Shown here piece after piece: positions 1 through 64,000 of a stretch of 64,000 nucleotides of DNA (positions within the stretch are counted from its first letter, which is position 1; each line of letters opens with the position of its first letter). Made by a program: the position numbers and the translations under genes. Source of the DNA: an uncultured virus (IMG/VR IMGVR_UViG_3300032053_018320). Its lineage: Duplodnaviria > Heunggongvirae > Uroviricota > Caudoviricetes. Under the pieces are notes generated by a model. That model did no database searches, was not told where the DNA came from, and was given only the letters and a program-made list of their open reading frames with translations. Where the stretch lies: the IMG/VR virus record IMGVR_UViG_3300032053_018320; one strand, given 5' to 3'.

Positions 1-180
1 GTCCCACGATTTCATGGTCGTGGTGATAACTTCATCGACAGTTTTGCCATCTTTGTCATCATACTCGACGATGACTCGGAACTTCTTCTCGTGATGTAGT
101 AAATCAAATACACCCATCGATTTGAGTTTCTTTATGTCTGCATCAGATATTTCGATAGTTTCTTCTTCGTTGATTTGCAT
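1..180 (-). CDS. hypothetical protein, truncated by the window edge
   Basis: ATG at 180 after a GGTGAA RBS; open frame MQINEEETIEISD... runs off the left end. Confidence 0.6.
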   Translation of the reverse strand, partial: MQINEEETIEISDADIKKLKSMGVFDLLHHEKKFRVIVEYDDKDGKTVDEVITTTMKSWD

Positions 181-208
181 CGTTTGTTCACCTTCAAAAA
201 ATAAAAAA

Positions 209-682
209 TTACTCGAGTAATGCCGGAAAACGCTTCACGATCTCCTTGTCTTGCTTGATGACATCGATCCATTCATCCGTCCACGACGAATCGATATGGG
301 CTCGTTCGATGGTCATATCGGTAGGGACATATATCCACGCTTCACCATCAGTTCCATCGTCTTCAACCATCTGCACCTTGATGCGAGTATAGAGATCGTT
401 GGGTTCATGATAATATCCTTCGTAACCATCCATACCCTTTAAGTCGTTTTTACTGACTTTAAATGCCAACGTCTTGACTTCTGCGTTCTCGTCCGGAATG
501 ACGAATGGAAACCACGTAACGCCTTTTTTGAACACACGACGATATCCCTTGACAGTTACCGTCCGCACGTTTTGCTTACCACGAAACATCCATTTCGTGA
601 TGAATGTTCCATATCCGATAACAACTTCCAATTGCTCGTTAGTTGCCGTTTCAGCAACTTCGCTTTCATCATCTTGAGTCAT
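209..682 (-). CDS. gamma-glutamylcyclotransferase (AIG2/GGCT-like) protein
   Basis: N-terminal VIGYGT, MDGYEG catalytic Glu motif, LYTRIKV and AWIYV. Confidence 0.8.
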   Translation of the reverse strand: MTQDDESEVAETATNEQLEVVIGYGTFITKWMFRGKQNVRTVTVKGYRRVFKKGVTWFPFVIPDENAEVKTLAFKVSKNDLKGMDGYEGYYHEPNDLYTRIKVQMVEDDGTDGEAWIYVPTDMTIERAHIDSSWTDEWIDVIKQDKEIVKRFPALLE

Positions 683-789
683 GATTTATTCACTGATTGG
701 ATGATGGATCACACGATTTTAAATTCATCGTGTTGTGACAAACAGCGATGCTCGATCACACGATTCCGTTAACAAAAAAGAGAAAAATT

Positions 790-1092
790 TTAACATTTAT
801 GTTGTTTGCCGTTCGAATAAACCCGATATTGATCCTGTATGAATTGGTCAATTTTTCGGTTATCACCGTTTTCGTCGAGTATATTCTTGATGTCATCCCA
901 AGAATTCGTGATCACTTCTCGTAAGTCTTCAAGAAACAACACACCCTTATAAAACACAGGTATGCTGTCTGGTTCATCGAGATCGATATAAAACACATTC
1001 CATCCGAGCAAGTTTGCTAATTCTTCCATTCTGGTGTAGTCTTCATCGCCCATTACATATCCGAACGTTTTGTAGTTTGCCATTTCATTCAT
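790..1092 (-). CDS. hypothetical protein
   Basis: acidic ORF followed by an oligo-T terminator; ends in Cys. Confidence 0.6.
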   Translation of the reverse strand: MNEMANYKTFGYVMGDEDYTRMEELANLLGWNVFYIDLDEPDSIPVFYKGVLFLEDLREVITNSWDDIKNILDENGDNRKIDQFIQDQYRVYSNGKQHKC

Positions 1093-1107
1093 CCGTTGTT
1101 ATGTTTT

Positions 1108-1692
1108 TCAAGGTTGTTCATGGAGCCCGCGAGAGTCCTTTTCGAGAAAATTGGCAATAACGAATAAATCCACCGCGGCGTTCCTCACTGCTTGAAATTG
1201 CATTTCGTTGATATATCGTCTCCATTCTTCAGCATAACGGATGAATTCTGCTATTTCGTCGGCAAGCAGTTCATCCGTTCCACATTTATCGAGATTAACC
1301 TTCAGCGATTCACCCTTGCCAAATGCCTTGAACAACCATTCATAAGCATCATTCAACGCGTGAGTGGTCGACGGTTCGTCTTCACCGATCATACCATATC
1401 CTTCTATGGTAGTAAACGAGTCATCGAGTCTATCGAGCGCATCATCGATTTCTTTACTATGTGCATCTGCCCACACATCGCAAAATTCTTGTTCTGCTTC
1501 TTGCATCTTGATCTTGAACTTCAACTCTGCTCGTTCTCGTGCACGAGCAGCCGCTCGTTCTCGACGACGTTGCACCTTTGCTGCTTCAACGTCAATCTTC
1601 GCCTGTTCACGCTTCTTGATCTGACGTTCGTTGAATTCTTGATATTGACCGATGATGTCTTTGTCTGGTTGTGTAGGCATAGGAAATTTCAC
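1108..1692 (-). CDS. hypothetical protein with N-terminal coiled coil
   Basis: 194-aa ORF; charged helical N-terminus; start overlaps the upstream stop. Confidence 0.6.
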   Translation of the reverse strand: MKFPMPTQPDKDIIGQYQEFNERQIKKREQAKIDVEAAKVQRRRERAAARARERAELKFKIKMQEAEQEFCDVWADAHSKEIDDALDRLDDSFTTIEGYGMIGEDEPSTTHALNDAYEWLFKAFGKGESLKVNLDKCGTDELLADEIAEFIRYAEEWRRYINEMQFQAVRNAAVDLFVIANFLEKDSRGLHEQP

Positions 1693-1904
1693 TTAATGGC
1701 TTCACACGAGCCTTCTTCGAGTTCCTTCTTCAATTCCTCGAGTTTATGCTTATGTTCCATCTCTTGAACGGCGAGAATTTCTTTCAAGACGCTCGCGATG
1801 ATAGGATTTTCGATGTCTTCTGCCGCCTTGAGATACATATCGATTGCCTGGTCTTCATCATCAATGGCTTCATTCAAGAACGCCAATAATTCTTTTTTAT
1901 TCAT
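1689..1904 (-). CDS. short ferritin/rubrerythrin-like diiron protein
   Basis: AIDDEDQAIDMY...QEMEH (E..Y..ExxH) helix pair; ATG at 1904 after GGTGAA. Confidence 0.7.
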   Translation of the reverse strand: MNKKELLAFLNEAIDDEDQAIDMYLKAAEDIENPIIASVLKEILAVQEMEHKHKLEELKKELEEGSCEAIK

Positions 1905-1911
1905 GATTTGT

Positions 1912-2376
1912 TCACCCAACATACGCATGTTCAAGTGTTGACTCTGAAATATGGTCACGATCGTCTGTTAACAGACAATCTATTTCACTACCAAGAAATT
2001 CTGCTTGATTCGTTTCATTCCATTGTTTAACGATTGTATCGAGATTGACATAATTTCCAAGCACTTTTGTTATCTTGACTTGGGCGTTTTCATCTGGACT
2101 GAGAATGAATTTGAAATCTGCGACTTTCATTCCACCATCAAGGTCGTATTCATCTTCGTCTTCATGATCATCAACGAGATAGATCGATCCAAACCCACGA
2201 CCCCATAAATACCCATATTCGTCTTCTTCGTCTTCGTCTTCTTCGTCTTCATCGTCGTCAAGAACATCGCCGTCTTCTGTATCCAACCAAAATGTCTTGA
2301 ATCGAAGTTGAAAGACGATGTTATTCGGATTTATTGCTGCCAAATCGATGGTTTCGCAACTGTTCTTTGCTGACAT
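1912..2376 (-). CDS. acidic hypothetical protein
   Basis: ORF with a poly-D/E tract. Confidence 0.6.
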   Translation of the reverse strand: MSAKNSCETIDLAAINPNNIVFQLRFKTFWLDTEDGDVLDDDEDEEDEDEEDEYGYLWGRGFGSIYLVDDHEDEDEYDLDGGMKVADFKFILSPDENAQVKITKVLGNYVNLDTIVKQWNETNQAEFLGSEIDCLLTDDRDHISESTLEHAYVG

Positions 2377-2386
2377 AGTCGTTCAC

Positions 2387-2701
2387 TCAATGTTCATGAT
2401 AGTTATTCTTGATACCGTCGATCCACTCACGAATCAATTTGTCACTCAATCGACGATATGGTATGTGAATCCACCCAACGTTGATGTTGATGCCATTCTT
2501 GTCAATAGTTACGCCATTGACTTCAGATTCGAGATCATCCTTTGCGTTTTTCAACACTTCTTTATCCAACTCACCATCATCGTAGTCAAGGATGAAATGA
2601 CGAATGAGCGCATCATCATCAAAACAGGTATCATCGATGAATTCATGCAATTGTTCAAGAGTTTCCTTGGTGACAGGAATTCTCAGTTCAGACTTCACCA
2701 T
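2387..2701 (-). CDS. hypothetical protein
   Basis: ORF about 27 nt downstream of a TTTAAA box. Confidence 0.6.
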   Translation of the reverse strand: MVKSELRIPVTKETLEQLHEFIDDTCFDDDALIRHFILDYDDGELDKEVLKNAKDDLESEVNGVTIDKNGININVGWIHIPYRRLSDKLIREWIDGIKNNYHEH

Positions 2702-2755
2702 GATAGATGATCATTCGATCGTGACTAATTTAAATATTTTGACACGAAGAAAAAA

Positions 2756-3097
2756 TTAGTAATAATCCAATTCATCATGAATACTCATGTGAACTGGGCG
2801 AGTGACCTTCACGAGATTGTCACTTCGATTATCGAGTGGATTTTCATTCTTGTGATGGATCAATTCGTCAGACTTGATAGTTTCATCTGGATGATAAAAT
2901 CTATACACGAATCGGTGAACAAATACTCTACCACCATCGTCTGCATCGATATGGTTGCCCATTTTCCATATTCGAGCGTGCTTGTCATGAACATCACCAC
3001 GACAAAGCGCTAAAGCACATCTCGTCGCTCGGTCGAGTTTGAGACCAGCGATCTGGGTTATTTTTTGTTGGTTCGTTCGGGTTGACATTTGAATCAT
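2756..3097 (-). CDS. HNH endonuclease (HNH_3/NUMOD4-type)
   Basis: VHRFVY...IHHKNENPLDNRSDNL motif. Confidence 0.85.
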   Translation of the reverse strand: MIQMSTRTNQQKITQIAGLKLDRATRCALALCRGDVHDKHARIWKMGNHIDADDGGRVFVHRFVYRFYHPDETIKSDELIHHKNENPLDNRSDNLVKVTRPVHMSIHDELDYY

Positions 3098-3151
3098 CTA
3101 AATGAAATGACGATTACACGAAATTTAAAAACTTTGTTTCGTGACAAACGA

Positions 3152-3167
3152 TAATAATCTTTAAATC
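3152..3167 (+). promoter_or_regulatory. archaeal TATA-type promoter, repeated element ATAATCTTTAAATC
   Basis: same 14-mer recurs near 3669 and 4165; TTTAAA lies 24 nt before the ATGs at 3190 and 4202 (leaderless spacing). Confidence 0.7.
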
Positions 3168-3189
3168 GACACGATGGATACCGTCTATC

Positions 3190-3627
3190 ATGAGTCAAAT
3201 TTTAGCCTATGGATTTGAACTAACTGCCAGTTTTGGCGACGTTGATACTTCAAATATCGATGATATGAAGAAGTTTCTTGGCAAAGACACAGGTTTGCTC
3301 TATTTGAATGAAAAGTTAATAAGTAAAATTCACGGATCGATCAAACTGAGCAAAGAACCTGTCGTTTTTGTTACGTGTTATCATCGTGATATTCACGGAT
3401 TTTCCTATCATCTCGTGATGACCCAATCGATAGTTGCCACCGATAAAATGGGCAAACTATTGCCACGAGCAGTTCCGTATGACTGGGACACGATGTTAGT
3501 TAGCGAATACACCGATATGGCTCATAATGCACGATCCGTGATGGCTGCAGCGAAATCTGGTGGGTCGTGTTCAGTCAGCAATGAAGGCACATCGCCACAG
3601 TGGGTCATTCTCGATAGTGACGATTAA
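3190..3627 (+). CDS. hypothetical protein, paralog of 3735..4124
   Basis: LAYG...VTCYHR...HLVMTQS...WVILDSDD versus LAFG...VTTYNR...HFLVVTNS...WMILESDD. Confidence 0.75.
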   Translation: MSQILAYGFELTASFGDVDTSNIDDMKKFLGKDTGLLYLNEKLISKIHGSIKLSKEPVVFVTCYHRDIHGFSYHLVMTQSIVATDKMGKLLPRAVPYDWDTMLVSEYTDMAHNARSVMAAAKSGGSCSVSNEGTSPQWVILDSDD

Positions 3628-3734
3628 ACGAAATCTCCACGATTCATTTTTCTCTTTTTCACCCAATCATAATCTTTAAATCGTCATGAGATGTTATACC
3701 AAACATTAACTGACATTCATCGATGTGAATAAAA

Positions 3735-4124
3735 ATGACAACCGCATTAGCATTTGGTGTTAATATAAACATTCCATCAACTGTCATGATAGAAAATCTT
3801 GATCTTGGTATGTCAATATACAAACAATATCTATCATACACGGCAATGGAAAAATATGTCAAGAGTAAATCAAGATTACTTCTCGTCACGACATACAATC
3901 GCGCTGAGCATAATTTCGACCATTTTCTCGTGGTAACCAATTCATTCGTACCGGGTGATATGCTCGATCAACGTCTGCCTGGTAATCCGATGGAAGATTG
4001 GCGTGGAGCGATCGCTGATGGCTTACAGGTCATCATATCTGCCGTTGGTGAAGCAATACACGATCAAGGTTGCTCGATTTCTGGCAAAAAGATTCACTGG
4101 ATGATCTTGGAAAGTGACGACTAA
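3735..4124 (+). CDS. hypothetical protein, paralog of 3190..3627
   Basis: shared motifs and near-identical downstream T-rich terminator. Confidence 0.75.
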   Translation: MTTALAFGVNINIPSTVMIENLDLGMSIYKQYLSYTAMEKYVKSKSRLLLVTTYNRAEHNFDHFLVVTNSFVPGDMLDQRLPGNPMEDWRGAIADGLQVIISAVGEAIHDQGCSISGKKIHWMILESDD

Positions 4125-4201
4125 ACGGAATCATCATGATTCATTTCTTCTCTTTTTAACTTACCATAATCTTTAAATCCATCTGACGAGATGATACAAA
4201 T

Positions 4202-4672
4202 ATGTCGTGTATAACTTTTCCCCGTGAGTTTGAGTTAGTGAATCACACTCATAGTGAAGACACGGAACGTTATGAAAATATTGGCGATGAAACAGATAAA
4301 TATGTCTATATTCGTCAAGCAAGTGATGAGTTGCTCCATTTCATCGTGTTATCGATAACACTCCATCATACTGGTGATAATGAGGCGTGGGAATATGATG
4401 GTGGAGATGTTGAAATTTATGAAAATGTCAAAACGATCAAACAATTCAATCCGTTTGATATGAACAAAAATATCGTCAAGGATTCACGAACTGTCGTTCA
4501 CTACAACTGGACTCTGACCGAGAAATCGAGTAAAAAAACGATAACCCACGTTTCTGGAATGACGAAAATAGCCATCGAATCATTAACGAAACAACCAGTT
4601 TCAAAGGAAGTTAATATGGATATCAAGAATATCCTTGCCTCTATCCATTTTCTCTATCAAGATTATCGATGA
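4202..4672 (+). CDS. hypothetical protein
   Basis: own promoter (copy of the ATAATCTTTAAATC element) and T-rich terminator; starts MSC. Confidence 0.7.
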   Translation: MSCITFPREFELVNHTHSEDTERYENIGDETDKYVYIRQASDELLHFIVLSITLHHTGDNEAWEYDGGDVEIYENVKTIKQFNPFDMNKNIVKDSRTVVHYNWTLTEKSSKKTITHVSGMTKIAIESLTKQPVSKEVNMDIKNILASIHFLYQDYR

Positions 4673-4720
4673 CGAAGATTAAATCAACTATTTTTCTTTC
4701 ACTATAACGACGATTGAATA

Positions 4721-4996
4721 TCACGGTATTAATTCGTCGATCATATCGACGAGTGCTTGTAATTTTTTTCTTGATAATTGTTGAAGATATAACGAAATTG
4801 GCGCCGTGAATTCTATCGTTATATTTCCGTCGTCGTCTATTTCTTTAATTTTACCGTCAGCGCCTGATAATGGAACGAGAAGATCGATGAGTGCAGGCTC
4901 AAGTATATTATTACCAATCATTTCCTTTCGCTTATCAATTATGGCGCGTTCAAGGTCTATTTTAGTCAATTTTTTCTTGTTCATTCTTTTCACCAT
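4721..4996 (-). CDS. hypothetical protein
   Basis: abuts the upstream ORF in a minus-strand cluster. Confidence 0.55.
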   Translation of the reverse strand: MVKRMNKKKLTKIDLERAIIDKRKEMIGNNILEPALIDLLVPLSGADGKIKEIDDDGNITIEFTAPISLYLQQLSRKKLQALVDMIDELIP

Positions 4997-5359
4997 TCAT
5001 AAAATCATGAATAACGTCAGTCTACCATACTTCGAGAATGTTAACGTTGAACCAATACGATTATGGTGAACTGTCCATCCACGATTCGTGAATGCCATCA
5101 CCAACTTTTTTTCGTCGACGGGAATGTGACTGATGTCAATCGCTCCACCTATTTTCTTGATGTCGTGAACCATTCCATATAACCACGAAACAAGAAGGTC
5201 ATATTCAGCATCGTCACTAAAACACGGTAGGATAGTGTTTTGCATGATCCGTATGATCTTCGAGAATTCGCTATCCGTGATTTCTTCAGCAGGTAACGAA
5301 TCAATATTAACGTTTTCCCAGCCAGCAATTGAACACGTTCGTGGATTGTCGTTTGTCAT
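4997..5359 (-). CDS. hypothetical protein
   Basis: 120-aa ORF in a tightly packed minus-strand cluster. Confidence 0.6.
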   Translation of the reverse strand: MTNDNPRTCSIAGWENVNIDSLPAEEITDSEFSKIIRIMQNTILPCFSDDAEYDLLVSWLYGMVHDIKKIGGAIDISHIPVDEKKLVMAFTNRGWTVHHNRIGSTLTFSKYGRLTLFMIL

Positions 5360-5376
5360 GACGGATTACCAAAAAA

Positions 5377-5901
5377 TTATGCTACTAAAGCGATGTCAAG
5401 ATTGAGTGCTTTCCCAGTCGACTTTGCTGCCGAAATTTCTCGTTCGCTGAGAAGTTGTTCATAATCATCATCCATATCATTTAGACCTATCACGATGATC
5501 GTTTTACCATCAACGACTTCTGTGTATTCATCATCGAGATAATCGATGTTGAGTTCGCCAGTATCAATGCCTTCTCGGATTGCTTCAACCGCCTTGACGA
5601 TGTCACAATCGATGATGACACCACCGATCCATCCACCATTTCCTAAACTTTCCGTTGGATAGTTGTAGAACATACCATCGAATAGCATTTGCTTCTGTTT
5701 CATCTCCTTACAACTACCATACCATTGTTTGTCGATGAAGTCTTGTTCTGCTGCAAGTGCCTCTGGTGTTCGTGTCATTTCTCGTTCCAAGAATTTCCAA
5801 TCAGCGACCATTTCATCATTCATAACACCAAACCCAAGTGAACCAGCGATGAATGGCGTATCGACAAACCACGAGCGGATTGGTAAATTGTTGCACGACA
5901 C
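5377..5901 (-). CDS. hypothetical protein, paralog of 43399..43827
   Basis: C..LPIRSWFVDTP...GVII versus C...LPIRSWVVETP...GVIM; both have ERxxAAxxxGxxxxLxI near the C-terminus. Confidence 0.75.
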   Translation of the reverse strand: MSCNNLPIRSWFVDTPFIAGSLGFGVMNDEMVADWKFLEREMTRTPEALAAEQDFIDKQWYGSCKEMKQKQMLFDGMFYNYPTESLGNGGWIGGVIIDCDIVKAVEAIREGIDTGELNIDYLDDEYTEVVDGKTIIVIGLNDMDDDYEQLLSEREISAAKSTGKALNLDIALVA

Positions 5902-5906
5902 CTATG

Positions 5907-6179
5907 TCACCCACGACGAACAATGATCGGTGTAAACGATGGGTCGTTATTCCAATATATATCAGTAGTAAAACTAAACTGCGCTGCGTAATCATATCCA
6001 GCAAATGTCATGAAATTCGCAGCATCGTCACACATCACGCCAGTTACATCGACGAATAGCAAATCAGACGATACGTCGTATTTCTTCACGACGATGTCGA
6101 TGTGATGTTTGTTCGCTATACTGTTCAACAACCGAATTTGAGTCATTAAGTTTTTTACTTGTCCTGTCATATCATTCAC
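5907..6179 (-). CDS. hypothetical protein
   Basis: 90-aa ORF below a TTTAAA box near 6233. Confidence 0.55.
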   Translation of the reverse strand: MNDMTGQVKNLMTQIRLLNSIANKHHIDIVVKKYDVSSDLLFVDVTGVMCDDAANFMTFAGYDYAAQFSFTTDIYWNNDPSFTPIIVRRG

Positions 6180-6290
6180 CGTTCAATCATCAAATGTAAA
6201 TATCGTTATTGGATCATACTCAACGAACTTATTTAAAAACTTTCACCAACGACGAAATATTAAAAAGGGGCAATCTGGAATCTTGTTATT

Positions 6291-6593
6291 ATGACTACCA
6301 ATAAATCGCATCATCGGGTGGATGATGGAATGAAAAAAGAGTGTTTCGCTACTGAGGTAACATCTCGTGGCGAGTTCATTCCAATAGAACATAGAGAAAT
6401 GCACGAACGCGAAGAAGAATTGAAAGATTGTGGCGTTCCAGAACCAAAAGCGCAAATGGATTTCGATAAAAATGAATTCTGTATCGAATATGATGATGTC
6501 GTTAAAGGCGAGAAGATCGACTGTCCCACTGAAGTTAAACGACATATTGGCGTTAAACCAAGGGGCGGAAAAATAATAGTAACAAAGGTTTAA
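6291..6593 (+). CDS. hypothetical protein
   Basis: hydrophilic ORF followed by a T-run. Confidence 0.55.
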   Translation: MTTNKSHHRVDDGMKKECFATEVTSRGEFIPIEHREMHEREEELKDCGVPEPKAQMDFDKNEFCIEYDDVVKGEKIDCPTEVKRHIGVKPRGGKIIVTKV

Positions 6594-6628
6594 AATTTAC
6601 TCATTTTTTGTTAAAAAAATAAAATAAT

Positions 6629-6901
6629 TTAACATTCTTCTTTAATATCAAGAATGCCCTTTAACTTTTCAATGAGTCTCAATATCTGTGCTTCGGTAAA
6701 ATCATTCCAAACCATCGAATAGGTTACCTTGATCGAGACTTCCGATGGACTGATCATATCCGCTTCGACTTGACTGACAGCACACGCTTGTAATTCCTTT
6801 TCGATGTAGATTTCATGGGCAAACTCATTGTATTTTTTGTCATATACGAGGTCTTCAAGAAGTTCATGAAGTGTTTTCAATGTTTTTTGTGTAGGTTTCA
6901 T
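6629..6901 (-). CDS. hypothetical protein
   Basis: last gene of the primase cluster; ends KEEC. Confidence 0.55.
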   Translation of the reverse strand: MKPTQKTLKTLHELLEDLVYDKKYNEFAHEIYIEKELQACAVSQVEADMISPSEVSIKVTYSMVWNDFTEAQILRLIEKLKGILDIKEEC

Positions 6902-7037
6902 TTTGTAAACACCTTGAGAATTTCCACCACTTTTTTCAGTTCGCTGATTGATAACTCATCCGAATATATTTCATGACACTTGTCGATGATCCGATCGCCG
7001 ACGACCTTGATAAATCCTTTGTCGTGACGGCAACGAT

Positions 7038-8318
7038 TCATAGAGCACGATACACTGGATGTCGAAGTTGATACCGAAAACACTTTTGACAATCTTCTTC
7101 ACAGTGACAAATTTTTGAGAATTTATAGCAGTTCGGCATATACGCTCGTTGCTGAGCACCATTAAACGCATGAGACACTTGATGTTCTTCCCTTATACAA
7201 TGATCTGCATAATCTGGTCGCAAGAAGTCCATCAAGATTTGATTCACTTGTTCTTCACTCAGTCCGCGTTCCCTAAGATAGACGATGAGCCAAAATCGTG
7301 GTGTATAATCGAGTGTTGTTATCGATATCAATTTCTTGATGCAGGTCGGCAATCGCATACCTTTCAAGATCGTCCGTGTCACATCTGGGTCTGGATCGAA
7401 TTTAATCCTTGTTGAATAATCACATAACGTTGTATCAATTTGGGCAGTATCAAACTCTTTCGGCACCTTGAACAACGATGTTCCAAGATATAACTTATCG
7501 AGCGGAAAAAACCATTGCTTCTTCGATAATTCACAGAAATCTGCTTGTGTTGCTTCATCGATCATCTTCTTTGTTAACGGAACACAATACCTGCCTCGTT
7601 TTGGATTCCACGTATTAGGTATACGAGAAATACGAACGAGATCACCCCATACTTTTTTATCGACGGGTGAATACATCTGATTGATGGGTAATTCCCATTC
7701 GGGAATCAATTCTCGACGACCATCATCATACACTCGCCATTGATCATCGATGATCTCGACACCCCACCCTGTTTTCAACTTTTCAGCAATGTAATCACAC
7801 ATACTCTTTTGACAATTGAAAACCACCGATTTTTTATTGACAAAATTCTGATTTACCCAATAATAAACGTGATACCCAATTGTTACAGGCACTTTCGTTC
7901 GTTTGATGATAAATAATTGTCTCGTCGGATCGAACGTTGAAATTACTTTTGTTTTCTCCCATCGACCGCTTATATTCACTCGATGGATGATGTCGTGCTG
8001 ATCCAACCATTCATGAGCCAACATCATGGACTCGTGACCAAATCTCGTGTCGAAATCGAGATATATTTTATCGACGACCGCTCCTATATCGATTGCATCA
8101 CCCATATCCTTGATATTTTCACGAAGTGTTTGTCGATAAATTGAACAGAAACAGTCGTTATATCCATTATTGAGTCGAACGAAATTATCGAAAAACTCCT
8201 TATCTGGACACCACCATTTCTTTTTACCAACTTCTCGTGGGAATGATTCAAACAACGTTATTGGCACAGAATCCACTTGATACTGATCCGATCCAACGAT
8301 TGCGGTCATGATTAACAC
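7038..8318 (-). CDS. archaeo-eukaryotic primase, PriS catalytic domain fused to a PriL-like Fe-S domain
   Basis: YLDFD (DxD), SG...GYHVY, DLVRISRIPNTWN; C-terminal LPTCI...RFWLIVYL...PNC...C.C...C. Confidence 0.85.
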   Translation of the reverse strand: MLIMTAIVGSDQYQVDSVPITLFESFPREVGKKKWWCPDKEFFDNFVRLNNGYNDCFCSIYRQTLRENIKDMGDAIDIGAVVDKIYLDFDTRFGHESMMLAHEWLDQHDIIHRVNISGRWEKTKVISTFDPTRQLFIIKRTKVPVTIGYHVYYWVNQNFVNKKSVVFNCQKSMCDYIAEKLKTGWGVEIIDDQWRVYDDGRRELIPEWELPINQMYSPVDKKVWGDLVRISRIPNTWNPKRGRYCVPLTKKMIDEATQADFCELSKKQWFFPLDKLYLGTSLFKVPKEFDTAQIDTTLCDYSTRIKFDPDPDVTRTILKGMRLPTCIKKLISITTLDYTPRFWLIVYLRERGLSEEQVNQILMDFLRPDYADHCIREEHQVSHAFNGAQQRAYMPNCYKFSKICHCEEDCQKCFRYQLRHPVYRAL

Positions 8319-8319
8319 A

Positions 8320-8910
8320 TCAATCTTTCAATCCATATAAATCTGAACGTCCCTTTCGTTTCAAGAGACCAATTTGACATAGAGTATCGAGATACGATTT
8401 TATATCACTGAGTGAAACCGATCTGAGTTCTGTCTTGAACAGATGTTGCTTGAGCAAGCGAGGACTGATCGGCGCAGGCACGGCATAATCGAGTATATCC
8501 GCTCGAACTGCATCGAGTTTATGCTTATTTGTCATCTTCGCCATGAAGTAATTCTTCATCTTGACAGACACACTATCGATGACCAACGCGTCGGATGACT
8601 TACCAAATCGTTTGACAACAAACTCGAGATGATACTTGATAAACTTGAGATCGATTGATTTTTCATTCGTTATGTGTTCATTCGTTATGCCCATGAATGT
8701 TTTAAATGTATCCGCTGTTGATAAATACTCCAGATCGTTGAGTGCTATTTTCACGAATAAATCGCTGATCGATGCTTTGCCTCGTTTAATTTCGTCGAGT
8801 CGTAATAAATACTCCGTGAAAAACGATCTGAAAAACAACTCATCATCATTAGTAATTGGTTCTTCTCGTTCATCTTGAAATGGGTCGTCACTCATGATAT
8901 TCACAGCCAC
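8320..8910 (-). CDS. hypothetical protein with probable C-terminal winged helix
   Basis: C-terminal SLSDIKSYLDTLCQIGLLKRKGRSDLYGL resembles a wHTH recognition helix plus wing. Confidence 0.5.
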   Translation of the reverse strand: MAVNIMSDDPFQDEREEPITNDDELFFRSFFTEYLLRLDEIKRGKASISDLFVKIALNDLEYLSTADTFKTFMGITNEHITNEKSIDLKFIKYHLEFVVKRFGKSSDALVIDSVSVKMKNYFMAKMTNKHKLDAVRADILDYAVPAPISPRLLKQHLFKTELRSVSLSDIKSYLDTLCQIGLLKRKGRSDLYGLKD

Positions 8911-9290
8911 ATCATTTCCTTGATGTCGTGAATTATATCTGCAGCAGATGATCTCGTTTCCTCTGTAACTTCTTTGCCTTCGCTGATGTCAGCGAATACG
9001 GCAACGAGATCGATCATTTTTCTCAGTTTTGCTAAGTTATCGGGTGATAGAATGATGATGCCATTACAATGATCGTTCAATTTATATAGAAAAAACTTCA
9101 ATTCATCGATAGTTTCTCGTGACTCATCGTTTGCGACTCGTTGATATAATGACGACCAATACTCAAACAGTTCCTTCGCCCGTTCTCGTCGTTCTTCAGT
9201 CACATCATCGAGCACGAGATAACTCTGGATGATGACACCCGGAAAGGCACTCGCCATATCCTTTAACATCATGATTTGTTTGAACCTCAT
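8901..9290 (-). CDS. hypothetical protein
   Basis: translationally coupled to both neighbours. Confidence 0.6.
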   Translation of the reverse strand: MRFKQIMMLKDMASAFPGVIIQSYLVLDDVTEERRERAKELFEYWSSLYQRVANDESRETIDELKFFLYKLNDHCNGIIILSPDNLAKLRKMIDLVAVFADISEGKEVTEETRSSAADIIHDIKEMMWL

Positions 9291-10108
9291 AATCTAGCCG
9301 AAATCATCCTTTGTATATTTTTGCTTCTCACGATGATGTCATATCTATACCCGCCACGTTGCTCATGGGCAATGTTCTCACTGACTTTTGCCCTAAATGT
9401 TGGAAATTCACTAAACTTATCTGCTAATTCTTCATTGAGCGTTAAAATCCATGACCCCTTTAAATCACGAATGATTGACACGAGTTCGTCATAATCAAAA
9501 TTCTTGACACCGTAGGCATAATCAGTATCGTATGGTGGGTCCATGAAGAAAAAGGTGTTTTCACCATCCAACTCCGTGAGTATTTTTCTATAATCCTTGT
9601 TCTCGATGGTTGCTAACTTCAACCGCTCGTGAGCGGGAAGTATCCACGACAACTCGAAAAACTGACCACATAATTTCCGCATACCATATTCTTTCAAGGA
9701 ATTATATGCTCCGCAGAACGGGGCGTTGAATACACCCTTTGAGTTACGACGATACAATCCACAATACGCGTTGCGAATGAGATAATAAAAACGAAACGCT
9801 GTTTCAATTGGATCGTTCTTGATGGATGTCCAATCAGTTTTCCTATATCCGTCAAATATTGTTCTGCTTTGTAACGTGAAATCAAATTTCGCCATGAACT
9901 CGTCTGGATGATCACGAAGAACAGCAAAAAAAGTGACAAGAAGATCGTTGACATCGTTGATTATCTCGATTTCCGATGGATTCTTGGCAAAAAACACCGA
10001 ACCACCACCAAAGAATGGTTCTACGTAGACCTTGTGTTTTGGAATGAGCGGTAAAATTATATCTACTAATGATCGCTTCGATCCAAGCCACTTAATCGGT
10101 GAATTCAT
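9287..10108 (-). CDS. Dam-family (D12 class) DNA adenine methyltransferase
   Basis: PIKWLGSK, EPFFGGGSV (SAM binding), NDVN, DPPY. Confidence 0.9.
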   Translation of the reverse strand: MNSPIKWLGSKRSLVDIILPLIPKHKVYVEPFFGGGSVFFAKNPSEIEIINDVNDLLVTFFAVLRDHPDEFMAKFDFTLQSRTIFDGYRKTDWTSIKNDPIETAFRFYYLIRNAYCGLYRRNSKGVFNAPFCGAYNSLKEYGMRKLCGQFFELSWILPAHERLKLATIENKDYRKILTELDGENTFFFMDPPYDTDYAYGVKNFDYDELVSIIRDLKGSWILTLNEELADKFSEFPTFRAKVSENIAHEQRGGYRYDIIVRSKNIQRMISARL

Positions 10109-10112
10109 CGTT

Positions 10113-10379
10113 TCACTCTTCTGTCACGAAATTGAGCACTGCCGTTTCGTTAATCACTGAACCAGTCGGATCAACGAATATATCTTTCATTCGCATTAGT
10201 CTGCCGCTTTCCTTCTTGAGAACGGGAACTGATAATACCTTATCCATCGCTGCTGCGGATCGGGCTTTCGTATTTTTATCGGTGACAAGCACATTAACGT
10301 CGATTCCCTTGCTTGATAGGAATGTCGCTAATTTCTTGCACTTATCACATTGACTCGTTGAATAGAGCGTTATCACCAT
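10113..10379 (-). CDS. NrdH/glutaredoxin-like redoxin
   Basis: TLYSTSQCDKC (CxxC) and SVPVL cis-Pro loop; likely ATG at 10379. Confidence 0.75.
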   Translation of the reverse strand: MVITLYSTSQCDKCKKLATFLSSKGIDVNVLVTDKNTKARSAAAMDKVLSVPVLKKESGRLMRMKDIFVDPTGSVINETAVLNFVTEE

Positions 10380-10495
10380 GAGACAAACCCAACTTATATT
10401 ATTGTTGACACCTTTAATATGTTTCGTCTTTAAATTCGACGATAGATTAAAAAGGCTCACGGGGATAGTTCTATATAGCACTGTTTAGTAAGAAC

Positions 10496-10762
10496 GTGGA
10501 GAATATCATGGCGCCATCCCGTGAAACCGCTGACATTTTAGATATATTCGATAAACTCAATGTGTCAGCGAAAGCATTCATCGAATCAAATGACAATATT
10601 TTGACCTTGATGACAAAGATAGAAAAAATGAATGAGCAACAACGAATCAAGATTCCTAATTATATACTGCGAGACATTGAAAAGTTCGGCAATCACGTAA
10701 CTTTTTCTGGTAATCTCTTGAAAGAAATTCATGATTGGTTTGAAACTCAAACGAAGGAATGA
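10496..10762 (+). CDS. small helical hypothetical protein
   Basis: ORF after a TATATA box near 10472. Confidence 0.5.
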   Translation: MENIMAPSRETADILDIFDKLNVSAKAFIESNDNILTLMTKIEKMNEQQRIKIPNYILRDIEKFGNHVTFSGNLLKEIHDWFETQTKE

Positions 10763-10847
10763 ATGTGTTCGTGCTGATAATGTGTTAAAAACGAATGAAA
10801 TATATCAGCATCGAAATTTCGAGTGTTTAAAAATAAAAAATTATTTT

Positions 10848-11324
10848 TCATTCAACATATGATGTCAGCATCCACGATGGATATGACACATAACTACCAA
10901 CGTGACCAACAGGATTCTTGATTGCTGGAACATTCTTTTTATAAATTGCTGCCAATTCATCCATGAATTTCGTTATCACGTTATTAAATTCGTCTTCATC
11001 TTCTTTATCACGTTTATCGATCGTGAAATTCATCGTTTCATCGATTGCGTGATGATACGTGCTCGACGCAAGTGAAACGAGACGCTGACGATTGACACCA
11101 GGTGGAATGAATATATCGAGACCAAACTTTTCGCTAATACTTCTCAATGTCTCGTCACCAAGGTCTTGACGAGAACAACTGGATTCGTCGTTGAATAATT
11201 CATCGAATAATCGTGGATCGATGGAAACTCCATATCGAAAATCTGCTACACACGGCATATTAACACCATTACAACAGACGTCACGAGAAATAAAAGGATA
11301 TTTGTTCGTTACACAAGGGTTCAT
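10848..11324 (-). CDS. hypothetical protein, paralog of 11321..11743
   Basis: ADFRYG...LFDELF...FIPPGVNRQRLVSL...SWMLTSYVE. Confidence 0.75.
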   Translation of the reverse strand: MNPCVTNKYPFISRDVCCNGVNMPCVADFRYGVSIDPRLFDELFNDESSCSRQDLGDETLRSISEKFGLDIFIPPGVNRQRLVSLASSTYHHAIDETMNFTIDKRDKEDEDEFNNVITKFMDELAAIYKKNVPAIKNPVGHVGSYVSYPSWMLTSYVE

Positions 11325-11743
11325 TCAACGTATGCAGTTAAAATCCACGACACACTCGACATATTATATATCACGATAGAACGGGCGATTTTCGCCGTTT
11401 TCTTGGATTTTTTAGCATAAAACTCGGTTAGTGCATCGATGAATTTTTCAACGTTGATCTTCGTGTTAGTTATTATGCTTACCACTCGTTCATCGGTCTC
11501 GTTGAACGAGAAATATCGTGAATCGTTTTCAGCACGAACTGGCTGACTTCTTTCGAGTGATACGATTCGTTCACGATTTTCACCTGGTGGCACGAATAAC
11601 TTCAAGTCATTGTCTTTACACACAAGACGAATGAATGAATCACCTGACTCCATTCGTTCACAACCCTTCTTGTCACTGAATAATTCATCATACAACTGCG
11701 GTAGTATCATGATACCGTATCGAAGTTCTGCTATCGTTGGCAT
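11321..11743 (-). CDS. hypothetical protein, paralog of 10848..11324
   Basis: AELRYG...LYDELF...FVPPGENRERIVSL...SWILTAYVE. Confidence 0.75.
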   Translation of the reverse strand: MPTIAELRYGIMILPQLYDELFSDKKGCERMESGDSFIRLVCKDNDLKLFVPPGENRERIVSLERSQPVRAENDSRYFSFNETDERVVSIITNTKINVEKFIDALTEFYAKKSKKTAKIARSIVIYNMSSVSWILTAYVE

Positions 11744-11827
11744 TCAATGTTTCACCAAGGGACATCATATCAACAAACAATTTAAAAATTTTGAAATGAA
11801 CTAATAAAAAAAGTTAAAAATCTCGTC

Positions 11828-12109
11828 TTAACATTCTTTTGAAACTTTAATATCATTCATTTTAAGCAAGTCAGTTAGAACGTGATCGAGAACTGCTAAA
11901 TACCTTTTGTGAACGACAGGATCACCTATCACCATACTAACAAACTGTTCGCCTAACTCACGGAACGCGTCACTAACGAATGAGTCCCAATCTTTTATTT
12001 GTGATGGCTCGATGTTATAAATAAGTTTCAAATCTGCCACTAATTGGTCTTCACTGTAAACAATCAAGTTTTTATACCTATTACCAATTTTCACTGCTTT
12101 CTTAGCCAT
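11828..12109 (-). CDS. hypothetical protein
   Basis: own promoter and terminator; ends SKEC. Confidence 0.55.
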   Translation of the reverse strand: MAKKAVKIGNRYKNLIVYSEDQLVADLKLIYNIEPSQIKDWDSFVSDAFRELGEQFVSMVIGDPVVHKRYLAVLDHVLTDLLKMNDIKVSKEC

Positions 12110-12216
12110 ATTAAATCATTAACTCCAAGAATTTCTATTATATCATTGATCGTGGTAGATTAAAAGATATTGCTATGGAAACATATAAAAATAGTGAATA
12201 ATAATATTCATTCATC

Positions 12217-13209
12217 ATGAAGCGATTCACGAGTTCAGCCATTTATTTAACCAGATCGTGTAATCTTTCGTGTGAATATTGTTTAGTTCCAAAAATACCC
12301 ACGAAAGATGCTGAAAAGGATGATATATCACGAGCACTCGATGTGATGGAAAGCAATTCGGAATTCATCATACTATTTGGTGGCGAGCCAACTATTTCGC
12401 CATATTTGGATGATGCGATAACGAAATTGGTGAATGATAATGCCGATTTCACGCTCATAACAAATGGCGTTAGATTGAAAGATGAAAATTATTGTCGTCA
12501 TCTTCGTGACATTGGTTTAAAGTCTATCACCATTAGCTATGATTCGTATAAATCATTCTCGTTGAAATTACTGCCCTTACTCAAGAAACTGTTTGCCGAT
12601 GTTTCAGTTAACATCATATATGATCGTCAAATGGTCGGTAAGTTATATCCGTTGATCCGACAACTGACCGAGCAAGGAATATGGAGTATCGTGACGGCAT
12701 ATGTTTTCTTCAATGATGATCGTGAACATTGGTATTTCAATAAGCCAGTTCAGAAATTTCAAGTCACTCGTGCTCAAGGTCCGACTGTTGCTCACGAGAT
12801 GGAATTGATCCAAGATAACTATGGTAATCTCAAAATTCATAATAGTCGTGCTTATTTCAACGATATGATAGATCATATATTCTTGATGGATTGGCATTGT
12901 GATAGATGGAAAGTGTTGTTTGTTAACAACGATCTTCGTGTGCAATTCTGTCAAGATTTGCCAGCATCGAATTACACGGTATTCGATCTTGACGAGAAAT
13001 ATGACGAAATGAAAACTGCTTGGCGACAGGCAGTTCTAACGTGTAAGGGTTGTTATATCAATTGTTTCTTCGATGCAGAACATATCGAACCAGCCAAGGT
13101 TCGTCACGAAATTATCACGAATGAACAACGAAATAAACCATACAAGGATGAGTCATTCGTGATGGGTGGCGGCAAATTCCGACCAGATTACGGTAGTGAT
13201 GATAGTTGA
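12217..13209 (+). CDS. radical SAM protein with a C-terminal SPASM/Twitch-like Cys cluster
   Basis: CNLSCEYC, FGGEP, ITNG; C-terminal HC...FC...CKGCYINC. Confidence 0.85.
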   Translation: MKRFTSSAIYLTRSCNLSCEYCLVPKIPTKDAEKDDISRALDVMESNSEFIILFGGEPTISPYLDDAITKLVNDNADFTLITNGVRLKDENYCRHLRDIGLKSITISYDSYKSFSLKLLPLLKKLFADVSVNIIYDRQMVGKLYPLIRQLTEQGIWSIVTAYVFFNDDREHWYFNKPVQKFQVTRAQGPTVAHEMELIQDNYGNLKIHNSRAYFNDMIDHIFLMDWHCDRWKVLFVNNDLRVQFCQDLPASNYTVFDLDEKYDEMKTAWRQAVLTCKGCYINCFFDAEHIEPAKVRHEIITNEQRNKPYKDESFVMGGGKFRPDYGSDDS

Positions 13210-13412
13210 ACATCAGTGAATTGATCGAAAAACTGCAGCAATGTGACCCAGACACTGAAATCATCATACAAACGTATGACGGCGATTATAGACCACTGTT
13301 TGAAATGGGTATTCAGTATGGATGGTTGAAGGGCAATACATTTTATTCAGATTTTGATGTCGACGATCTTGAAAAGGATACGTCGACCATGAAACGGGTG
13401 ATGATGGTATGA
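13206..13412 (+). CDS. small phage-type hypothetical protein
   Basis: MNISELIEKLQQCDPDTEI N-terminus, typical of small viral proteins. Confidence 0.55.
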   Translation: MNISELIEKLQQCDPDTEIIIQTYDGDYRPLFEMGIQYGWLKGNTFYSDFDVDDLEKDTSTMKRVMMV

Positions 13413-13984
13413 ACATTCTATCCGTTTGGCGACCTGAAGATTACTCGAACAAATTGGAATTCATTCGGACTATCGCTGCTCGACAACGATGCGCAGTTCT
13501 CGATGCACAAATGTGTGAAATGGACTTTCTTATTGGTGAACGTATCAAGATAAAATATATGAACATCACTTCACGATATTTCGAGTCCAAAACTCGCTCG
13601 CTCAATATATTACCTGACTGGCCCGGCACAACGTGGATCAGCGATTTGCTCCATTTAATCAATACAGTCGATGAACAAATCGTGTTTATTCATGATTATG
13701 ACGATATCCTTCATCGAGTGTTCAATCAAATGTATCACAAACATCTTAAGTGGAACGATATCGAACGGTGGGATGTTCTCGACTCAAAAGTGGTGTATTT
13801 TTTCATTAAAGCGAGAAAGTTTGATGGCTCAAACGATAAACCAAACAAATCATTAACACCCTTTTCGATAAATGCAAATGATGGTCTCATGCGAGGACGG
13901 TTTAATCGTATTGATATCGGATGGGGTGGTAACGATGCTACTAATTTTCATGCAATATTTAATGATCCGCTCGACGACGATTGA
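13409..13984 (+). CDS. hypothetical protein
   Basis: ATGA overlap with the upstream ORF. Confidence 0.6.
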   Translation: MNILSVWRPEDYSNKLEFIRTIAARQRCAVLDAQMCEMDFLIGERIKIKYMNITSRYFESKTRSLNILPDWPGTTWISDLLHLINTVDEQIVFIHDYDDILHRVFNQMYHKHLKWNDIERWDVLDSKVVYFFIKARKFDGSNDKPNKSLTPFSINANDGLMRGRFNRIDIGWGGNDATNFHAIFNDPLDDD

Positions 13985-13990
13985 TGAAAA

Positions 13991-14251
13991 ATGATCACTG
14001 TCAACGACCTTCAAGGCAAGGACATTCCAGTTTCCGGCATTTGTCCAATTTGTTTTGATCTTAATCATCATAATGATCATGAATGGGAACGATTGCGTAG
14101 TCATCTCGTGCAATCTCATGGTCTCAAACCGTTAGGCAATAGCAAACGTGTTCAAGCGTGGGTAGAACGAAATCGTGAAAAGTATAATGAGAAACAACGT
14201 GGTTATCAGAAAAAATATAAAAAAAAGAAAAAAATGGCTGATAGGAAGTGA
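13991..14251 (+). CDS. C2H2 zinc-finger protein with basic tail
   Basis: CPIC...LRSHLVQSH and a Lys-rich C-terminus. Confidence 0.7.
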   Translation: MITVNDLQGKDIPVSGICPICFDLNHHNDHEWERLRSHLVQSHGLKPLGNSKRVQAWVERNREKYNEKQRGYQKKYKKKKKMADRK

Positions 14252-14252
14252 A

Positions 14253-14480
14253 ATGATGACGAGTTTACTCAACGATTTCCTAAAATGGAATCACGGATTG
14301 GATGTATTATTGATATTGGCTATTGTATCGATTGTTGGTGCTGGAATATTCGCTGTCCTTGGTTCATATGTTTTTCTCATTCTGTCGATCCAAGGATTAA
14401 CGGTTTGTTATGTTTTTTCAAGTTTGTGGTATCAATATCAAATCCAGCAACTGAAAAAAGAAAAAAACTCACACGAGTGA
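14253..14480 (+). CDS. small two-TM membrane protein
   Basis: two hydrophobic segments; likely ATG at 14253. Confidence 0.5.
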   Translation: MMTSLLNDFLKWNHGLDVLLILAIVSIVGAGIFAVLGSYVFLILSIQGLTVCYVFSSLWYQYQIQQLKKEKNSHE

Positions 14481-14795
14481 CATCAAACGATCGTGGAGTT
14501 CATCCAATTCTTTATCGTCGAGCACACTAAATGGTATCTGGGTGTGCCCAAATCCGCTGAAATGACGAATATCAACTGCTTGCTTCGTGACGTTAAATAT
14601 CGTTCCACCAAGATGAAGTGGAACACGAGAAGCAAATATCGTGTGTAATCCATTGTCGTTTTCTATTTCATCGACAATACTTTGCAACCGACCAGCCCGT
14701 TCCAAGAATCGCACAATATCAACGATTCCGTTCATTCCTTGCTGCCTCGTCATATTCGGAGGCTCATCTGATGTATTGCCAGATTCTGTTGCCAT
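14469..14795 (-). CDS. hypothetical protein
   Basis: 108-aa ORF with ATG start. Confidence 0.5.
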   Translation of the reverse strand: MATESGNTSDEPPNMTRQQGMNGIVDIVRFLERAGRLQSIVDEIENDNGLHTIFASRVPLHLGGTIFNVTKQAVDIRHFSGFGHTQIPFSVLDDKELDELHDRLMSLV

Positions 14796-14805
14796 TGTAA
14801 CGACA

Positions 14806-15550
14806 CTACGATTTTAATTTACCAATACGTTTTTGATTTTTAACTTGGCACCCTTTAACCGACTTAATATGAATATATGTGACAATAACGATAACTGCAA
14901 CGACGCCAATTCCAAGTCCAACCATGATATTGATGTCGTTCATTGTTACACCGTTTGGTACGGTGTTCGATATGACGAGAATTTCACATTTCGATGTGCC
15001 GAATTGCGTTGCTGTTGTCCATGATAACGACCCAGATACATTTGAACCAATGACATCAACGAGATACCCGTGGAGAGTCAAGATCGATCCATTCACCACG
15101 CTTTTTATACTTTGAAGTGCATCATACGTTCTCGCTATGCAATGAATATTACCAATATTTGATACAACTGTTTGAACTTGACTATCCGGCGCTTGAAAAC
15201 TGACATTCACGACACGATTCGTCCATATATAATTGAAGTGAAATTGAGTCGGATCGTCTTTAACAATGCCGGTTCCTATCAATATATCGATAGGACTAAT
15301 GTAATTGACAGGCTCTGAGTCATTAACATCATAAAAGTTATATGACAACACACGACCTGTTATCGTCCATGATGGATTTTGAACGGTTAGGTCAAACGTC
15401 CACGAATGTGCATTGATGGTCGTATCATTCGTGAATTGATAGTCATCGAATGTTGTTAAAGTTGCTGCGCTTCTTGATATTGGTAGACACGCAATGAATA
15501 TCAACGATATACATAAAATCGAAAGTTTTTTCGACGTTTTTTGCTGACAC
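14806..15550 (-). CDS. secreted/membrane-anchored protein with an apparent +1 frameshift in the signal peptide
   Basis: hydrophobic N-terminal segment, C-terminal TM helix, SPID/NIH/GYLVDV/CEI motifs; GTG at 15550 is out of frame by one A in the A6 run. Confidence 0.6.
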
Positions 15551-15689
15551 CTATGTTAGATTCATCGTTGATGATTCGTTTCTTTATCGTGAATAATTCA
15601 TCTTCTTGGAATAAAAATGTGATCGTTATTGGATGGGTGATATTAACACTCGATTAACAAAATATAGACAGTTAATATAGTTAAAAAGA

Positions 15690-16220
15690 TTAACACATTC
15701 GATGCGGCATATAAGCAAAATCTCGAAAGAACTTATATTCCTGTTTTCGTGGAACGATCGTTCGTGATGTAAATTTCTGTCCAAGTTCTCGTAACTTATT
15801 GTTGACTTTTTTCTTATCACCAATCGATACTATATACGTATTATCAACAAGTTCTCTACCAGTGTATCTAACAACGATCGGCACAGAACCATAAAGATAA
15901 AAAACACCAGAATGTTCATACTTCGCTGGATCGATTTGGTCAGCATACTGGATTAGCCACTTATTAAATTCATTTGTGCTATAAATGGCGACAACTTTCA
16001 ATTCAGATGGATTGGTATTTCGCAACTCTTTCATTGTTGTTTCGTTATTATCGATGACTTCATCCAATATAGTTAATATTTTTGGAATACGTTCATCCAT
16101 ATTCCGTATAACATCAGTATCAAGTGATTTAACTGCAGATTTCATCAATTTATCAGCACACTGAAGAATTTCGAGTTGTTTCTTTAATTCGCTGAATTCG
16201 CCCACGTCATCGTCTTCCAT
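15690..16220 (-). CDS. hypothetical protein with one copy of a ~95-aa repeat domain
   Basis: W....FYLYGSVPIVV...KFFRDF matches both repeats of the neighbouring gene. Confidence 0.7.
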   Translation of the reverse strand: MEDDDVGEFSELKKQLEILQCADKLMKSAVKSLDTDVIRNMDERIPKILTILDEVIDNNETTMKELRNTNPSELKVVAIYSTNEFNKWLIQYADQIDPAKYEHSGVFYLYGSVPIVVRYTGRELVDNTYIVSIGDKKKVNNKLRELGQKFTSRTIVPRKQEYKFFRDFAYMPHRMC

Positions 16221-17140
16221 GGTTCGTCGTCCTTTGCTTTCATTGGTAATATGGTCGTTTCAAGTTGTTTGGCAATGGCTTCGTCTCTCGGCTTAACTTT
16301 ATTTTCATCGTCTATATATCCTCGGAAAAACTTCGATTGATTGATCGTGGCTTTCACCACGATAGTATTTGTTATTCGTGAAAATTCACGAATTCGTTCC
16401 TTGACACGTTGTTCGTCTTTCACAAGAACGAAGATTCTATATTGACTCGTGCGAATGAACACGGCGATTGGTATCATACCCCATAGGTAGAATTTATGAC
16501 CAGTATTCTTTGTATATGCTTCACCGACCTTCTTACATTCAGTATTCAACCAGTTTTTTATCTTATTGCTTTCGCCCTTGAACATAGAAATGGTCACATC
16601 TGGACGCATTTTCTTCGGCACGCCAGTGTGGTCAAACAAGAATTTCAATTGATTCTCCGTTGGAATTACTGTGCAACACGATGAAATACCAGCATGACCG
16701 TGAAGAGCCTTTAAAACTGCTACCCTATCATTCGGTAACACGATGATTCTGTTTTTCGTATCGATGACGAGTGGTATTTCATCGAGCATAAGGTAACGAT
16801 CCAGTTCGTTAACTCCAAACGGGTTCTTTATATGACGACAATAATCACGACACCAACGATGAAGATTTGGAAAGTAATTGGTATGAATTACTGTTACACG
16901 GTATTTCGTGAACGCTGGTCGTAATTTATCCATTTTTTCGATGATGTCTGACCTAACCGCAGCGGCAAGTTCAAGCATTTGTTCGATTCGATTATCGTAG
17001 TTCACAAAATCTATCGGTTTTTCTTCATTCGTTAGTTTACGAATGATGTCTATCATACATCGTCGAACATATCGTAGGTTATCGTAATCCTTGAGCATTT
17101 CGCTTCTATGAAGAACGGAATCATCGATTTCAGATGACAT
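16184..17140 (-). CDS. hypothetical protein with two copies of a ~95-aa repeat domain
   Basis: YLMLDEIPLVI...QLKFLFDH and FYLWGMIPIAV...QSKFFRGY. Confidence 0.7.
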   Translation of the reverse strand: MSSEIDDSVLHRSEMLKDYDNLRYVRRCMIDIIRKLTNEEKPIDFVNYDNRIEQMLELAAAVRSDIIEKMDKLRPAFTKYRVTVIHTNYFPNLHRWCRDYCRHIKNPFGVNELDRYLMLDEIPLVIDTKNRIIVLPNDRVAVLKALHGHAGISSCCTVIPTENQLKFLFDHTGVPKKMRPDVTISMFKGESNKIKNWLNTECKKVGEAYTKNTGHKFYLWGMIPIAVFIRTSQYRIFVLVKDEQRVKERIREFSRITNTIVVKATINQSKFFRGYIDDENKVKPRDEAIAKQLETTILPMKAKDDEPWKTMTWANSAN

Positions 17141-17153
17141 CTACCATCACACC

Positions 17154-17570
17154 CTATGTATAGAATACAAATGAATCTGTATATGTTATGCCGTCAATGA
17201 ATAGTCCGGCGAAAAATGCAATCACTATAACGATGATACCAAATATCCTTGGATTTCGCTCGTGATAATAAAATGCGACTGGAAATAAAACGAATAATGC
17301 AATCATCGCCAACATCCAGTGATGATAATGAAATCCACCAAATACGTTTGGCGATCCGATTAGTCCAGCTTGTTGCAACGCATTACCAGCACGTCCGATA
17401 AATATACCAATGAGTAAGAACGCCAAAGCCATGAGAAATAGTTTCTTTGGCTCAATAAACGACGGATTAACGTTACAGCCGCTATTCTTTGTTATGTTTC
17501 GTGGCTTCTTTGACATACGAACTTGATCACTGATAGACATCATCAGTGAAGGGATTAAAAAACTTTCCAT
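17154..17570 (-). CDS. membrane protein with a GFHYHHW motif
   Basis: three hydrophobic segments and an HxHH motif. Confidence 0.65.
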   Translation of the reverse strand: MESFLIPSLMMSISDQVRMSKKPRNITKNSGCNVNPSFIEPKKLFLMALAFLLIGIFIGRAGNALQQAGLIGSPNVFGGFHYHHWMLAMIALFVLFPVAFYYHERNPRIFGIIVIVIAFFAGLFIDGITYTDSFVFYT

Positions 17571-17583
17571 GACGATGATGATC

Positions 17584-17796
17584 TCACGAAATATTTGGTA
17601 AAATGAAGTAAACGACTGGTGAACGGCCTCGACGAATTTCTCGTCGTTCTGAGTCCTTTTTTCCGATGATTCGTTCAGCGATCAACTGTTTAAGGTTGTC
17701 GTGAATCGTCGTTCGTGGTTTTTGCATCATCGACCATAAATTATCGAGTGTCAATTGACCGAAATCTCGTAATAATTTTTGTATTTCATTTTTCAT
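17584..17796 (-). CDS. winged helix-turn-helix DNA-binding protein
   Basis: LTLDNLWSMMQKPRTTIHDNLKQL followed by an RRGRSPVVYF wing. Confidence 0.7.
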   Translation of the reverse strand: MKNEIQKLLRDFGQLTLDNLWSMMQKPRTTIHDNLKQLIAERIIGKKDSERREIRRGRSPVVYFILPNIS

Positions 17797-18329
17797 TCTA
17801 TCACATCAACGCATTCAACAACTTCACCATCTTCATGAACGTTGAACGGAACATCGTCCTTGCATTGATAATTTTCCAGTCGCTCGATCAATTTCTCGAA
17901 TGGAATGGTTAGTTGAAAATCACGAAGAATTTTCATGATTGCAGTGTTTATGGCTTCAAGATAGATGTATTCCATTCCATACTCTAGTCGTTCATCGATA
18001 TATCGTATGATGTTGAAGAATGATATATTGAGCATACTGCTCGTTATTCTATAATCATCAATATCATATTTGAACGCAAATTTATACTTCTTGAAATAAA
18101 TCACCACTAGGTTGATGAGCGACGCGATCTTATTGATGAAAATATCGTTCGTTGCCACCAACTGGTATTGTTTGAGATTCATGCACTCAGCAAGATGCTT
18201 CTTGATGTGATCGAATAATATTTTGTCCTTACCACGTTTCACATATTCATGAGCGATGATGGTTGTCCATTGTTCATATCGTTCGTGAATATCTGGTTGT
18301 AGTTGAGTAGTTTGTTCTGTCATGATCAT
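17793..18329 (-). CDS. hypothetical protein
   Basis: coupled ORF. Confidence 0.55.
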   Translation of the reverse strand: MIMTEQTTQLQPDIHERYEQWTTIIAHEYVKRGKDKILFDHIKKHLAECMNLKQYQLVATNDIFINKIASLINLVVIYFKKYKFAFKYDIDDYRITSSMLNISFFNIIRYIDERLEYGMEYIYLEAINTAIMKILRDFQLTIPFEKLIERLENYQCKDDVPFNVHEDGEVVECVDVIE

Positions 18330-19378
18330 ACTTCACCAAATCGTTCTCGTATTAACGTTCGTAATTTCTGCGTTGGTAATGATGGTTGGTATCTATCACA
18401 CTTTTCACAATCGTTAGGATTTATCACACAATTACAAAATGATTTGCACCTGATCTCGCTCGATTCGTCCTTGAACCATCGACACGTGAGAATATCATCG
18501 ATGTTCTTGGTCGTTGAATCTATCTCGTCGATCGTATCGCTAATGCTTCGTCGAACAACTGCATTGATGAATCGAGGTTGCTTCGTTCGATCAACACGAG
18601 AGCCAGAAAACGATTGTTGCTGATACACGTTAAGGACTCGTTTCAAGGCAGTTTTACAATATGCTTTTGATATGTCGATGCCGGCAAATCGCCATCCAAG
18701 TTCGTATGCAACTTTCGCAGTCGTTCCTACGCCGTTGAATGGGTCTACAACGAAATCGCCACGAAATGAGTAAAACTTAAGCAATCGTCTAGGTAAAGCC
18801 TCTGGAAAGACAGCGGGATGTCCATATGTATCTTCTTGGTTTGGCTCTGGTTGAAAATACCATTCTGCTTTTCGCCACTCAACAAATTCGATCTCGGTCA
18901 TATCGATGTTTTCGTTATTGCCGTGTTTCTTTGGGTCTTCTTTGTAGTAGATATCGATGTATTCCCACGGATACATAATATATGGCGCTGACGGTGATCC
19001 ATAACTACCAAACTGCGAATGTCTCGTGTTGCAACCTTTCATCCATTCGTGCTCGGATTTCCACTTGAATCCTATCTTGTGCAGTTGATGCCAAATGACG
19101 TGATGTGTCGGAACGCCAGCTGAAAACACTGGCTGAACGTCAATGCAAATTCGACCATCAGGTTTAAGGATTCTATAACATTGTTGCCAAATAGGAACGA
19201 GCGACGCAAGATATTTCATTGGCGAAATTGTGTCATCAGTCGAATCGTAAGATTTGCCAAAACTATACTGTGGCGAAGTGATAATTATGTCAACGGAATT
19301 ATCTGGAAATAGTGTTAACGCATACCGTGAGTCACCGTTGATGATGACATTTGTTAAGGCATCCAACACTTGTGACAT
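18326..19378 (-). CDS. beta-class amino DNA methyltransferase (probably N4-cytosine) with a C-terminal Cys-rich domain
   Basis: TSPQY catalytic motif before DPFNGVGTT; HPAVFPEALP. Confidence 0.85.
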   Translation of the reverse strand: MSQVLDALTNVIINGDSRYALTLFPDNSVDIIITSPQYSFGKSYDSTDDTISPMKYLASLVPIWQQCYRILKPDGRICIDVQPVFSAGVPTHHVIWHQLHKIGFKWKSEHEWMKGCNTRHSQFGSYGSPSAPYIMYPWEYIDIYYKEDPKKHGNNENIDMTEIEFVEWRKAEWYFQPEPNQEDTYGHPAVFPEALPRRLLKFYSFRGDFVVDPFNGVGTTAKVAYELGWRFAGIDISKAYCKTALKRVLNVYQQQSFSGSRVDRTKQPRFINAVVRRSISDTIDEIDSTTKNIDDILTCRWFKDESSEIRCKSFCNCVINPNDCEKCDRYQPSLPTQKLRTLIRERFGEV

Positions 19379-19443
19379 TCAATTCGACCGACGATCGTTA
19401 TCGATTGAATATCATTAATCAAACTTTAAATATGTTTTCGTCA

Positions 19444-19857
19444 CTATTTTTCGATGAAAATATCACGCATCTTCAGCGCTATTTCACCATCGTCAGAACT
19501 AACGTGTGACGTTTGAAGAATTTTCCAGCGGTTTTTTTCTTGTAGAAACAGTTTAAATTCAACGAGTTTTCGTTGAAGATCGACACCCTTGCTACCATTA
19601 ACTGATTTGTCAGTGGCGACGACCATCACGAATGGAATCTTGTTGATGACAAAACGTCTGTAGAAAATGGTCATTCCATTCGTGAGCACGAAATGGTCTA
19701 TCGATCCCAAGAACGCTTCGTTCATTCCTAAGTTTATGCCTGTTAATAACATCGAATGCAGTTCGTCGACCGATGATTTACCGTTATTCGTTACTGCATT
19801 TATCAATATGCCATTTTCTTTCATCAAATAGACCATGATAGTCATGATGTTCGTCAA
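19444..19857 (-). CDS. longin/roadblock-like domain protein
   Basis: VYLMKENGILI...DELHSMLLTGINLGMNE...IDHFVL...IFY...VMVVATD beta-beta-alpha-beta-beta-beta-alpha pattern typical of Asgard longin-like proteins. Confidence 0.55.
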   Translation of the reverse strand: MTNIMTIMVYLMKENGILINAVTNNGKSSVDELHSMLLTGINLGMNEAFLGSIDHFVLTNGMTIFYRRFVINKIPFVMVVATDKSVNGSKGVDLQRKLVEFKLFLQEKNRWKILQTSHVSSDDGEIALKMRDIFIEK

Positions 19858-19988
19858 CTCGTTTTAATCTATTAGGGCGACCTATAAAAGAGTTCGCTTT
19901 CCCTTGGTGTAATCAGTCGATAGGTTTAAATCCACGAAGATATGAGATGATGATCAAGGATCATTTGTAACCAATACAAAGATAAATA

Positions 19989-20243
19989 GTGCTAATCATG
20001 GCAGAGAAAGTCTTTAAAAACTTACCACCGGTCAATAAATCGTTTTCTCGTGAACGAATCGAAGAAACGTTAAGTCACATGAGATCGGCTCTTGAAAAAG
20101 CAAAAGCGAAGAACGACGAGCACGCTATACGAATATTCACCCGTGATGTCAAGAATATAGAAGATATGCTTGTTGAATACGATGCTTGTGAACGAAAGGA
20201 AAAACCTCGACCACGGTCTGTTAATCGTAAAGGAAATACCTAA
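19989..20243 (+). CDS. small basic helical protein
   Basis: ORF below a TTTAAA box near 19925. Confidence 0.5.
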   Translation: MLIMAEKVFKNLPPVNKSFSRERIEETLSHMRSALEKAKAKNDEHAIRIFTRDVKNIEDMLVEYDACERKEKPRPRSVNRKGNT

Positions 20244-20246
20244 TTT

Positions 20247-20513
20247 TTAATAATTTCTCATTTTCTCGCCATTTGTTATCGTGAGTTCTAAGTTTTCCTT
20301 GGTTATATAATTACCCCAATTATTGATGAAAATCGTGTTAGGTTCATCAAACATTAAACCTCTCATGAATGTCTCGGAATCACTAAACGATAGATGTAAT
20401 AACCGTGATAAAAGAACACGATCGATACCATATCTATACTCATCGATGATTTCATGAACCGCTTTGTTGTCAATCGTTTTAGACAACCGATTTTTCAAGC
20501 TTGTTTGCCGCAT
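20247..20513 (-). CDS. hypothetical protein
   Basis: last ORF of the long minus-strand operon; begins MRQTSLKNRL. Confidence 0.5.
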   Translation of the reverse strand: MRQTSLKNRLSKTIDNKAVHEIIDEYRYGIDRVLLSRLLHLSFSDSETFMRGLMFDEPNTIFINNWGNYITKENLELTITNGEKMRNY

Positions 20514-20727
20514 TTTCGTTGATCTCCATCACTTTGACTTCACATTTGCATTGAATGTCGTGATATTCAGCAAGCGCTTCTTGAATATGCTTTAAAATCA
20601 AATCTGTCGTCACGGTGATCATGATTGATTCGTCCCACGTTGTTACGATTGGTATCTCTCGTGGGGTTATCTGGATCAAGAAAAAAGATGAATCATTCAT
20701 CATCGTTATTAAGCCGCTCCACGTCAT
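20479..20727 (-). CDS. hypothetical protein
   Basis: overlaps the end of nrdD. Confidence 0.45.
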   Translation of the reverse strand: MTWSGLITMMNDSSFFLIQITPREIPIVTTWDESIMITVTTDLILKHIQEALAEYHDIQCKCEVKVMEINENAANKLEKSVV

Positions 20728-23020
20728 CGCCTTGATAGCGATATCGATCCTTCAACTCCTGCTTCTTGCCAGCATTCCATCCATCAACGGCTTGCACATA
20801 ACCCGTGATCCGAGAATATGACGTAACGTTGGTGCTCTTGCATAAAGTGCAATGATCGACAATTCCATCGTCTCTGTTGTGACATATATTACACATAGTT
20901 AAATCCTTTGTCAGCGAGAAATAACCGACGAGAGTGTTCATTGCTATGTCACGAACGAGATTATAAATCGCTTCAAGGTCAGGTGATTTTTCACCCAAGA
21001 ATATATTACAGATATTTCCGCCAGATAACATCGGAAAACATCGTTCTTCAATGGCTATTTTCTGATGCATTGGAATTTTAGCCGAATGGTTCGTCATGAA
21101 GCCGTTCGTGTAATAGACTGGCACTTTCGTTCTGCCACCATTTTCATAGATATGTTTCCAATTACTAACATCGCCCTTGACATACTGCTTCGCCTCACCA
21201 TTGAACTTGAGAAGATCGAGAATGGCGAACAACTGGGATGTCGACTCTGCTGGTGTTCGAGCGACGGCAAAATTTAATCCAGTTTCTTCGGCATATTCAT
21301 TCTTGATCCGTTCCATTTCAGCGACTATCTGTAGTCCCATTTCAACGGCAGAATTATCTTCGTGTAACTGATACCCAGTCATTGCTTGAACTGTTTCGTT
21401 CATACCGACGAATCCTGTTATGAGACTTGCTGAATATATGTCGTATAATGACGGCTGAGTTCGATCATCGAGCGGTCGTTGCATCAAGAACGGGAGATTT
21501 CCCCGCTCAGCGAAATCTATGACGTTCTGACGTTTCCACATCAAGAAACGTCTGGAGTTATCCATCTGCTCTTCAAGAAGATCGGTGAACTGATCATAGT
21601 TACCCTTGCTTCTATACGCAAGACGAGGCAAATTCAAAGTGACGACCTGCTGTCCACTCATCGAAAAGTGCTGACCACCTTCATAGATCAACTTTGGATA
21701 CAACGTTTTTGCATCTTCGCTGAAATGATAGGCACAACACTGATAACAATCTTGACCATCAGCATCACGATACTCTGGAATGACCGAATCATAATATGTC
21801 GATCCAAACTTTAACGATAATTCGACAGCCTTCATGATGATTTGATTGGTCAACTCACTCGGATTCGTGAAATGTTCCTTGCGAAGTCTGAGTTCTGGTT
21901 TCGGAAAGAAAAACATTTTACCAAACCGATCACCTTTGAGATACACTTCAAGCAAGGCAAGGGCGAATAATTGTGCTTCTCGTTCAAAGTCGCCATAACT
22001 CAGATCGTCATTAACCTTACCCTTGTAGACGACTGGTTTATCGGCCCACAACTTCGGAACGGTCGGCTCGATCTGGACACTGGAAAAAATCAATTGTCCA
22101 CCACGACTAACATAGGTGAGATTCAATTCAAATATGAACATTTGAGCACATTGCTTGATCGTTACTGGTTTATATCCAGTTTTCCATTCACCAGCATCCT
22201 TTGAATCATACGGCATTCCTTCGAGAAATGGCGCTATGAAAATGTTGAAATTGAACAATCCTTGCCCGCCTTGACAATTGCACTGTCCAGCGGCTAACAC
22301 TTTAACTGCATGAAGGATTGCTGTTGCTGCATTATTGGCTGGATCGGTAGCCGACGAATACTGACCACTTCCATCGGCAAGCAATCCATTTTTCAAGAAA
22401 TATCGAAGATCGTAATCTGCACAGAATGGACGCTGGATATACTCAAGTTGATGCACGTGAATATCACCAGAATAATGTGCCTTCTCGATACCGACGGGAA
22501 ATCCAATCGGAACTGCTTCCTTCACGACTTGATCTGCCAATTTCTTATGAATGTTCTCTGGATTGCCGTTATTGAGATTTGCGTTTTCATTCTTCTCGAA
22601 GAGATCATACTGCCATATATCATTCCATACTTCATAAAATGGAACTCCAACTCGTGAATAAATCTTATTGTAAGTGAGATAATTCGGATCGGTCAGACTT
22701 CTGTTCAACAATTCATTACAAACTAATTCACGAATGAATGCTGCGGTTATCAGAGCGTCACCACGATAAATGGATTGAATTCTCTGTTGAACTATATTAG
22801 CAATATCACGGGCTACTCGAGCATTGATACGAGGAATCTTGAATAGTTTTTCAGCAAGAATTGTTTCCTTCTTGAGCGACTGAATGATCCTATTAGCATC
22901 AAAAACGGTTGTTGTGTCGTCGCTTCGTCTCACTTTTATTTCATGGATTGATTCTATCTCTGGTGACTCCTTGTTATCGTCATCATTCTGTTCCGTCGAT
23001 GTCTTGTTCGTCACTACCAT
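20693..23020 (-). CDS. nrdD: anaerobic (class III) ribonucleoside-triphosphate reductase with N-terminal ATP-cone
   Basis: VRRSD ATP-cone, ENAN, IHVHQL, YQCC finger loop, TPAES, YYTN, Zn ribbon, SRITGY glycyl-radical motif. Confidence 0.95.
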   Translation of the reverse strand: MVVTNKTSTEQNDDDNKESPEIESIHEIKVRRSDDTTTVFDANRIIQSLKKETILAEKLFKIPRINARVARDIANIVQQRIQSIYRGDALITAAFIRELVCNELLNRSLTDPNYLTYNKIYSRVGVPFYEVWNDIWQYDLFEKNENANLNNGNPENIHKKLADQVVKEAVPIGFPVGIEKAHYSGDIHVHQLEYIQRPFCADYDLRYFLKNGLLADGSGQYSSATDPANNAATAILHAVKVLAAGQCNCQGGQGLFNFNIFIAPFLEGMPYDSKDAGEWKTGYKPVTIKQCAQMFIFELNLTYVSRGGQLIFSSVQIEPTVPKLWADKPVVYKGKVNDDLSYGDFEREAQLFALALLEVYLKGDRFGKMFFFPKPELRLRKEHFTNPSELTNQIIMKAVELSLKFGSTYYDSVIPEYRDADGQDCYQCCAYHFSEDAKTLYPKLIYEGGQHFSMSGQQVVTLNLPRLAYRSKGNYDQFTDLLEEQMDNSRRFLMWKRQNVIDFAERGNLPFLMQRPLDDRTQPSLYDIYSASLITGFVGMNETVQAMTGYQLHEDNSAVEMGLQIVAEMERIKNEYAEETGLNFAVARTPAESTSQLFAILDLLKFNGEAKQYVKGDVSNWKHIYENGGRTKVPVYYTNGFMTNHSAKIPMHQKIAIEERCFPMLSGGNICNIFLGEKSPDLEAIYNLVRDIAMNTLVGYFSLTKDLTMCNICHNRDDGIVDHCTLCKSTNVTSYSRITGYVQAVDGWNAGKKQELKDRYRYQGDDVERLNNDDE

Positions 23021-24086
23021 CAATATCATCTATGTCATTAAGTTCTACTCTTACTTCAGAAGTGTTTCGTTGATGAAATGTTTCTATTTTTTGTAACAAT
23101 AATTGACGACCCTTGGCGTGCCTTGCCCTGGATGATTGTTGACTCTCACCCTTTTTTTTATTTTGACGAGCCATCAATATCGCAAGATCAACCTTTTCGT
23201 TAGTCGATAATTGACCCATGCAGGCATAATAAAACTCACAATATTTACACCACCTATTGTTGAAGAAATACCCTTTTCTCGTTATCTTGGTTTCCCATTT
23301 CTTGAGGGTCTCGATCATTTGATTTTTATCGTAATTCGTGAAAAAGTCGGTGAGATTTGTTCCATCGATTGTATAAATGACCGTTCCAGCCATTGCTTGA
23401 TATTGTTCATGATCGATGATCGGATAACGGTCGATGAATGTCGCTTCAAACAATATTTGTTCACGAACTTTCTTGATCATGACAGGTTTTTCCAGTCGTT
23501 CACCATAAAAACCAATACCCTTCGAGAACGACGGCACTCGACCAGTCTTATAATCAGCGATCCGTAGAAATGCTGGATGATCACCATGAAAGTTTGCTGG
23601 TATCAAGAAAATGACGTCGGCCTTGAAAGTTATTCCTATTTCGTCATTATTGAAGAAATATTCTGTCGCTATTGGTTTATAATATTTCCACGCTTCTTCT
23701 CGTGATCCAGTGAATCGCTCAAGGTCTTTGAACCGTTTATACTCATACTCAACGAAGTTCTTGAGATGCACAGTTATTTTAGGATATAATTGTTTTGGCA
23801 TATTGGTAGGAATTATTTTTACCAAGATGTCGAATAAATGCTTCTTGATATTTGGTTCAGCAAAGAATTCATCGAAGGTGATCCTATCGAGAAACACTTG
23901 GAAAATTTTATGATCGAAACTACCAAATAACGGAACGGTGCTTGCCTTTCGTGGCTTTGGTTGTGTTCGTAGTATTTTCTTATGATACACGATTAACTCA
24001 CACGAACCACCAGAACCATGAAGACTCGGGCTCATGTGAAAGTCAAATTGAGCAAAATTGACAGTGTCGTTATCTTGAACGGACAT
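22983..24086 (-). CDS. PD-(D/E)XK nuclease, Cas4/AddB-like with Fe-S cysteines
   Basis: N-terminal Cys, KADVI, IADYKTG, EQ, CKYCEFYYAC. Confidence 0.8.
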   Translation of the reverse strand: MSVQDNDTVNFAQFDFHMSPSLHGSGGSCELIVYHKKILRTQPKPRKASTVPLFGSFDHKIFQVFLDRITFDEFFAEPNIKKHLFDILVKIIPTNMPKQLYPKITVHLKNFVEYEYKRFKDLERFTGSREEAWKYYKPIATEYFFNNDEIGITFKADVIFLIPANFHGDHPAFLRIADYKTGRVPSFSKGIGFYGERLEKPVMIKKVREQILFEATFIDRYPIIDHEQYQAMAGTVIYTIDGTNLTDFFTNYDKNQMIETLKKWETKITRKGYFFNNRWCKYCEFYYACMGQLSTNEKVDLAILMARQNKKKGESQQSSRARHAKGRQLLLQKIETFHQRNTSEVRVELNDIDDIDGSDEQDIDGTE

Positions 24087-24098
24087 TTTTAGATCACG

Positions 24099-24611
24099 CT
24101 ACATACATCGTCGTGGAATGATGATTCCAATTCCGAGCGACCGAGCAAACCCGATGAATATCAGTATATTTCCAGATTTTTTAAAGATTTTCATTCGCTG
24201 TATGAAGTCAATATCGTTATCGACAACGACGATACCTTTTTTACTGGATAGTAACGTTTTTATTCTCGATAGTTTCCATTTTTGAACTGACTCAACGAAG
24301 TCTGGATCATCGTCTTGTCCGTCATACATCATTAGCGTTGCAGTCGGAAAACCATTGATGATCAGTTGCTCGGTTGTCATATCAAGGAATTCTATTTTTC
24401 TACCTGTTAAATACTCGATTTGTATACCTGCATCTTTAATTTCATTTACTATTACTGCCATATCATCGAAATATTTAACGTAGGTTCGTTCGTCTGGTGA
24501 TAGTAAATTGAACTTGACATCTTCACAAAGCGTGCCATCGATGTCAAACACACACGTGTCAATGACATTCATTAAGTTTTTGCTTTGTAAAAGTGATAAT
24601 AATTCATTCAT
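24099..24611 (-). CDS. HAD-superfamily phosphatase (PNKP/LNS2-like)
   Basis: FDIDGT, LTGR, K, VDND. Confidence 0.8.
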   Translation of the reverse strand: MNELLSLLQSKNLMNVIDTCVFDIDGTLCEDVKFNLLSPDERTYVKYFDDMAVIVNEIKDAGIQIEYLTGRKIEFLDMTTEQLIINGFPTATLMMYDGQDDDPDFVESVQKWKLSRIKTLLSSKKGIVVVDNDIDFIQRMKIFKKSGNILIFIGFARSLGIGIIIPRRCM

Positions 24612-27508
24612 AATGTGCTCATCGATGCTCCTTGAATGACATCATCATACGACCAGCCAGCGGCTTTCAAGATAGAAACGAGATTTTCCTTGATTTGTTT
24701 TTTATACAGCGACTCATAATCAAGGGTAAATCCCTTGAGACTATCCGGACTGTCGATCGCAAGAACATCGGTTGGTGGCAATCTCGCTGGACTCTTGGCA
24801 ACATAAATCCACTTCACCTTATCACCAGACTGCCAGTTCTGATGTAAATTTTCTATACCCCATTGGGCTGCACGGACATGCGGAGGCCACGATGTTCGTG
24901 GTTTCTTTTCTTTAACAGCGGAATACTCACTTATATCATCTGTCAACGAGACATTGAATGCTATTTTATCTATATCGATTTTACCAGATAGAAAAGCGTC
25001 CTTGACCTTCAATACATATTGACGGATGATTGCCTTTGATTTGCCCCACAACATAAATTCCATGACCTTCTTCTGTGTGTCACGACCAATCCTTGATACA
25101 TTTGACCGTTTGGACTCAAATCCCGTGACTTGAATTTCCGTTTCTTTGTATTCCAACCACTCATCTTCACCAGACAACTCATACCACGGCAATCGTGCAT
25201 ATCGCTTCTTGCCACCTTCTTCTTGGTCCTTCTTTGGTGCCATGAGAAATCGTTTGTCGATTTTCTCCGAACGAATCTTGAGCGCGTGATTACCTTGGTC
25301 AGTATTGAAAGTATCAACACAGAATCTATCATATTTCGTGGTCATGAATTGACTGATATAATCCGCTATCTCACAGATTAATTTACCGTCTGTTATTGCT
25401 TCGAGCCCCTTGATCATGATCGAATCTGTATCACCATATAACACCTTCAGATTAACATCTACATCGAATTTTTCCATCAACAACTGTTTCAATTCATCCG
25501 ATGCAACTAATTCGGCAGTATACTTGATGATGACTTGACCACTCAGCGTAACGGACTCAGCATCTTGGATATTATAGAGTGAAGCACCTTCATGACCCAT
25601 CACACCATACCATGTATTGATCTTCGCCTTTTCTGCCATCTGCATTAGGTCATATGTCGTTTTCTCGGAATCAACGATCGTTATCAAGTCATCAACGGTC
25701 GATGAATCAAAATTGATCATGTCGAATTTAGCCTTTACCATATCGACGACAGTTTGTTGCATGGGCTTCTTTCCAGTCAAACTTTCATTCATGGTTCGAT
25801 AGGCTACTTCCTTGATAGCACTTGCTGACATCGCTGTGGCATCTATCTTCTTTATTGCCTTTTGGATCAACGACACTAATTTCTTGCAGGTCTTGAAATT
25901 ATCACGCTGTTTATTGAACTCGATGAGCCGATCCTTGGCAAATCCAACGACATCCTTTCGATAATAGTGACCAGCGGCTGAATGAATAAAATTCAATAAC
26001 TCGTCTTGACTATAGAGATTTGGATCGATTCTCGTCTCCGGCGAAATATTCAAGGTTATAATGATTGATGGATACAGTGATTTCAAGTCAAATGAAATGA
26101 TATTCTCGAAAATGCCTACTTCTGGTTCAAATACATAGGCACCTTCGAGATCGTCTTCATCATCTGGATTTAATGACTTTTCATTCGTCGGCAACACTTT
26201 ACCCATCTTCATTGCCGCTCGTAATTGGTCCATCTCGATGATTCGTGATGTTGCTGTGCTGTCATCGAATGTGCAACCAACTTGTCGTCGCTGAATATCA
26301 AAAAACTTGATGATATTTAGTTTTTTATTCAATTCCCAACAGATTTCAACATCTCGAACGTTATAATAAATTGATTGTTTGAAATTACTTCGCCAAAACT
26401 GACCCACTGAACCAAGGTGAGGCATTTTCTTTAATTTTAACTCATCGTATCCAACATCATCCAACTTATAGGAGTCTTTCATTCCCAAGAATTTCGTTAT
26501 GGCTTTATAACAAAAGAGCATATCCAAGACCGATACTGCACCGACGATTGGATCGCCACGTTTTGATACGAACGCTCGTTGGATCGGTGATAGAAAACTT
26601 GGACTGATATGAGAAATCTTTTGTTGTTGCAAATAGAATAGTCTACCAATTATGTATCCAACGTCGAAATCTACGTTCCATCCAGTTATTATGTCAGGCT
26701 TAACATTTTCATAATATTGCTTGAACTTATAAAACATATCGATTTCATTGTCGAAAAGAAACAATTTCCACGGTATGTCTTTATTAGATTTAGTGAAATG
26801 ATAGACTGAATCAACGACTTCATCCGGCTTTGCGTGCTCCTTTCGTTTTGGATGCCATGCAAATGTATATAATTTATTGGTATACGAATCGATGGTCGTG
26901 ATCATGATGATCGGCATAGTGCCCTTCGTTGCGTCTGGTAATCCACCCATTTCATTATTAACTTCAATATCTATGGTGATCGTCAGCGGTTCTACGCCTA
27001 AATCATCGATGGGCATCAAATTATTGTAATCACGAATGTCATAATCTGGCACTATCGATTGAGGATTGACACTTGCTGGACGAGTTAATAATTCATTCGA
27101 GACAGTGAAACTCGATTTGATTCCCGTTGTTGCCAAGAAATTCTTCGGAAACAACACATTGGATTGATAGGTCTGATTGCCGATCAGCACCTTTTTTCGC
27201 AGTTCACTAACTTGAGCAGGCACGTATGTCTCGATTTTCGTCACTGGATCGCCAGTAATTGATAATAAATGACTTGGATCACGATACACTCGTCTAACCA
27301 TTTCATTAGCGAGTGTAATCGAATCACCTGCCAAGTAAAAGTATGGAATGAAACCTCTAACTTTTAAATGTTCCCGATGTTTTGGATTTAACTTACTTCG
27401 ACAAAGCATATGTAAGACTGGATCGCCATTTTCGAGTGTATATTCGATATTGAAAACACTAAAATCTACCGTTCGTTGTTCTGCTGCTTCACTCATCGTC
27501 ATCATCAT
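24608..27508 (-). CDS. polB: family B DNA polymerase with 3'-5' exonuclease
   Basis: DIE (ExoI), GWNVDFD, YNVRDV, DLKSLYPS, KxxxNTWYG, YGDTDS, KKRY. Confidence 0.97.
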   Translation of the reverse strand: MMMTMSEAAEQRTVDFSVFNIEYTLENGDPVLHMLCRSKLNPKHREHLKVRGFIPYFYLAGDSITLANEMVRRVYRDPSHLLSITGDPVTKIETYVPAQVSELRKKVLIGNQTYQSNVLFPKNFLATTGIKSSFTVSNELLTRPASVNPQSIVPDYDIRDYNNLMPIDDLGVEPLTITIDIEVNNEMGGLPDATKGTMPIIMITTIDSYTNKLYTFAWHPKRKEHAKPDEVVDSVYHFTKSNKDIPWKLFLFDNEIDMFYKFKQYYENVKPDIITGWNVDFDVGYIIGRLFYLQQQKISHISPSFLSPIQRAFVSKRGDPIVGAVSVLDMLFCYKAITKFLGMKDSYKLDDVGYDELKLKKMPHLGSVGQFWRSNFKQSIYYNVRDVEICWELNKKLNIIKFFDIQRRQVGCTFDDSTATSRIIEMDQLRAAMKMGKVLPTNEKSLNPDDEDDLEGAYVFEPEVGIFENIISFDLKSLYPSIIITLNISPETRIDPNLYSQDELLNFIHSAAGHYYRKDVVGFAKDRLIEFNKQRDNFKTCKKLVSLIQKAIKKIDATAMSASAIKEVAYRTMNESLTGKKPMQQTVVDMVKAKFDMINFDSSTVDDLITIVDSEKTTYDLMQMAEKAKINTWYGVMGHEGASLYNIQDAESVTLSGQVIIKYTAELVASDELKQLLMEKFDVDVNLKVLYGDTDSIMIKGLEAITDGKLICEIADYISQFMTTKYDRFCVDTFNTDQGNHALKIRSEKIDKRFLMAPKKDQEEGGKKRYARLPWYELSGEDEWLEYKETEIQVTGFESKRSNVSRIGRDTQKKVMEFMLWGKSKAIIRQYVLKVKDAFLSGKIDIDKIAFNVSLTDDISEYSAVKEKKPRTSWPPHVRAAQWGIENLHQNWQSGDKVKWIYVAKSPARLPPTDVLAIDSPDSLKGFTLDYESLYKKQIKENLVSILKAAGWSYDDVIQGASMSTL

Positions 27509-27884
27509 TTGTCGTGGTATGTGAAGAACCCAATGTTATATCGGTGATTTCGTGCCACGGTATAAATTCTGTCAATCTTATTACATCTTTTTTATTCCGA
27601 TGTCTAATTCTGTGATGATGAACATATTTACTCAAGATAGATAATCCACCATCGTCCATCTTTATTGAATCACTAAGTCGCATCCCCTTTTCTCTATGGA
27701 TGACAGACTTATCAACGTGATAGATGATGATCCAAACACCATCGTCCGGTGGAATTGCATTTCCATTTGCTAACAGAGTTTCTAAACCAGATCGAATGGC
27801 GGTTATGCCATTGTAATCATCGTCATCATCTGAACCATCATACGGCGTTCGTGAATCACCCTCGTGAGTCGTTAAATGTTCCAT
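27489..27884 (-). CDS. hypothetical protein
   Basis: fills the gap between queC-like and polB; start uncertain (MEHLTT...). Confidence 0.45.
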   Translation of the reverse strand: MEHLTTHEGDSRTPYDGSDDDDDYNGITAIRSGLETLLANGNAIPPDDGVWIIIYHVDKSVIHREKGMRLSDSIKMDDGGLSILSKYVHHHRIRHRNKKDVIRLTEFIPWHEITDITLGSSHTTTNDDDDE

Positions 27885-28914
27885 CTGCCAAAAAGGCAAG
27901 GAACGATTCGATGTCACTCTTGCGAACCCCGGTATAATCGTTGATATGCTGTGAATACTCATCTGCTATATCTGACTCAGCTAGTTTCGTCCATTGATCT
28001 GCCGGCACTCTATCCTTGAATCCAGCGAAATATACACTCAACATTCGATTGAAACACGGTTTACAATTCATGCACGGGTCTTCGGTTGGAGCAACACACG
28101 TTCTTGCCGTTGACAATGCAAAGTCAAGGTGACCAACACTGTCAAGAAACTGCAATTGTTCAATCTTGCTCATATCACCGACAGGACTCTTGACAATGGT
28201 TTCTACGCCGTTGTAATTTGAAAAGATTTCCGTTGCTTCATCGAAAAACCGACGAGATTTATCACGGTTCTTATCCATGATTTCGCCAGCATATACTCCA
28301 TAATTCAGTGAATGAGATTCACGAGACTTCAAATCCAAGAATTTATTCATCATGGCGAGTATCGTGAAATTTCTTGCTGGTATCTTGAAACCACCGAAAG
28401 GCCATCCATGATCAGCGTTTTTTTCTTCGTCGCTAAAAACAATAGATTCGACAACATATGGATTTATCTGAAATTCCAAGATTGTGTCGAGAAACGAACG
28501 AGTTTCAAAATCCAACTGTTCTTGTTGATAATTCAAGAACATACAACAAATGGATTCTTCACCTTTTGTTTTCAAGCGAAGATATGATGCCATTGAATCG
28601 AGTCCACCAGACAACGCCAGACAATTATTTCGACGAACTGATGATTGTGTTCGTTGCTTCTTGATAACATTCCATTTCAGATCGACGGAAAAAGGAATAT
28701 CTGAACATCCATCTTCGTTGAGTAAGAAATCCAAAAAATTTTCAAGTGTTTCCTTGTTCGTCTTGAAGAATTCTTCTTTTTGACTTGACACATCGAAAAT
28801 AATATCTTGACTACCGGCGTATCCGGCTTTCATTGCTGCAACGCCGAGATTACCGATACCATCTTCTATCAAGTCGTATGTTCCGACCGGGAATAACAAT
28901 TTATCGCTGCTCAT
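27856..28914 (-). CDS. queC: QueC-family PP-loop ATPase (7-cyano-7-deazaguanine synthase-like) with N-terminal extension
   Basis: LSGGLDS, NYQQ, IPARN, SP...MSK, TC...CMNCKPC Zn site; clustered with folE/queD/queE. Confidence 0.75.
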   Translation of the reverse strand: MSSDKLLFPVGTYDLIEDGIGNLGVAAMKAGYAGSQDIIFDVSSQKEEFFKTNKETLENFLDFLLNEDGCSDIPFSVDLKWNVIKKQRTQSSVRRNNCLALSGGLDSMASYLRLKTKGEESICCMFLNYQQEQLDFETRSFLDTILEFQINPYVVESIVFSDEEKNADHGWPFGGFKIPARNFTILAMMNKFLDLKSRESHSLNYGVYAGEIMDKNRDKSRRFFDEATEIFSNYNGVETIVKSPVGDMSKIEQLQFLDSVGHLDFALSTARTCVAPTEDPCMNCKPCFNRMLSVYFAGFKDRVPADQWTKLAESDIADEYSQHINDYTGVRKSDIESFLAFLADGTFNDSRG

Positions 28915-30194
28915 AATTTACCCACCGTCACAGACGATGATTGTTTCATTTTCTTGATGTCTCGCATGAATCTATCATACGCTACATCGTAACCACGTTC
29001 CATTGCCATATCTATGAAGTCAAGCGCTTGTTCAATATCTGGAGCAGCCTTTACTATATAGTCACGAAGTTCTGACTGACTCGTTGAATATGCTTTCAAT
29101 TTCTCGACAAAATTCACATACACATACAGATTGTGGATTGAAATTAGACCACCCGGCAACGAACCAGGCTGTCGCAATATCTCTGGATTTAGAACGACGG
29201 AACATACTGGGCAATTACACGGCAACACCTTCAACTGACTCGTGTTATTAGCACCAAATTCAAGCACATTTTTCATATCGTCCATCCAATACACTCGTCT
29301 AATGTTGCCTTGCGAACCATACGATGATGAATCCATCGTCAATTTGATGTCTCGTCGATAAGTGAAAGCATATAACAAGATCATCGTTGTGTTATACCCA
29401 GATAAAGCGAGATAATGAAATCGTTTATTTTCCGGCACGTTTTGTAGGGCATAAAAACACCCACGAGCGACCGCGAGTGGATCGGAGTATTTACAGGATA
29501 TCGATACGCCGGAAAAATCATCGTAATCGAGCCCCGTCCTATCTTTCAAGACTTTTCTTGCATTCAACATCTGTGCCCAGTCATATCCATGAGCAACGAA
29601 TACCATTTCGTAGGAATCGTCACTCCAATGCTCGTGTTGTAATTTCGCATTGTCTGCCGTTTTCTCTTGGCATTTGACGAGATGACTGCCGTGAGTCAAT
29701 GTCCACGTATTCGCTGCGTCTTGTAATAATGGCGGAATATCCAACGTAAAGCCCCAATTACAATTGAATTGTTGCCATTCAAGGGCTTTAAGCGGATCGA
29801 TATTAACGTGCTGGGTAACAACTTGAAATCCACCTGAGTCTCCACAGAGTGAAAACTTATCCTTCGACGGAATTCCAAACTTAGCACGGAAATCAGCGTG
29901 ATCTTTACCATACCAATACGAGACCAACATATGTGGATAATAGAAAAATGACGAAACGACGTCATCATTCATTCTCCACCACGAAACGTCGAACTCCTTA
30001 TCAGCGTCCTTCAGTTTCAAGAATGATCGATTTTCCATTCCACTCATTGACGGCACGAATACATTATGATTCTCTACCGGTTGTGTGTATTGATTGCCCG
30101 GCATCGTTGCTGGAATAAATGTCGCTTTCGACAAATATTTATGCATTACTTCTGGTCCTGTGTCTGCTACTGCCATTGGTTCTTCTTCAGTCAT
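28911..30194 (-). CDS. TGT-fold transglycosylase, probably DNA-acting (DpdA-like)
   Basis: DSGGFQ, LDIPP, HYL, DSSS, CNCPVC...HN Zn site; next to preQ0 genes and polB. Confidence 0.85.
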   Translation of the reverse strand: MTEEEPMAVADTGPEVMHKYLSKATFIPATMPGNQYTQPVENHNVFVPSMSGMENRSFLKLKDADKEFDVSWWRMNDDVVSSFFYYPHMLVSYWYGKDHADFRAKFGIPSKDKFSLCGDSGGFQVVTQHVNIDPLKALEWQQFNCNWGFTLDIPPLLQDAANTWTLTHGSHLVKCQEKTADNAKLQHEHWSDDSYEMVFVAHGYDWAQMLNARKVLKDRTGLDYDDFSGVSISCKYSDPLAVARGCFYALQNVPENKRFHYLALSGYNTTMILLYAFTYRRDIKLTMDSSSYGSQGNIRRVYWMDDMKNVLEFGANNTSQLKVLPCNCPVCSVVLNPEILRQPGSLPGGLISIHNLYVYVNFVEKLKAYSTSQSELRDYIVKAAPDIEQALDFIDMAMERGYDVAYDRFMRDIKKMKQSSSVTVGKL

Positions 30195-32373
30195 CGTCTA
30201 ACTCCTCACCAAATTGCATCGGCACTGGAATATAATCCCAATATCCGATTGCATTTAATCTTGTTGCTATTTCCTTCTTGATACTTGCTTGATACCCATC
30301 ATCGATCTTTGCTGGGTCCGGCTCATTTTTCAACTCATTAAAAATGTCGATGATTGGTTTATCACCAATCAGAACCGCTCCGTGATCTGTTAATAAATGT
30401 AAGGCACCATTCGTCAGTCGTTCGTTTCCGAATTTGAAAGCACGATCCATTCCCGTGAACCCTATTCGATCCTTGCAATAATTCGACTTCAACGCAGTTA
30501 TGAGCGTTGAAATCACGGCAAGTGCAACTATTTCCATTGACTCCAACCTATTAAAGTCTGGTAAATGCACGTATGCGTTATCCATATAGATAGGATGCTT
30601 GGATAATGAACGCGTTCCGACTACAGTTGACCACAACGCGTAGATTAACTCCGATGGAACATTAGGAATTCCCAAATCGATCTTGACATTGTCACGTGAT
30701 ACCTCAGCGCCGAACCCATCTTGAATATTGATACCGATGATTTTTGGATATGGCTCGCTGAAATACGACGATCTAAACACCCACAAGGCATCGTCACTCG
30801 TTTCGTTGACATACAAACTGCCGTCACGATATCTCCACCCTGTTCTCAAGAGATTCGACTTTTTCAACCCGATTCGCTTGTCGTCACTCATGAATGTTAA
30901 ACTTTCTATGTTAGTATTGGTGTCCGGACTATACCGCCAAATTGTAAACGCTATTGGTTTGTCCTTAGAAACACTATTGAATTTCTTACCACTGAAAATA
31001 TCGCCACTAATGAATTCAAAGTCCTTGAGCAAGGCATTCAAGACTTTATTATATCTATCTCTACCACAATAGACTCCAGCAGGCGCAAAAGTGGCAATAT
31101 ATCCACTACCGTGCATCTTGATGATCTCGATCATTCGACCAATGGCTGGTAAAACGAGATCACCACGACCATACTTATCGCCAATATCGCCATAATCTAT
31201 CTTCTTTTTTCGTGACTTTTTATCGGCTGCTATTTCATTTTTCTTCGATTGTAGTTTATTGGTCATCGAAGTGCCAAATGGTGGATTCGTAAGGATGAGT
31301 AGATTTCCGTCAGTTGGTATCTTGAACGCAGTAATTAAATCCATCGTGAGTGTCGTGAACATATCTATGTTGGTGAAAAACCATTTTTTGCCTTGATGTT
31401 TCTTTCGCAACATATTGATAAAATCTGTGTTAATATCATTGCCGACACCTGGGTATAAATCGACTATCGCTTCGATCAATGACCCAGCACCAACATACGG
31501 CTCAATTATATAGTCTGGATTTATGCCCTTGACGATTTCCGTGATCTCTTTGTTGATCACATCCTTCGTGAAAAATCTACCACGAGCGTGACGACTTTGG
31601 ATGGATTCTAATCTATCAAATTGATGTAACACATCCCTTGTGTCGTTTGATTTAACTCTAAGCGATTCGAGCAAAACTTTGTCACGTGCATCCTTGATCG
31701 GTTTATAATCGAAATCGTAAATCTTATCCACGTTAATTTCATATTCGATGAATGTTTCTTTTTTCTTGGTTGTAACGTTAGTGAAAAATTTACCAGTATT
31801 GATGTTGATGATCCATCCATCATCATTCACGACGATACTTTGATGTTTTGAATGAAGATCAGCAATGTATGTTATGAATTTAATGGGATTAATCCTATAC
31901 TTCTCGAATATTTTCGTGAAATGTTCAAGATTTTCATCATCGATGAAAATTTCTCGTTTACTTTCCTTGAGATTGAGTTTACCTTTGTAATCATGCAATA
32001 TGTGACATTCGCCAAGTAATTGGAATGCCCGTTCATTCCATTCAGTTGTGTCAACTGAACTAGGCGATCGTTGAAGCGTTGGATCGATGGATCGTGCAAA
32101 CTCCTTCATCAATTCCATTGCTGGTGCCTTGAAAATTCTCAATTCTGTTGCTGTTGCCAATCCAATATATTTAACTCGTGCGATCGTTCCCTTCGCAATT
32201 GCATATATGATTTGCGCTGGTGAGAAATGATCTGGCTTGACTTCAATATAGACTTTAGCAACAGTATCGATTAAATCAAAGTTCTGAGCAACGACATCGA
32301 AACTGAATCCTTGCTTGTTAAGCCACACTGCTATTTTTCGCTGTAAATCCTTTTCATCTTCGTATCGTATCAT
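30187..32373 (-). CDS. fused PD-(D/E)XK nuclease and gamma-class N6-adenine methyltransferase (type IIG/IIL-like)
   Basis: N-terminal EKDLQ...FDL...YIEVK; GRFFT, EPYVGAGSL, TNPPFG. Confidence 0.75.
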   Translation of the reverse strand: MIRYEDEKDLQRKIAVWLNKQGFSFDVVAQNFDLIDTVAKVYIEVKPDHFSPAQIIYAIAKGTIARVKYIGLATATELRIFKAPAMELMKEFARSIDPTLQRSPSSVDTTEWNERAFQLLGECHILHDYKGKLNLKESKREIFIDDENLEHFTKIFEKYRINPIKFITYIADLHSKHQSIVVNDDGWIININTGKFFTNVTTKKKETFIEYEINVDKIYDFDYKPIKDARDKVLLESLRVKSNDTRDVLHQFDRLESIQSRHARGRFFTKDVINKEITEIVKGINPDYIIEPYVGAGSLIEAIVDLYPGVGNDINTDFINMLRKKHQGKKWFFTNIDMFTTLTMDLITAFKIPTDGNLLILTNPPFGTSMTNKLQSKKNEIAADKKSRKKKIDYGDIGDKYGRGDLVLPAIGRMIEIIKMHGSGYIATFAPAGVYCGRDRYNKVLNALLKDFEFISGDIFSGKKFNSVSKDKPIAFTIWRYSPDTNTNIESLTFMSDDKRIGLKKSNLLRTGWRYRDGSLYVNETSDDALWVFRSSYFSEPYPKIIGINIQDGFGAEVSRDNVKIDLGIPNVPSELIYALWSTVVGTRSLSKHPIYMDNAYVHLPDFNRLESMEIVALAVISTLITALKSNYCKDRIGFTGMDRAFKFGNERLTNGALHLLTDHGAVLIGDKPIIDIFNELKNEPDPAKIDDGYQASIKKEIATRLNAIGYWDYIPVPMQFGEELDDD

Positions 32374-32393
32374 GAGTTCGTTTCACCCGTGTT

Positions 32394-32588
32394 CTACCAT
32401 ATAACTTTTTCGTTACATTGATTGCAAAATGTCGTGACAATCGTTATCAATTCTCGTGAATTCCAAGAAGTATTCTTATCAACGTTTGAACGTAACACGA
32501 ATTCATCTGCGCATCGTGAACTTGGTTTCATGAAGATATTCCCACACGAACAACGAAATATCAAGATTTCCGGTGGTAATGAACTCAT
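32394..32588 (-). CDS. small Zn-ribbon protein
   Basis: CSCG...CNQC; ATG overlaps the upstream stop. Confidence 0.5.
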   Translation of the reverse strand: MSSLPPEILIFRCSCGNIFMKPSSRCADEFVLRSNVDKNTSWNSRELITIVTTFCNQCNEKVIW

Positions 32589-32983
32589 TTTTTTTGAATC
32601 ACCATGAATTTTTCTTGAAGCGTTTGAATGAATGCCCAAAAGTTGCTGAGTGATCCACCATCAAGACGTTCGATTGGTGCCTTGAGATTGAACAAAACAT
32701 CGAAGAAGTTTTCCCACGACTCTTGCTTGCCAGTTAACGGAATTACTTTCGATAAATCTATGTGACCTTCATGACAAACCGGACATTTAACGATATCGAT
32801 CGTTCCTTGCTGCCATAACGTTTCATCACATTGACATTCATCTGCCAAAACGCTTATAGCGTATGTATCCATTCTATCGACGTTTTCTTGTCTCGCTATT
32901 TCGTGACAATTACCAGACCCCAATTCGCCTTGATCTGGTTTGTAAAATTGACAAGTTCCACATCGTTTTGTTTCTATGCTCAT
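32585..32983 (-). CDS. Cys-rich hypothetical protein
   Basis: CGTC..., CPVC motifs. Confidence 0.55.
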
Positions 32984-33624
32984 AATGTATCACCGTTATG
33001 AATTAATGATAGAAACTCCGATCGTGTTTGAGCGTTTTCCTTGAAACCACCACGAACGGATGATGTAACCATTCTCGTGTGAGCCATCTTGACACCACGC
33101 ATGACTTCACAGAGATGCACTGCTTCGATGACGACCATCACTCCCTTGAAACCCAACTTCAATTCACTGTCTGGAAGTTCTGTTCCTATTTCGCAAGCAC
33201 CCTGTTCACGTGTCTCAGTTTCAAAGAGAAAGTCTGCTATTTGATTCGTTAATCGTTCTTGTAATTGAAGTCGACAGGCAAAAACTTGTGCTATTCGTGC
33301 TAATTTTGATAATCCAAGCACTTTACCGCTTGGAATATACCCGATATGGATATGACCATAGAATGGTAGTAAATGATGTTCACATAATGAATAGAAATCG
33401 ATGCCTCGTGAAATGATCATTTCATCCGTTTTCGTTTCAAATGTCTTCAAATAATCATTCGGATTGATACGATACCCACACAGAATCTCGTCCATCATTT
33501 TACCAACTCGTGATGGAGTATCAATCAAAACATCTCGTGAAACAGCATCTATTCCGGCCTGTTCAACTAATAATCCAAGAAATTTTTCAACATATTCCTT
33601 GACAGCGTCTTTAACTTCGATCAT
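32980..33624 (-). CDS. folE: GTP cyclohydrolase I
   Basis: [37 protein letters not shown]. Confidence 0.95.
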
Positions 33625-34365
33625 TTATCTCACGTTCATTAGTTTATGTAACTGTATTCCTACTCGTAATGTATTGAAAGATCGTGATATTTCGTTTTGT
33701 TGAATTGTATTTTCCAAGGTAAGCAACGACTCCATATATTCAGAGATATTTGCTTTGTTTGGCGAAAACTCTGGTTGAATTGTTATCGAAATATCTCGCA
33801 GTTCTTGCTTGAACTTTTCGATGATTGAAACGATCATCGTCAAATCATCGTCACTACCAGCAACGAACTTGAACTCAAGATTGGCTGTCGTATGAATCCA
33901 TTCACGAACGATGTTTGATGGATTCAATCGTTCGTCGTTCATCAATTCGTTCATCGTCATCGTATCGCCAAAACTTGACACTAACTTTGGGCTCACGACG
34001 AAATGGATATCACCAAGGTATTTAGCACTAATCTTGTCGACCAATATACCGTTAGTTTCCATCGATACACGATATGACTTATCGATGTATAACTTCATGA
34101 AGGATTGAATTTGTTTGAATTGAAGGAGCGGCTCGCCACCAGTGAAACAAATGTTATGCATTCCAGAGTTATGCAATTCACTCAGCACATGAAGGAACGG
34201 CATCGTGATCGCATCTTTCGACATTTGCTCCTTGGTATCACACCACACACAATCGAGATTACAGCCGCTCAATCGGATGAAAAATGTTAATTCACCCATC
34301 CTTGTGCCTTCACCTTGGATAGAAGGAAAAATTTCGAGCACTTTGAATTCTTCATTTATTGACAT
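33625..34365 (-). CDS. queE: 7-carboxy-7-deazaguanine synthase (radical SAM)
   Basis: EIFPSIQGEG, FIRLSGCNLDCVWCDT, TGGEP, ETNG, SPK, QLHK. Confidence 0.92.
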   Translation of the reverse strand: MSINEEFKVLEIFPSIQGEGTRMGELTFFIRLSGCNLDCVWCDTKEQMSKDAITMPFLHVLSELHNSGMHNICFTGGEPLLQFKQIQSFMKLYIDKSYRVSMETNGILVDKISAKYLGDIHFVVSPKLVSSFGDTMTMNELMNDERLNPSNIVREWIHTTANLEFKFVAGSDDDLTMIVSIIEKFKQELRDISITIQPEFSPNKANISEYMESLLTLENTIQQNEISRSFNTLRVGIQLHKLMNVR

Positions 34366-34377
34366 TTGATGTTCACC

Positions 34378-34839
34378 TTACAATTCTTCTGCATTCATCG
34401 TTGATATTACAGAATTTTTTGGAGACTCGAATACTTCGACTGTAATTGATTGAATATGCTGTTTAACATTAGCCAATAAGTTTGTTATGTCCTTCGATAT
34501 CTTGGTAGAAATGTTCTCGGCAGTGGGATTCTCGATGTCACCCCATTTGAATGGCGTATCAAGTAAATTAACACCAAATGAACTTTCGATATTAGCCAAT
34601 ACATCTTCACCAAACGGACATTTATTCAATATTCTGTGATCGTAAGTATCGTTGATGTAATTCTTGATGATCGAGAAATCGATGATCATACCATCATTTA
34701 GAATGGTATTGACACCAATCTTGATATTCACGGTCCAACGATGACCATGAAGATTCATGCACTTGCCCTCATAAAAAGGTAAAAAATGGGCGGCGTCGAA
34801 GTCGACGCTCGTCGAAAGAATGTTAGACAAAGTCATCAT
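34378..34839 (-). CDS. queD: 6-carboxytetrahydropterin synthase
   Basis: FDAAH, CMNLHGH, IDF, DH..LN, PTAEN, VFES; true start probably the ATG at 34839 or 34836, not 35043. Confidence 0.92.
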   Translation of the reverse strand: MMTLSNILSTSVDFDAAHFLPFYEGKCMNLHGHRWTVNIKIGVNTILNDGMIIDFSIIKNYINDTYDHRILNKCPFGEDVLANIESSFGVNLLDTPFKWGDIENPTAENISTKISKDITNLLANVKQHIQSITVEVFESPKNSVISTMNAEEL

Positions 34840-35827
34840 CTTCTGCCGCTGCCGCTGCCGCATTTGGTGCTGGAGTGTCTCCGTTGTGACTCTCGGCGAC
34901 GACTTGTTCGACGTGAGTCGTTTGCGTCGCTTGTTGTTCACTGCTACCAAAGTCGACAAACATTGTTTCCTCGGCAATGGCAACTTCGTTATCCGGCACA
35001 CGAGCGGCGATGAATAAGACCATCTTGTATTTCTCCGTTTCACTGATGACTATCATCGGACTCTTATCACCCATCCGAATGACCACATCACCACTCAAAT
35101 TATTGAAGGCTGAGTCTATACCAACCTGATAATCACCTGAACATTCAGGTCCAGAGATCGTGACAGACGAGATATGACGCTCGATGGAATCAAAGTCATT
35201 CTTTGCTTGAACGACGATTTCCAGTTTATCACCTTCACTCTTGACCACGGAGATAGGATAGAAAACTTGTTCCATCAAGGTTCCATCCGCCACGACTGGC
35301 TTCAAGTCCTTCATATTAGCCTTGATGACTGTAGCGAGGTCTTGATCCTTGTATTTCCAGATCGGACCTTTTGTATCAAACTTCTCCGTGATCGACTTTG
35401 CGAAGGCTGGATACTGCAAGTTTTCATACGCAACATTCCTAACTTTTGCAGTAAGGTCTTTCGTCTTTAGCGTGATGATCTTGTCAAACTCAACGACGAC
35501 ATCACCATCCATTTTTAATTTGGTGACATATTCGAGAAGTTTTCCATTATATCCACACCACACTATTCCGTCAGTGATGACTTGGGCAACATTGTAGGTT
35601 AGCTGACCATATACATTGCCTGTTTTGTTGGACATAACGACTTTCAGTTTCCCGGCGCTCACGACACCTTCGAACTCGGGAAACAGTTCGTCAGATTTCC
35701 TTTTCGTTTCACCTTCGACTGTCAATGCCCCTGTCATCGTTACTAATTTCACGAAATCCACGAGGTCTTTCACGGGCATCTTGATCTTGGGTGTCTTGTT
35801 TTCTTCTTTCGTTGCTTTTTTTGCCAT
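34823..35827 (-). CDS. divergent PCNA-like DNA sliding clamp with an acidic C-terminal tail
   Basis: two helix/sheet half-domains of PCNA length; ends VVIRMGDKSPMIV...LFIAARV (cf. PCNA LAPR); located in the replication operon. Confidence 0.65.
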   Translation of the reverse strand: MAKKATKEENKTPKIKMPVKDLVDFVKLVTMTGALTVEGETKRKSDELFPEFEGVVSAGKLKVVMSNKTGNVYGQLTYNVAQVITDGIVWCGYNGKLLEYVTKLKMDGDVVVEFDKIITLKTKDLTAKVRNVAYENLQYPAFAKSITEKFDTKGPIWKYKDQDLATVIKANMKDLKPVVADGTLMEQVFYPISVVKSEGDKLEIVVQAKNDFDSIERHISSVTISGPECSGDYQVGIDSAFNNLSGDVVIRMGDKSPMIVISETEKYKMVLFIAARVPDNEVAIAEETMFVDFGSSEQQATQTTHVEQVVAESHNGDTPAPNAAAAAAEDDDFV

Positions 35828-35833
35828 TCAATA

Positions 35834-36949
35834 TCACACTATTGAATCTTCTTGTTCTACCACTTCCGTGGTTTGCTGGGTTTTCTTTGTTTTCTTTTGA
35901 GCAGGTTTGGCGGGCTGCTCTTGGGGTTGTTCTTGCAGAGACTCCTTCGCTCGCATTTCATCGAGTAAATATCCATGTGAAATCGGACAGATCATTTCAA
36001 CCAACTTCACATAGGTAGGATTCTTGAGTTCCTGTCGCCGAAGTGGAATGATGCCCGAATCTGGCGCTGGATCGATGATGTCGTCGTATTGACTCGTGAT
36101 AATGGACCCTTTTCGACCCAATTTATTTCCGTGTCCATCATATTCAAACATCAACCGAAATTCAACGTCGATATTGAACGGGATGTCCTTGAACCGACGA
36201 GGCGAGAAATTACCTGTTCGACGAACTCTCGTTTTGCCGGGTCGATCTGGATCGGGTTCGAACTCCATATCTTCCTTTTCACGAGATGTCATGATGATAT
36301 GCTGTTTCAAACCTTGGAGATATGGTAATAACCAGCCCCAAATATCATCACGAACCATCCAATCACTTGGCTGAAGGCGAATCATTTCCATCAACTCAGA
36401 ACCTTCAGCACCTCGTTGAACGAGCACATACTGGATATATTTCCGAATCCAATTCGTGACATCGGTCACACTGTCGATGACGATCGTTCCAGTTTCGAAA
36501 TTCTTGGCGATATAGAGCAATGTCTGATAGAATTGCTTGAGAGCCTCGGTCGGATTGATATGATATGGTTTGTTATTATCGGGGCAGAAGATTTCCTTGA
36601 TCCGTATGTCTTTATGACGAAATGCTGGGTGAAATTTCAATTTCTTCGCCTTTCGCTCGGTATCAATGATGAACACTGGTTCACCTATTGGAATTATCTT
36701 CTTTTCAAGCAATGTTCTCAAGCCGGGAGTCAAATTTGGATTGTCAGTTGATAATGACGATGCTGACATAGCGAAGAAGGTTTTACCAGCCTTTTCAATG
36801 GCGTGAACCTCCATCTTGAATCCGATTCCATCGAGATTCTCGGCATTCAATTGAATGATGCTGTCAGCAATCGCCTGTAATTCCGCGTCGACCCACTCTG
36901 ACTGATTTGGGTCAGCAAACGGATTTATCACTTGACCACTCAAACCCAA
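35834..36949 (-). CDS. RecA-fold P-loop ATPase, Sak4/AAA_24-like recombinase
   Basis: AxxxAGKT Walker A, IDTE, IVIDS Walker B, adjacent to the putative SSB. Confidence 0.75.
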   Translation of the reverse strand: MGLSGQVINPFADPNQSEWVDAELQAIADSIIQLNAENLDGIGFKMEVHAIEKAGKTFFAMSASSLSTDNPNLTPGLRTLLEKKIIPIGEPVFIIDTERKAKKLKFHPAFRHKDIRIKEIFCPDNNKPYHINPTEALKQFYQTLLYIAKNFETGTIVIDSVTDVTNWIRKYIQYVLVQRGAEGSELMEMIRLQPSDWMVRDDIWGWLLPYLQGLKQHIIMTSREKEDMEFEPDPDRPGKTRVRRTGNFSPRRFKDIPFNIDVEFRLMFEYDGHGNKLGRKGSIITSQYDDIIDPAPDSGIIPLRRQELKNPTYVKLVEMICPISHGYLLDEMRAKESLQEQPQEQPAKPAQKKTKKTQQTTEVVEQEDSIV

Positions 36950-38541
36950 TCATCCTCGCTCTTTTTTGCAGCGGCAGGTGTCTGACCGGTTGGCGCTGGA
37001 CGAGTTATTTCATCGACCTGAGTACCGTTGTTAGTTGGCTCTGACGGTTCATCATCTTCGACAACACTTGTTACTTGAGTTGTCTGCGTTTGGGGTGCCT
37101 TATTTATCACGACGGCAGCGACTGAAACATTTGATGGTTCCGGACCAGCCAGATCATCAGTCTTGAAGTCTACTTGGAACGATCCTTCGCTGACATCCAT
37201 CTTTATTTGCTTTGGTCTGCCACCATCAACCACGAAGAAACCCCATACTTCGATCTCTGGATCACGCAATTGACCAACGAGAGTTCGCTTCGTCTGGAAG
37301 TCGTATTTTTCCCGACGATTGATTTTACCAACGACAGCCAACTCACAGAACGATGTGATTTGATTTCCATCCATGAACTCCCATACATAGTTTGGAATAT
37401 ACGCTTGGATTGCTGTTTGAACTTTGCCGTCACTGCTCTTCAATGCCATCGATGAATCTTCCATTTCGATTTTCCACATTCCACGACCATCTGGCGATCG
37501 AGCAACACTAAGAACAGTTCCTTTGTAAATCACCCAATAGGATTGTTCATCCTTATGATCATTCCAAACCTTGGTGAGATCAGCGCCAACAACTACCTTA
37601 TTTTTCAAGGTGGTTGTCAACAATTTTTTCACTTCGTCTTTTGGCAACTGGCGTTTGTTATCGTTGACATTTGTTTGTTGAACCCACGAAATCTTGAGAC
37701 CACCATCGTCAGTATCGGACAACTTCAAGAATGTTTGTGCTTCACAAAAACCAGCACTAACGATGTCGTCGAAGTAGAAGAATGGTTTAACATTACCACA
37801 CAGAACCTTGGTAACTTTCTTCGTCTTTGGATCGGTGACATCAGAAACTGTTGGACATTTTTTATACGGACTTTCTTTGCCGCATTTTTCACAACGAAGA
37901 TGGATGATCGAGTCGTTAGATTCACCACCAATACCAACCGTGTAAGCGACAGTTCGCTTTTTGTCAGTTGATTCGGTGAATACTCCCACGACATTGGCAA
38001 GATATGATGATTCCACCTTGAATGGCTTACCTTTATCATCGCCCTTATTGTCACGATGTTCAATTGGAATACCATCCATGGTCACCAATTTATCTTCATT
38101 GACCAATTTGTTCAACAATGCCGAATTACCTTGATCCGCTTGAGCCTTTGCTTCGGCAAACATTTGGATTCTTTTATGTTTCCAATTTCCAATATAGTCG
38201 TTGGGCCGACTTACACCCAACACAATGAGTTTTCCAGCGGAAGCCTTACTAGCAAGACGCCGCCTACACGCCGCACTATATGCCCTTTCCACAACCGATT
38301 GAATGGCTTCCATATCACCTGACTCGACCAAATCTGATCGGTCGGGAAGCAATTCATTCACGACGAAATCGCGCATATCCTTTTCTAGTTCCTTCAAGGC
38401 CATTCCCATATCCTTGTAACGCTTGTCCTTGAGAAACTTACCGTCAACCGCGGCTGTAAGCTCTGCAATTTTTGCCTTATCAACGACTGGAGTCGTCGAA
38501 TCAACGGCATTTTCTTGGTTTTCTTCAGCCACTAACTTCAC
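36940..38541 (-). CDS. putative OB-fold ssDNA-binding/RPA-like protein with Zn finger
   Basis: beta-rich segments, CEKC..C..C insert, flexible tail ending in acidic/aromatic EDDWV; replication context. Confidence 0.45.
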   Translation of the reverse strand: MKLVAEENQENAVDSTTPVVDKAKIAELTAAVDGKFLKDKRYKDMGMALKELEKDMRDFVVNELLPDRSDLVESGDMEAIQSVVERAYSAACRRRLASKASAGKLIVLGVSRPNDYIGNWKHKRIQMFAEAKAQADQGNSALLNKLVNEDKLVTMDGIPIEHRDNKGDDKGKPFKVESSYLANVVGVFTESTDKKRTVAYTVGIGGESNDSIIHLRCEKCGKESPYKKCPTVSDVTDPKTKKVTKVLCGNVKPFFYFDDIVSAGFCEAQTFLKLSDTDDGGLKISWVQQTNVNDNKRQLPKDEVKKLLTTTLKNKVVVGADLTKVWNDHKDEQSYWVIYKGTVLSVARSPDGRGMWKIEMEDSSMALKSSDGKVQTAIQAYIPNYVWEFMDGNQITSFCELAVVGKINRREKYDFQTKRTLVGQLRDPEIEVWGFFVVDGGRPKQIKMDVSEGSFQVDFKTDDLAGPEPSNVSVAAVVINKAPQTQTTQVTSVVEDDEPSEPTNNGTQVDEITRPAPTGQTPAAAKKSEDDWV

Positions 38542-38785
38542 CTTTTTTAATTTGGACCACCATGACTATTTCGTCTTGAAGATCAAATACACGAATTCTT
38601 GATTTTCGTTTATAACTACCCTTTTCGTGCAAAAATTCTGTCGCGTCGGTCCTTGGTATTGGCACTGACGGCATCACAACGCCTGGTTGCTGTTGCCTCA
38701 ATTGCATAATTATGGGTTCCATCGGTGAATCGATGAACTCCCGTAATGTGTCTTCTATACCCATTTTTCTATCACTTACCGACAA
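38525..38785 (-). CDS. hypothetical protein, first gene of the replication operon
   Basis: ORF just below the promoter near 38885. Confidence 0.5.
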   Translation of the reverse strand: MSVSDRKMGIEDTLREFIDSPMEPIIMQLRQQQPGVVMPSVPIPRTDATEFLHEKGSYKRKSRIRVFDLQDEIVMVVQIKKGEVSG

Positions 38786-38856
38786 GCCACATTCATGACT
38801 CCTTGATTGGCGACTTATTGACAGTCAATCAGTGATCATGAGAAGAATCATGAAGG

Positions 38857-38895
38857 TTAATCCATAAATGGATTAATTCAATATAAAGATTTTCC
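38857..38895 (-). promoter_or_regulatory. BRE-TATA promoter followed by a 20-bp palindromic operator candidate
   Basis: minus strand reads GAAAATCTTTATAT then TTAATCCAT-TT-ATGGATTAA (perfect 9-bp inverted repeat). Confidence 0.6.
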
Positions 38896-39201
38896 GACTG
38901 AACGGTTAATGAAACGTTCATTAGCAGATCATCAACTGCCTATGTGAAAACATATTTATAGTTTGGACAATGATATAACAGGTCTTTACCAAATTGTCGC
39001 CATAATTAACCCAACCATACGAATGGTGACGAAAGGCAACGACTGTTAAATTAGCGTTATGACAACCCTTCACGAAACCGTGTTTGTTTGAGTCACGATG
39101 CTTGTTTCGATGACTCGACGAAAGAACGGCAAACGTCGTGGAATCACCAAAAAATTTAAAATTGTCGTTGATGGATCATCGATACATTGATGTGATATAT
39201 C

Positions 39202-39873
39202 GTGCCATACAAATATTGTGAAATACTCACGGGTGACATACCAGTAGATGTGTTCGTCCTTCATGGATACCGTTCAAACATCGAGAATGTTAACAGATTT
39301 AGTCAGTCAATTAACAATTTAGGATTCCCCGTGATTCTGTGTGAATATGTTGGTCACGGCAATCGCGTTGGCGATAGACACAACTTGCATGAAACGATGA
39401 TCTATATAGAATCCGTTGTTAAACGTCGTCACAATCCTGTCGTTCTCATCGGTCATTCGTTGGGTGGTGCAATAGCCATATCGATTGCTGCACGGTCGAA
39501 TTTCGTGAAACAGGTATTTGCCATATCGTCACCAAACGGGGCAATGCTCGATGATGAACGACAACTGAAAAAGTTAGAATTGCTCTATCTTGAACGATTC
39601 AGCGAGAAGGCGTTCGATAATCTAAATTCTATTATGCCATCGATGTATGCATCGTGCCGTCGTGACAACTCAGCAAAATACTTCATTGTTCATTGTAAGA
39701 GCGATACCGTCGTGCCATTCATCGAATTTGAAGCGAATGTTGAATTACTCTGTTTGCCGTTATCAAACACGATGGTCATCGAACGAATAACTGGTAATGG
39801 TGTGATCGATCATTCAGCATTATTATATATACCAGAAACGTTAGAATTCATCGAGAAACACATCATCACTTAA
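39202..39873 (+). CDS. alpha/beta hydrolase
   Basis: LHG, GHG, GHSLGG nucleophile elbow, DTVVP, C-terminal His. Confidence 0.88.
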   Translation: MPYKYCEILTGDIPVDVFVLHGYRSNIENVNRFSQSINNLGFPVILCEYVGHGNRVGDRHNLHETMIYIESVVKRRHNPVVLIGHSLGGAIAISIAARSNFVKQVFAISSPNGAMLDDERQLKKLELLYLERFSEKAFDNLNSIMPSMYASCRRDNSAKYFIVHCKSDTVVPFIEFEANVELLCLPLSNTMVIERITGNGVIDHSALLYIPETLEFIEKHIIT

Positions 39874-40192
39874 AAAATAATCATCCTTTCGTCGTGTTCG
39901 TGAACTCAAAGTATAGCAGCCAGAGTTCTCGATTCTTTACAATAATCCATTTTATCATCCAATAATAAAAAATTATGAAATCACAACATTCCCATAATCA
40001 TTAAATCAATGATCGTGATCATAATGGGCACGACAATTATTAAAAATACACAACAAAATGGAACGTTATTTTTACTATCATTATTTATATAATACGATAT
40101 TTTTGATAATATGTATCGGATTTCCTTGATCGTGCAAGCCTTCTCGATCAGATAAAGGGTTGCCGTCTTGATAGTTATGTCATTTCTTATGA

Positions 40193-40657
40193 TCAATCAT
40201 CTTCATGAATTGCTGTTGGTGAATCGCCATCATCTTCATATAGTTTAAGATCAGCAAAATGTTGAATGAATTTTTCGCCACTAACATCAGACGCATCAAC
40301 AAAGATGAATTTTTTTCCACCTAATCCGTGAAATTGCTTCGTGAAGCGATCGAACTTTTCAGTCGTGAGTCTTACCATCACTTCAGCATTTATTCTTGCT
40401 GTTTGGTGATTTGACTTCTTGACCTTGACTCGAATCCAACGAACATTCGATCCGTGTTGTTCTTTAACCTTACCAACAAATAATATTTCGCCAACAAAAC
40501 AATTTGCATCGATATTTTTATCTTTATCGATGATCGTGACAACTATCTTTTGCATTTCTGCCTCAGCCTCGTGTTCCTTGAAGTATTGTTCGATGTCGGG
40601 ACGATACTCAACTTCTGAAATTTTAGTCCCGTCCTTGAACACTTGGATGAGTTTCAT
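40193..40657 (-). CDS. hypothetical protein
   Basis: likely starts MKLIQV below a TTTAAA box near 40680. Confidence 0.55.
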   Translation of the reverse strand: MKLIQVFKDGTKISEVEYRPDIEQYFKEHEAEAEMQKIVVTIIDKDKNIDANCFVGEILFVGKVKEQHGSNVRWIRVKVKKSNHQTARINAEVMVRLTTEKFDRFTKQFHGLGGKKFIFVDASDVSGEKFIQHFADLKLYEDDGDSPTAIHEDD

Positions 40658-40764
40658 AATTGAAAGATGGAACAGAGAATTTAAAAAAGTTTGGATTGAA
40701 TAGTTTGTCACAGAAAAGAATTTAAGAGTGAGTGGGAGATCACCGATTAAAGATGATTCGTGAT

Positions 40765-41295
40765 ATGTCGTGTAAAACAACTGGAAATAGCGTAGATTTG
40801 CTGCGATCGCCGACATTCATCAATAAAATGCGAACCTATGGCGAAATCGGCATTCGGTATCACGAGATGCCTACTCGTGAGAATGGTGACCATTACGACT
40901 ACACTCTTGGATGGAAAGGCATACGGGCAGTCGTGGATTTCATCATTCCAAAGATGTTACCAAATCCACGAGTGCTACAAGCGAAGTCGACACCAATCGA
41001 GGCATTTTTTCCGCCGTCCGGTCAAAAAGTAGTTCTGCTCTTCATGGAATGTCACGATCCGTCATATATGTTCGATGAAGAAGGTGTTTGGGACGATCCT
41101 AAACGAGGTAAAGAACCGTGGCACAAGGTTTATGGTGGAAAAGCCCAAGTAACAATGACAAGCGAATTTGCGTGGGTTTTAACCGTCGGACCGACGACGA
41201 GTTATAAAATCTGGAAGCCAAACTTCGCTGATTTTCGCACTAACGTCGGCAAGGCGTGGATTCAGATGGCTTCTGTCGATGGATGTATGGATTAA
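40765..41295 (+). CDS. LigD-type 3'-phosphoesterase (PE) domain protein
   Basis: YH...HYDYTL...IPK...ECH..SY..EG...YG pattern of the LigD PE domain. Confidence 0.7.
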   Translation: MSCKTTGNSVDLLRSPTFINKMRTYGEIGIRYHEMPTRENGDHYDYTLGWKGIRAVVDFIIPKMLPNPRVLQAKSTPIEAFFPPSGQKVVLLFMECHDPSYMFDEEGVWDDPKRGKEPWHKVYGGKAQVTMTSEFAWVLTVGPTTSYKIWKPNFADFRTNVGKAWIQMASVDGCMD

Positions 41296-41305
41296 AAAAT
41301 TAGTT

Positions 41306-41896
41306 TCATTTTTTCAATGGTTTATATTTACCGTGCATTATCTTTTGACGTTCAGTAAATGTCAAACGAGACCATTTATCGGCAAACTCTCGTGCTCGTT
41401 CTTTCGTTTCGTATTGTTTCAGTAACTGATTGGTCTTAGCGTCGTGGGTTTCCCACCGAAGAATGTTACCAACATCATTAATTATTGGTATAACTCTCGC
41501 ATCTCCGATCGTGAATTCTTCATTAACACATTGATCTATCCAATTACCAACTTCCTCGGCATACACTTTCTTTATTTTCAGCCACGCGATCAATTTTCGT
41601 GCTAACTTATACGACGAACTACCGATGTTCCATCGAACGAATTGCGCTTCTTTCATTGTCCGCTTGTTTGGTGAAGACACACCCGATCCAATCCAGTCGT
41701 AAACGATAAAATAATTGTCTTCTTCATCCTTGATATACCATTCAAAATTTAATCTATCTGACCTGGTTACGTTAAGCAATGGTTCACCAAACAACTTCAC
41801 CAAATCATTGTAATTTGCTTTCATCGACGCGACGAATTTGATGCTTGACTTGCCGTGAAAACGTTCAGTTCTATTCATGGGTGTGAATGTTATCAT
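41306..41896 (-). CDS. phage-type hypothetical protein
   Basis: YNDLVKLFGEP...EW...IVYDW...WNIG. Confidence 0.6.
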   Translation of the reverse strand: MITFTPMNRTERFHGKSSIKFVASMKANYNDLVKLFGEPLLNVTRSDRLNFEWYIKDEEDNYFIVYDWIGSGVSSPNKRTMKEAQFVRWNIGSSSYKLARKLIAWLKIKKVYAEEVGNWIDQCVNEEFTIGDARVIPIINDVGNILRWETHDAKTNQLLKQYETKERAREFADKWSRLTFTERQKIMHGKYKPLKK

Positions 41897-41955
41897 GTCA
41901 TCATTCGATCATTTGCCGTCCAATCCTATATCCATTTCGTTGTCACGAGAAAAAT

Positions 41956-42429
41956 TCAAAACATCACACATTGACCTGGATCACGAACGACCATCGCACG
42001 AATGATCGAATACGATGTATCGTTAAACGTGAATGATTTATCTGGACCGCTATCTGGATCGTGGGCGATGATCACGTTATTGTCATATCCAGTCATCACG
42101 ACTGTATGTCTCCCACCATTTGCCCACTGCAATCGAAGGATGATTGGCTCAGATCGCTTGTTAAACGCTCGTTTCAATTGATTCATCGTTGGTTGATCGA
42201 TCATCGTTACCCTATATCCTAATTGTTTGAAAAACCATTCGAGACCCTTATCACCAACTTCCAAGTTTCCGTCAAATGTCCTACCACCTCTACGTTCGAT
42301 TCCGCCTTGAGTGACACGAGATTGTTCGCAGAAAAACTTATGAACCATTTGGGCTGCTGCTTCAGAGCAATGATATGGTCTATCATCCGACTTGAAATAT
42401 GGCACATCTATTTTAGCGTTGGTAGGCAT
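41956..42429 (-). CDS. papain-fold peptidase C39-like protein
   Basis: VPY...CSEAAAQM, HTVVMTGYD, HDP (Cys-His-Asp triad). Confidence 0.8.
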   Translation of the reverse strand: MPTNAKIDVPYFKSDDRPYHCSEAAAQMVHKFFCEQSRVTQGGIERRGGRTFDGNLEVGDKGLEWFFKQLGYRVTMIDQPTMNQLKRAFNKRSEPIILRLQWANGGRHTVVMTGYDNNVIIAHDPDSGPDKSFTFNDTSYSIIRAMVVRDPGQCVMF

Positions 42430-42718
42430 TTATGTTCGCCTTCTTTGCAAGTTTTTGTTTAAAATTCATCGTTCGTAAATCATTAGCAAGACCATCGAGA
42501 ACTTTTGAAGCAATGGTCTTAGCCTTTTCAACGAAACTTTGCAGTTGTTCGAGTAACGATATATCTTGATTTGAAAAGTTTAATGATCTATCGTGAGTAT
42601 ACGCAACAACATCGTCGACAACATCAATCGTTTCAACGAGTTGATTTCTCGTCAAACTCACGAGTTGAATTTTCTTGAAGATGACTTCGGCTTCGGAATC
42701 AACCATTTCAGTCACCAT
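42413..42718 (-). CDS. helical hypothetical protein
   Basis: overlaps the peptidase start. Confidence 0.5.
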   Translation of the reverse strand: MVTEMVDSEAEVIFKKIQLVSLTRNQLVETIDVVDDVVAYTHDRSLNFSNQDISLLEQLQSFVEKAKTIASKVLDGLANDLRTMNFKQKLAKKANINAYQR

Positions 42719-42739
42719 CGATGTTAAAAAAAGAAAAAA

Positions 42740-43033
42740 TCAATCACATTTAGATTCTTCTGTCGGGGCGAAATACACATCTTTTCGTATGGTGCCCTTG
42801 AAGACTTTAAGGGATTCGATCAAGTCATCAACGGCAAATTCTATGCCTTCGTCAGAACCAATTTCACCGTATCCGTAGGAGTTGATTGCTTCGTCAAGGG
42901 CATTTATACGAAGAACGACGAGAAAACCGTTTCCAGTGATCCGAGGACTATCGTCGTCCCACCGTGCTTCAAGTATTCCAGAGCGAGGTCGGTGACTCTC
43001 GCATTGCATTCGTTCAATTTCACTCATGATCAT
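42740..43033 (-). CDS. hypothetical protein
   Basis: coupled ORF with Cys near both termini. Confidence 0.55.
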   Translation of the reverse strand: MIMSEIERMQCESHRPRSGILEARWDDDSPRITGNGFLVVLRINALDEAINSYGYGEIGSDEGIEFAVDDLIESLKVFKGTIRKDVYFAPTEESKCD

Positions 43034-43335
43034 TTACCTCGTTTTAATTCAGTCTTGCATCGTTGGGAAATATCACCCTTCTTTGCATTGGAATATATAC
43101 GAAGCGCCAATTCACGGGCTTTCGTCTCTGATTTACCAGCCTTCCATATGTTAACGGCTTGGATGTCCCACTCACCGTCCGGTCGCATACCAGTCGTTAT
43201 GTAGGCGTCTTTGCTGACCGCTCCAGCGATTCGTAAAGCCCATGCGGGATTCTTGATATCGACAAACTCTGATTTATCAGCGAATTCAAATATCCAGTGC
43301 CCACCACGTTCGCTCGATTTAATTATGCAACTCAT
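43030..43335 (-). CDS. hypothetical protein
   Basis: starts MSC below a TTTAAG box near 43366. Confidence 0.55.
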   Translation of the reverse strand: MSCIIKSSERGGHWIFEFADKSEFVDIKNPAWALRIAGAVSKDAYITTGMRPDGEWDIQAVNIWKAGKSETKARELALRIYSNAKKGDISQRCKTELKRGK

Positions 43336-43398
43336 GATGATCATTTCATTCAACGACTTTGCCCTTAAAAAGATTTATATCGACCCATCTCGTGATAA

Positions 43399-43827
43399 AT
43401 GTTGAACAACCAGATGAGTAAAATGAGTAAAAACAAATGTAGCATCAAGGAATTACCTATACGATCGTGGGTAGTTGAAACACCAGAGTTAGGCGCTGGC
43501 ATTTTCGATATGAATGTCATGAACGACGATGCTGTTGGATATGTTGAAAGTAATTTCGATGAAACTGTCGATGGACAATATCACGATCTCGCGACTAATT
43601 CTTTACCAAATCTTGGCGAAATAAGCGGTGTTATCATGCACGTAAACATCGCTGATGCTGTGTTAGCGCTTGCGAAAGTGTATAAAAGTTGGGATCAAGA
43701 CGACATAGATGAACCAGGTATAGGCATAGCCGTGATGGATGAAGATAACATTTTAAAAGAAGAACGCGATGCTGCAGAAGCAGCCGGTCGGAGTGTTTGT
43801 CTTAAAATAGACATTCATGAAGAGTAA
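43399..43827 (+). CDS. hypothetical protein, paralog of 5377..5901
   Basis: LPIRSW motif shared with 5377..5901. Confidence 0.7.
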   Translation: MLNNQMSKMSKNKCSIKELPIRSWVVETPELGAGIFDMNVMNDDAVGYVESNFDETVDGQYHDLATNSLPNLGEISGVIMHVNIADAVLALAKVYKSWDQDDIDEPGIGIAVMDEDNILKEERDAAEAAGRSVCLKIDIHEE

Positions 43828-43854
43828 AAAATGTATAAAATATCTTTTTAAACA

Positions 43855-44064
43855 TTAATACTTAGAACTCGCGCCACTTGAACTCACGCGATACTTTTCA
43901 CCACAATTCAAACATCGCGTCACTACGCCACAGCCGACATCAAATACTTCGTTATTTCGATGACAATACGGACAAATGGTCATCGTTTCGATATGACCAT
44001 TGACAGTTCTCGTCGTTCCGAACGGTTTAACGGTTCCCGTTGGTTTACACGGTTTCTTTGCCAT
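43855..44064 (-). CDS. small Zn-ribbon protein
   Basis: CPYC...CLNC. Confidence 0.6.
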   Translation of the reverse strand: MAKKPCKPTGTVKPFGTTRTVNGHIETMTICPYCHRNNEVFDVGCGVVTRCLNCGEKYRVSSSGASSKY

Positions 44065-44119
44065 GATCCACTTGACGATCACGATCCTTAAAAATGTTCA
44101 TTCAGACGATGGCGAGCGA

Positions 44120-44863
44120 TTAGAAATTTATCCTTCGTATGCCATCACGAAGCGATCGAACGTAAACCTTGAATCCACGATTGACGATGTCGACAGCAAC
44201 TTTCGTGATTTCTACTAATGATGCACCCTTGAGAAGTCGTTTGAATCCTTTTCTCACGTGTTCGGGATCAAATTCTTGGATGGCATAATATCCATGAAAA
44301 TGTCGACGAGCAAGATCGTCGGCGATCGTGTAGATATCAGCAATCGTGACGAATGGTTCGACAACAGTTGTCCGTATTTCCATCTTTTGACTGTCATTGC
44401 TACAGGCGGACAGGAGATCGATACTGTGATCTATATCGGACCACGGATTGCCGTAATTACAAAACGATTCATATTTGATAGGTGTAGTCTTGTAATCCAT
44501 CGCCACACCAGATACGAGTGGCAATATTTCATCGATGATCGATGGATTCGTGCCGTTCGTGTTGATGAAAATCGGTAAATCGATGGATTCGTGAATGTTC
44601 TTGATCACGTCAACGATGTCTGGTTGAATGGTTGGTTCACCACCAGAAATAACAACACACTTAACGAATCGTTTTGCCATTTCGATCAATTCTTTTATTT
44701 CATCGATGTCATGAAAATCACCGTTATTTGGATCGATCAATCGATGATTATGACAAAATACACAATCAAGATTACATCCACTAACGAAGAACACGATTGC
44801 TGCATTGCTCAATTCATCAATGGTGCTAAACGATACAACCTTGGCAATATTTAATCCTATCAT
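44120..44863 (-). CDS. nrdG: anaerobic RNR activating protein (radical SAM)
   Basis: FVSGCNLDCVFCHN, SGGEPT, TNG, MDYK, EIRTTV; nrdD is in the same window. Confidence 0.85.
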   Translation of the reverse strand: MIGLNIAKVVSFSTIDELSNAAIVFFVSGCNLDCVFCHNHRLIDPNNGDFHDIDEIKELIEMAKRFVKCVVISGGEPTIQPDIVDVIKNIHESIDLPIFINTNGTNPSIIDEILPLVSGVAMDYKTTPIKYESFCNYGNPWSDIDHSIDLLSACSNDSQKMEIRTTVVEPFVTIADIYTIADDLARRHFHGYYAIQEFDPEHVRKGFKRLLKGASLVEITKVAVDIVNRGFKVYVRSLRDGIRRINF

Positions 44864-44904
44864 CCGACAACGCCCGATACAATATAAAAAATAAAAAACA
44901 TTCA

Positions 44905-45348
44905 TTAAGTTTGCTTTTTTATTGCTGTTACTGACGATACTTGCGAGAAATCTACATCAAATATCGATGAAGTCGTTTCAACGATGAGTGCCATACTAGT
45001 ATACTTGCTTTTTTCAACCGACACAACATCGTCACGTTGAATTATTGATGGTTGACGGTTGTAATCAAACTTGTATTCAACGATGATGACATCGATTTCG
45101 GCATTGGATAGAAAGTCACGAAACAGACCACGACTTGGCTCTTTTGCCCTAATAACACGTCCAATCGACGAACCGCTGATATGCATTGTCGTCTCGTTTG
45201 TTTTCAATTCTATGGTTTCGTGTTCGCCCAAGACTTCTGACGTAACTGAAATGAATGAATCTCTATCGAAAATGACGCCGTCTAAAATAACAACGTCAAA
45301 ATTGACGTCAGTAAACGCGTCATGAATCAGATCGACAGTCTTGGTCAT
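44905..45348 (-). CDS. hypothetical protein, possibly two small beta repeats
   Basis: DVVIL...DRDSFISV and DVIIV...QRDDVVSV. Confidence 0.55.
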   Translation of the reverse strand: MTKTVDLIHDAFTDVNFDVVILDGVIFDRDSFISVTSEVLGEHETIELKTNETTMHISGSSIGRVIRAKEPSRGLFRDFLSNAEIDVIIVEYKFDYNRQPSIIQRDDVVSVEKSKYTSMALIVETTSSIFDVDFSQVSSVTAIKKQT

Positions 45349-45351
45349 CGT

Positions 45352-46302
45352 TCAATCCTCGTTCAGTCCAGCCTTTGCTGCATCTTCAACCCAATTCTTC
45401 AAACGATCGTCGTATGCTGTCGATGACAGTCCTTCGTTCTTGCTTACTCGCTCGAATAACGGTATCAATTCCTTGTATACCTTCTTCTTTTTACCATAGA
45501 TGTGTAGCGAGTCGCAGAAATCGAAGTATTCACCAAATTCAACGCCAATTTGTTCAGCAACATATTTACCGATTTGCAGCATCCCGTTGACGTTCGCTTC
45601 CCATGCACCGAATAGGTCACGAGACCGCCAATGGGCGTTCATGCGAAGTTTTCCATCGAAGACACGGAACCACAAGCGCTGTAAGCACGGTGGATCATCA
45701 CGATCGTTGTCAGCCAATGGTCGCCACGTTATTGCTTCAGCACGTCTCGTGTATGATGCTTTCTTGAGTTGCTTGATCGCAGCAGCGATTTGATCGACTG
45801 GTGGTAGTTCAAATTGAATTGTGTCAAATCCATTTGAACGCTTGAACGTGTATCCAATCGATTCCGCTTCACTCGACGGTTCAAGAAATTGCTCTTTGTC
45901 CTCGGTAATGATGTGTTTGATGTCCTCTACGTTCACTGGTCGATATTTAAACAATCGATCGTGATAGGTGTAAGGATAGGATGCCAAATTTTCCCAAATG
46001 TAATGATCCATTTCACCTGTCATCACTTCCGAAAGATACCCGCTCTTGATCGCCTCGATGCAATATAAGTCACCTGGGTGACAATAGATGACTTCGCCGT
46101 TAACCAAGAGCGATTTGCCGTTTTTCATCGTACACGGGTCGCTGAGCGGGTCAGTGACGTGAATGGCACTCGTCACATCCCGCGTTGGAAAATCATCGCC
46201 CGTGTCATACTGTGATTCAATGATGTCGCCATCAAAGAATACTCGTTGTAGCGCGGATATCCACGCCTTTTGAACTGATGGTGCTTCCAATGTTAAAAAC
46301 AT
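45352..46302 (-). CDS. thyA: archaeal-type thymidylate synthase (ThyA fold)
   Basis: YTYHDRL, RRA...W, PPCL, RSRD, AN (dUMP-specifying Asn), SLHIY. Confidence 0.85.
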   Translation of the reverse strand: MFLTLEAPSVQKAWISALQRVFFDGDIIESQYDTGDDFPTRDVTSAIHVTDPLSDPCTMKNGKSLLVNGEVIYCHPGDLYCIEAIKSGYLSEVMTGEMDHYIWENLASYPYTYHDRLFKYRPVNVEDIKHIITEDKEQFLEPSSEAESIGYTFKRSNGFDTIQFELPPVDQIAAAIKQLKKASYTRRAEAITWRPLADNDRDDPPCLQRLWFRVFDGKLRMNAHWRSRDLFGAWEANVNGMLQIGKYVAEQIGVEFGEYFDFCDSLHIYGKKKKVYKELIPLFERVSKNEGLSSTAYDDRLKNWVEDAAKAGLNED

Positions 46303-46312
46303 ATATTATGCC

Positions 46313-47104
46313 TCACTTAGGTGTTAACTCTACTAAACTGTCATGATCGTGACAGTCAAATTTTTCATACATATATCTATCAATGGTTATTTTCGTATCG
46401 ATCGTGAATAAACTAATCACGAAGTTTTCTTGTAATTTTTGGATTGATCGAATGAAATGATCGAACAACGCTCGTGATCGACTCCAGATACGGGCAGAGT
46501 TTCTTGAACGTATTGGAGAATCTGATCTGTCATTAACCAACGGGTATTCTATTGCTGCGTCATTGATGAATGCTTCCTTGATCATGAGAACGTCGCCAAT
46601 CACGATGTGATCCACGAAAAAAGGGAAATTATCGGATCGTAAACAGTTCATGATTTCCATCGGTGATGTGTGGAATGGATCGATGATTTTCGTGATCAAG
46701 ACGCCGTTACCATTACTATTCATGGTTTTATTAAATACATCGATGAACAACCCACGATTGATCGAATGATCCAATAATGATGGCAAACCAATGTTTTTCA
46801 CGATATACCATTGGTTAGTCGTTATCAACGCAATTTTATTAGTTTTTGCAAGCGACGTGATGTATTTTTCATAGGCTGCTTGTTGCCCTCCATACGAATA
46901 CCGACCTCGTCGTTCCAGCGCTGATAATTCATGAAATACCATGAGGATCGTTCCACTCCTTACCATGATGTATATCGATGTTAAAGGCATAAATCGGTCG
47001 TGTTCCAGCAAGTTCTCGTAGTAGACCAAGATAAACTTCGAACATTCCACATCGATCAAGCGGTATGGATAGTGGAAACGGATAATTTTCCATTTGATAT
47101 CCAC
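46313..47104 (-). CDS. hypothetical protein
   Basis: long ORF; true start probably near 46945. Confidence 0.45.
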   Translation of the reverse strand: MDIKWKIIRFHYPYRLIDVECSKFILVYYENLLEHDRFMPLTSIYIMVRSGTILMVFHELSALERRGRYSYGGQQAAYEKYITSLAKTNKIALITTNQWYIVKNIGLPSLLDHSINRGLFIDVFNKTMNSNGNGVLITKIIDPFHTSPMEIMNCLRSDNFPFFVDHIVIGDVLMIKEAFINDAAIEYPLVNDRSDSPIRSRNSARIWSRSRALFDHFIRSIQKLQENFVISLFTIDTKITIDRYMYEKFDCHDHDSLVELTPK

Positions 47105-47444
47105 TAAGAATGTATCGAATTTTACTCAATTCACCAATGAGGATTGCTGTAAAATCTGTTGGTATATCGAGACCCGATAAATCTCGTGGTCTCAACATAC
47201 TCGAAAATGTTTCCTTTATAACGCCGTTCATACCAACATCATTGGACATCGAGAAATTATGTAAGAATTCGTGTCTATCGTTAAACATCCTATCAAGAGG
47301 ATGAATTAACTCGTGATACGGATTATCGAATGTTGCTATAACGACCAATCTGAAAAGTTTTGATGCGTCATCAATGTATTTAAAACACGCATCAACACTT
47401 GATAAATTGATGAATCCATCGATGTGATTATTGATTGGTGACAT
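46929..47444 (-). CDS. hypothetical protein
   Basis: coupled ORF in the fen-thyA operon. Confidence 0.5.
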   Translation of the reverse strand: MSPINNHIDGFINLSSVDACFKYIDDASKLFRLVVIATFDNPYHELIHPLDRMFNDRHEFLHNFSMSNDVGMNGVIKETFSSMLRPRDLSGLDIPTDFTAILIGELSKIRYILSGYQMENYPFPLSIPLDRCGMFEVYLGLLRELAGTRPIYAFNIDIHHGKEWNDPHGIS

Positions 47445-47447
47445 ATA

Positions 47448-47933
47448 TTATACCCACTCAAAATTATCGATTGGTTCTGTATTAAACATTGCTTTCATTC
47501 CACGATCATACAATAGAACAGCATCAGCTCTCAGTTTTGTTAATTCGCTTGCTGTGGAACGATAATGGATGTTTAATATGATGATTTGCTCATGATGTCG
47601 CTGACAAACGATGATCGTATCGATTAATCGTGTTAGTGGTGATCGTGACGGACTACTCGTTTCAAGTTCAGTCGTGTCGATGATGACAATATCACGTTTT
47701 TCGCAATCCTTATAGGTATCAATTGGTATTAACTTTATCCACGATCGAAACGTTGTGTATTCAATTTCATCGACATCACCAACGAAACAAATTCGTCGAG
47801 ATGGATCACCGTCGCTACATATCGTCGCGATGTGAAAGGCATCGTTTAAACGATTTGTTATCGCCGTAAAACTGAATCCGTTATTTGCTGAGTGTTTGAC
47901 TAGATAATCCGTCAATCCACCATCGCTCTTCAC
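47448..47933 (-). CDS. hypothetical protein
   Basis: overlaps the fen stop. Confidence 0.5.
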   Translation of the reverse strand: MKSDGGLTDYLVKHSANNGFSFTAITNRLNDAFHIATICSDGDPSRRICFVGDVDEIEYTTFRSWIKLIPIDTYKDCEKRDIVIIDTTELETSSPSRSPLTRLIDTIIVCQRHHEQIIILNIHYRSTASELTKLRADAVLLYDRGMKAMFNTEPIDNFEWV

Positions 47934-48955
47934 AACCGTGCAACAGTCACCCGTCGTGCTTCAAGATTTTTATGCAATGAAAATAACTTCGATTGAACTT
48001 GATTTTGAGCGAATCCAAATTTCGTGACGAGCAAATGACTCAGTTTGTCGAACTCCGGCATCTTGAATCGTATGCTATAATCAGATTCGACCCGTGGATG
48101 CAAGAAAATCTCACGAACTTGATTGGCAAATGATAGAGTTATACATTCACGAACGTTCGTGAGGTTATCGATGACACCCTCGATGTTGTCATACTTCTTG
48201 ATATGTTTGATTGCTGTCTTGACGCCGATATGTGTTATTCCTTGATTGAAGTCAGTTCCAGCAAGGATGGCAACATCGATTAGTTGTTCACGAGTCATAC
48301 CGATGTTTTCAAGCACATCTGATAGAAATATCCGTTCCTTGTCGAGTTTGATTTCCTTGCCTCGAATGTGCATTTTTTCTCCACGATAGATATTTCTCAG
48401 AAATACTTTCGTTCCGAATAATAATGAGTCATAATCTTGAGATGCAGTGCCGTAGAGATCGCCTTTCGCACACATATAGGCTGACTGCGCTTCACCTTCA
48501 CTTTTTGCTTGAACCCACGGAACACCAAACGCCGTGAAGAGTTCTTTCAAATCATCTATCATGTACGATTCAACACTCTGTGTTTCCGTGGATAATTTAT
48601 AGTAGAGATCGAGATCACCATCCTTTCGTGCTTGTTCCGCTCGTTCCTTCATTGCTTCACGGGCTTCTCGTCGTTCAGCCATTGTTTCGAATTTCAAGAA
48701 GTGTTTTTCACCATCGAAAATATAGACAGGTTTAATACCGAGTTCAAGCATTTGCATCGTTTTATGAAAGAAAAACGAGACGTGAGACGTTACTCGATTA
48801 TTGAACTGAAGCGGCTGACCACCAGGTCCTTTTGTAGCATATAAGGCGCCATACAAATAATTGTAGGTGTCGACACCGATTTTCTGACCACGTAAATCAT
48901 CGAATGTTATGACTTTCTTGACGGGATCGACTTGATCCTTGAGTTTTATGCCCAC
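47930..48955 (-). CDS. fen: flap endonuclease-1
   Basis: MG start, GVD, TSH, PVYIFDG, EGEAQ, SQDYDSLLFG, GTDFN.GI..IG.KTA. Confidence 0.95.
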   Translation of the reverse strand: MGIKLKDQVDPVKKVITFDDLRGQKIGVDTYNYLYGALYATKGPGGQPLQFNNRVTSHVSFFFHKTMQMLELGIKPVYIFDGEKHFLKFETMAERREAREAMKERAEQARKDGDLDLYYKLSTETQSVESYMIDDLKELFTAFGVPWVQAKSEGEAQSAYMCAKGDLYGTASQDYDSLLFGTKVFLRNIYRGEKMHIRGKEIKLDKERIFLSDVLENIGMTREQLIDVAILAGTDFNQGITHIGVKTAIKHIKKYDNIEGVIDNLTNVRECITLSFANQVREIFLHPRVESDYSIRFKMPEFDKLSHLLVTKFGFAQNQVQSKLFSLHKNLEARRVTVARL

Positions 48956-49026
48956 GGCGTATCTAACATAATATCATTATCCAGACTTTAAATTATTTTC
49001 TGTCGAAAAAATAAAAAAAGTAAAGT

Positions 49027-49365
49027 TCAATCCACGACGGATTTAACGCCTGCTTCAAAGCCATTATCGGTTAATACCTTGACGACGGCTTCACATTGTC
49101 TCGTTCGGTTATATCCTTGCCATTGATGATCTGGTGGCGAAATATGATAATATCCTTTTGAATCACCTTCGCCGGCTTCGAGACCACCCTGTTTCAAGGC
49201 ACTCGTGATTTTTCCCGAGTCACCAGTCATCTTGAGCCACACAGAATCGAGATTCGCTGAACCACCATCATCGCTACCAATGGATTCCTTCGCCGCTTGC
49301 CGCGCTTCACGAGCAGCACAAACCAATTTTTCCATTTGGTCGGGAATATTGCATTTCTTTGCCAT
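49027..49365 (-). CDS. phage-type hypothetical protein
   Basis: DDGGSANLD...QG..RTR..EA pattern; starts MAKKC. Confidence 0.6.
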   Translation of the reverse strand: MAKKCNIPDQMEKLVCAAREARQAAKESIGSDDGGSANLDSVWLKMTGDSGKITSALKQGGLEAGEGDSKGYYHISPPDHQWQGYNRTRQCEAVVKVLTDNGFEAGVKSVVD

Positions 49366-49370
49366 TTTTA

Positions 49371-49766
49371 TCACGTTTTACATACTTTGTGTTTCTTGAT
49401 CTCTTCGATTAATTCACGTAATTCGTCTGCATCAAGTTCACTAACCTTGAACTGCTCGTTTGGATAAACACTTAGTCGTCGCTGGTGTTCACCCACATAA
49501 ATTTCCATATCAATCGTGTATGTATCGTGATGATATGGATCGGTGCTATTCGTTGGATGCACATCAATTGACCAAGAATCGATGATCTCGTGAGTTGTAT
49601 CGAAATGTGGTTCAAATTTCTTGACAGCATCTTCATACTTCCATAAAAACGGTATCGTGAACGACTCTGGTTCGAACCATGACGGATTCACGATCGTGAA
49701 TTCTTCAAGACCTTTAACTGCCGTATTATACTCTTGTATCAAATTTTCATCGATTTTTTCGTTCAT
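49371..49766 (-). CDS. hypothetical protein
   Basis: 131-aa acidic ORF. Confidence 0.55.
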   Translation of the reverse strand: MNEKIDENLIQEYNTAVKGLEEFTIVNPSWFEPESFTIPFLWKYEDAVKKFEPHFDTTHEIIDSWSIDVHPTNSTDPYHHDTYTIDMEIYVGEHQRRLSVYPNEQFKVSELDADELRELIEEIKKHKVCKT

Positions 49767-49776
49767 GATTCACACT

Positions 49777-50019
49777 TCAATAGTCGTGTTTTTCAATTGC
49801 TGCTATCCATCGTTTGAGTGTTTCTTTGTCGATTTCGCTAAACCTAACTATGATAGTATCATCAATGTTTATAAAGAACACTTCATTAGCGATATTCATT
49901 TCAACGTCTGTAACACCATCTCTTAAGTGTAATTCAAGAGATGGCGTCAATTCATCAGATTCTCGTGCCCAGATATGATTATGCATAAACATATCATACT
50001 CATCTGGACTCATTTTCAC
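49777..50019 (-). CDS. hypothetical protein
   Basis: packed ORF. Confidence 0.5.
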   Translation of the reverse strand: MKMSPDEYDMFMHNHIWARESDELTPSLELHLRDGVTDVEMNIANEVFFINIDDTIIVRFSEIDKETLKRWIAAIEKHDY

Positions 50020-50085
50020 GAGAAGTTTAACGAAACGATCGACGATTTCTCGTTTAGATATATCACATTCGTTCGTAATAAGTTA

Positions 50086-50442
50086 TCACATTTTATACAG
50101 TAAGTGTTTTTGATATACTCCAGAACCTTCACGGTGAAATTTTGGATGTCCTTCTTTCGCTGAGCATTTCGAGCATTGATATTGCGGTGGTGTCTCGACC
50201 TGCTCACATCGTTGCATCTGCTTGAAGGCTGCTTCACCCATCTCTTGTTTGTATTTTTCATCGATCTCGGCAAAGATGCGAGCCTTTGTTTCTGCCTTCT
50301 GTTTTTGAATATCTGGATCGTGCATATAGCAGGTTCGACAACATTTATACATTTTATTATACGCGTCAGCAGGCATTTTCTTGCAACAGCGTGGACAAAG
50401 GGTTGGAGTTAAGTCTTCAGTTAGTGGGAGTTCGGGAGTCAT
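50086..50442 (-). CDS. Cys-rich hypothetical protein
   Basis: CPRC..CCRTC, CSKC. Confidence 0.5.
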   Translation of the reverse strand: MTPELPLTEDLTPTLCPRCCKKMPADAYNKMYKCCRTCYMHDPDIQKQKAETKARIFAEIDEKYKQEMGEAAFKQMQRCEQVETPPQYQCSKCSAKEGHPKFHREGSGVYQKHLLYKM

Positions 50443-50449
50443 TTTTCAT

Positions 50450-50824
50450 TCACTTTCGTTTGATGATCGGAATTCCTGTTTTCAATATCTCCGCGAGCAC
50501 ACGAATGAATACATCGAGTGTATGAATATTCATGGGTCTATACGACTGCCATTGCATATCATATTCTTGCACGTCAGCGTTAACACCGTCAACAGTTATT
50601 ATGCCACCAGACTGGAAACTCGTGTTAATTGCAAGCGGAATGATGAAATTGGCAACGATGTCATGACCATTAACAACACCATTGATATTGATGATATATT
50701 TTGTATCGATATCATTAGGCACGATTTCACGTTCCATCGTGAGATCATACTTACTAACGAGACGATCGATTTCATCAAATCCTCGCATCGATCCAACTTT
50801 GCAACCGTGTAATGATCCAGACAT
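50450..50824 (-). CDS. hypothetical protein
   Basis: packed ORF. Confidence 0.55.
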   Translation of the reverse strand: MSGSLHGCKVGSMRGFDEIDRLVSKYDLTMEREIVPNDIDTKYIININGVVNGHDIVANFIIPLAINTSFQSGGIITVDGVNADVQEYDMQWQSYRPMNIHTLDVFIRVLAEILKTGIPIIKRK

Positions 50825-50827
50825 TTT

Positions 50828-51166
50828 TCATTCACTTTCATTTGATCGCTTCGCTAACCATTTGAACAAGAGATTAGCCAATAACAAAGTAACGATGAAC
50901 GATATCACTGGTATGACCACCCAAAATATCGCTGTAGCAACTGACGATGACGCGATTGCAATCGGCACTGTTATAACACCAGCAGCAACGAGTATTAAAT
51001 CGTCGAGTGGACTCGCGATGAATGCTGCGACCGCAGCGACAACGACAGTCAGAGCACGTCGGCGAAAACAAACAGTGTCATCGATTTTACATTTCTTTCG
51101 TGTTTTCATGACGTTTTTACACGATGATGTCTTGCATTTCTCATTCGTTTTAGCAATGGAAGTCAT
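50828..51166 (-). CDS. membrane protein with basic Cys-rich N-terminus
   Basis: SPLDD motif within long hydrophobic segments. Confidence 0.6.
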   Translation of the reverse strand: MTSIAKTNEKCKTSSCKNVMKTRKKCKIDDTVCFRRRALTVVVAAVAAFIASPLDDLILVAAGVITVPIAIASSSVATAIFWVVIPVISFIVTLLLANLLFKWLAKRSNESE

Positions 51167-51643
51167 GAAGTTGCACATCAGTTACAATACTGTCTGGATG
51201 GAATGATGGATCACGGACTTAAAAAGACTTTCACTCAAAAAAAAGAAAAGGGTTATTATCACCAAAACCCTATACACACACGCGGAGATTTTCAAGGAAA
51301 ACAAATCTCACGACATATCATCAAGGAAACGAATTTAAAGGTTTCTGTTAGCACCATGAACAATTTGCTATCTGTTTATTGGTAACTGGCAAGTCCCGAT
51401 AAAAAAGAGATACACGCAACTCTTTATTTTCATCGTCAGCCATTCGTTGTAATTGTTCATACTGTTGAAGTGCATCGCAGACATCATTGGTCGTGAATGT
51501 AATTTTCTCGTTACAGTAGATGACAAAATCCTTCTCGATCATGCAATCACCAATAAAAAAAATATTGAAAGGTTAATCGAACAATTCATTGACATCGACT
51601 AATGATGGATGTATTTAAGGATTTCTGGCATAGTCATTCAAAG

Positions 51644-51733
51644 TAGGCAGTCGATTCGATGTCGATCCAACACACCAACGAATAGTCTTGCTCATTAACT
51701 GCCTATGTTTTGCCTATGTTTTGTTAATAGGCA
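51644..51733. repeat. intergenic direct and inverted repeats with a TGCCTA core
   Basis: TAGGCAGT 51644, tandem TGCCTATGTTT at 51700 and 51711, ATAGGCA 51727. Confidence 0.65.
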
Positions 51734-51741
51734 CCAGCAAT

Positions 51742-51990
51742 TCATCCAATAGTGTTAATAGATTCATCATATAGTCGTTTCTTTTCACTTTTCGGCTTTT
51801 TCTTGAACGCTTGCTCGAGCGCATACCCTTGTTTTCTCGTGTTTGCCGTTGCAACCACTTTCATCGGCTTTATTTTCTTGCCGTGAAGGAATCCTCGTTG
51901 CGTATGCTCGATCTGGCGACGCGTCGGACAGTTCGTCCGTCCGACATAATACGACCATCCCTTCTTGGTCTTATACGGAATGATATACAC
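51742..51990 (-). CDS. small GIY-YIG nuclease
   Basis: YI...YYVGRT..P.RR..EH...ALE..K. Confidence 0.75.
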   Translation of the reverse strand: MYIIPYKTKKGWSYYVGRTNCPTRRQIEHTQRGFLHGKKIKPMKVVATANTRKQGYALEQAFKKKPKSEKKRLYDESINTIG

Positions 51991-52013
51991 AAAGTCAGTC
52001 AGTAGTCGTTCAC

Positions 52014-52988
52014 CTACAACCGGTTCATCGATATAACTTGATTGACTGGCTTTCGTCGTGCATCCAAGAATGTTGCTGTGTCAAGAAACTGTTTAAGATG
52101 AAACGCAACGTTGAACGATACTAATGGCGGAAAGGCATTACCTATCTGTCGTCCTATACTGCCAAAATCGCCTTTCCATTTATAAAATGGCGGAAATCCT
52201 TGTAGTCGTGAGTATTCATCTATGTTCAACTTTCGATCGTATGTTGAATGAAAGATACCCATTGAATGTCCGATATCGGTTGTCAGCGTTCCACAAATCC
52301 CATTCGGGTCGATACGATACTTATTACGAGCATATTTCTTGTTGAACGGGATGTTGGGTCGTTTTTCGTTGACAAGCCATTGAAGCGTTTGATCGGAGAT
52401 ACCGTATTCCGTGTAATCGTCGATGCCATCAAGCCAATACCATGATGGCGTTAATCGCTGATTCGTTAGTGGGATATATTTGAAATTTTCAGCAAGATCG
52501 AGACGAGTGCCGATGAATAATACACGATGACGCTGCTGAGATACGCCATATTGTTCACACTTAACGGTCACCGTATAGACATCATATCCAAGTGCTGATA
52601 GTTCAGCGAGAATACGAAATTTGATCGATCCGTTATCTTTATCGAGAATGTTAGCAACGTTTTCAAGGACAAATACTGACGGTTTTACACCAGCGATAAA
52701 TCTCGGTATCTGAAAGAATAGTTGTCCGCGTTCATCATCGAAACCCTTGCCGTAACCACAAATACTAAATGATGGACACGGGAATCCGCCGACAAGAACG
52801 TCGGCTTTTCGGTCTGGTGGTTGAATGTCGTGGATGTCGCCTTCAGTGATGTCGCCAACATTTGCTCGATATGTTTCACAAGCATCGTGATCGATGTCAT
52901 TTGCGAAAAGAATGTCGTATCCAAGCATCTTGAAGGATATGTCGAATCCACCAGCGCCAGAGAATAATGATACAACGGTGAAAACCAT
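52014..52988 (-). CDS. C5-cytosine DNA methyltransferase
   Basis: LFSGAGG, GFPCPSFS, ENV, QQRHR, RLQGFP, QIGNA. Confidence 0.93.
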   Translation of the reverse strand: MVFTVVSLFSGAGGFDISFKMLGYDILFANDIDHDACETYRANVGDITEGDIHDIQPPDRKADVLVGGFPCPSFSICGYGKGFDDERGQLFFQIPRFIAGVKPSVFVLENVANILDKDNGSIKFRILAELSALGYDVYTVTVKCEQYGVSQQRHRVLFIGTRLDLAENFKYIPLTNQRLTPSWYWLDGIDDYTEYGISDQTLQWLVNEKRPNIPFNKKYARNKYRIDPNGICGTLTTDIGHSMGIFHSTYDRKLNIDEYSRLQGFPPFYKWKGDFGSIGRQIGNAFPPLVSFNVAFHLKQFLDTATFLDARRKPVNQVISMNRL

Positions 52989-52997
52989 GATCCACCA

Positions 52998-53144
52998 TCA
53001 AGGTTGGTAACCAAACGGTATGGTCGCTGGCTCAAATTTTGGTTTATGTTCTGGATCGTCAAGACAGGTATTACACGGTTCTTGTTGGTTAGTTTTAAAA
53101 ATAAACTCACACATACCGCATTTAACGACTGAAGTTTCACACAT
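52998..53144 (-). CDS. 48-aa Cys-rich protein (below the ORF-track cutoff)
   Basis: manual translation MCETSVVKCGMCEF...EPCNTC... Confidence 0.55.
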   Translation of the reverse strand: MCETSVVKCGMCEFIFKTNQQEPCNTCLDDPEHKPKFEPATIPFGYQP

Positions 53145-53150
53145 TTTTTA

Positions 53151-53393
53151 TCATATATCCATTTGTTGGTCACGAATATCTGGATGATCTTGTTTCAATT
53201 CGTTCGATGAACGGGCACTTCGTTGTTGCATTTCCTTGAATTGCTCTGGTGTCATATCCAATGTATCAGCGTTATCGATCGTTATCTTGATGTTTGGCTT
53301 AAACATCTGCTCGATTGGTGATGGTTTTTTGTCCAATATCTTTATTTCCTTGTAATCGGATGTCCAGTAACCACATAGGTTCATGATATTCAC
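53151..53393 (-). CDS. hypothetical protein
   Basis: packed ORF with an AAGGAG RBS. Confidence 0.5.
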   Translation of the reverse strand: MNIMNLCGYWTSDYKEIKILDKKPSPIEQMFKPNIKITIDNADTLDMTPEQFKEMQQRSARSSNELKQDHPDIRDQQMDI

Positions 53394-53396
53394 TCC

Positions 53397-53756
53397 TTAT
53401 GTTGAATCGATGACATCTGAAAATCCAAATAATGTTCTCGCCAATGTTTTGGCTTGTTGTGATGATAATTCGATGGATACTGGCGTTTCAGCATCCTTCA
53501 TCCACACGATGACCGAGACATTTTTAACCCGTATCGTGTTACTGATGACGACGGCTAATTGATTTCCGCTACTATCGGCGTAAGAACTTGTTACAAAAAC
53601 TTCTTGAAGTTGATTAAATGACAACGGAGATTCAAACGACGGCACATCATCACCAGATAAACGGCGTTTGAGAGCATCGATGATGTCGATCAAGGACTTA
53701 TTTTCGTGTCGTAAGTTTCTATTTTCCATCGATAGTGATTCAACAGTATCTGTCAT
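53397..53756 (-). CDS. hypothetical protein
   Basis: coiled-coil N-terminus. Confidence 0.55.
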   Translation of the reverse strand: MTDTVESLSMENRNLRHENKSLIDIIDALKRRLSGDDVPSFESPLSFNQLQEVFVTSSYADSSGNQLAVVISNTIRVKNVSVIVWMKDAETPVSIELSSQQAKTLARTLFGFSDVIDST

Positions 53757-53768
53757 CGAACCATCTCG

Positions 53769-54263
53769 TTATATTTCTCTCCTACCAATCGGCGGGTTAC
53801 TTGGATGCCATCCTACACGACGAGATCGTGACTCTGAGCCGTGATCGGTGTCGACAGATGAGTTCTGTTCGCCTTGATCTGCCACATCACTGGATTCAAG
53901 TGATTCATCGTTAGTCGGTTCAACTTCAGCAACATCGTTCTGTGTTTTCATGGTTCGTTTAACAAACTTCGGACGAATCACTTTAGCAATATATATCGTC
54001 ACGATCGTTGAAACTCCGACGATGATCACGATGATGATGCTCATGACGATCCATGATTTCGCTATCGAGACTGCAAGCACCATGACGAGCATACAGATAC
54101 CAAAAATCATACCATAAATAAGCCAATTAACTCGATGTTCGTAAATCTCGTCAATTCTGTTGTAATCGATATGCCTATCAAATGATGGATTGACACTCGT
54201 ATCTGGTATTGGACCGAGATGATGTTTATGTCCCTTTGTCGTCATCATGAAAACACCGTTCAA
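53769..54263 (-). CDS. two-TM membrane protein
   Basis: two hydrophobic helices and an acidic tail. Confidence 0.6.
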   Translation of the reverse strand: MNGVFMMTTKGHKHHLGPIPDTSVNPSFDRHIDYNRIDEIYEHRVNWLIYGMIFGICMLVMVLAVSIAKSWIVMSIIIVIIVGVSTIVTIYIAKVIRPKFVKRTMKTQNDVAEVEPTNDESLESSDVADQGEQNSSVDTDHGSESRSRRVGWHPSNPPIGRREI

Positions 54264-54385
54264 TATTTAAATATTATTACTCACGACTTTTAAATGTTTC
54301 GTTTTGGAAATACAAACAAAAAATTAAAATAGTTTGAAAAATGATGTTGGGTCATGGAATCATTATATTGTGTCGTGAATTGCTA

Positions 54386-54628
54386 ATGACCACTACATCA
54401 AGAGCCAAACTATGTGGTAAGGAACTCTTGTGTTATGAAGAGTTGCAGTTTCTTGAACAATCACTCGAACGATTACCCGATCTCGATGAAAAACGAAAAC
54501 TACATAAACAAATTGATGTAGCAAAACGATTGCTCCGTGGTGGCGACGGTAAAGCAACCGATCAACTCATTTTAACGATCAAGCATCAAATAGCCGAGAC
54601 CTACGATCGCTGTAAGATAGTCAAATAA
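54386..54628 (+). CDS. small helical protein directly upstream of the tRNAs
   Basis: ATG at 54386; Cys near both ends. Confidence 0.5.
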   Translation: MTTTSRAKLCGKELLCYEELQFLEQSLERLPDLDEKRKLHKQIDVAKRLLRGGDGKATDQLILTIKHQIAETYDRCKIVK

Positions 54629-54636
54629 GCATTGAT

Positions 54637-54722
54637 GCTCTTGTCGCCGAGTGGTCTAAGGCGCCGTGCTTATCAATTTGAGTAAAACGCGGATACCGTG
54701 GGTTCGACTCCCACCAAGAGCA
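54637..54722 (+). tRNA. intron-containing tRNA, most likely tRNA-Ile(UAU); intron 54674..54685
   Basis: GCTCTTG/CAAGAGC acceptor stem, A73, GG D-loop, CCGTG/CGCGG anticodon stem, GTTCGA T-loop; 19-nt anticodon loop folds as a BHB/BHL motif. Confidence 0.8.
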
Positions 54723-54728
54723 TTTCAA

Positions 54729-54800
54729 ACTCCCGTGGCCAAGCAGTAAGGCACCGTCATGATAAGGCGGGTATCGCAGGTTCAAGTCCTGCCGGGAGTA
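54729..54800 (+). tRNA. tRNA-Ile(GAU)
   Basis: ACTCCCG/CGGGAGT acceptor stem, CCGTC-ATGATAA-GGCGG anticodon arm, GCAGG-TTCAAGT-CCTGC T arm, A73, no encoded CCA. Confidence 0.85.
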
Positions 54801-54902
54801 TTCAATATTCCCTTTCAAACGAAATCTTATTGATCACGGATGTTTTCATCGATTTTTATTCGATCAGAAACTTTTAATATATCGAGATCGGTATTTTTAA
54901 AT

Positions 54903-55247
54903 ATGTCAGACTGTAAAGTGAAACGTGTAAACGAAATCACCCTTCGTGAAATCAATAAAAAATACCTAAACTCATTGCCAGATGAAGATATCGTCAAGTT
55001 ATTTGCTAATATGGAATATACTTATTTGATCATGCAAGACGATCACGATCTCGATCCAGACTTTCTCCACGATGTTCAAGGTGATCAATACACAACGGGC
55101 AGTGATGTGCCTGGTGAGATACTCACGTATGTGTTCTTGACAAAGGGATTTGGTGTTTCGAGAGCCGAAGCCATCAGTGTCATCCTTCGAGCAAGAAATC
55201 AAGAAATAAAGGATAATCCGATGAACGCTGACAAAAAAGCAATCTGA
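54903..55247 (+). CDS. hypothetical protein
   Basis: starts MSDCK below a TTTTAATA box near 54871. Confidence 0.6.
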   Translation: MSDCKVKRVNEITLREINKKYLNSLPDEDIVKLFANMEYTYLIMQDDHDLDPDFLHDVQGDQYTTGSDVPGEILTYVFLTKGFGVSRAEAISVILRARNQEIKDNPMNADKKAI

Positions 55248-55312
55248 TTTTACCGAACCACCAAGAGCAATCCTATCATATAAAAGAGTATTTTTCAACG
55301 ATGTTAAAAAAA

Positions 55313-56080
55313 TTAGATGTAAGTTTCAAATCTCGTTTCATTTTCTAGTGGATTCTCTACATCATAAAGAGCAACCTTGGCAATGGCTTTATTTTTCATA
55401 TCTTTTCTCTTGTTTTTAAGTGCAAAAGTCTCTGCAAGAGCAAATGCCAATCCTACGGTGAATCCGATAACATATAGATTTGAAACGATTCCAAAGGTGA
55501 CGAAACATAGTCCTAACAGTGGCAACAATAGCACTGATACACCGTAATCAACGGTGATATGCAACCATATCGTCGATTCATAATTTTCGATGATCCTATC
55601 ACAAACTGGACATTTCTGATCCCTTTGGATGAATCCGCTAAATCCACAATCGCATTTAATCTTGTGAATCTCCAAACTGCGTTTGCGTTCCTTGATTTCA
55701 TCTATCTCTGGAAAATTGACCCCGTAAGATTCTCCATTTTCTACTGAATGATCGACTTCATATTGAACAAATGTTTCGAACGCTCTTTTCATTTTCATCA
55801 TCATCACGATCTTACACACTATAAAAGAAAATACACAAATGACAACATCGATCAGTCCATAGAAAAGCCCGGATGTTGCAGTTAGTATGAAGAACATCAA
55901 TGGTGACACGATTAGTAAGAGAACTATCACGATATCGATCTTTTTCGTGTATACACCAACGTAGATGGGTTTATCCATAAGTTCGATCTTTTTGTTGCAT
56001 TCAAGGCATTTTCTATTCTTCTTGACGATACCGTTGAATCCACAGTTACATTTAACTTTATACACATCCATAAAAATCAC
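55313..56080 (-). CDS. membrane protein with a tandem duplication of (Zn ribbon + 2 TM)
   Basis: KCNCGFNG..KCLEC and KCDCGFSG..KCPVC, each followed by two TM helices. Confidence 0.7.
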   Translation of the reverse strand: MIFMDVYKVKCNCGFNGIVKKNRKCLECNKKIELMDKPIYVGVYTKKIDIVIVLLLIVSPLMFFILTATSGLFYGLIDVVICVFSFIVCKIVMMMKMKRAFETFVQYEVDHSVENGESYGVNFPEIDEIKERKRSLEIHKIKCDCGFSGFIQRDQKCPVCDRIIENYESTIWLHITVDYGVSVLLLPLLGLCFVTFGIVSNLYVIGFTVGLAFALAETFALKNKRKDMKNKAIAKVALYDVENPLENETRFETYI

Positions 56081-56181
56081 TTCAAAAACAAGGACAGATA
56101 TCCTTACGCGATTATTTAAATATTTGGTAAAAATTAATTTTAATGTTTTTCTTGAGTGGCGAAAGATATTTAAGGAAAAAA

Positions 56182-56535
56182 TTAGGGCAGATCACCGAGT
56201 AAAAACCATGGCTTGCCTTGCTCTTCAAATATTCGTTTCTCTTCATTGCATCCCCGTGAATTTTCCCAGTTAGGACAAAGAATGAGAATATCACATCGAC
56301 TCATCAACATTGAGTCGAAACACATCCAAAAGTCCCATTGTTTACCGTTAATCAACTTGATCGGATAACAATGTGTGATGGGTGAATAGACTGTGTAACC
56401 ACGGTCAAACAAATTAGCTGCGATGTTTGTTACATCTTCATAATTTATCCGCTCTCCACCAATCTCGTCGGATGAAAACGGATGGGCTAGGTAACATAGT
56501 TTGCCATTAAAGAATTCTTTATCGATGGTTTCCAT
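56182..56535 (-). CDS. nucleoside 2-deoxyribosyltransferase-like (DUF1937/DUF4406-type) protein
   Basis: YLAHPFS, YSPITH, D..L..RCD, WENSRGC..E. Confidence 0.75.
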   Translation of the reverse strand: METIDKEFFNGKLCYLAHPFSSDEIGGERINYEDVTNIAANLFDRGYTVYSPITHCYPIKLINGKQWDFWMCFDSMLMSRCDILILCPNWENSRGCNEEKRIFEEQGKPWFLLGDLP

Positions 56536-56622
56536 TAGTAGAGTTCACCTTGTTTACGAAATCTGTTGGTGACTGTCTTCGCCATATTCAAGAGTATTGA
56601 ATGTAACATAAATTTCATCCAC

Positions 56623-57246
56623 CTATGGAAACTGATCGTCGTCATTTTCCGAGATGGTATACGGAGTTCCATCAAATTCCTTCTTGAATTCACGGCACAG
56701 ATTGCTGGAGCATTTCATTCGTCCACTCGAAAAATCCTTGCAGTTTTGACAATGTTCCTTGATCAGCAATTCTTTTAGTTTGATGATCATTCGTTCATTA
56801 TCGTTTGCACGTTTATTTTCCTTGAGAAGACCGTCCTGCCAGTTTTTGCCGTATGCTAACTTGCCATCACCAGAGAACAGATATACTGTTCCCAACCACT
56901 GTCCCCGTGAGTTAGACACATTCTTGAATGCTGACTCACCAGACGTATTCATGATTGATTGTAGTCTTGCACGTGAAATGTCAACGATTTCCATGTACTG
57001 ACTAATTGATATCGATGATCGTTCAAGTTGTGCTTGCAGTTCATCAATTTTCTTGACTGCATCGTTGTGTTCTTCTCGTAACTCAGAACAAACCGGACTA
57101 TTTTGACGATCCCATATCGTGAATGTTCGTTCCGTCGGTTCTTCGACCGTTTCTTCCGTTGTTTCTTCTGTCATATCATTCACTTCGACGTTTACCGTTT
57201 TCGTATAACAACCTTGGTGATATTCACCGAAAAGCAAAATGGACAT
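56623..57246 (-). CDS. coiled-coil hypothetical protein
   Basis: 207-aa ORF; C-terminal CxxC. Confidence 0.5.
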   Translation of the reverse strand: MSILLFGEYHQGCYTKTVNVEVNDMTEETTEETVEEPTERTFTIWDRQNSPVCSELREEHNDAVKKIDELQAQLERSSISISQYMEIVDISRARLQSIMNTSGESAFKNVSNSRGQWLGTVYLFSGDGKLAYGKNWQDGLLKENKRANDNERMIIKLKELLIKEHCQNCKDFSSGRMKCSSNLCREFKKEFDGTPYTISENDDDQFP

Positions 57247-57414
57247 GAATCAACATCGATAATTTTGCCGTTGTTTGGTATAGATGCTTTTCTGCTCTTG
57301 TCGAATTCCTTATCACAATTCATGCAGTGCCATTGTTGTCCTTTACCTGTCATCTTCGATCACACTCGCGGTGAATAATTTTCACCGAAAATCCCGGTTT
57401 CCACGGATTGTTGT

Positions 57415-57903
57415 TTATTCTTTGTCATGACCTTCAACACCTCGTTGCTCACGATTTTTCTTTCGTTCTCCAAGAGAATTTAACGCAGAATCAAGATACT
57501 CAATGGCTGAAGCATTTTCATCGCAAGGAAATTTGCCGTTGAACGACTCGATGATTTCCTTGGCAACAATGATCATGTCGTCGATTTGGCAACCATTAAC
57601 ACCGTGCTCCTTGATCGGACCATCTTGTATTTGGAATGTTATCGTGCTGCCGTTCACGGTAACAAACTCATGATGTATAAACGAAAAATCGTTATACGTT
57701 TTCGTGGAAACTGACGGGTTATCGTTAGATCGTTTGAGTTCGTTTACTGTTGTTTCAATTTCATCCATCCAGTCAACCAATGCTTCAGTTAACTTGATAT
57801 AATCATCTTCGACCTGTTGAACATAACGCGGTGAGTCATCGTGAATTGTCTTTATACATTTCTTGACTGCATCGAGTTTACTTGGATTGATCGACATCAT
57901 CAT
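57415..57903 (-). CDS. Tad1-like (Acb2/Tad1 family) cyclic-nucleotide sponge with N-terminal extension
   Basis: FQIQDGPIKEHGVNG...F..KFPCDENASAI..L..AL..L.ER...R..RGVEG. Confidence 0.7.
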   Translation of the reverse strand: MMMSINPSKLDAVKKCIKTIHDDSPRYVQQVEDDYIKLTEALVDWMDEIETTVNELKRSNDNPSVSTKTYNDFSFIHHEFVTVNGSTITFQIQDGPIKEHGVNGCQIDDMIIVAKEIIESFNGKFPCDENASAIEYLDSALNSLGERKKNREQRGVEGHDKE

Positions 57904-58277
57904 TCGCTTCTGTTTTCGAGATGGATCGTTGCTGTTGTTGTATATTTCATCATATCAACATAATATGTTACATTCAAATCGTCATCTATTTCTGCACCCA
58001 TGAACATTGCTGGTTTAAAACACGATTGAATTTCAGCAATGAAGTTCACCGAATATTTATTTGAGTCGGATGACTTGATGATATATGGTGATCCAACGAT
58101 TTTTGCTATCTTGTCACGAAACTCTGAGCCGGATAATGTCGAACCACCGTAAAAGTGACATTCAGTTTGCACACAACTGATGATTCGTTTATACTTGTTG
58201 TTTTCACTCGTGAGACGAGTTATTTCATCGATTAACCATCGAGTATCCGTCAATTCATCGTCAGCCATTTGTCTCAC
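57900..58277 (-). CDS. hypothetical protein
   Basis: coupled ORF. Confidence 0.5.
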   Translation of the reverse strand: MRQMADDELTDTRWLIDEITRLTSENNKYKRIISCVQTECHFYGGSTLSGSEFRDKIAKIVGSPYIIKSSDSNKYSVNFIAEIQSCFKPAMFMGAEIDDDLNVTYYVDMMKYTTTATIHLENRSE

Positions 58278-58591
58278 TTATCCTTGTCATCTAACCACGT
58301 TTTATGCAATCTATCAACGCCAATATCGTTGCTACACAGCCATTCTATGTCATGAAGCACACGAATGATTGGCGCAAAGACGTTCTCGGTTTCAATCTTC
58401 AACGCTTCCATCTGTGCTCGTTTTTCACGTGCTTTCTCGAACACATCGTTTAACTTAGCGCAGATAGCATCCTTATCGTCGATATCATCTCGTGATTTGA
58501 TATAGGCGATCATTTCATCCAGTGTATCGAGACGAATTAGTTTCTCGTCAGTATCTAGTCCGTAATAGTAGTCAAATGATCCGCCGCTCAT
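58274..58591 (-). CDS. phage-type hypothetical protein
   Basis: MSGGSFDY...HDIEW.CS.D pattern. Confidence 0.6.
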   Translation of the reverse strand: MSGGSFDYYYGLDTDEKLIRLDTLDEMIAYIKSRDDIDDKDAICAKLNDVFEKAREKRAQMEALKIETENVFAPIIRVLHDIEWLCSNDIGVDRLHKTWLDDKDK

Positions 58592-58772
58592 TGTTCGGTT
58601 TCACCAGTTTTCCGTGTCGTTCCCAATAATCCAAGAACTCCTTCGTTGCTGTCTTCTCTATATCGTGTCTGCACGAAAGACACAAACAACCCTTGAACTT
58701 TTTGCCGTGTAACTCCCATTTCAATATCATCGACGACGCTGGTTGTCCGCATCTCGTGCATATCATGATCAT
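58572..58772 (-). CDS. small Zn-finger protein, paralog of 59431..59586
   Basis: CTRCG...W..HG...KG.LC.SC. Confidence 0.65.
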   Translation of the reverse strand: MIMICTRCGQPASSMILKWELHGKKFKGCLCLSCRHDIEKTATKEFLDYWERHGKLVKPNNERRII

Positions 58773-58776
58773 TCCT

Positions 58777-59007
58777 TTAGTAGTCTTCTTGTTCCCAACG
58801 ATCGATCAATTTTTCGACTAACTTCACGATGTCATCATCTGTGTCGATCGTTTTCTTGTTTAAATACCACTGTATTTCGTTAAAATGTCCAAGATGTTCC
58901 ATAAGCAATGACTTGAGTCTGCTGAATAGGCTTTCTTGCTGTTTGCCCATCAACATATCAGTGATATCTTGAGGTATTTCTTTCGGAGTTAGTTTTTTTG
59001 CCGTCAT
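58777..59007 (-). CDS. hypothetical protein
   Basis: packed ORF. Confidence 0.5.
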   Translation of the reverse strand: MTAKKLTPKEIPQDITDMLMGKQQESLFSRLKSLLMEHLGHFNEIQWYLNKKTIDTDDDIVKLVEKLIDRWEQEDY

Positions 59008-59010
59008 GAA

Positions 59011-59412
59011 TCACAACCGTGCTGATGTTGCTTGTTTCTCTGTAACCCAATTCCATAATCCCATACCACCCTTGACTGAAATTGGCTCTGGTAATGGTCG
59101 AACATTCTCCAAGATGAATCCATACCGACCTACTGAATAATCGCCATACTCGTCTGGTGCTCTGAATGATGCCGTGAATTGAATACAATCAACAAGATCG
59201 ACGATGCAAAGGATCACTCCACGTTCGATGGTCGATGGATCGTATCCAAAGTGAATGCACGCATCTTTATCGACAGTCCTACCAGCGTGAATTGCAAGTC
59301 GACCCCTATATTTTGTATACCATGATCGTGTTTCAATCGGCTTTCGTCGATCATGAATGAGTGAAGCCCATGGCTGATATAGGGTTAATGCTTTCATCGT
59401 TTCTGGTGTCAT
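59011..59412 (-). CDS. ASCH domain protein
   Basis: KALTLYQPWASLI...K.IETRSW.T.YRG.LAIHAG. Confidence 0.9.
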   Translation of the reverse strand: MTPETMKALTLYQPWASLIHDRRKPIETRSWYTKYRGRLAIHAGRTVDKDACIHFGYDPSTIERGVILCIVDLVDCIQFTASFRAPDEYGDYSVGRYGFILENVRPLPEPISVKGGMGLWNWVTEKQATSARL

Positions 59413-59430
59413 ACTTGTTCACATAGACTA

Positions 59431-59586
59431 TTACGTTGTTTTCTTGATTGGTGTTATTTTACCACCATTTTTTTGAACTACTCGTTCACACGATTTGCAT
59501 AAATATCCTTTCAACGATTGACCGTGTTCCGTCCATATCACGTTAACTGGATTCGCTGCGTTTCCACATCTCGTGCATTTAGTCAT
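59431..59586 (-). CDS. 51-aa Zn-finger protein (below the ORF-track cutoff)
   Basis: manual translation MTKCTRCGNAANPVNVIWTEHGQSLKGYLCKSC... Confidence 0.65.
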   Translation of the reverse strand: MTKCTRCGNAANPVNVIWTEHGQSLKGYLCKSCERVVQKNGGKITPIKKTT

Positions 59587-59710
59587 CGTTTTTGCCGCTC
59601 TGGATGTTTTTCACGATCGTGCTTTGCCATACTCTCCATTGAATAACAACTATACCCATCATCAGTGCATACGAAGGCACCAGATGTTGCGTCCCAATTT
59701 GCTCTTTGTC

Positions 59711-59986
59711 TCATGATATGTCAACATCTCCCGTGATGATCCATTGCATACGTTTATCATCACGTTCGATTTTCATTATCTTGAATGGATGATAACTCTG
59801 GGCTTCAAAATATCTCGATAAACATTCTGATTCATTGATCGGAAGGTTGATTATCACTTCGGCTATATCTCCTTCTTCTATCCAGTGTCCCTTACCATCT
59901 GGATGTGTTCTCACTTCATAACAACCGATGTATGCTCGTGGAAATCCGATGGATTCGATGATCGTTGCTATTTTTTCGGTATCCAT
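59711..59986 (-). CDS. hypothetical protein
   Basis: packed ORF. Confidence 0.5.
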   Translation of the reverse strand: MDTEKIATIIESIGFPRAYIGCYEVRTHPDGKGHWIEEGDIAEVIINLPINESECLSRYFEAQSYHPFKIMKIERDDKRMQWIITGDVDIS

Positions 59987-60125
59987 TTAATCAACCTTGT
60001 TAGATTATTGGCGGATGCCGGACAGTTGCCTGTCCATTTCTTGCTTATCATCCAGTGGCATACGCGCGCTATCCACGTTGTCTTGGGCTTGTTTATCCAT
60101 ACGGATGGTCTCCATTGTTGTTTAT

Positions 60126-60335
60126 TCAGTCAGTCGTCATCAATTTGATGATTTCATCGATGATGTCTTGTTCAACGAATGTCCCGCAGTCAACACAAAA
60201 ATAATCTCGCTCTGCTGGATTTCTCGTCATTGTGTTGATGAACACGTTTTTACCACAGCCGGAACATATCACACTAAATGTCTTTTGAATACTTCCATCC
60301 GCGAATTCTGCTCGTTCGACTTTTATTCGTTCCAT
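60126..60335 (-). CDS. small Zn-ribbon protein
   Basis: CSGC...CVDC; GGTGA RBS. Confidence 0.6.
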   Translation of the reverse strand: MERIKVERAEFADGSIQKTFSVICSGCGKNVFINTMTRNPAERDYFCVDCGTFVEQDIIDEIIKLMTTD

Positions 60336-60345
60336 GAATGTTCAC

Positions 60346-60729
60346 CTACATATCAACCGTGAAATACGGCATTCCAGCAGGTAATATATTCCACATCTCA
60401 CGTGGAAATCCAAAGTTAACTTTACCAATGGCGATGCCGAGTGCAAGGAGTTGTTCAATGTTCGAATGTTCACCCCATTGTACGCCATCCTTATCGTCAC
60501 AAGCGTTGATGAACGACCATCCACCGCCAACACTCCGTTTGAATTGCGGTGGTAACCCGTCGAGCATCTCGATGATATCGTTCTTGTGTTCTTCTATCTT
60601 GGTGCTATCAAAAACAAAGGTATTGATGACCACTTGAACTTCAAGGTCGCCATATTCAGACACACATTTTTCAATGATGTCTCTAACGTTATCAGCTGTC
60701 AGTTTCATCGCTGTGTTCACCATCTTCAT
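60346..60729 (-). CDS. phage-type hypothetical protein
   Basis: GGGWSFINAC..K.G.QW..H...EQL..LG...R.MW..LP.GMPY. Confidence 0.65.
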   Translation of the reverse strand: MKMVNTAMKLTADNVRDIIEKCVSEYGDLEVQVVINTFVFDSTKIEEHKNDIIEMLDGLPPQFKRSVGGGWSFINACDDKDGVQWGEHSNIEQLLALGIAIGKVNFGFPREMWNILPAGMPYFTVDM

Positions 60730-61126
60730 TTGGTCGTTCGTCGTTATTGCCTTGCTTCAATATGATGTTTCCACTCTCGACACCACTCATGAGTGTCTTC
60801 ATGAATGATACATTCGCCTTTCGTGATTCTTCAACGCCAGTCCAAAAATCATTCTCGAATCTCGCACCTTCGTTGAGTGCCTTCCTAATTTTATCTATGA
60901 GTGAAAATATTTTGCTCAGTTTATCTGGATTGATGTAAACACCATTGAGCCACGACATATTTTCGGATGTGAAATCTTCTGCCTTGTAGAGTATGGTTTC
61001 AAGTTCGTTGATTAATGTTGGATCGACATTTCGAAACTTTGGCGTTGTTGGTTCGTGTTCCATCAAGTTCAAGACTGCATTGGCACCATCCGATAGTTTA
61101 CATTTGTTTGTCTCCATCATTCTCAC
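60692..61126 (-). CDS. hypothetical protein
   Basis: coupled ORF. Confidence 0.5.
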   Translation of the reverse strand: MRMMETNKCKLSDGANAVLNLMEHEPTTPKFRNVDPTLINELETILYKAEDFTSENMSWLNGVYINPDKLSKIFSLIDKIRKALNEGARFENDFWTGVEESRKANVSFMKTLMSGVESGNIILKQGNNDERPNEDGEHSDETDS

Positions 61127-61599
61127 GCTATTCTGGTCAATTTTCGTTTGATCTCGTCGATTTTTCGCTTAGATTCGTTCGTGATTAGCGTATGAATCGC
61201 ATCTTCAACATCGATGAAATACTGATCGATCAGTTGCTTGACTCGTTCAATATAGTCGTTGAATATGTCTTGCTTGATTTCACTAACTTCATACCCAAGA
61301 ACGTGATCCTTCGAGAGTATGATGAATTTAAATTTATCGAGATCGCTAACTTCGCTGATATAAATTTCAACTGGACTATTAGCAACGATACCGTGTGTCG
61401 TTTGTGCATATACATAAAATGACCGAATTGTTGGTAATTCTATATCGAGACCCAACGGCTGAATTTCTGCTACAAATTTTCGTTGTCGTTCGACATATCG
61501 CTTGGTTAACGAACGAAGCAACTCGCCACATTCGTTCATCCTGTTTTCGATGATCTGATCATATTGAGTTTCAAGTTCGTTCAATTCTTCTACGCTCAT
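61123..61599 (-). CDS. hypothetical protein
   Basis: coupled ORF. Confidence 0.5.
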   Translation of the reverse strand: MSVEELNELETQYDQIIENRMNECGELLRSLTKRYVERQRKFVAEIQPLGLDIELPTIRSFYVYAQTTHGIVANSPVEIYISEVSDLDKFKFIILSKDHVLGYEVSEIKQDIFNDYIERVKQLIDQYFIDVEDAIHTLITNESKRKIDEIKRKLTRIA

Positions 61600-61679
61600 T
61601 GTGTTTCACTTCACACCCTTTAATCTGAACTTAGCAAATTCAATCGATCTGGTTTGTTTTTTCAACATCATTCTTACCT

Positions 61680-62081
61680 TCATTCGTGAAAATATCCAAC
61701 ATCTATGTCCTTGATGATATCCATCGTATCAGTCATTTCATGGAGATACGCATACAAATAATCGAGATGACTCAACAGTTTCCAACTATATTTTACATCT
61801 GGTCGTAGTCGTGGTGATACATCAAGTACGCGAGTATCGCTTTTCGCGAGCATCTTGAGTGCTTCAGCAATCCGGTATCCACCTTTTATGCCGAAGTTAT
61901 TGACTTCCGTGAACCTGAAATCCTTGATAGGACTACACGGATCATTAAAATGCTTGGTCTCCAACCATTCGTTGAATTCAACAACTTCATCGTTTGTCAA
62001 TTCAATGGTTGCTGACTTGATGAGTATGCTCATTCTCATTGTGTGATTCACGATATGATTCGTTTTGTTGTTTATATTCAT
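61680..62081 (-). CDS. hypothetical protein
   Basis: packed ORF; start uncertain. Confidence 0.45.
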   Translation of the reverse strand: MNINNKTNHIVNHTMRMSILIKSATIELTNDEVVEFNEWLETKHFNDPCSPIKDFRFTEVNNFGIKGGYRIAEALKMLAKSDTRVLDVSPRLRPDVKYSWKLLSHLDYLYAYLHEMTDTMDIIKDIDVGYFHE

Positions 62082-62607
62082 CGCTTGATAAAACAGTTTC
62101 TATCAATTTTTTGACTTCATCAAGATGGTCTTTTATTTCACTGATAAAATGTTCCTGCGTTCGTGGAATTAATGTATAGAGTTTTTCAGACCATCCAGCA
62201 ACATATGACACCAGCGTGAACGCCGTTTCCAAATCCATAGATGCACCATCACGAGGCACGATGATATATGTATCATCGAGTGTTTTCGCCATCACGAGTC
62301 GTCCTTGCTGAACCATCGCTGGAATATCATTCCACTTAGTGAACGGTTCGAAACCCGATCCACCACAATGATCACACTTCACGACATCTTGATGCTCGAT
62401 TATATCGTATAACATACCGGACGATCCGACTCTCGCCAAGATACCGTTATCACAGCGAACTTCTTCTATGCCGCCATGATTATTGTCTCGATATTCGACG
62501 AACTTGCACGGCTCACGATGGAGAACCAGACCAGCGTCAACGACTTTTTCAAATGAGTCGTGAACTGCCTTAGCAAGTGTTTCTATGTTCATTTTACCAC
62601 GGTCCAC
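62002..62607 (-). CDS. hypothetical protein with DnaJ-like CxxCxGxG fragments
   Basis: CDNG...CDHCGGSG. Confidence 0.5.
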   Translation of the reverse strand: MDRGKMNIETLAKAVHDSFEKVVDAGLVLHREPCKFVEYRDNNHGGIEEVRCDNGILARVGSSGMLYDIIEHQDVVKCDHCGGSGFEPFTKWNDIPAMVQQGRLVMAKTLDDTYIIVPRDGASMDLETAFTLVSYVAGWSEKLYTLIPRTQEHFISEIKDHLDEVKKLIETVLSSDEYKQQNESYRESHNENEHTHQVSNH

Positions 62608-62836
62608 CCAATTCTTCGCTTATTTTTTCTGGTGAGCATCCAAGAAAACTATTTTCGTGCTCCAGCACTTTAATGTGATCTTCTAACGGTTTTAACGCGT
62701 GTTCTTGAACATACCGTGCTTGTTGACGGTAATACTCATGAACATCATCGTCTAGTTGATCCCACGGTAGAAATATCCCACTCGATTCATCACCTTGGGA
62801 CTTTCGTAGTAATCGTGCCAATTCTTCAATGTCCAT
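62594..62836 (-). CDS. hypothetical protein
   Basis: MDIEELAR...PWDQL...YY..QA resembles the N-terminus and W-containing motif of the neighbouring gene. Confidence 0.5.
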   Translation of the reverse strand: MDIEELARLLRKSQGDESSGIFLPWDQLDDDVHEYYRQQARYVQEHALKPLEDHIKVLEHENSFLGCSPEKISEELGGPW

Positions 62837-63188
62837 GACGTTTCACCCGTAAATATGGCGTTATTTTTTCGATCAACAATTCATCGAGAACTGGATCACC
62901 GTAACGATACTTGTCTTCAATACCAAGAACGATGATCTTATCAGATGTAAATCCTATCAATTTTTCAAGTCGATCCTTCATATATTGTTCCATGACAAAG
63001 ATCAAATCATTTTCTTTAACTTTTTTCTGTAAAGAAATCGTTACATAATCTGGTGCTTGCTGTGCTGTATATTCATGAAATGAGTAACTGCCGATACCCA
63101 TGAAGGATGTTTGATGCTTGTCGGCAAATATCTCGGCGGCTCGTTTGCTACGAATCGCTCCAGCAAGACAGATGAATAATACTTTCAA
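62826..63188 (-). CDS. low-molecular-weight protein tyrosine phosphatase
   Basis: VLFIC-LAGAI-RS (CX5R), DLIFVME, LGIED.Y. Confidence 0.85.
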   Translation of the reverse strand: MKVLFICLAGAIRSKRAAEIFADKHQTSFMGIGSYSFHEYTAQQAPDYVTISLQKKVKENDLIFVMEQYMKDRLEKLIGFTSDKIIVLGIEDKYRYGDPVLDELLIEKITPYLRVKRHGH

Positions 63189-63553
63189 CTATTATCACCT
63201 ACAAGCGGTTTTCCAAAATATTCTTCGTAGTGTCGTCGAATCAATCCTAAGTTACCCATTCCAAGTCCTACTGCCTTGATCACGAGATACTTTGTTTGTT
63301 TCTTGACATCAGTGAGTTCTTTTCGTGGTCCAAACGAAATTACAAAAGCGTCATCGTTGTCTTCACACGGCGTTATTGACATTCCATCGGACGAATATAT
63401 ACCAGATTGTTTCGATGCATAAATTCGTTTGATCTGATCCATCAATTTTACCTCTTGTTCGTGAAGATCACTCAATGTAAATAATACTTTGCGTTGTTCT
63501 GGTGTCGCTTGTTCCACGAATGATTCAAGATCGCTCATGTTAATTACTCTCAT
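63185..63553 (-). CDS. hypothetical protein
   Basis: coupled ORF. Confidence 0.5.
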   Translation of the reverse strand: MRVINMSDLESFVEQATPEQRKVLFTLSDLHEQEVKLMDQIKRIYASKQSGIYSSDGMSITPCEDNDDAFVISFGPRKELTDVKKQTKYLVIKAVGLGMGNLGLIRRHYEEYFGKPLVGDNS

Positions 63554-63767
63554 TGTTCTTTTCTAGTTTATCGATTCGTTCTTCGAGTTCTCGTATTTTC
63601 TCGTTGGTCGAGTCGTGAGTATCATTGCGAATCATCAAGACGACCAGGTATGCAAATAAAACTGCTGGATAGACGATAAAATAGCCTGGTAGTGTGCCGA
63701 GCAGTGCTAATCCGAGAATATTGATCATGATCAGACCAACAACATCTAATTTACTCGCAGCACCCAT
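63540..63767 (-). CDS. small two-TM protein
   Basis: two hydrophobic segments plus a coiled-coil tail. Confidence 0.55.
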   Translation of the reverse strand: MGAASKLDVVGLIMINILGLALLGTLPGYFIVYPAVLFAYLVVLMIRNDTHDSTNEKIRELEERIDKLEKNNESN

Positions 63768-63770
63768 TTT

Positions 63771-64000
63771 TTATTCACTTCCACCATATGTTCCGATGAA
63801 TGCCTTGATCATACCGAAGATTGCTGGTGAACGATGTTCAAGATCAGCCAATCCTTCACCAATGTTAGAAAAAAACACGATCGTCATTCCTTGTGCGATC
63901 ATTCGTCGTATCTCTGAAAATGCTCGTCTGACAGCATATATTTCATCGTCACGATCGGCAAAGAAACTGCTTTCATCATTATCTGGTTTTCGCTTGGTTG
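63771..64000 (-). CDS. partial ORF, possibly a macrodomain-like phage protein
   Basis: manual translation TKRKP....FF.D...IVF..NIGEGLADL...SP.IF resembles the macrodomain IGxG loop. Confidence 0.45.
   Translation of the reverse strand, partial: TKRKPDNDESSFFADRDDEIYAVRRAFSEIRRMIAQGMTIVFFSNIGEGLADLEHRSPAIFGMIKAFIGTYGGSE

What the first reader, a model, noticed from the sequence alone, without database searches (positions are those of the whole stretch)
9287..59412. Shared C-terminal peptide links the viral clamp to PolB, FEN1 and the DNA-modification enzymes: candidate replication-coupled modification system
Seen: six unrelated DNA-acting proteins end in the same kind of octapeptide immediately before the stop. 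They are PolB QGASMSTL, FEN1 RRVTVARL, TGT/DpdA (Q)SSSVTVGKL, C5-MTase QVISMNRL, Dam-MTase QRMISARL and ASCH KQATSARL; consensus roughly [QKR]-x-h-[ST]-h/S-small-[RK]-L-COOH. The beta-class MTase has a similar QSFSGSRV just after its catalytic domain, and ORF 20247..20513 starts QTSLKNRL. Metabolic enzymes here (FolE, QueD, QueE, NrdD, ThyA) lack it. Established: archaeal PolB and FEN1 dock on PCNA through C-terminal PIP boxes (QxxhxxFF), and both proteins here lack the aromatic PIP. Inference: this is a non-canonical, virus-specific clamp-binding motif matched to the divergent clamp at 34823..35827. It would load deazaguanine insertion, m6A/m4C/m5C methylation and an ASCH protein onto newly made viral DNA, orthogonally to host PCNA.
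Basis: partly seen in the sequence, partly recalled or inferred. Interest (0 to 1): 0.88.

Follow-up and report, generated by a model that had tools for sequence, protein, structure and literature searches.

The report
Shared tail tags viral DNA enzymes
In a very large uncultured virus, the DNA polymerase, the flap nuclease and several DNA-modifying enzymes all end in the same short peptide, which sits where related enzymes carry their sliding-clamp docking motif, so it is probably a private docking code for the virus's own clamp.

Summary
Six minus-strand genes end in h-[ST]-h-small-[RKT]-L-COOH: Dam, PolB, a TGT/DpdA-like protein, FEN1, a C5-methyltransferase and ASCH. These six are the top six of all 1143 stop-to-stop frames in the window. 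Each one, when held out, ranks first among the 109 other C-termini.

The 334-aa protein at 34823-35827 is a PCNA-fold clamp. Its profile matches archaeal PCNA at E=1e-13, its model has pLDDT 87.9, and Foldseek returns PCNA at probability 1.00.

The FEN1 comparison is the strongest evidence. All 6 close FEN1 homologues (56-97% identity) end in VARL, VAKL, VTRL or ETL and have no aromatic PIP. Of 114 more distant homologues (listed at 38-44% identity, those with source names archaeal), 109 carry an aromatic PIP box at that position and none ends in [RKT][LI]. PolB shows the same switch. The DpdA-like tail (66% orthologue, ...SVSKL) and the ASCH tail are also conserved.

The peptide has therefore most likely replaced the PIP box as the clamp-docking motif of this virus clade, and has been extended to DNA-modification enzymes. 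Binding itself is untested, because the complex predictor was unavailable. Orthogonality to a host clamp is inference.

The parts
34823..35827 (-). Divergent PCNA-type sliding clamp, 334 aa. The folded ring subunit spans residues 14-290. Residues 291-334 are a disordered acidic tail ending EDDDFV.
   Evidence: No Pfam or named PHROG hit. A profile of 60 homologues hits archaeal PCNA structures at E=1e-13. The AF2 model has pLDDT 87.9 and pTM 0.80. The listed Foldseek matches are mostly PCNA, with some bacterial beta clamps, at prob 1.00; TM up to 0.81 normalised to the target.
24608..27508 (-). Family B DNA polymerase, 966 aa. The C-terminal motif QGASMSTL is encoded at 24611-24634.
   Evidence: Pfam DNA_pol_B and exo1. 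The three close orthologues end GSSQAKI, GSSQAKI and SAMQIGNL. More distant PolBs end in aromatic PIP-like or QLGLF-type motifs.
47930..48955 (-). FEN1/XPG flap endonuclease, 341 aa. The motif RRVTVARL is encoded at 47933-47956.
   Evidence: Pfam XPG_N and XPG_I. All 6 close homologues keep [RKT]L-COOH and lack an aromatic PIP. Of 114 distant homologues, 109 have the aromatic PIP there.
28911..30194 (-). TGT-superfamily, DpdA-like transglycosylase, 427 aa. The motif SSVTVGKL is encoded at 28914-28937.
   Evidence: TgtA TIGR00432 E=2.3e-7, below cut-off. 1iq8 E=3.8e-4. TGT-domain proteins of jumbo phages match by tblastn. Its neighbours are QueC-, FolE-, QueE- and QueD-like genes. A 66% identical orthologue in L003 ends ASWSVSKL.
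9287..10108 (-). Dam-type (D12 class) N6-adenine DNA methyltransferase, 273 aa. The motif QRMISARL is encoded at 9290-9313.
   Evidence: Pfam PF02086 E=7e-31. Alignments to phage homologues mostly stop at residues 226-262, before the tail. The one that reaches residue 273 ends differently.
52014..52988 (-). C5-cytosine DNA methyltransferase, 324 aa. The motif QVISMNRL is encoded at 52017-52040.
   Evidence: Pfam PF00145 E=5e-66. The complete domain ends at residue 298, so the tail is a 26-aa extension. The phage homologue whose end was read differs there.
59011..59412 (-). ASCH (PUA-like) domain protein, 133 aa. The motif KQATSARL is encoded at 59014-59037.
   Evidence: Pfam ASCH and phrog_3193. 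All 3 members of its 90% cluster end in ATSARL, although one has 4 changes in the 5 residues just before it.
27856..28914 (-). QueC-like enzyme of 7-deazaguanine synthesis. It has no tail motif.
   Evidence: Pfam QueC E=3e-10. TIGR00364 E=3e-9.
32980..35043 (-). FolE (32980-33624), a QueE-like radical SAM enzyme (33625-34365) and a QueD-like gene (longest ORF 34378-35043). These supply the deazaguanine precursor. None has the tail motif.
   Evidence: Pfam and PHROG hits. C-termini.
18326..19378 (-). Beta-class N6/N4 DNA methyltransferase, 350 aa. It has no terminal motif (ends RERFGEV). Its internal QSFSGSRV is at chance level.
   Evidence: Pfam PF01555. PSSM score 5.7.
30187..32373 (-). 728-aa neighbour of the DpdA-like gene, possibly an N6_Mtase/Eco57I-like methylase (a lead only). 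It has no terminal motif (ends EELDDD).
   Evidence: Protein atlas look-alikes. No Pfam, PHROG or NCBIfam hit.

Best explanation
The shared C-terminal peptide has a core of hydrophobic, Ser/Thr, hydrophobic, small, Arg/Lys(/Thr), Leu-COOH. It is most likely the clamp-interaction motif of this virus clade. It has taken the place of the aromatic PIP box at the extreme C-terminus of the virus's PolB and FEN1. The partner would be the virus's own divergent PCNA at 34823-35827.

The same tail has been added to a Dam methylase, a C5 methylase, a TGT/DpdA-like deazaguanine transglycosylase and an ASCH protein. These enzymes would therefore ride on the clamp behind the fork and act on freshly made viral DNA.

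Shown here:
- The motif, its enrichment and its restriction to DNA enzymes in the window.
- The PCNA fold of the clamp.
- The positional replacement of the PIP box in FEN1 and PolB, and conservation of the tail in relatives.

Inferred:
- That the partner is the clamp.
- That the free carboxylate and the terminal Leu are read. This rests on the motif being at the very end in every case: the 6 in the window and all 12 orthologue tails read.
- That modification is thereby coupled to replication.
- That the pair is insulated from a host PCNA.
For: 1. The clamp is real. A profile of 60 homologues matches archaeal PCNA at E=1e-13. The model has pLDDT 87.9. Foldseek returns PCNA at prob 1.00.

2. FEN1. 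All 6 close homologues (56-97% identity) end in VARL, VAKL, VARL, VARL, VTRL or AETL and have no aromatic PIP in the last 14 residues. Of 114 homologues listed at 38-44% identity (many named archaeal flap endonuclease-1 by their sources), 109 have h-x-x-aromatic-h in the last 14 residues. None of the 114 ends in [RKT][LI].

3. PolB. The window and its 3 close orthologues end in STL, AKI, AKI and GNL. More distant PolBs end in motifs such as KLEEFF, SLESFF, TLSDFF or QLGLF. [quoted passage not shown] Archaeal PCNA clients carry C-terminal PIPs (PMC4929162, passages read).

4. No ORF in the window has a canonical PIP or a beta-clamp motif at either terminus. The canonical clamp clients would otherwise have no docking peptide.

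5. Statistics. The six are the top 6 of 1143 frames. Each leave-one-out rank is 1 of 110. The association with DNA enzymes gives P=3e-7 to 9e-6.

6. Conservation on modification enzymes. The DpdA-like orthologue (66% identity) ends SWSVSKL. All 3 ASCH variants end ATSARL, despite 4 changes in the 5 residues just upstream in one of them.

7. The tails lie outside the catalytic cores. The C5 domain ends at residue 298 of 324. Phage homologues of Dam, ASCH and C5 mostly stop aligning before the tail.

8. Codons for the conserved residues differ between genes, for example AGA versus CGG for Arg. This points to selection on the peptide rather than the DNA.
Against: - No binding evidence of any kind. 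The complex predictor was not available.
- The motif has no aromatic residue. Position 4 of a PIP alignment is Ser/Thr in 5 of 6 cases, so it fails the PIP definition. Its docking site, if there is one, is unknown.
- The PolB tails of relatives are only loosely alike. GSSQAKI and SAMQIGNL score 1.5 and 1.8 on the PSSM, a level about 1% of random 8-mers reach. FEN1 P0129 (AETL) scores -0.6.
- No orthologue of the Dam or C5 methylase could be examined.
- Two other DNA-modification-type proteins lack the tail: the beta-class MTase and the 728-aa protein.
- PolB has two internal strict PIP-regex matches, at residues 501 and 812. They lie inside conserved polymerase regions and are probably structural, but they were not excluded.
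- I could not show that the close FEN1 homologues sit on the same contigs as clamp homologues. Only contig lengths are given. PolB and clamp homologues share the lengths 28256 and 84907.
Confidence: 0.6

Rival explanations
1. The tail is a docking or sorting peptide for a shared partner other than the clamp. Candidates include another replisome hub, or a receptor that reads free C-termini as TPR or PDZ-like domains do. It would gather DNA enzymes at a viral replication site without clamp binding.
For: The motif is always at the very C-terminus: the 6 in the window and all 12 orthologue tails read. This is typical of carboxylate-reading receptors. Its last three residues (ARL, GKL, SKL, AKI) formally resemble the peroxisomal [SA][KR][LI] signal. 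That resemblance is recalled and no peroxisome is implied. The motif lacks the aromatic residues of PIP boxes. Most window ORFs have no known function.
Against: PolB and FEN1 are the textbook clamp clients, and the motif sits exactly where their homologues carry the PIP. No other clamp-docking peptide is found on them. The virus keeps its own clamp, which co-occurs with PolB on related contigs. No candidate receptor was identified.
Confidence: 0.2
2. The tail is a C-terminal degradation or turnover tag. It would time the abundance of DNA enzymes during infection.
For: Short C-terminal tags with a hydrophobic end residue are used as degrons in prokaryotes (recalled). The motif is strictly terminal.
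Against: This does not explain why the tag replaces the PIP box specifically in FEN1 and PolB. It also does not explain why the metabolic enzymes of the same pathway (FolE, the QueC-, QueD- and QueE-like proteins) and NrdD lack it.
Confidence: 0.07
3. The similarity is imposed at the DNA level. The last codons would be shaped by the overlapping start codon or ribosome-binding site of the next gene, not by selection on the peptide.
For: Four of the 6 genes end in TTATGA or TTGTGA, where the next gene's ATG or GTG overlaps the stop. FEN1 and ASCH share the 12 bases GCACGGTTGTGA.
Against: The 20 junctions with a 4-base overlap end in L (5), K (4), E (4), S (2), V (2), D, T and A, so Leu is not forced. 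Two of the 6 (C5 and ASCH) have no such overlap. Codons for the conserved Arg, Ser/Thr and Ala differ between genes, and no Shine-Dalgarno-like word is shared. The peptide is conserved in orthologues at 56-66% identity.
Confidence: 0.04
4. Chance resemblance of six unrelated C-termini.
For: The motif definition is post hoc. The RL ending alone (P=0.0013) would not survive correction for 400 dipeptides.
Against: Each held-out member ranks first in the leave-one-out test. The six are the top 6 of 1143 frames. The motif is conserved in orthologues. It is restricted to DNA enzymes.
Confidence: 0.02

Closest known systems
PIP box and PCNA 'tool-belt' of archaea and eukaryotes (Q-x-x-[LIM]-x-x-[FYW]-[FYW])
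   Same: A short peptide shared by many DNA enzymes. It lies at the extreme C-terminus of PolB and FEN1, on a flexible tail, alongside a PCNA-fold clamp. In cellular FEN1 homologues the PIP occupies the same place (PMC4929162, passages).
   Different: There are no aromatic residues. Ser/Thr stands where the PIP has its central hydrophobic residue. A basic residue occupies the second-to-last position. The motif is always strictly terminal. The client list includes a DpdA-like transglycosylase, Dam, a C5-MTase and ASCH. Even the known non-canonical archaeal PIP of Mre11 keeps the aromatic residue (GTLDSWL; PMC6009593, passages).
Virus-specific polymerase tails that bind virus-encoded clamps (T4/RB69 gp43 with gp45; herpesvirus Pol C-terminus with UL42). 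Recalled, not from a call.
   Same: A viral family B polymerase docks on the virus's own PCNA-fold processivity factor through its C-terminal peptide, using a sequence that differs from the host's code.
   Different: As far as I recall, the peptide in those systems is not shared with DNA methylases or base-exchange enzymes, and those tails are aromatic or helical. Here one code would be spread over at least six enzymes.
DNMT1-PCNA coupling of maintenance methylation to replication in animals. Recalled; a PCNA-DNMT1 interaction is mentioned in the abstract start of PMC5264654 in the listing.
   Same: A DNA methyltransferase is tethered to the clamp so that new DNA is modified at the fork.
   Different: DNMT1 uses a canonical PIP box. 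Here three or four different chemistries (m6A, m5C, deazaguanine exchange and possibly ASCH) would share a non-canonical tail on a viral clamp.
Bacterial beta-clamp-binding motifs (QL[SD]LF; the C-terminal QLVLGL of Pol IV). Recalled.
   Same: A precedent for a non-aromatic, Leu-terminated, strictly C-terminal clamp-binding peptide that often begins with Gln.
   Different: The clamp here is PCNA-type, not DnaN-type. No window terminus matches the beta-clamp motif patterns.

Membership tests
PCNA-type sliding clamp | Two-domain PCNA fold | tested here: met
   In the AF2 model, residues 14-290 are confident and the mean pLDDT is 87.9. The listed Foldseek matches are mostly PCNA chains, with some bacterial beta clamps, at prob 1.00; target-normalised TM reaches 0.81.
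PCNA-type sliding clamp | Sequence homology to PCNA | tested here: met
   The profile of 60 homologues matches Thermococcales PCNA chains at E=1e-13 to 1e-11. Pfam PCNA_N and PCNA_C are not matched by the protein itself or by any of the 30 homologues scanned.
PCNA-type sliding clamp | Closed trimeric ring on DNA, loaded by a clamp loader | not testable with these tools
   The complex predictor was closed. No RFC-like gene was recognised in the window. The two upstream genes gave only a weak AAA_24 hit or nothing.
Canonical PIP box | Aromatic pair at positions 7-8 | tested here: not met
   None of the 6 tails has it; the last two residues are RL, RL, RL, RL, KL and TL. No terminal PIP pattern occurs in any window ORF.
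Canonical PIP box | Gln at position 1 and an aliphatic residue at position 4 | tested here: not met
   Gln stands at -8 in 3 of 6 (at -7 in ASCH). Position -5 is I, S, S, T, T, T. One ASCH variant replaces the Gln by Pro.
Canonical PIP box | Located at the flexible C-terminus of PolB and FEN1 | tested here: met
   It sits at the same place as the PIP of 109 of 114 distant FEN1 homologues and of distant PolBs.
Canonical PIP box | Binds the pocket under the interdomain connector loop of PCNA | not testable with these tools
The tools do not expose model coordinates.
Bacterial beta-clamp-binding motif | QL[SD]LF or QLxLxL pattern at a terminus | tested here: not met
   No match in the first or last 15 residues of any of the 115 ORFs.
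DpdA / TGT-superfamily DNA transglycosylase (the 427-aa protein) | TGT-fold homology | tested here: inconclusive
   TIGR00432 gives E=2.3e-7 but 29.6 bits against a cut-off of 350. 1iq8 gives E=3.8e-4. tblastn to 'TGT domain-containing protein' of Vibrio jumbo phages gives E=1e-15. There is no Pfam or PHROG hit.
DpdA / TGT-superfamily DNA transglycosylase (the 427-aa protein) | Clustered with preQ0 synthesis genes (FolE, QueD, QueE, QueC) | tested here: met
   All four lie within 27856-35043 on the same strand. The order of the 728-aa gene, the DpdA-like gene, the QueC-like gene and PolB is kept in L003.
FEN1 (XPG family) | XPG_N and XPG_I nuclease domains | tested here: met
   E=4e-16 and 3.5e-24. 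About 40% identity to homologues that sources name archaeal flap endonuclease-1.

The most novel reading that the evidence does not exclude
A clade of very large, probably archaeal, viruses has rewritten the PCNA docking code. The aromatic PIP box is replaced by a strictly C-terminal, non-aromatic [ST]-h-small-[RK]-L peptide that only the viral clamp reads. This gives the virus a private replisome tool-belt. Beside PolB and FEN1, the tool-belt carries a deazaguanine transglycosylase, an m6A methylase, an m5C methylase and an ASCH protein. Several kinds of DNA hypermodification would then be written at the fork, on viral DNA only, out of reach of host PIP-box proteins.
Probability: 0.4. Interest if true: 0.85.

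Novelty: new variant of a known kind. Interest (0 to 1): 0.72.

Why it matters
Sliding clamps organise DNA enzymes through one short peptide code. A virus clade that swaps this code for a different, non-aromatic, strictly terminal one would be a natural orthogonal clamp-client pair. That bears on how viruses insulate their replication from the host, and it could serve as a design principle.

If the tail really docks on the clamp, its presence on Dam, a C5 methylase and a DpdA-like transglycosylase would be the first indication I know of that phage-type DNA hypermodification is physically coupled to the replisome. My literature searches found no such report. Such coupling would explain how new viral DNA is protected from restriction immediately and selectively.

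The prediction is directly testable with peptides and one recombinant protein.

Tried and rejected
- **Complex prediction.** I asked for clamp residues 10-295 with the last 45 residues of the C5-MTase. The tool answered that it is not available.
- **Whole genome.** None is held, so the motif could not be scanned over the other ~245 kb of the contig.
- **Close relatives in public collections.** IMG/VR gave none with the clamp, PolB, the PolB alignment or the clamp alignment. GTDB genomes gave only PolBs at 33% identity or less. JGI metagenomes gave three short contigs, L001-L003. GenBank phages have PolB at no more than about 26% identity among the 25 records listed.
- **Dam and C5-MTase orthologues.** Not found.
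The internal QSFSGSRV and the N-terminal QTSLKNRL were rejected as chance level.
- **N-terminal PIP-like QRKIAVWL in the 728-aa ORF.** It is 1 of 7 strict pattern matches in about 19.6 thousand positions. By my own estimate (no call computed it), that is about the number expected by chance near a terminus.
- **DNA-level explanation (start/stop overlap).** Largely rejected.
- **Peroxisomal-signal resemblance of the last three residues.** This is recalled and was kept only as an analogy for reading a free C-terminus.
- **Host domain.** Sigma-70-like sites are depleted (38 found against 61.4, sd 8.1) and terminator-like sites are not clearly enriched (22 against 15.4, sd 4.3). This does not settle the host.
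- **Genes upstream of the clamp.** PDB sequence searches and an atlas search gave nothing usable.
- **Second structure job.** Not used.

Full report
**What is there.** The window has about 40% G+C and is packed with genes, mostly on the minus strand. A protein search reports the window's own proteins on a contig of about 309.5 kb. From a greedy set of 115 non-overlapping ORFs of 50 aa or more, I printed every C-terminus. This set drops overlapping ORFs, for example the QueD-like 34378-35043 and 27489-27962; I checked those separately.

- Dam: QRMISARL
- PolB: QGASMSTL
- A 427-aa protein: SSSVTVGKL
- FEN1: RRVTVARL
- C5-MTase: QVISMNRL
- ASCH: KQATSARL

Pfam confirms five of the six identities. 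The 427-aa protein has no Pfam or PHROG hit. It is weakly TGT-like: TIGR00432 at E=2.3e-7, far below the curated cut-off; ArcTGT 1iq8 at E=3.8e-4; and TGT-domain proteins of jumbo phages by tblastn. It sits among QueC-, FolE-, QueE- and QueD-like genes. "DpdA-like" is therefore reasonable but not proven.

**Is it more than chance?** Yes.
- RL ends 4 of 115 ORFs where 0.46 are expected. ARL ends 3, and ARL is 7 of 19533 tripeptides overall.
- These patterns are post hoc, so I also ran a leave-one-out PSSM. Each held-out terminus ranks first among the 109 non-members.
- Over all 1143 stop-to-stop frames of 30 codons or more, in six frames, the six are the top six. They score 15.2-20.5. The next scores 12.0 and is an antisense shadow frame.
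- All six carriers fall among the 12 ORFs I classed as DNA-acting, and none among the other 103 (P=3e-7). With a stricter classing P=9e-6.
I treat them as chance.

**Is 34823-35827 a clamp?** Yes. The protein has no Pfam hit and only a weak unnamed PHROG hit.
- It has three homologues at 53-56% identity.
- An exhaustive profile search found 78 proteins at E of 0.001 or better.
- None of the 30 homologues I scanned has a Pfam family.
- I aligned 60 of the 81 sequences in hand. I left out fragments and hits that cover only part of the profile.
- The resulting profile matches Thermococcales PCNA structures at E=1e-13.
- The AF2 model is confident (pLDDT 87.9, pTM 0.80). It has a folded core at residues 14-290 and a disordered tail at 291-334.
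- Foldseek returns mostly PCNA chains, with some bacterial beta clamps, at probability 1.00. TM reaches 0.81 when normalised to Haloferax PCNA.

**What the tail replaces.** This is the key result.

The FEN1 search lists the best 120 of 5931 hits. Six of them are close, at 56-97% identity. All six end in [RKT]L: VARL, VAKL, VARL, VARL, VTRL and AETL. None has an aromatic PIP in its last 14 residues. The other 114 are listed at 38-44% identity. Many are named flap endonuclease-1 of Promethearchaeota, Thermoplasmata and other archaea by their sources. Of these, 109 have a hydrophobic-x-x-aromatic-hydrophobic PIP in the last 14 residues. None of the 114 ends in [RKT][LI]. The five exceptions are a partial sequence and four odd ends.

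PolB behaves the same way. The three close orthologues (49-56% identity in the queried region) end in GSSQAKI, GSSQAKI and SAMQIGNL. More distant PolBs end in KLEEFF, SLESFF, TLSDFF or LGKWGF. The Pol II-like ones end in QLGLF.

Family B polymerases often bind their clamp through a short C-terminal motif (PMC3201878, passages). Archaeal PCNA clients carry C-terminal PIPs (PMC4929162, passages). No ORF of the window has a canonical PIP or a beta-clamp motif at a terminus.

The simplest reading is that, in this clade, the new tail took over the role of the PIP box.

**Conservation on the modification enzymes.**
- In a related metagenome contig (L003), the gene order of the 728-aa gene, the DpdA-like gene, the QueC-like gene and PolB is kept. 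The 66% identical DpdA-like protein ends ...RVASWSVSKL.
- The ASCH protein's 90% cluster has three members. All end in ATSARL, although one has four substitutions in the five residues just before it.
- The tails lie outside the catalytic cores. The complete C5 Pfam domain ends at residue 298 of 324. Phage homologues of Dam, C5-MTase and ASCH mostly stop aligning before the tail. The two homologue ends I read are different.
- No orthologue of Dam or the C5-MTase was available.

**Rivals.**
- DNA-level cause. Four of the six genes end in TTATGA or TTGTGA, where the stop overlaps the next start codon. However, the 20 such junctions in the window end in eight different residues. Two motif genes lack the overlap, and the codons of the conserved residues differ. 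This cause is unlikely.
- Another partner. A different receptor that reads free C-termini cannot be excluded. The motif is at the very end in the 6 window proteins and in all 12 orthologue tails read. It is not PIP-like in chemistry.
- A degron. This is possible, but it does not explain the positional swap with the PIP box.

**What could not be done.** The complex predictor was closed, so binding is untested. No whole genome is held. GTDB genomes hold only PolBs at 33% identity or less, and GenBank phages at no more than about 26% among the 25 records listed. I did not use the second structure job.

**Host.** The host is unknown. An archaeal host is suggested by three things:
- The clamp is PCNA-type.
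- The FEN1 homologues at about 40% identity are named archaeal by their sources.
- The best PolB matches among isolated viruses are haloarchaeal tailed viruses, at about 25% identity.

Sigma-70-like sites are depleted. None of this is decisive, so "orthogonal to host PCNA" remains inference.

**Literature.** These searches found no report of a DpdA or a phage or archaeal-virus methylase tethered to a clamp, nor of a non-aromatic ARL-type PCNA motif:
- 'PIP box' + 'archaeal virus' + PCNA: 0 papers.
- PCNA + 'archaeal viruses' + PIP.
- DpdA + 'sliding clamp': 2 papers, listing only, neither on the topic.
- 'clamp-binding motif' + methyltransferase + phage.
- 'non-canonical PIP' + archaea + 'C-terminal'.
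- A jumbo and archaeal virus set.
- PCNA + DNA methyltransferase + PIP + archaea + replication-coupled.

I read passages of PMC3201878, PMC6009593, PMC4929162 and PMC7824862 only. No supplements were opened.

**Verdict.** The clamp is confirmed. The tail is a conserved, clade-specific replacement of the PIP box on the two canonical clamp clients, and four DNA-modification or DNA-reading proteins share it. I put clamp docking at about 0.6. The fuller picture, a private clamp code that couples several DNA modifications to replication, I put at about 0.4.

Noticed in passing
window 34823-34954 (clamp C-terminal tail), 35834-36949, 36940-38541: A second kind of shared C-terminus. The clamp ends in EDDDFV after a disordered linker of about 40 residues. 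The next two genes upstream end in EQEDSIV and SEDDWV. All 7 closest clamp homologues (E of 1e-47 or better) end in an acidic run plus an aromatic residue (DDFV, DDFI, EEVF, DDFL, TDFF), against 1 of 74 more distant ones. The L001 clamp ends EDGVF. This resembles the acidic tips of single-strand-binding proteins (recalled). The tail may dock on PolB or another partner, or fold back on the clamp. The ATPase orthologue in L001 lacks the acidic end.
   Followed up: partly
window 30187-32373 (-), residues 11-18: The 728-aa neighbour of the DpdA-like gene has an N-terminal PIP-pattern match, QRKIAVWL. Protein-atlas look-alikes are N6_Mtase/Eco57I-like (a lead only). By my own estimate (no call computed it), the pattern match is about what chance gives.
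   Followed up: partly
window 54729-54800 (+): A single tRNA-Ile (anticodon GAT), on the strand opposite to most genes.
   Followed up: no
window 45352-46302 (-): A 316-aa thymidylate-synthase-like protein matches only part of the Pfam profile (positions 107-221 of 266, E=2e-12). It could be a pyrimidine hydroxymethylase-type enzyme rather than ThyA, which would add another DNA modification route.
   Followed up: no
window 10848-11743 (-) and 3190-4124 (+): Two pairs of adjacent ORFs have near-identical C-termini...SWMLTSYVE with ...SWILTAYVE, and ...VILDSDD with ...MILESDD. They are probably tandem paralogues of unknown function.
   Followed up: no
window 38000-57900: Sigma-70-like promoter matches are fewer than in shuffles (38 against 61.4, sd 8.1). 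Terminator-like hairpins are not clearly enriched (22 against 15.4, sd 4.3).
   Followed up: no
window 18326-19378 (-), residues ~261-350: The beta-class methylase carries a Cys-rich C-terminal extension after its catalytic domain (Pfam domain 29-245). It may be a zinc-binding DNA-reading module used in place of the clamp tail.
   Followed up: no
whole window; L001-L003: The virus clade is represented only by a handful of metagenome contigs. By protein hits, the longest contigs are about 309.5, 208, 164, 85 and 73 kb. It has no close relative in IMG/VR, GenBank phages or GTDB genomes. The genes for the ATPase, the clamp and PolB are adjacent in L001.
   Followed up: partly
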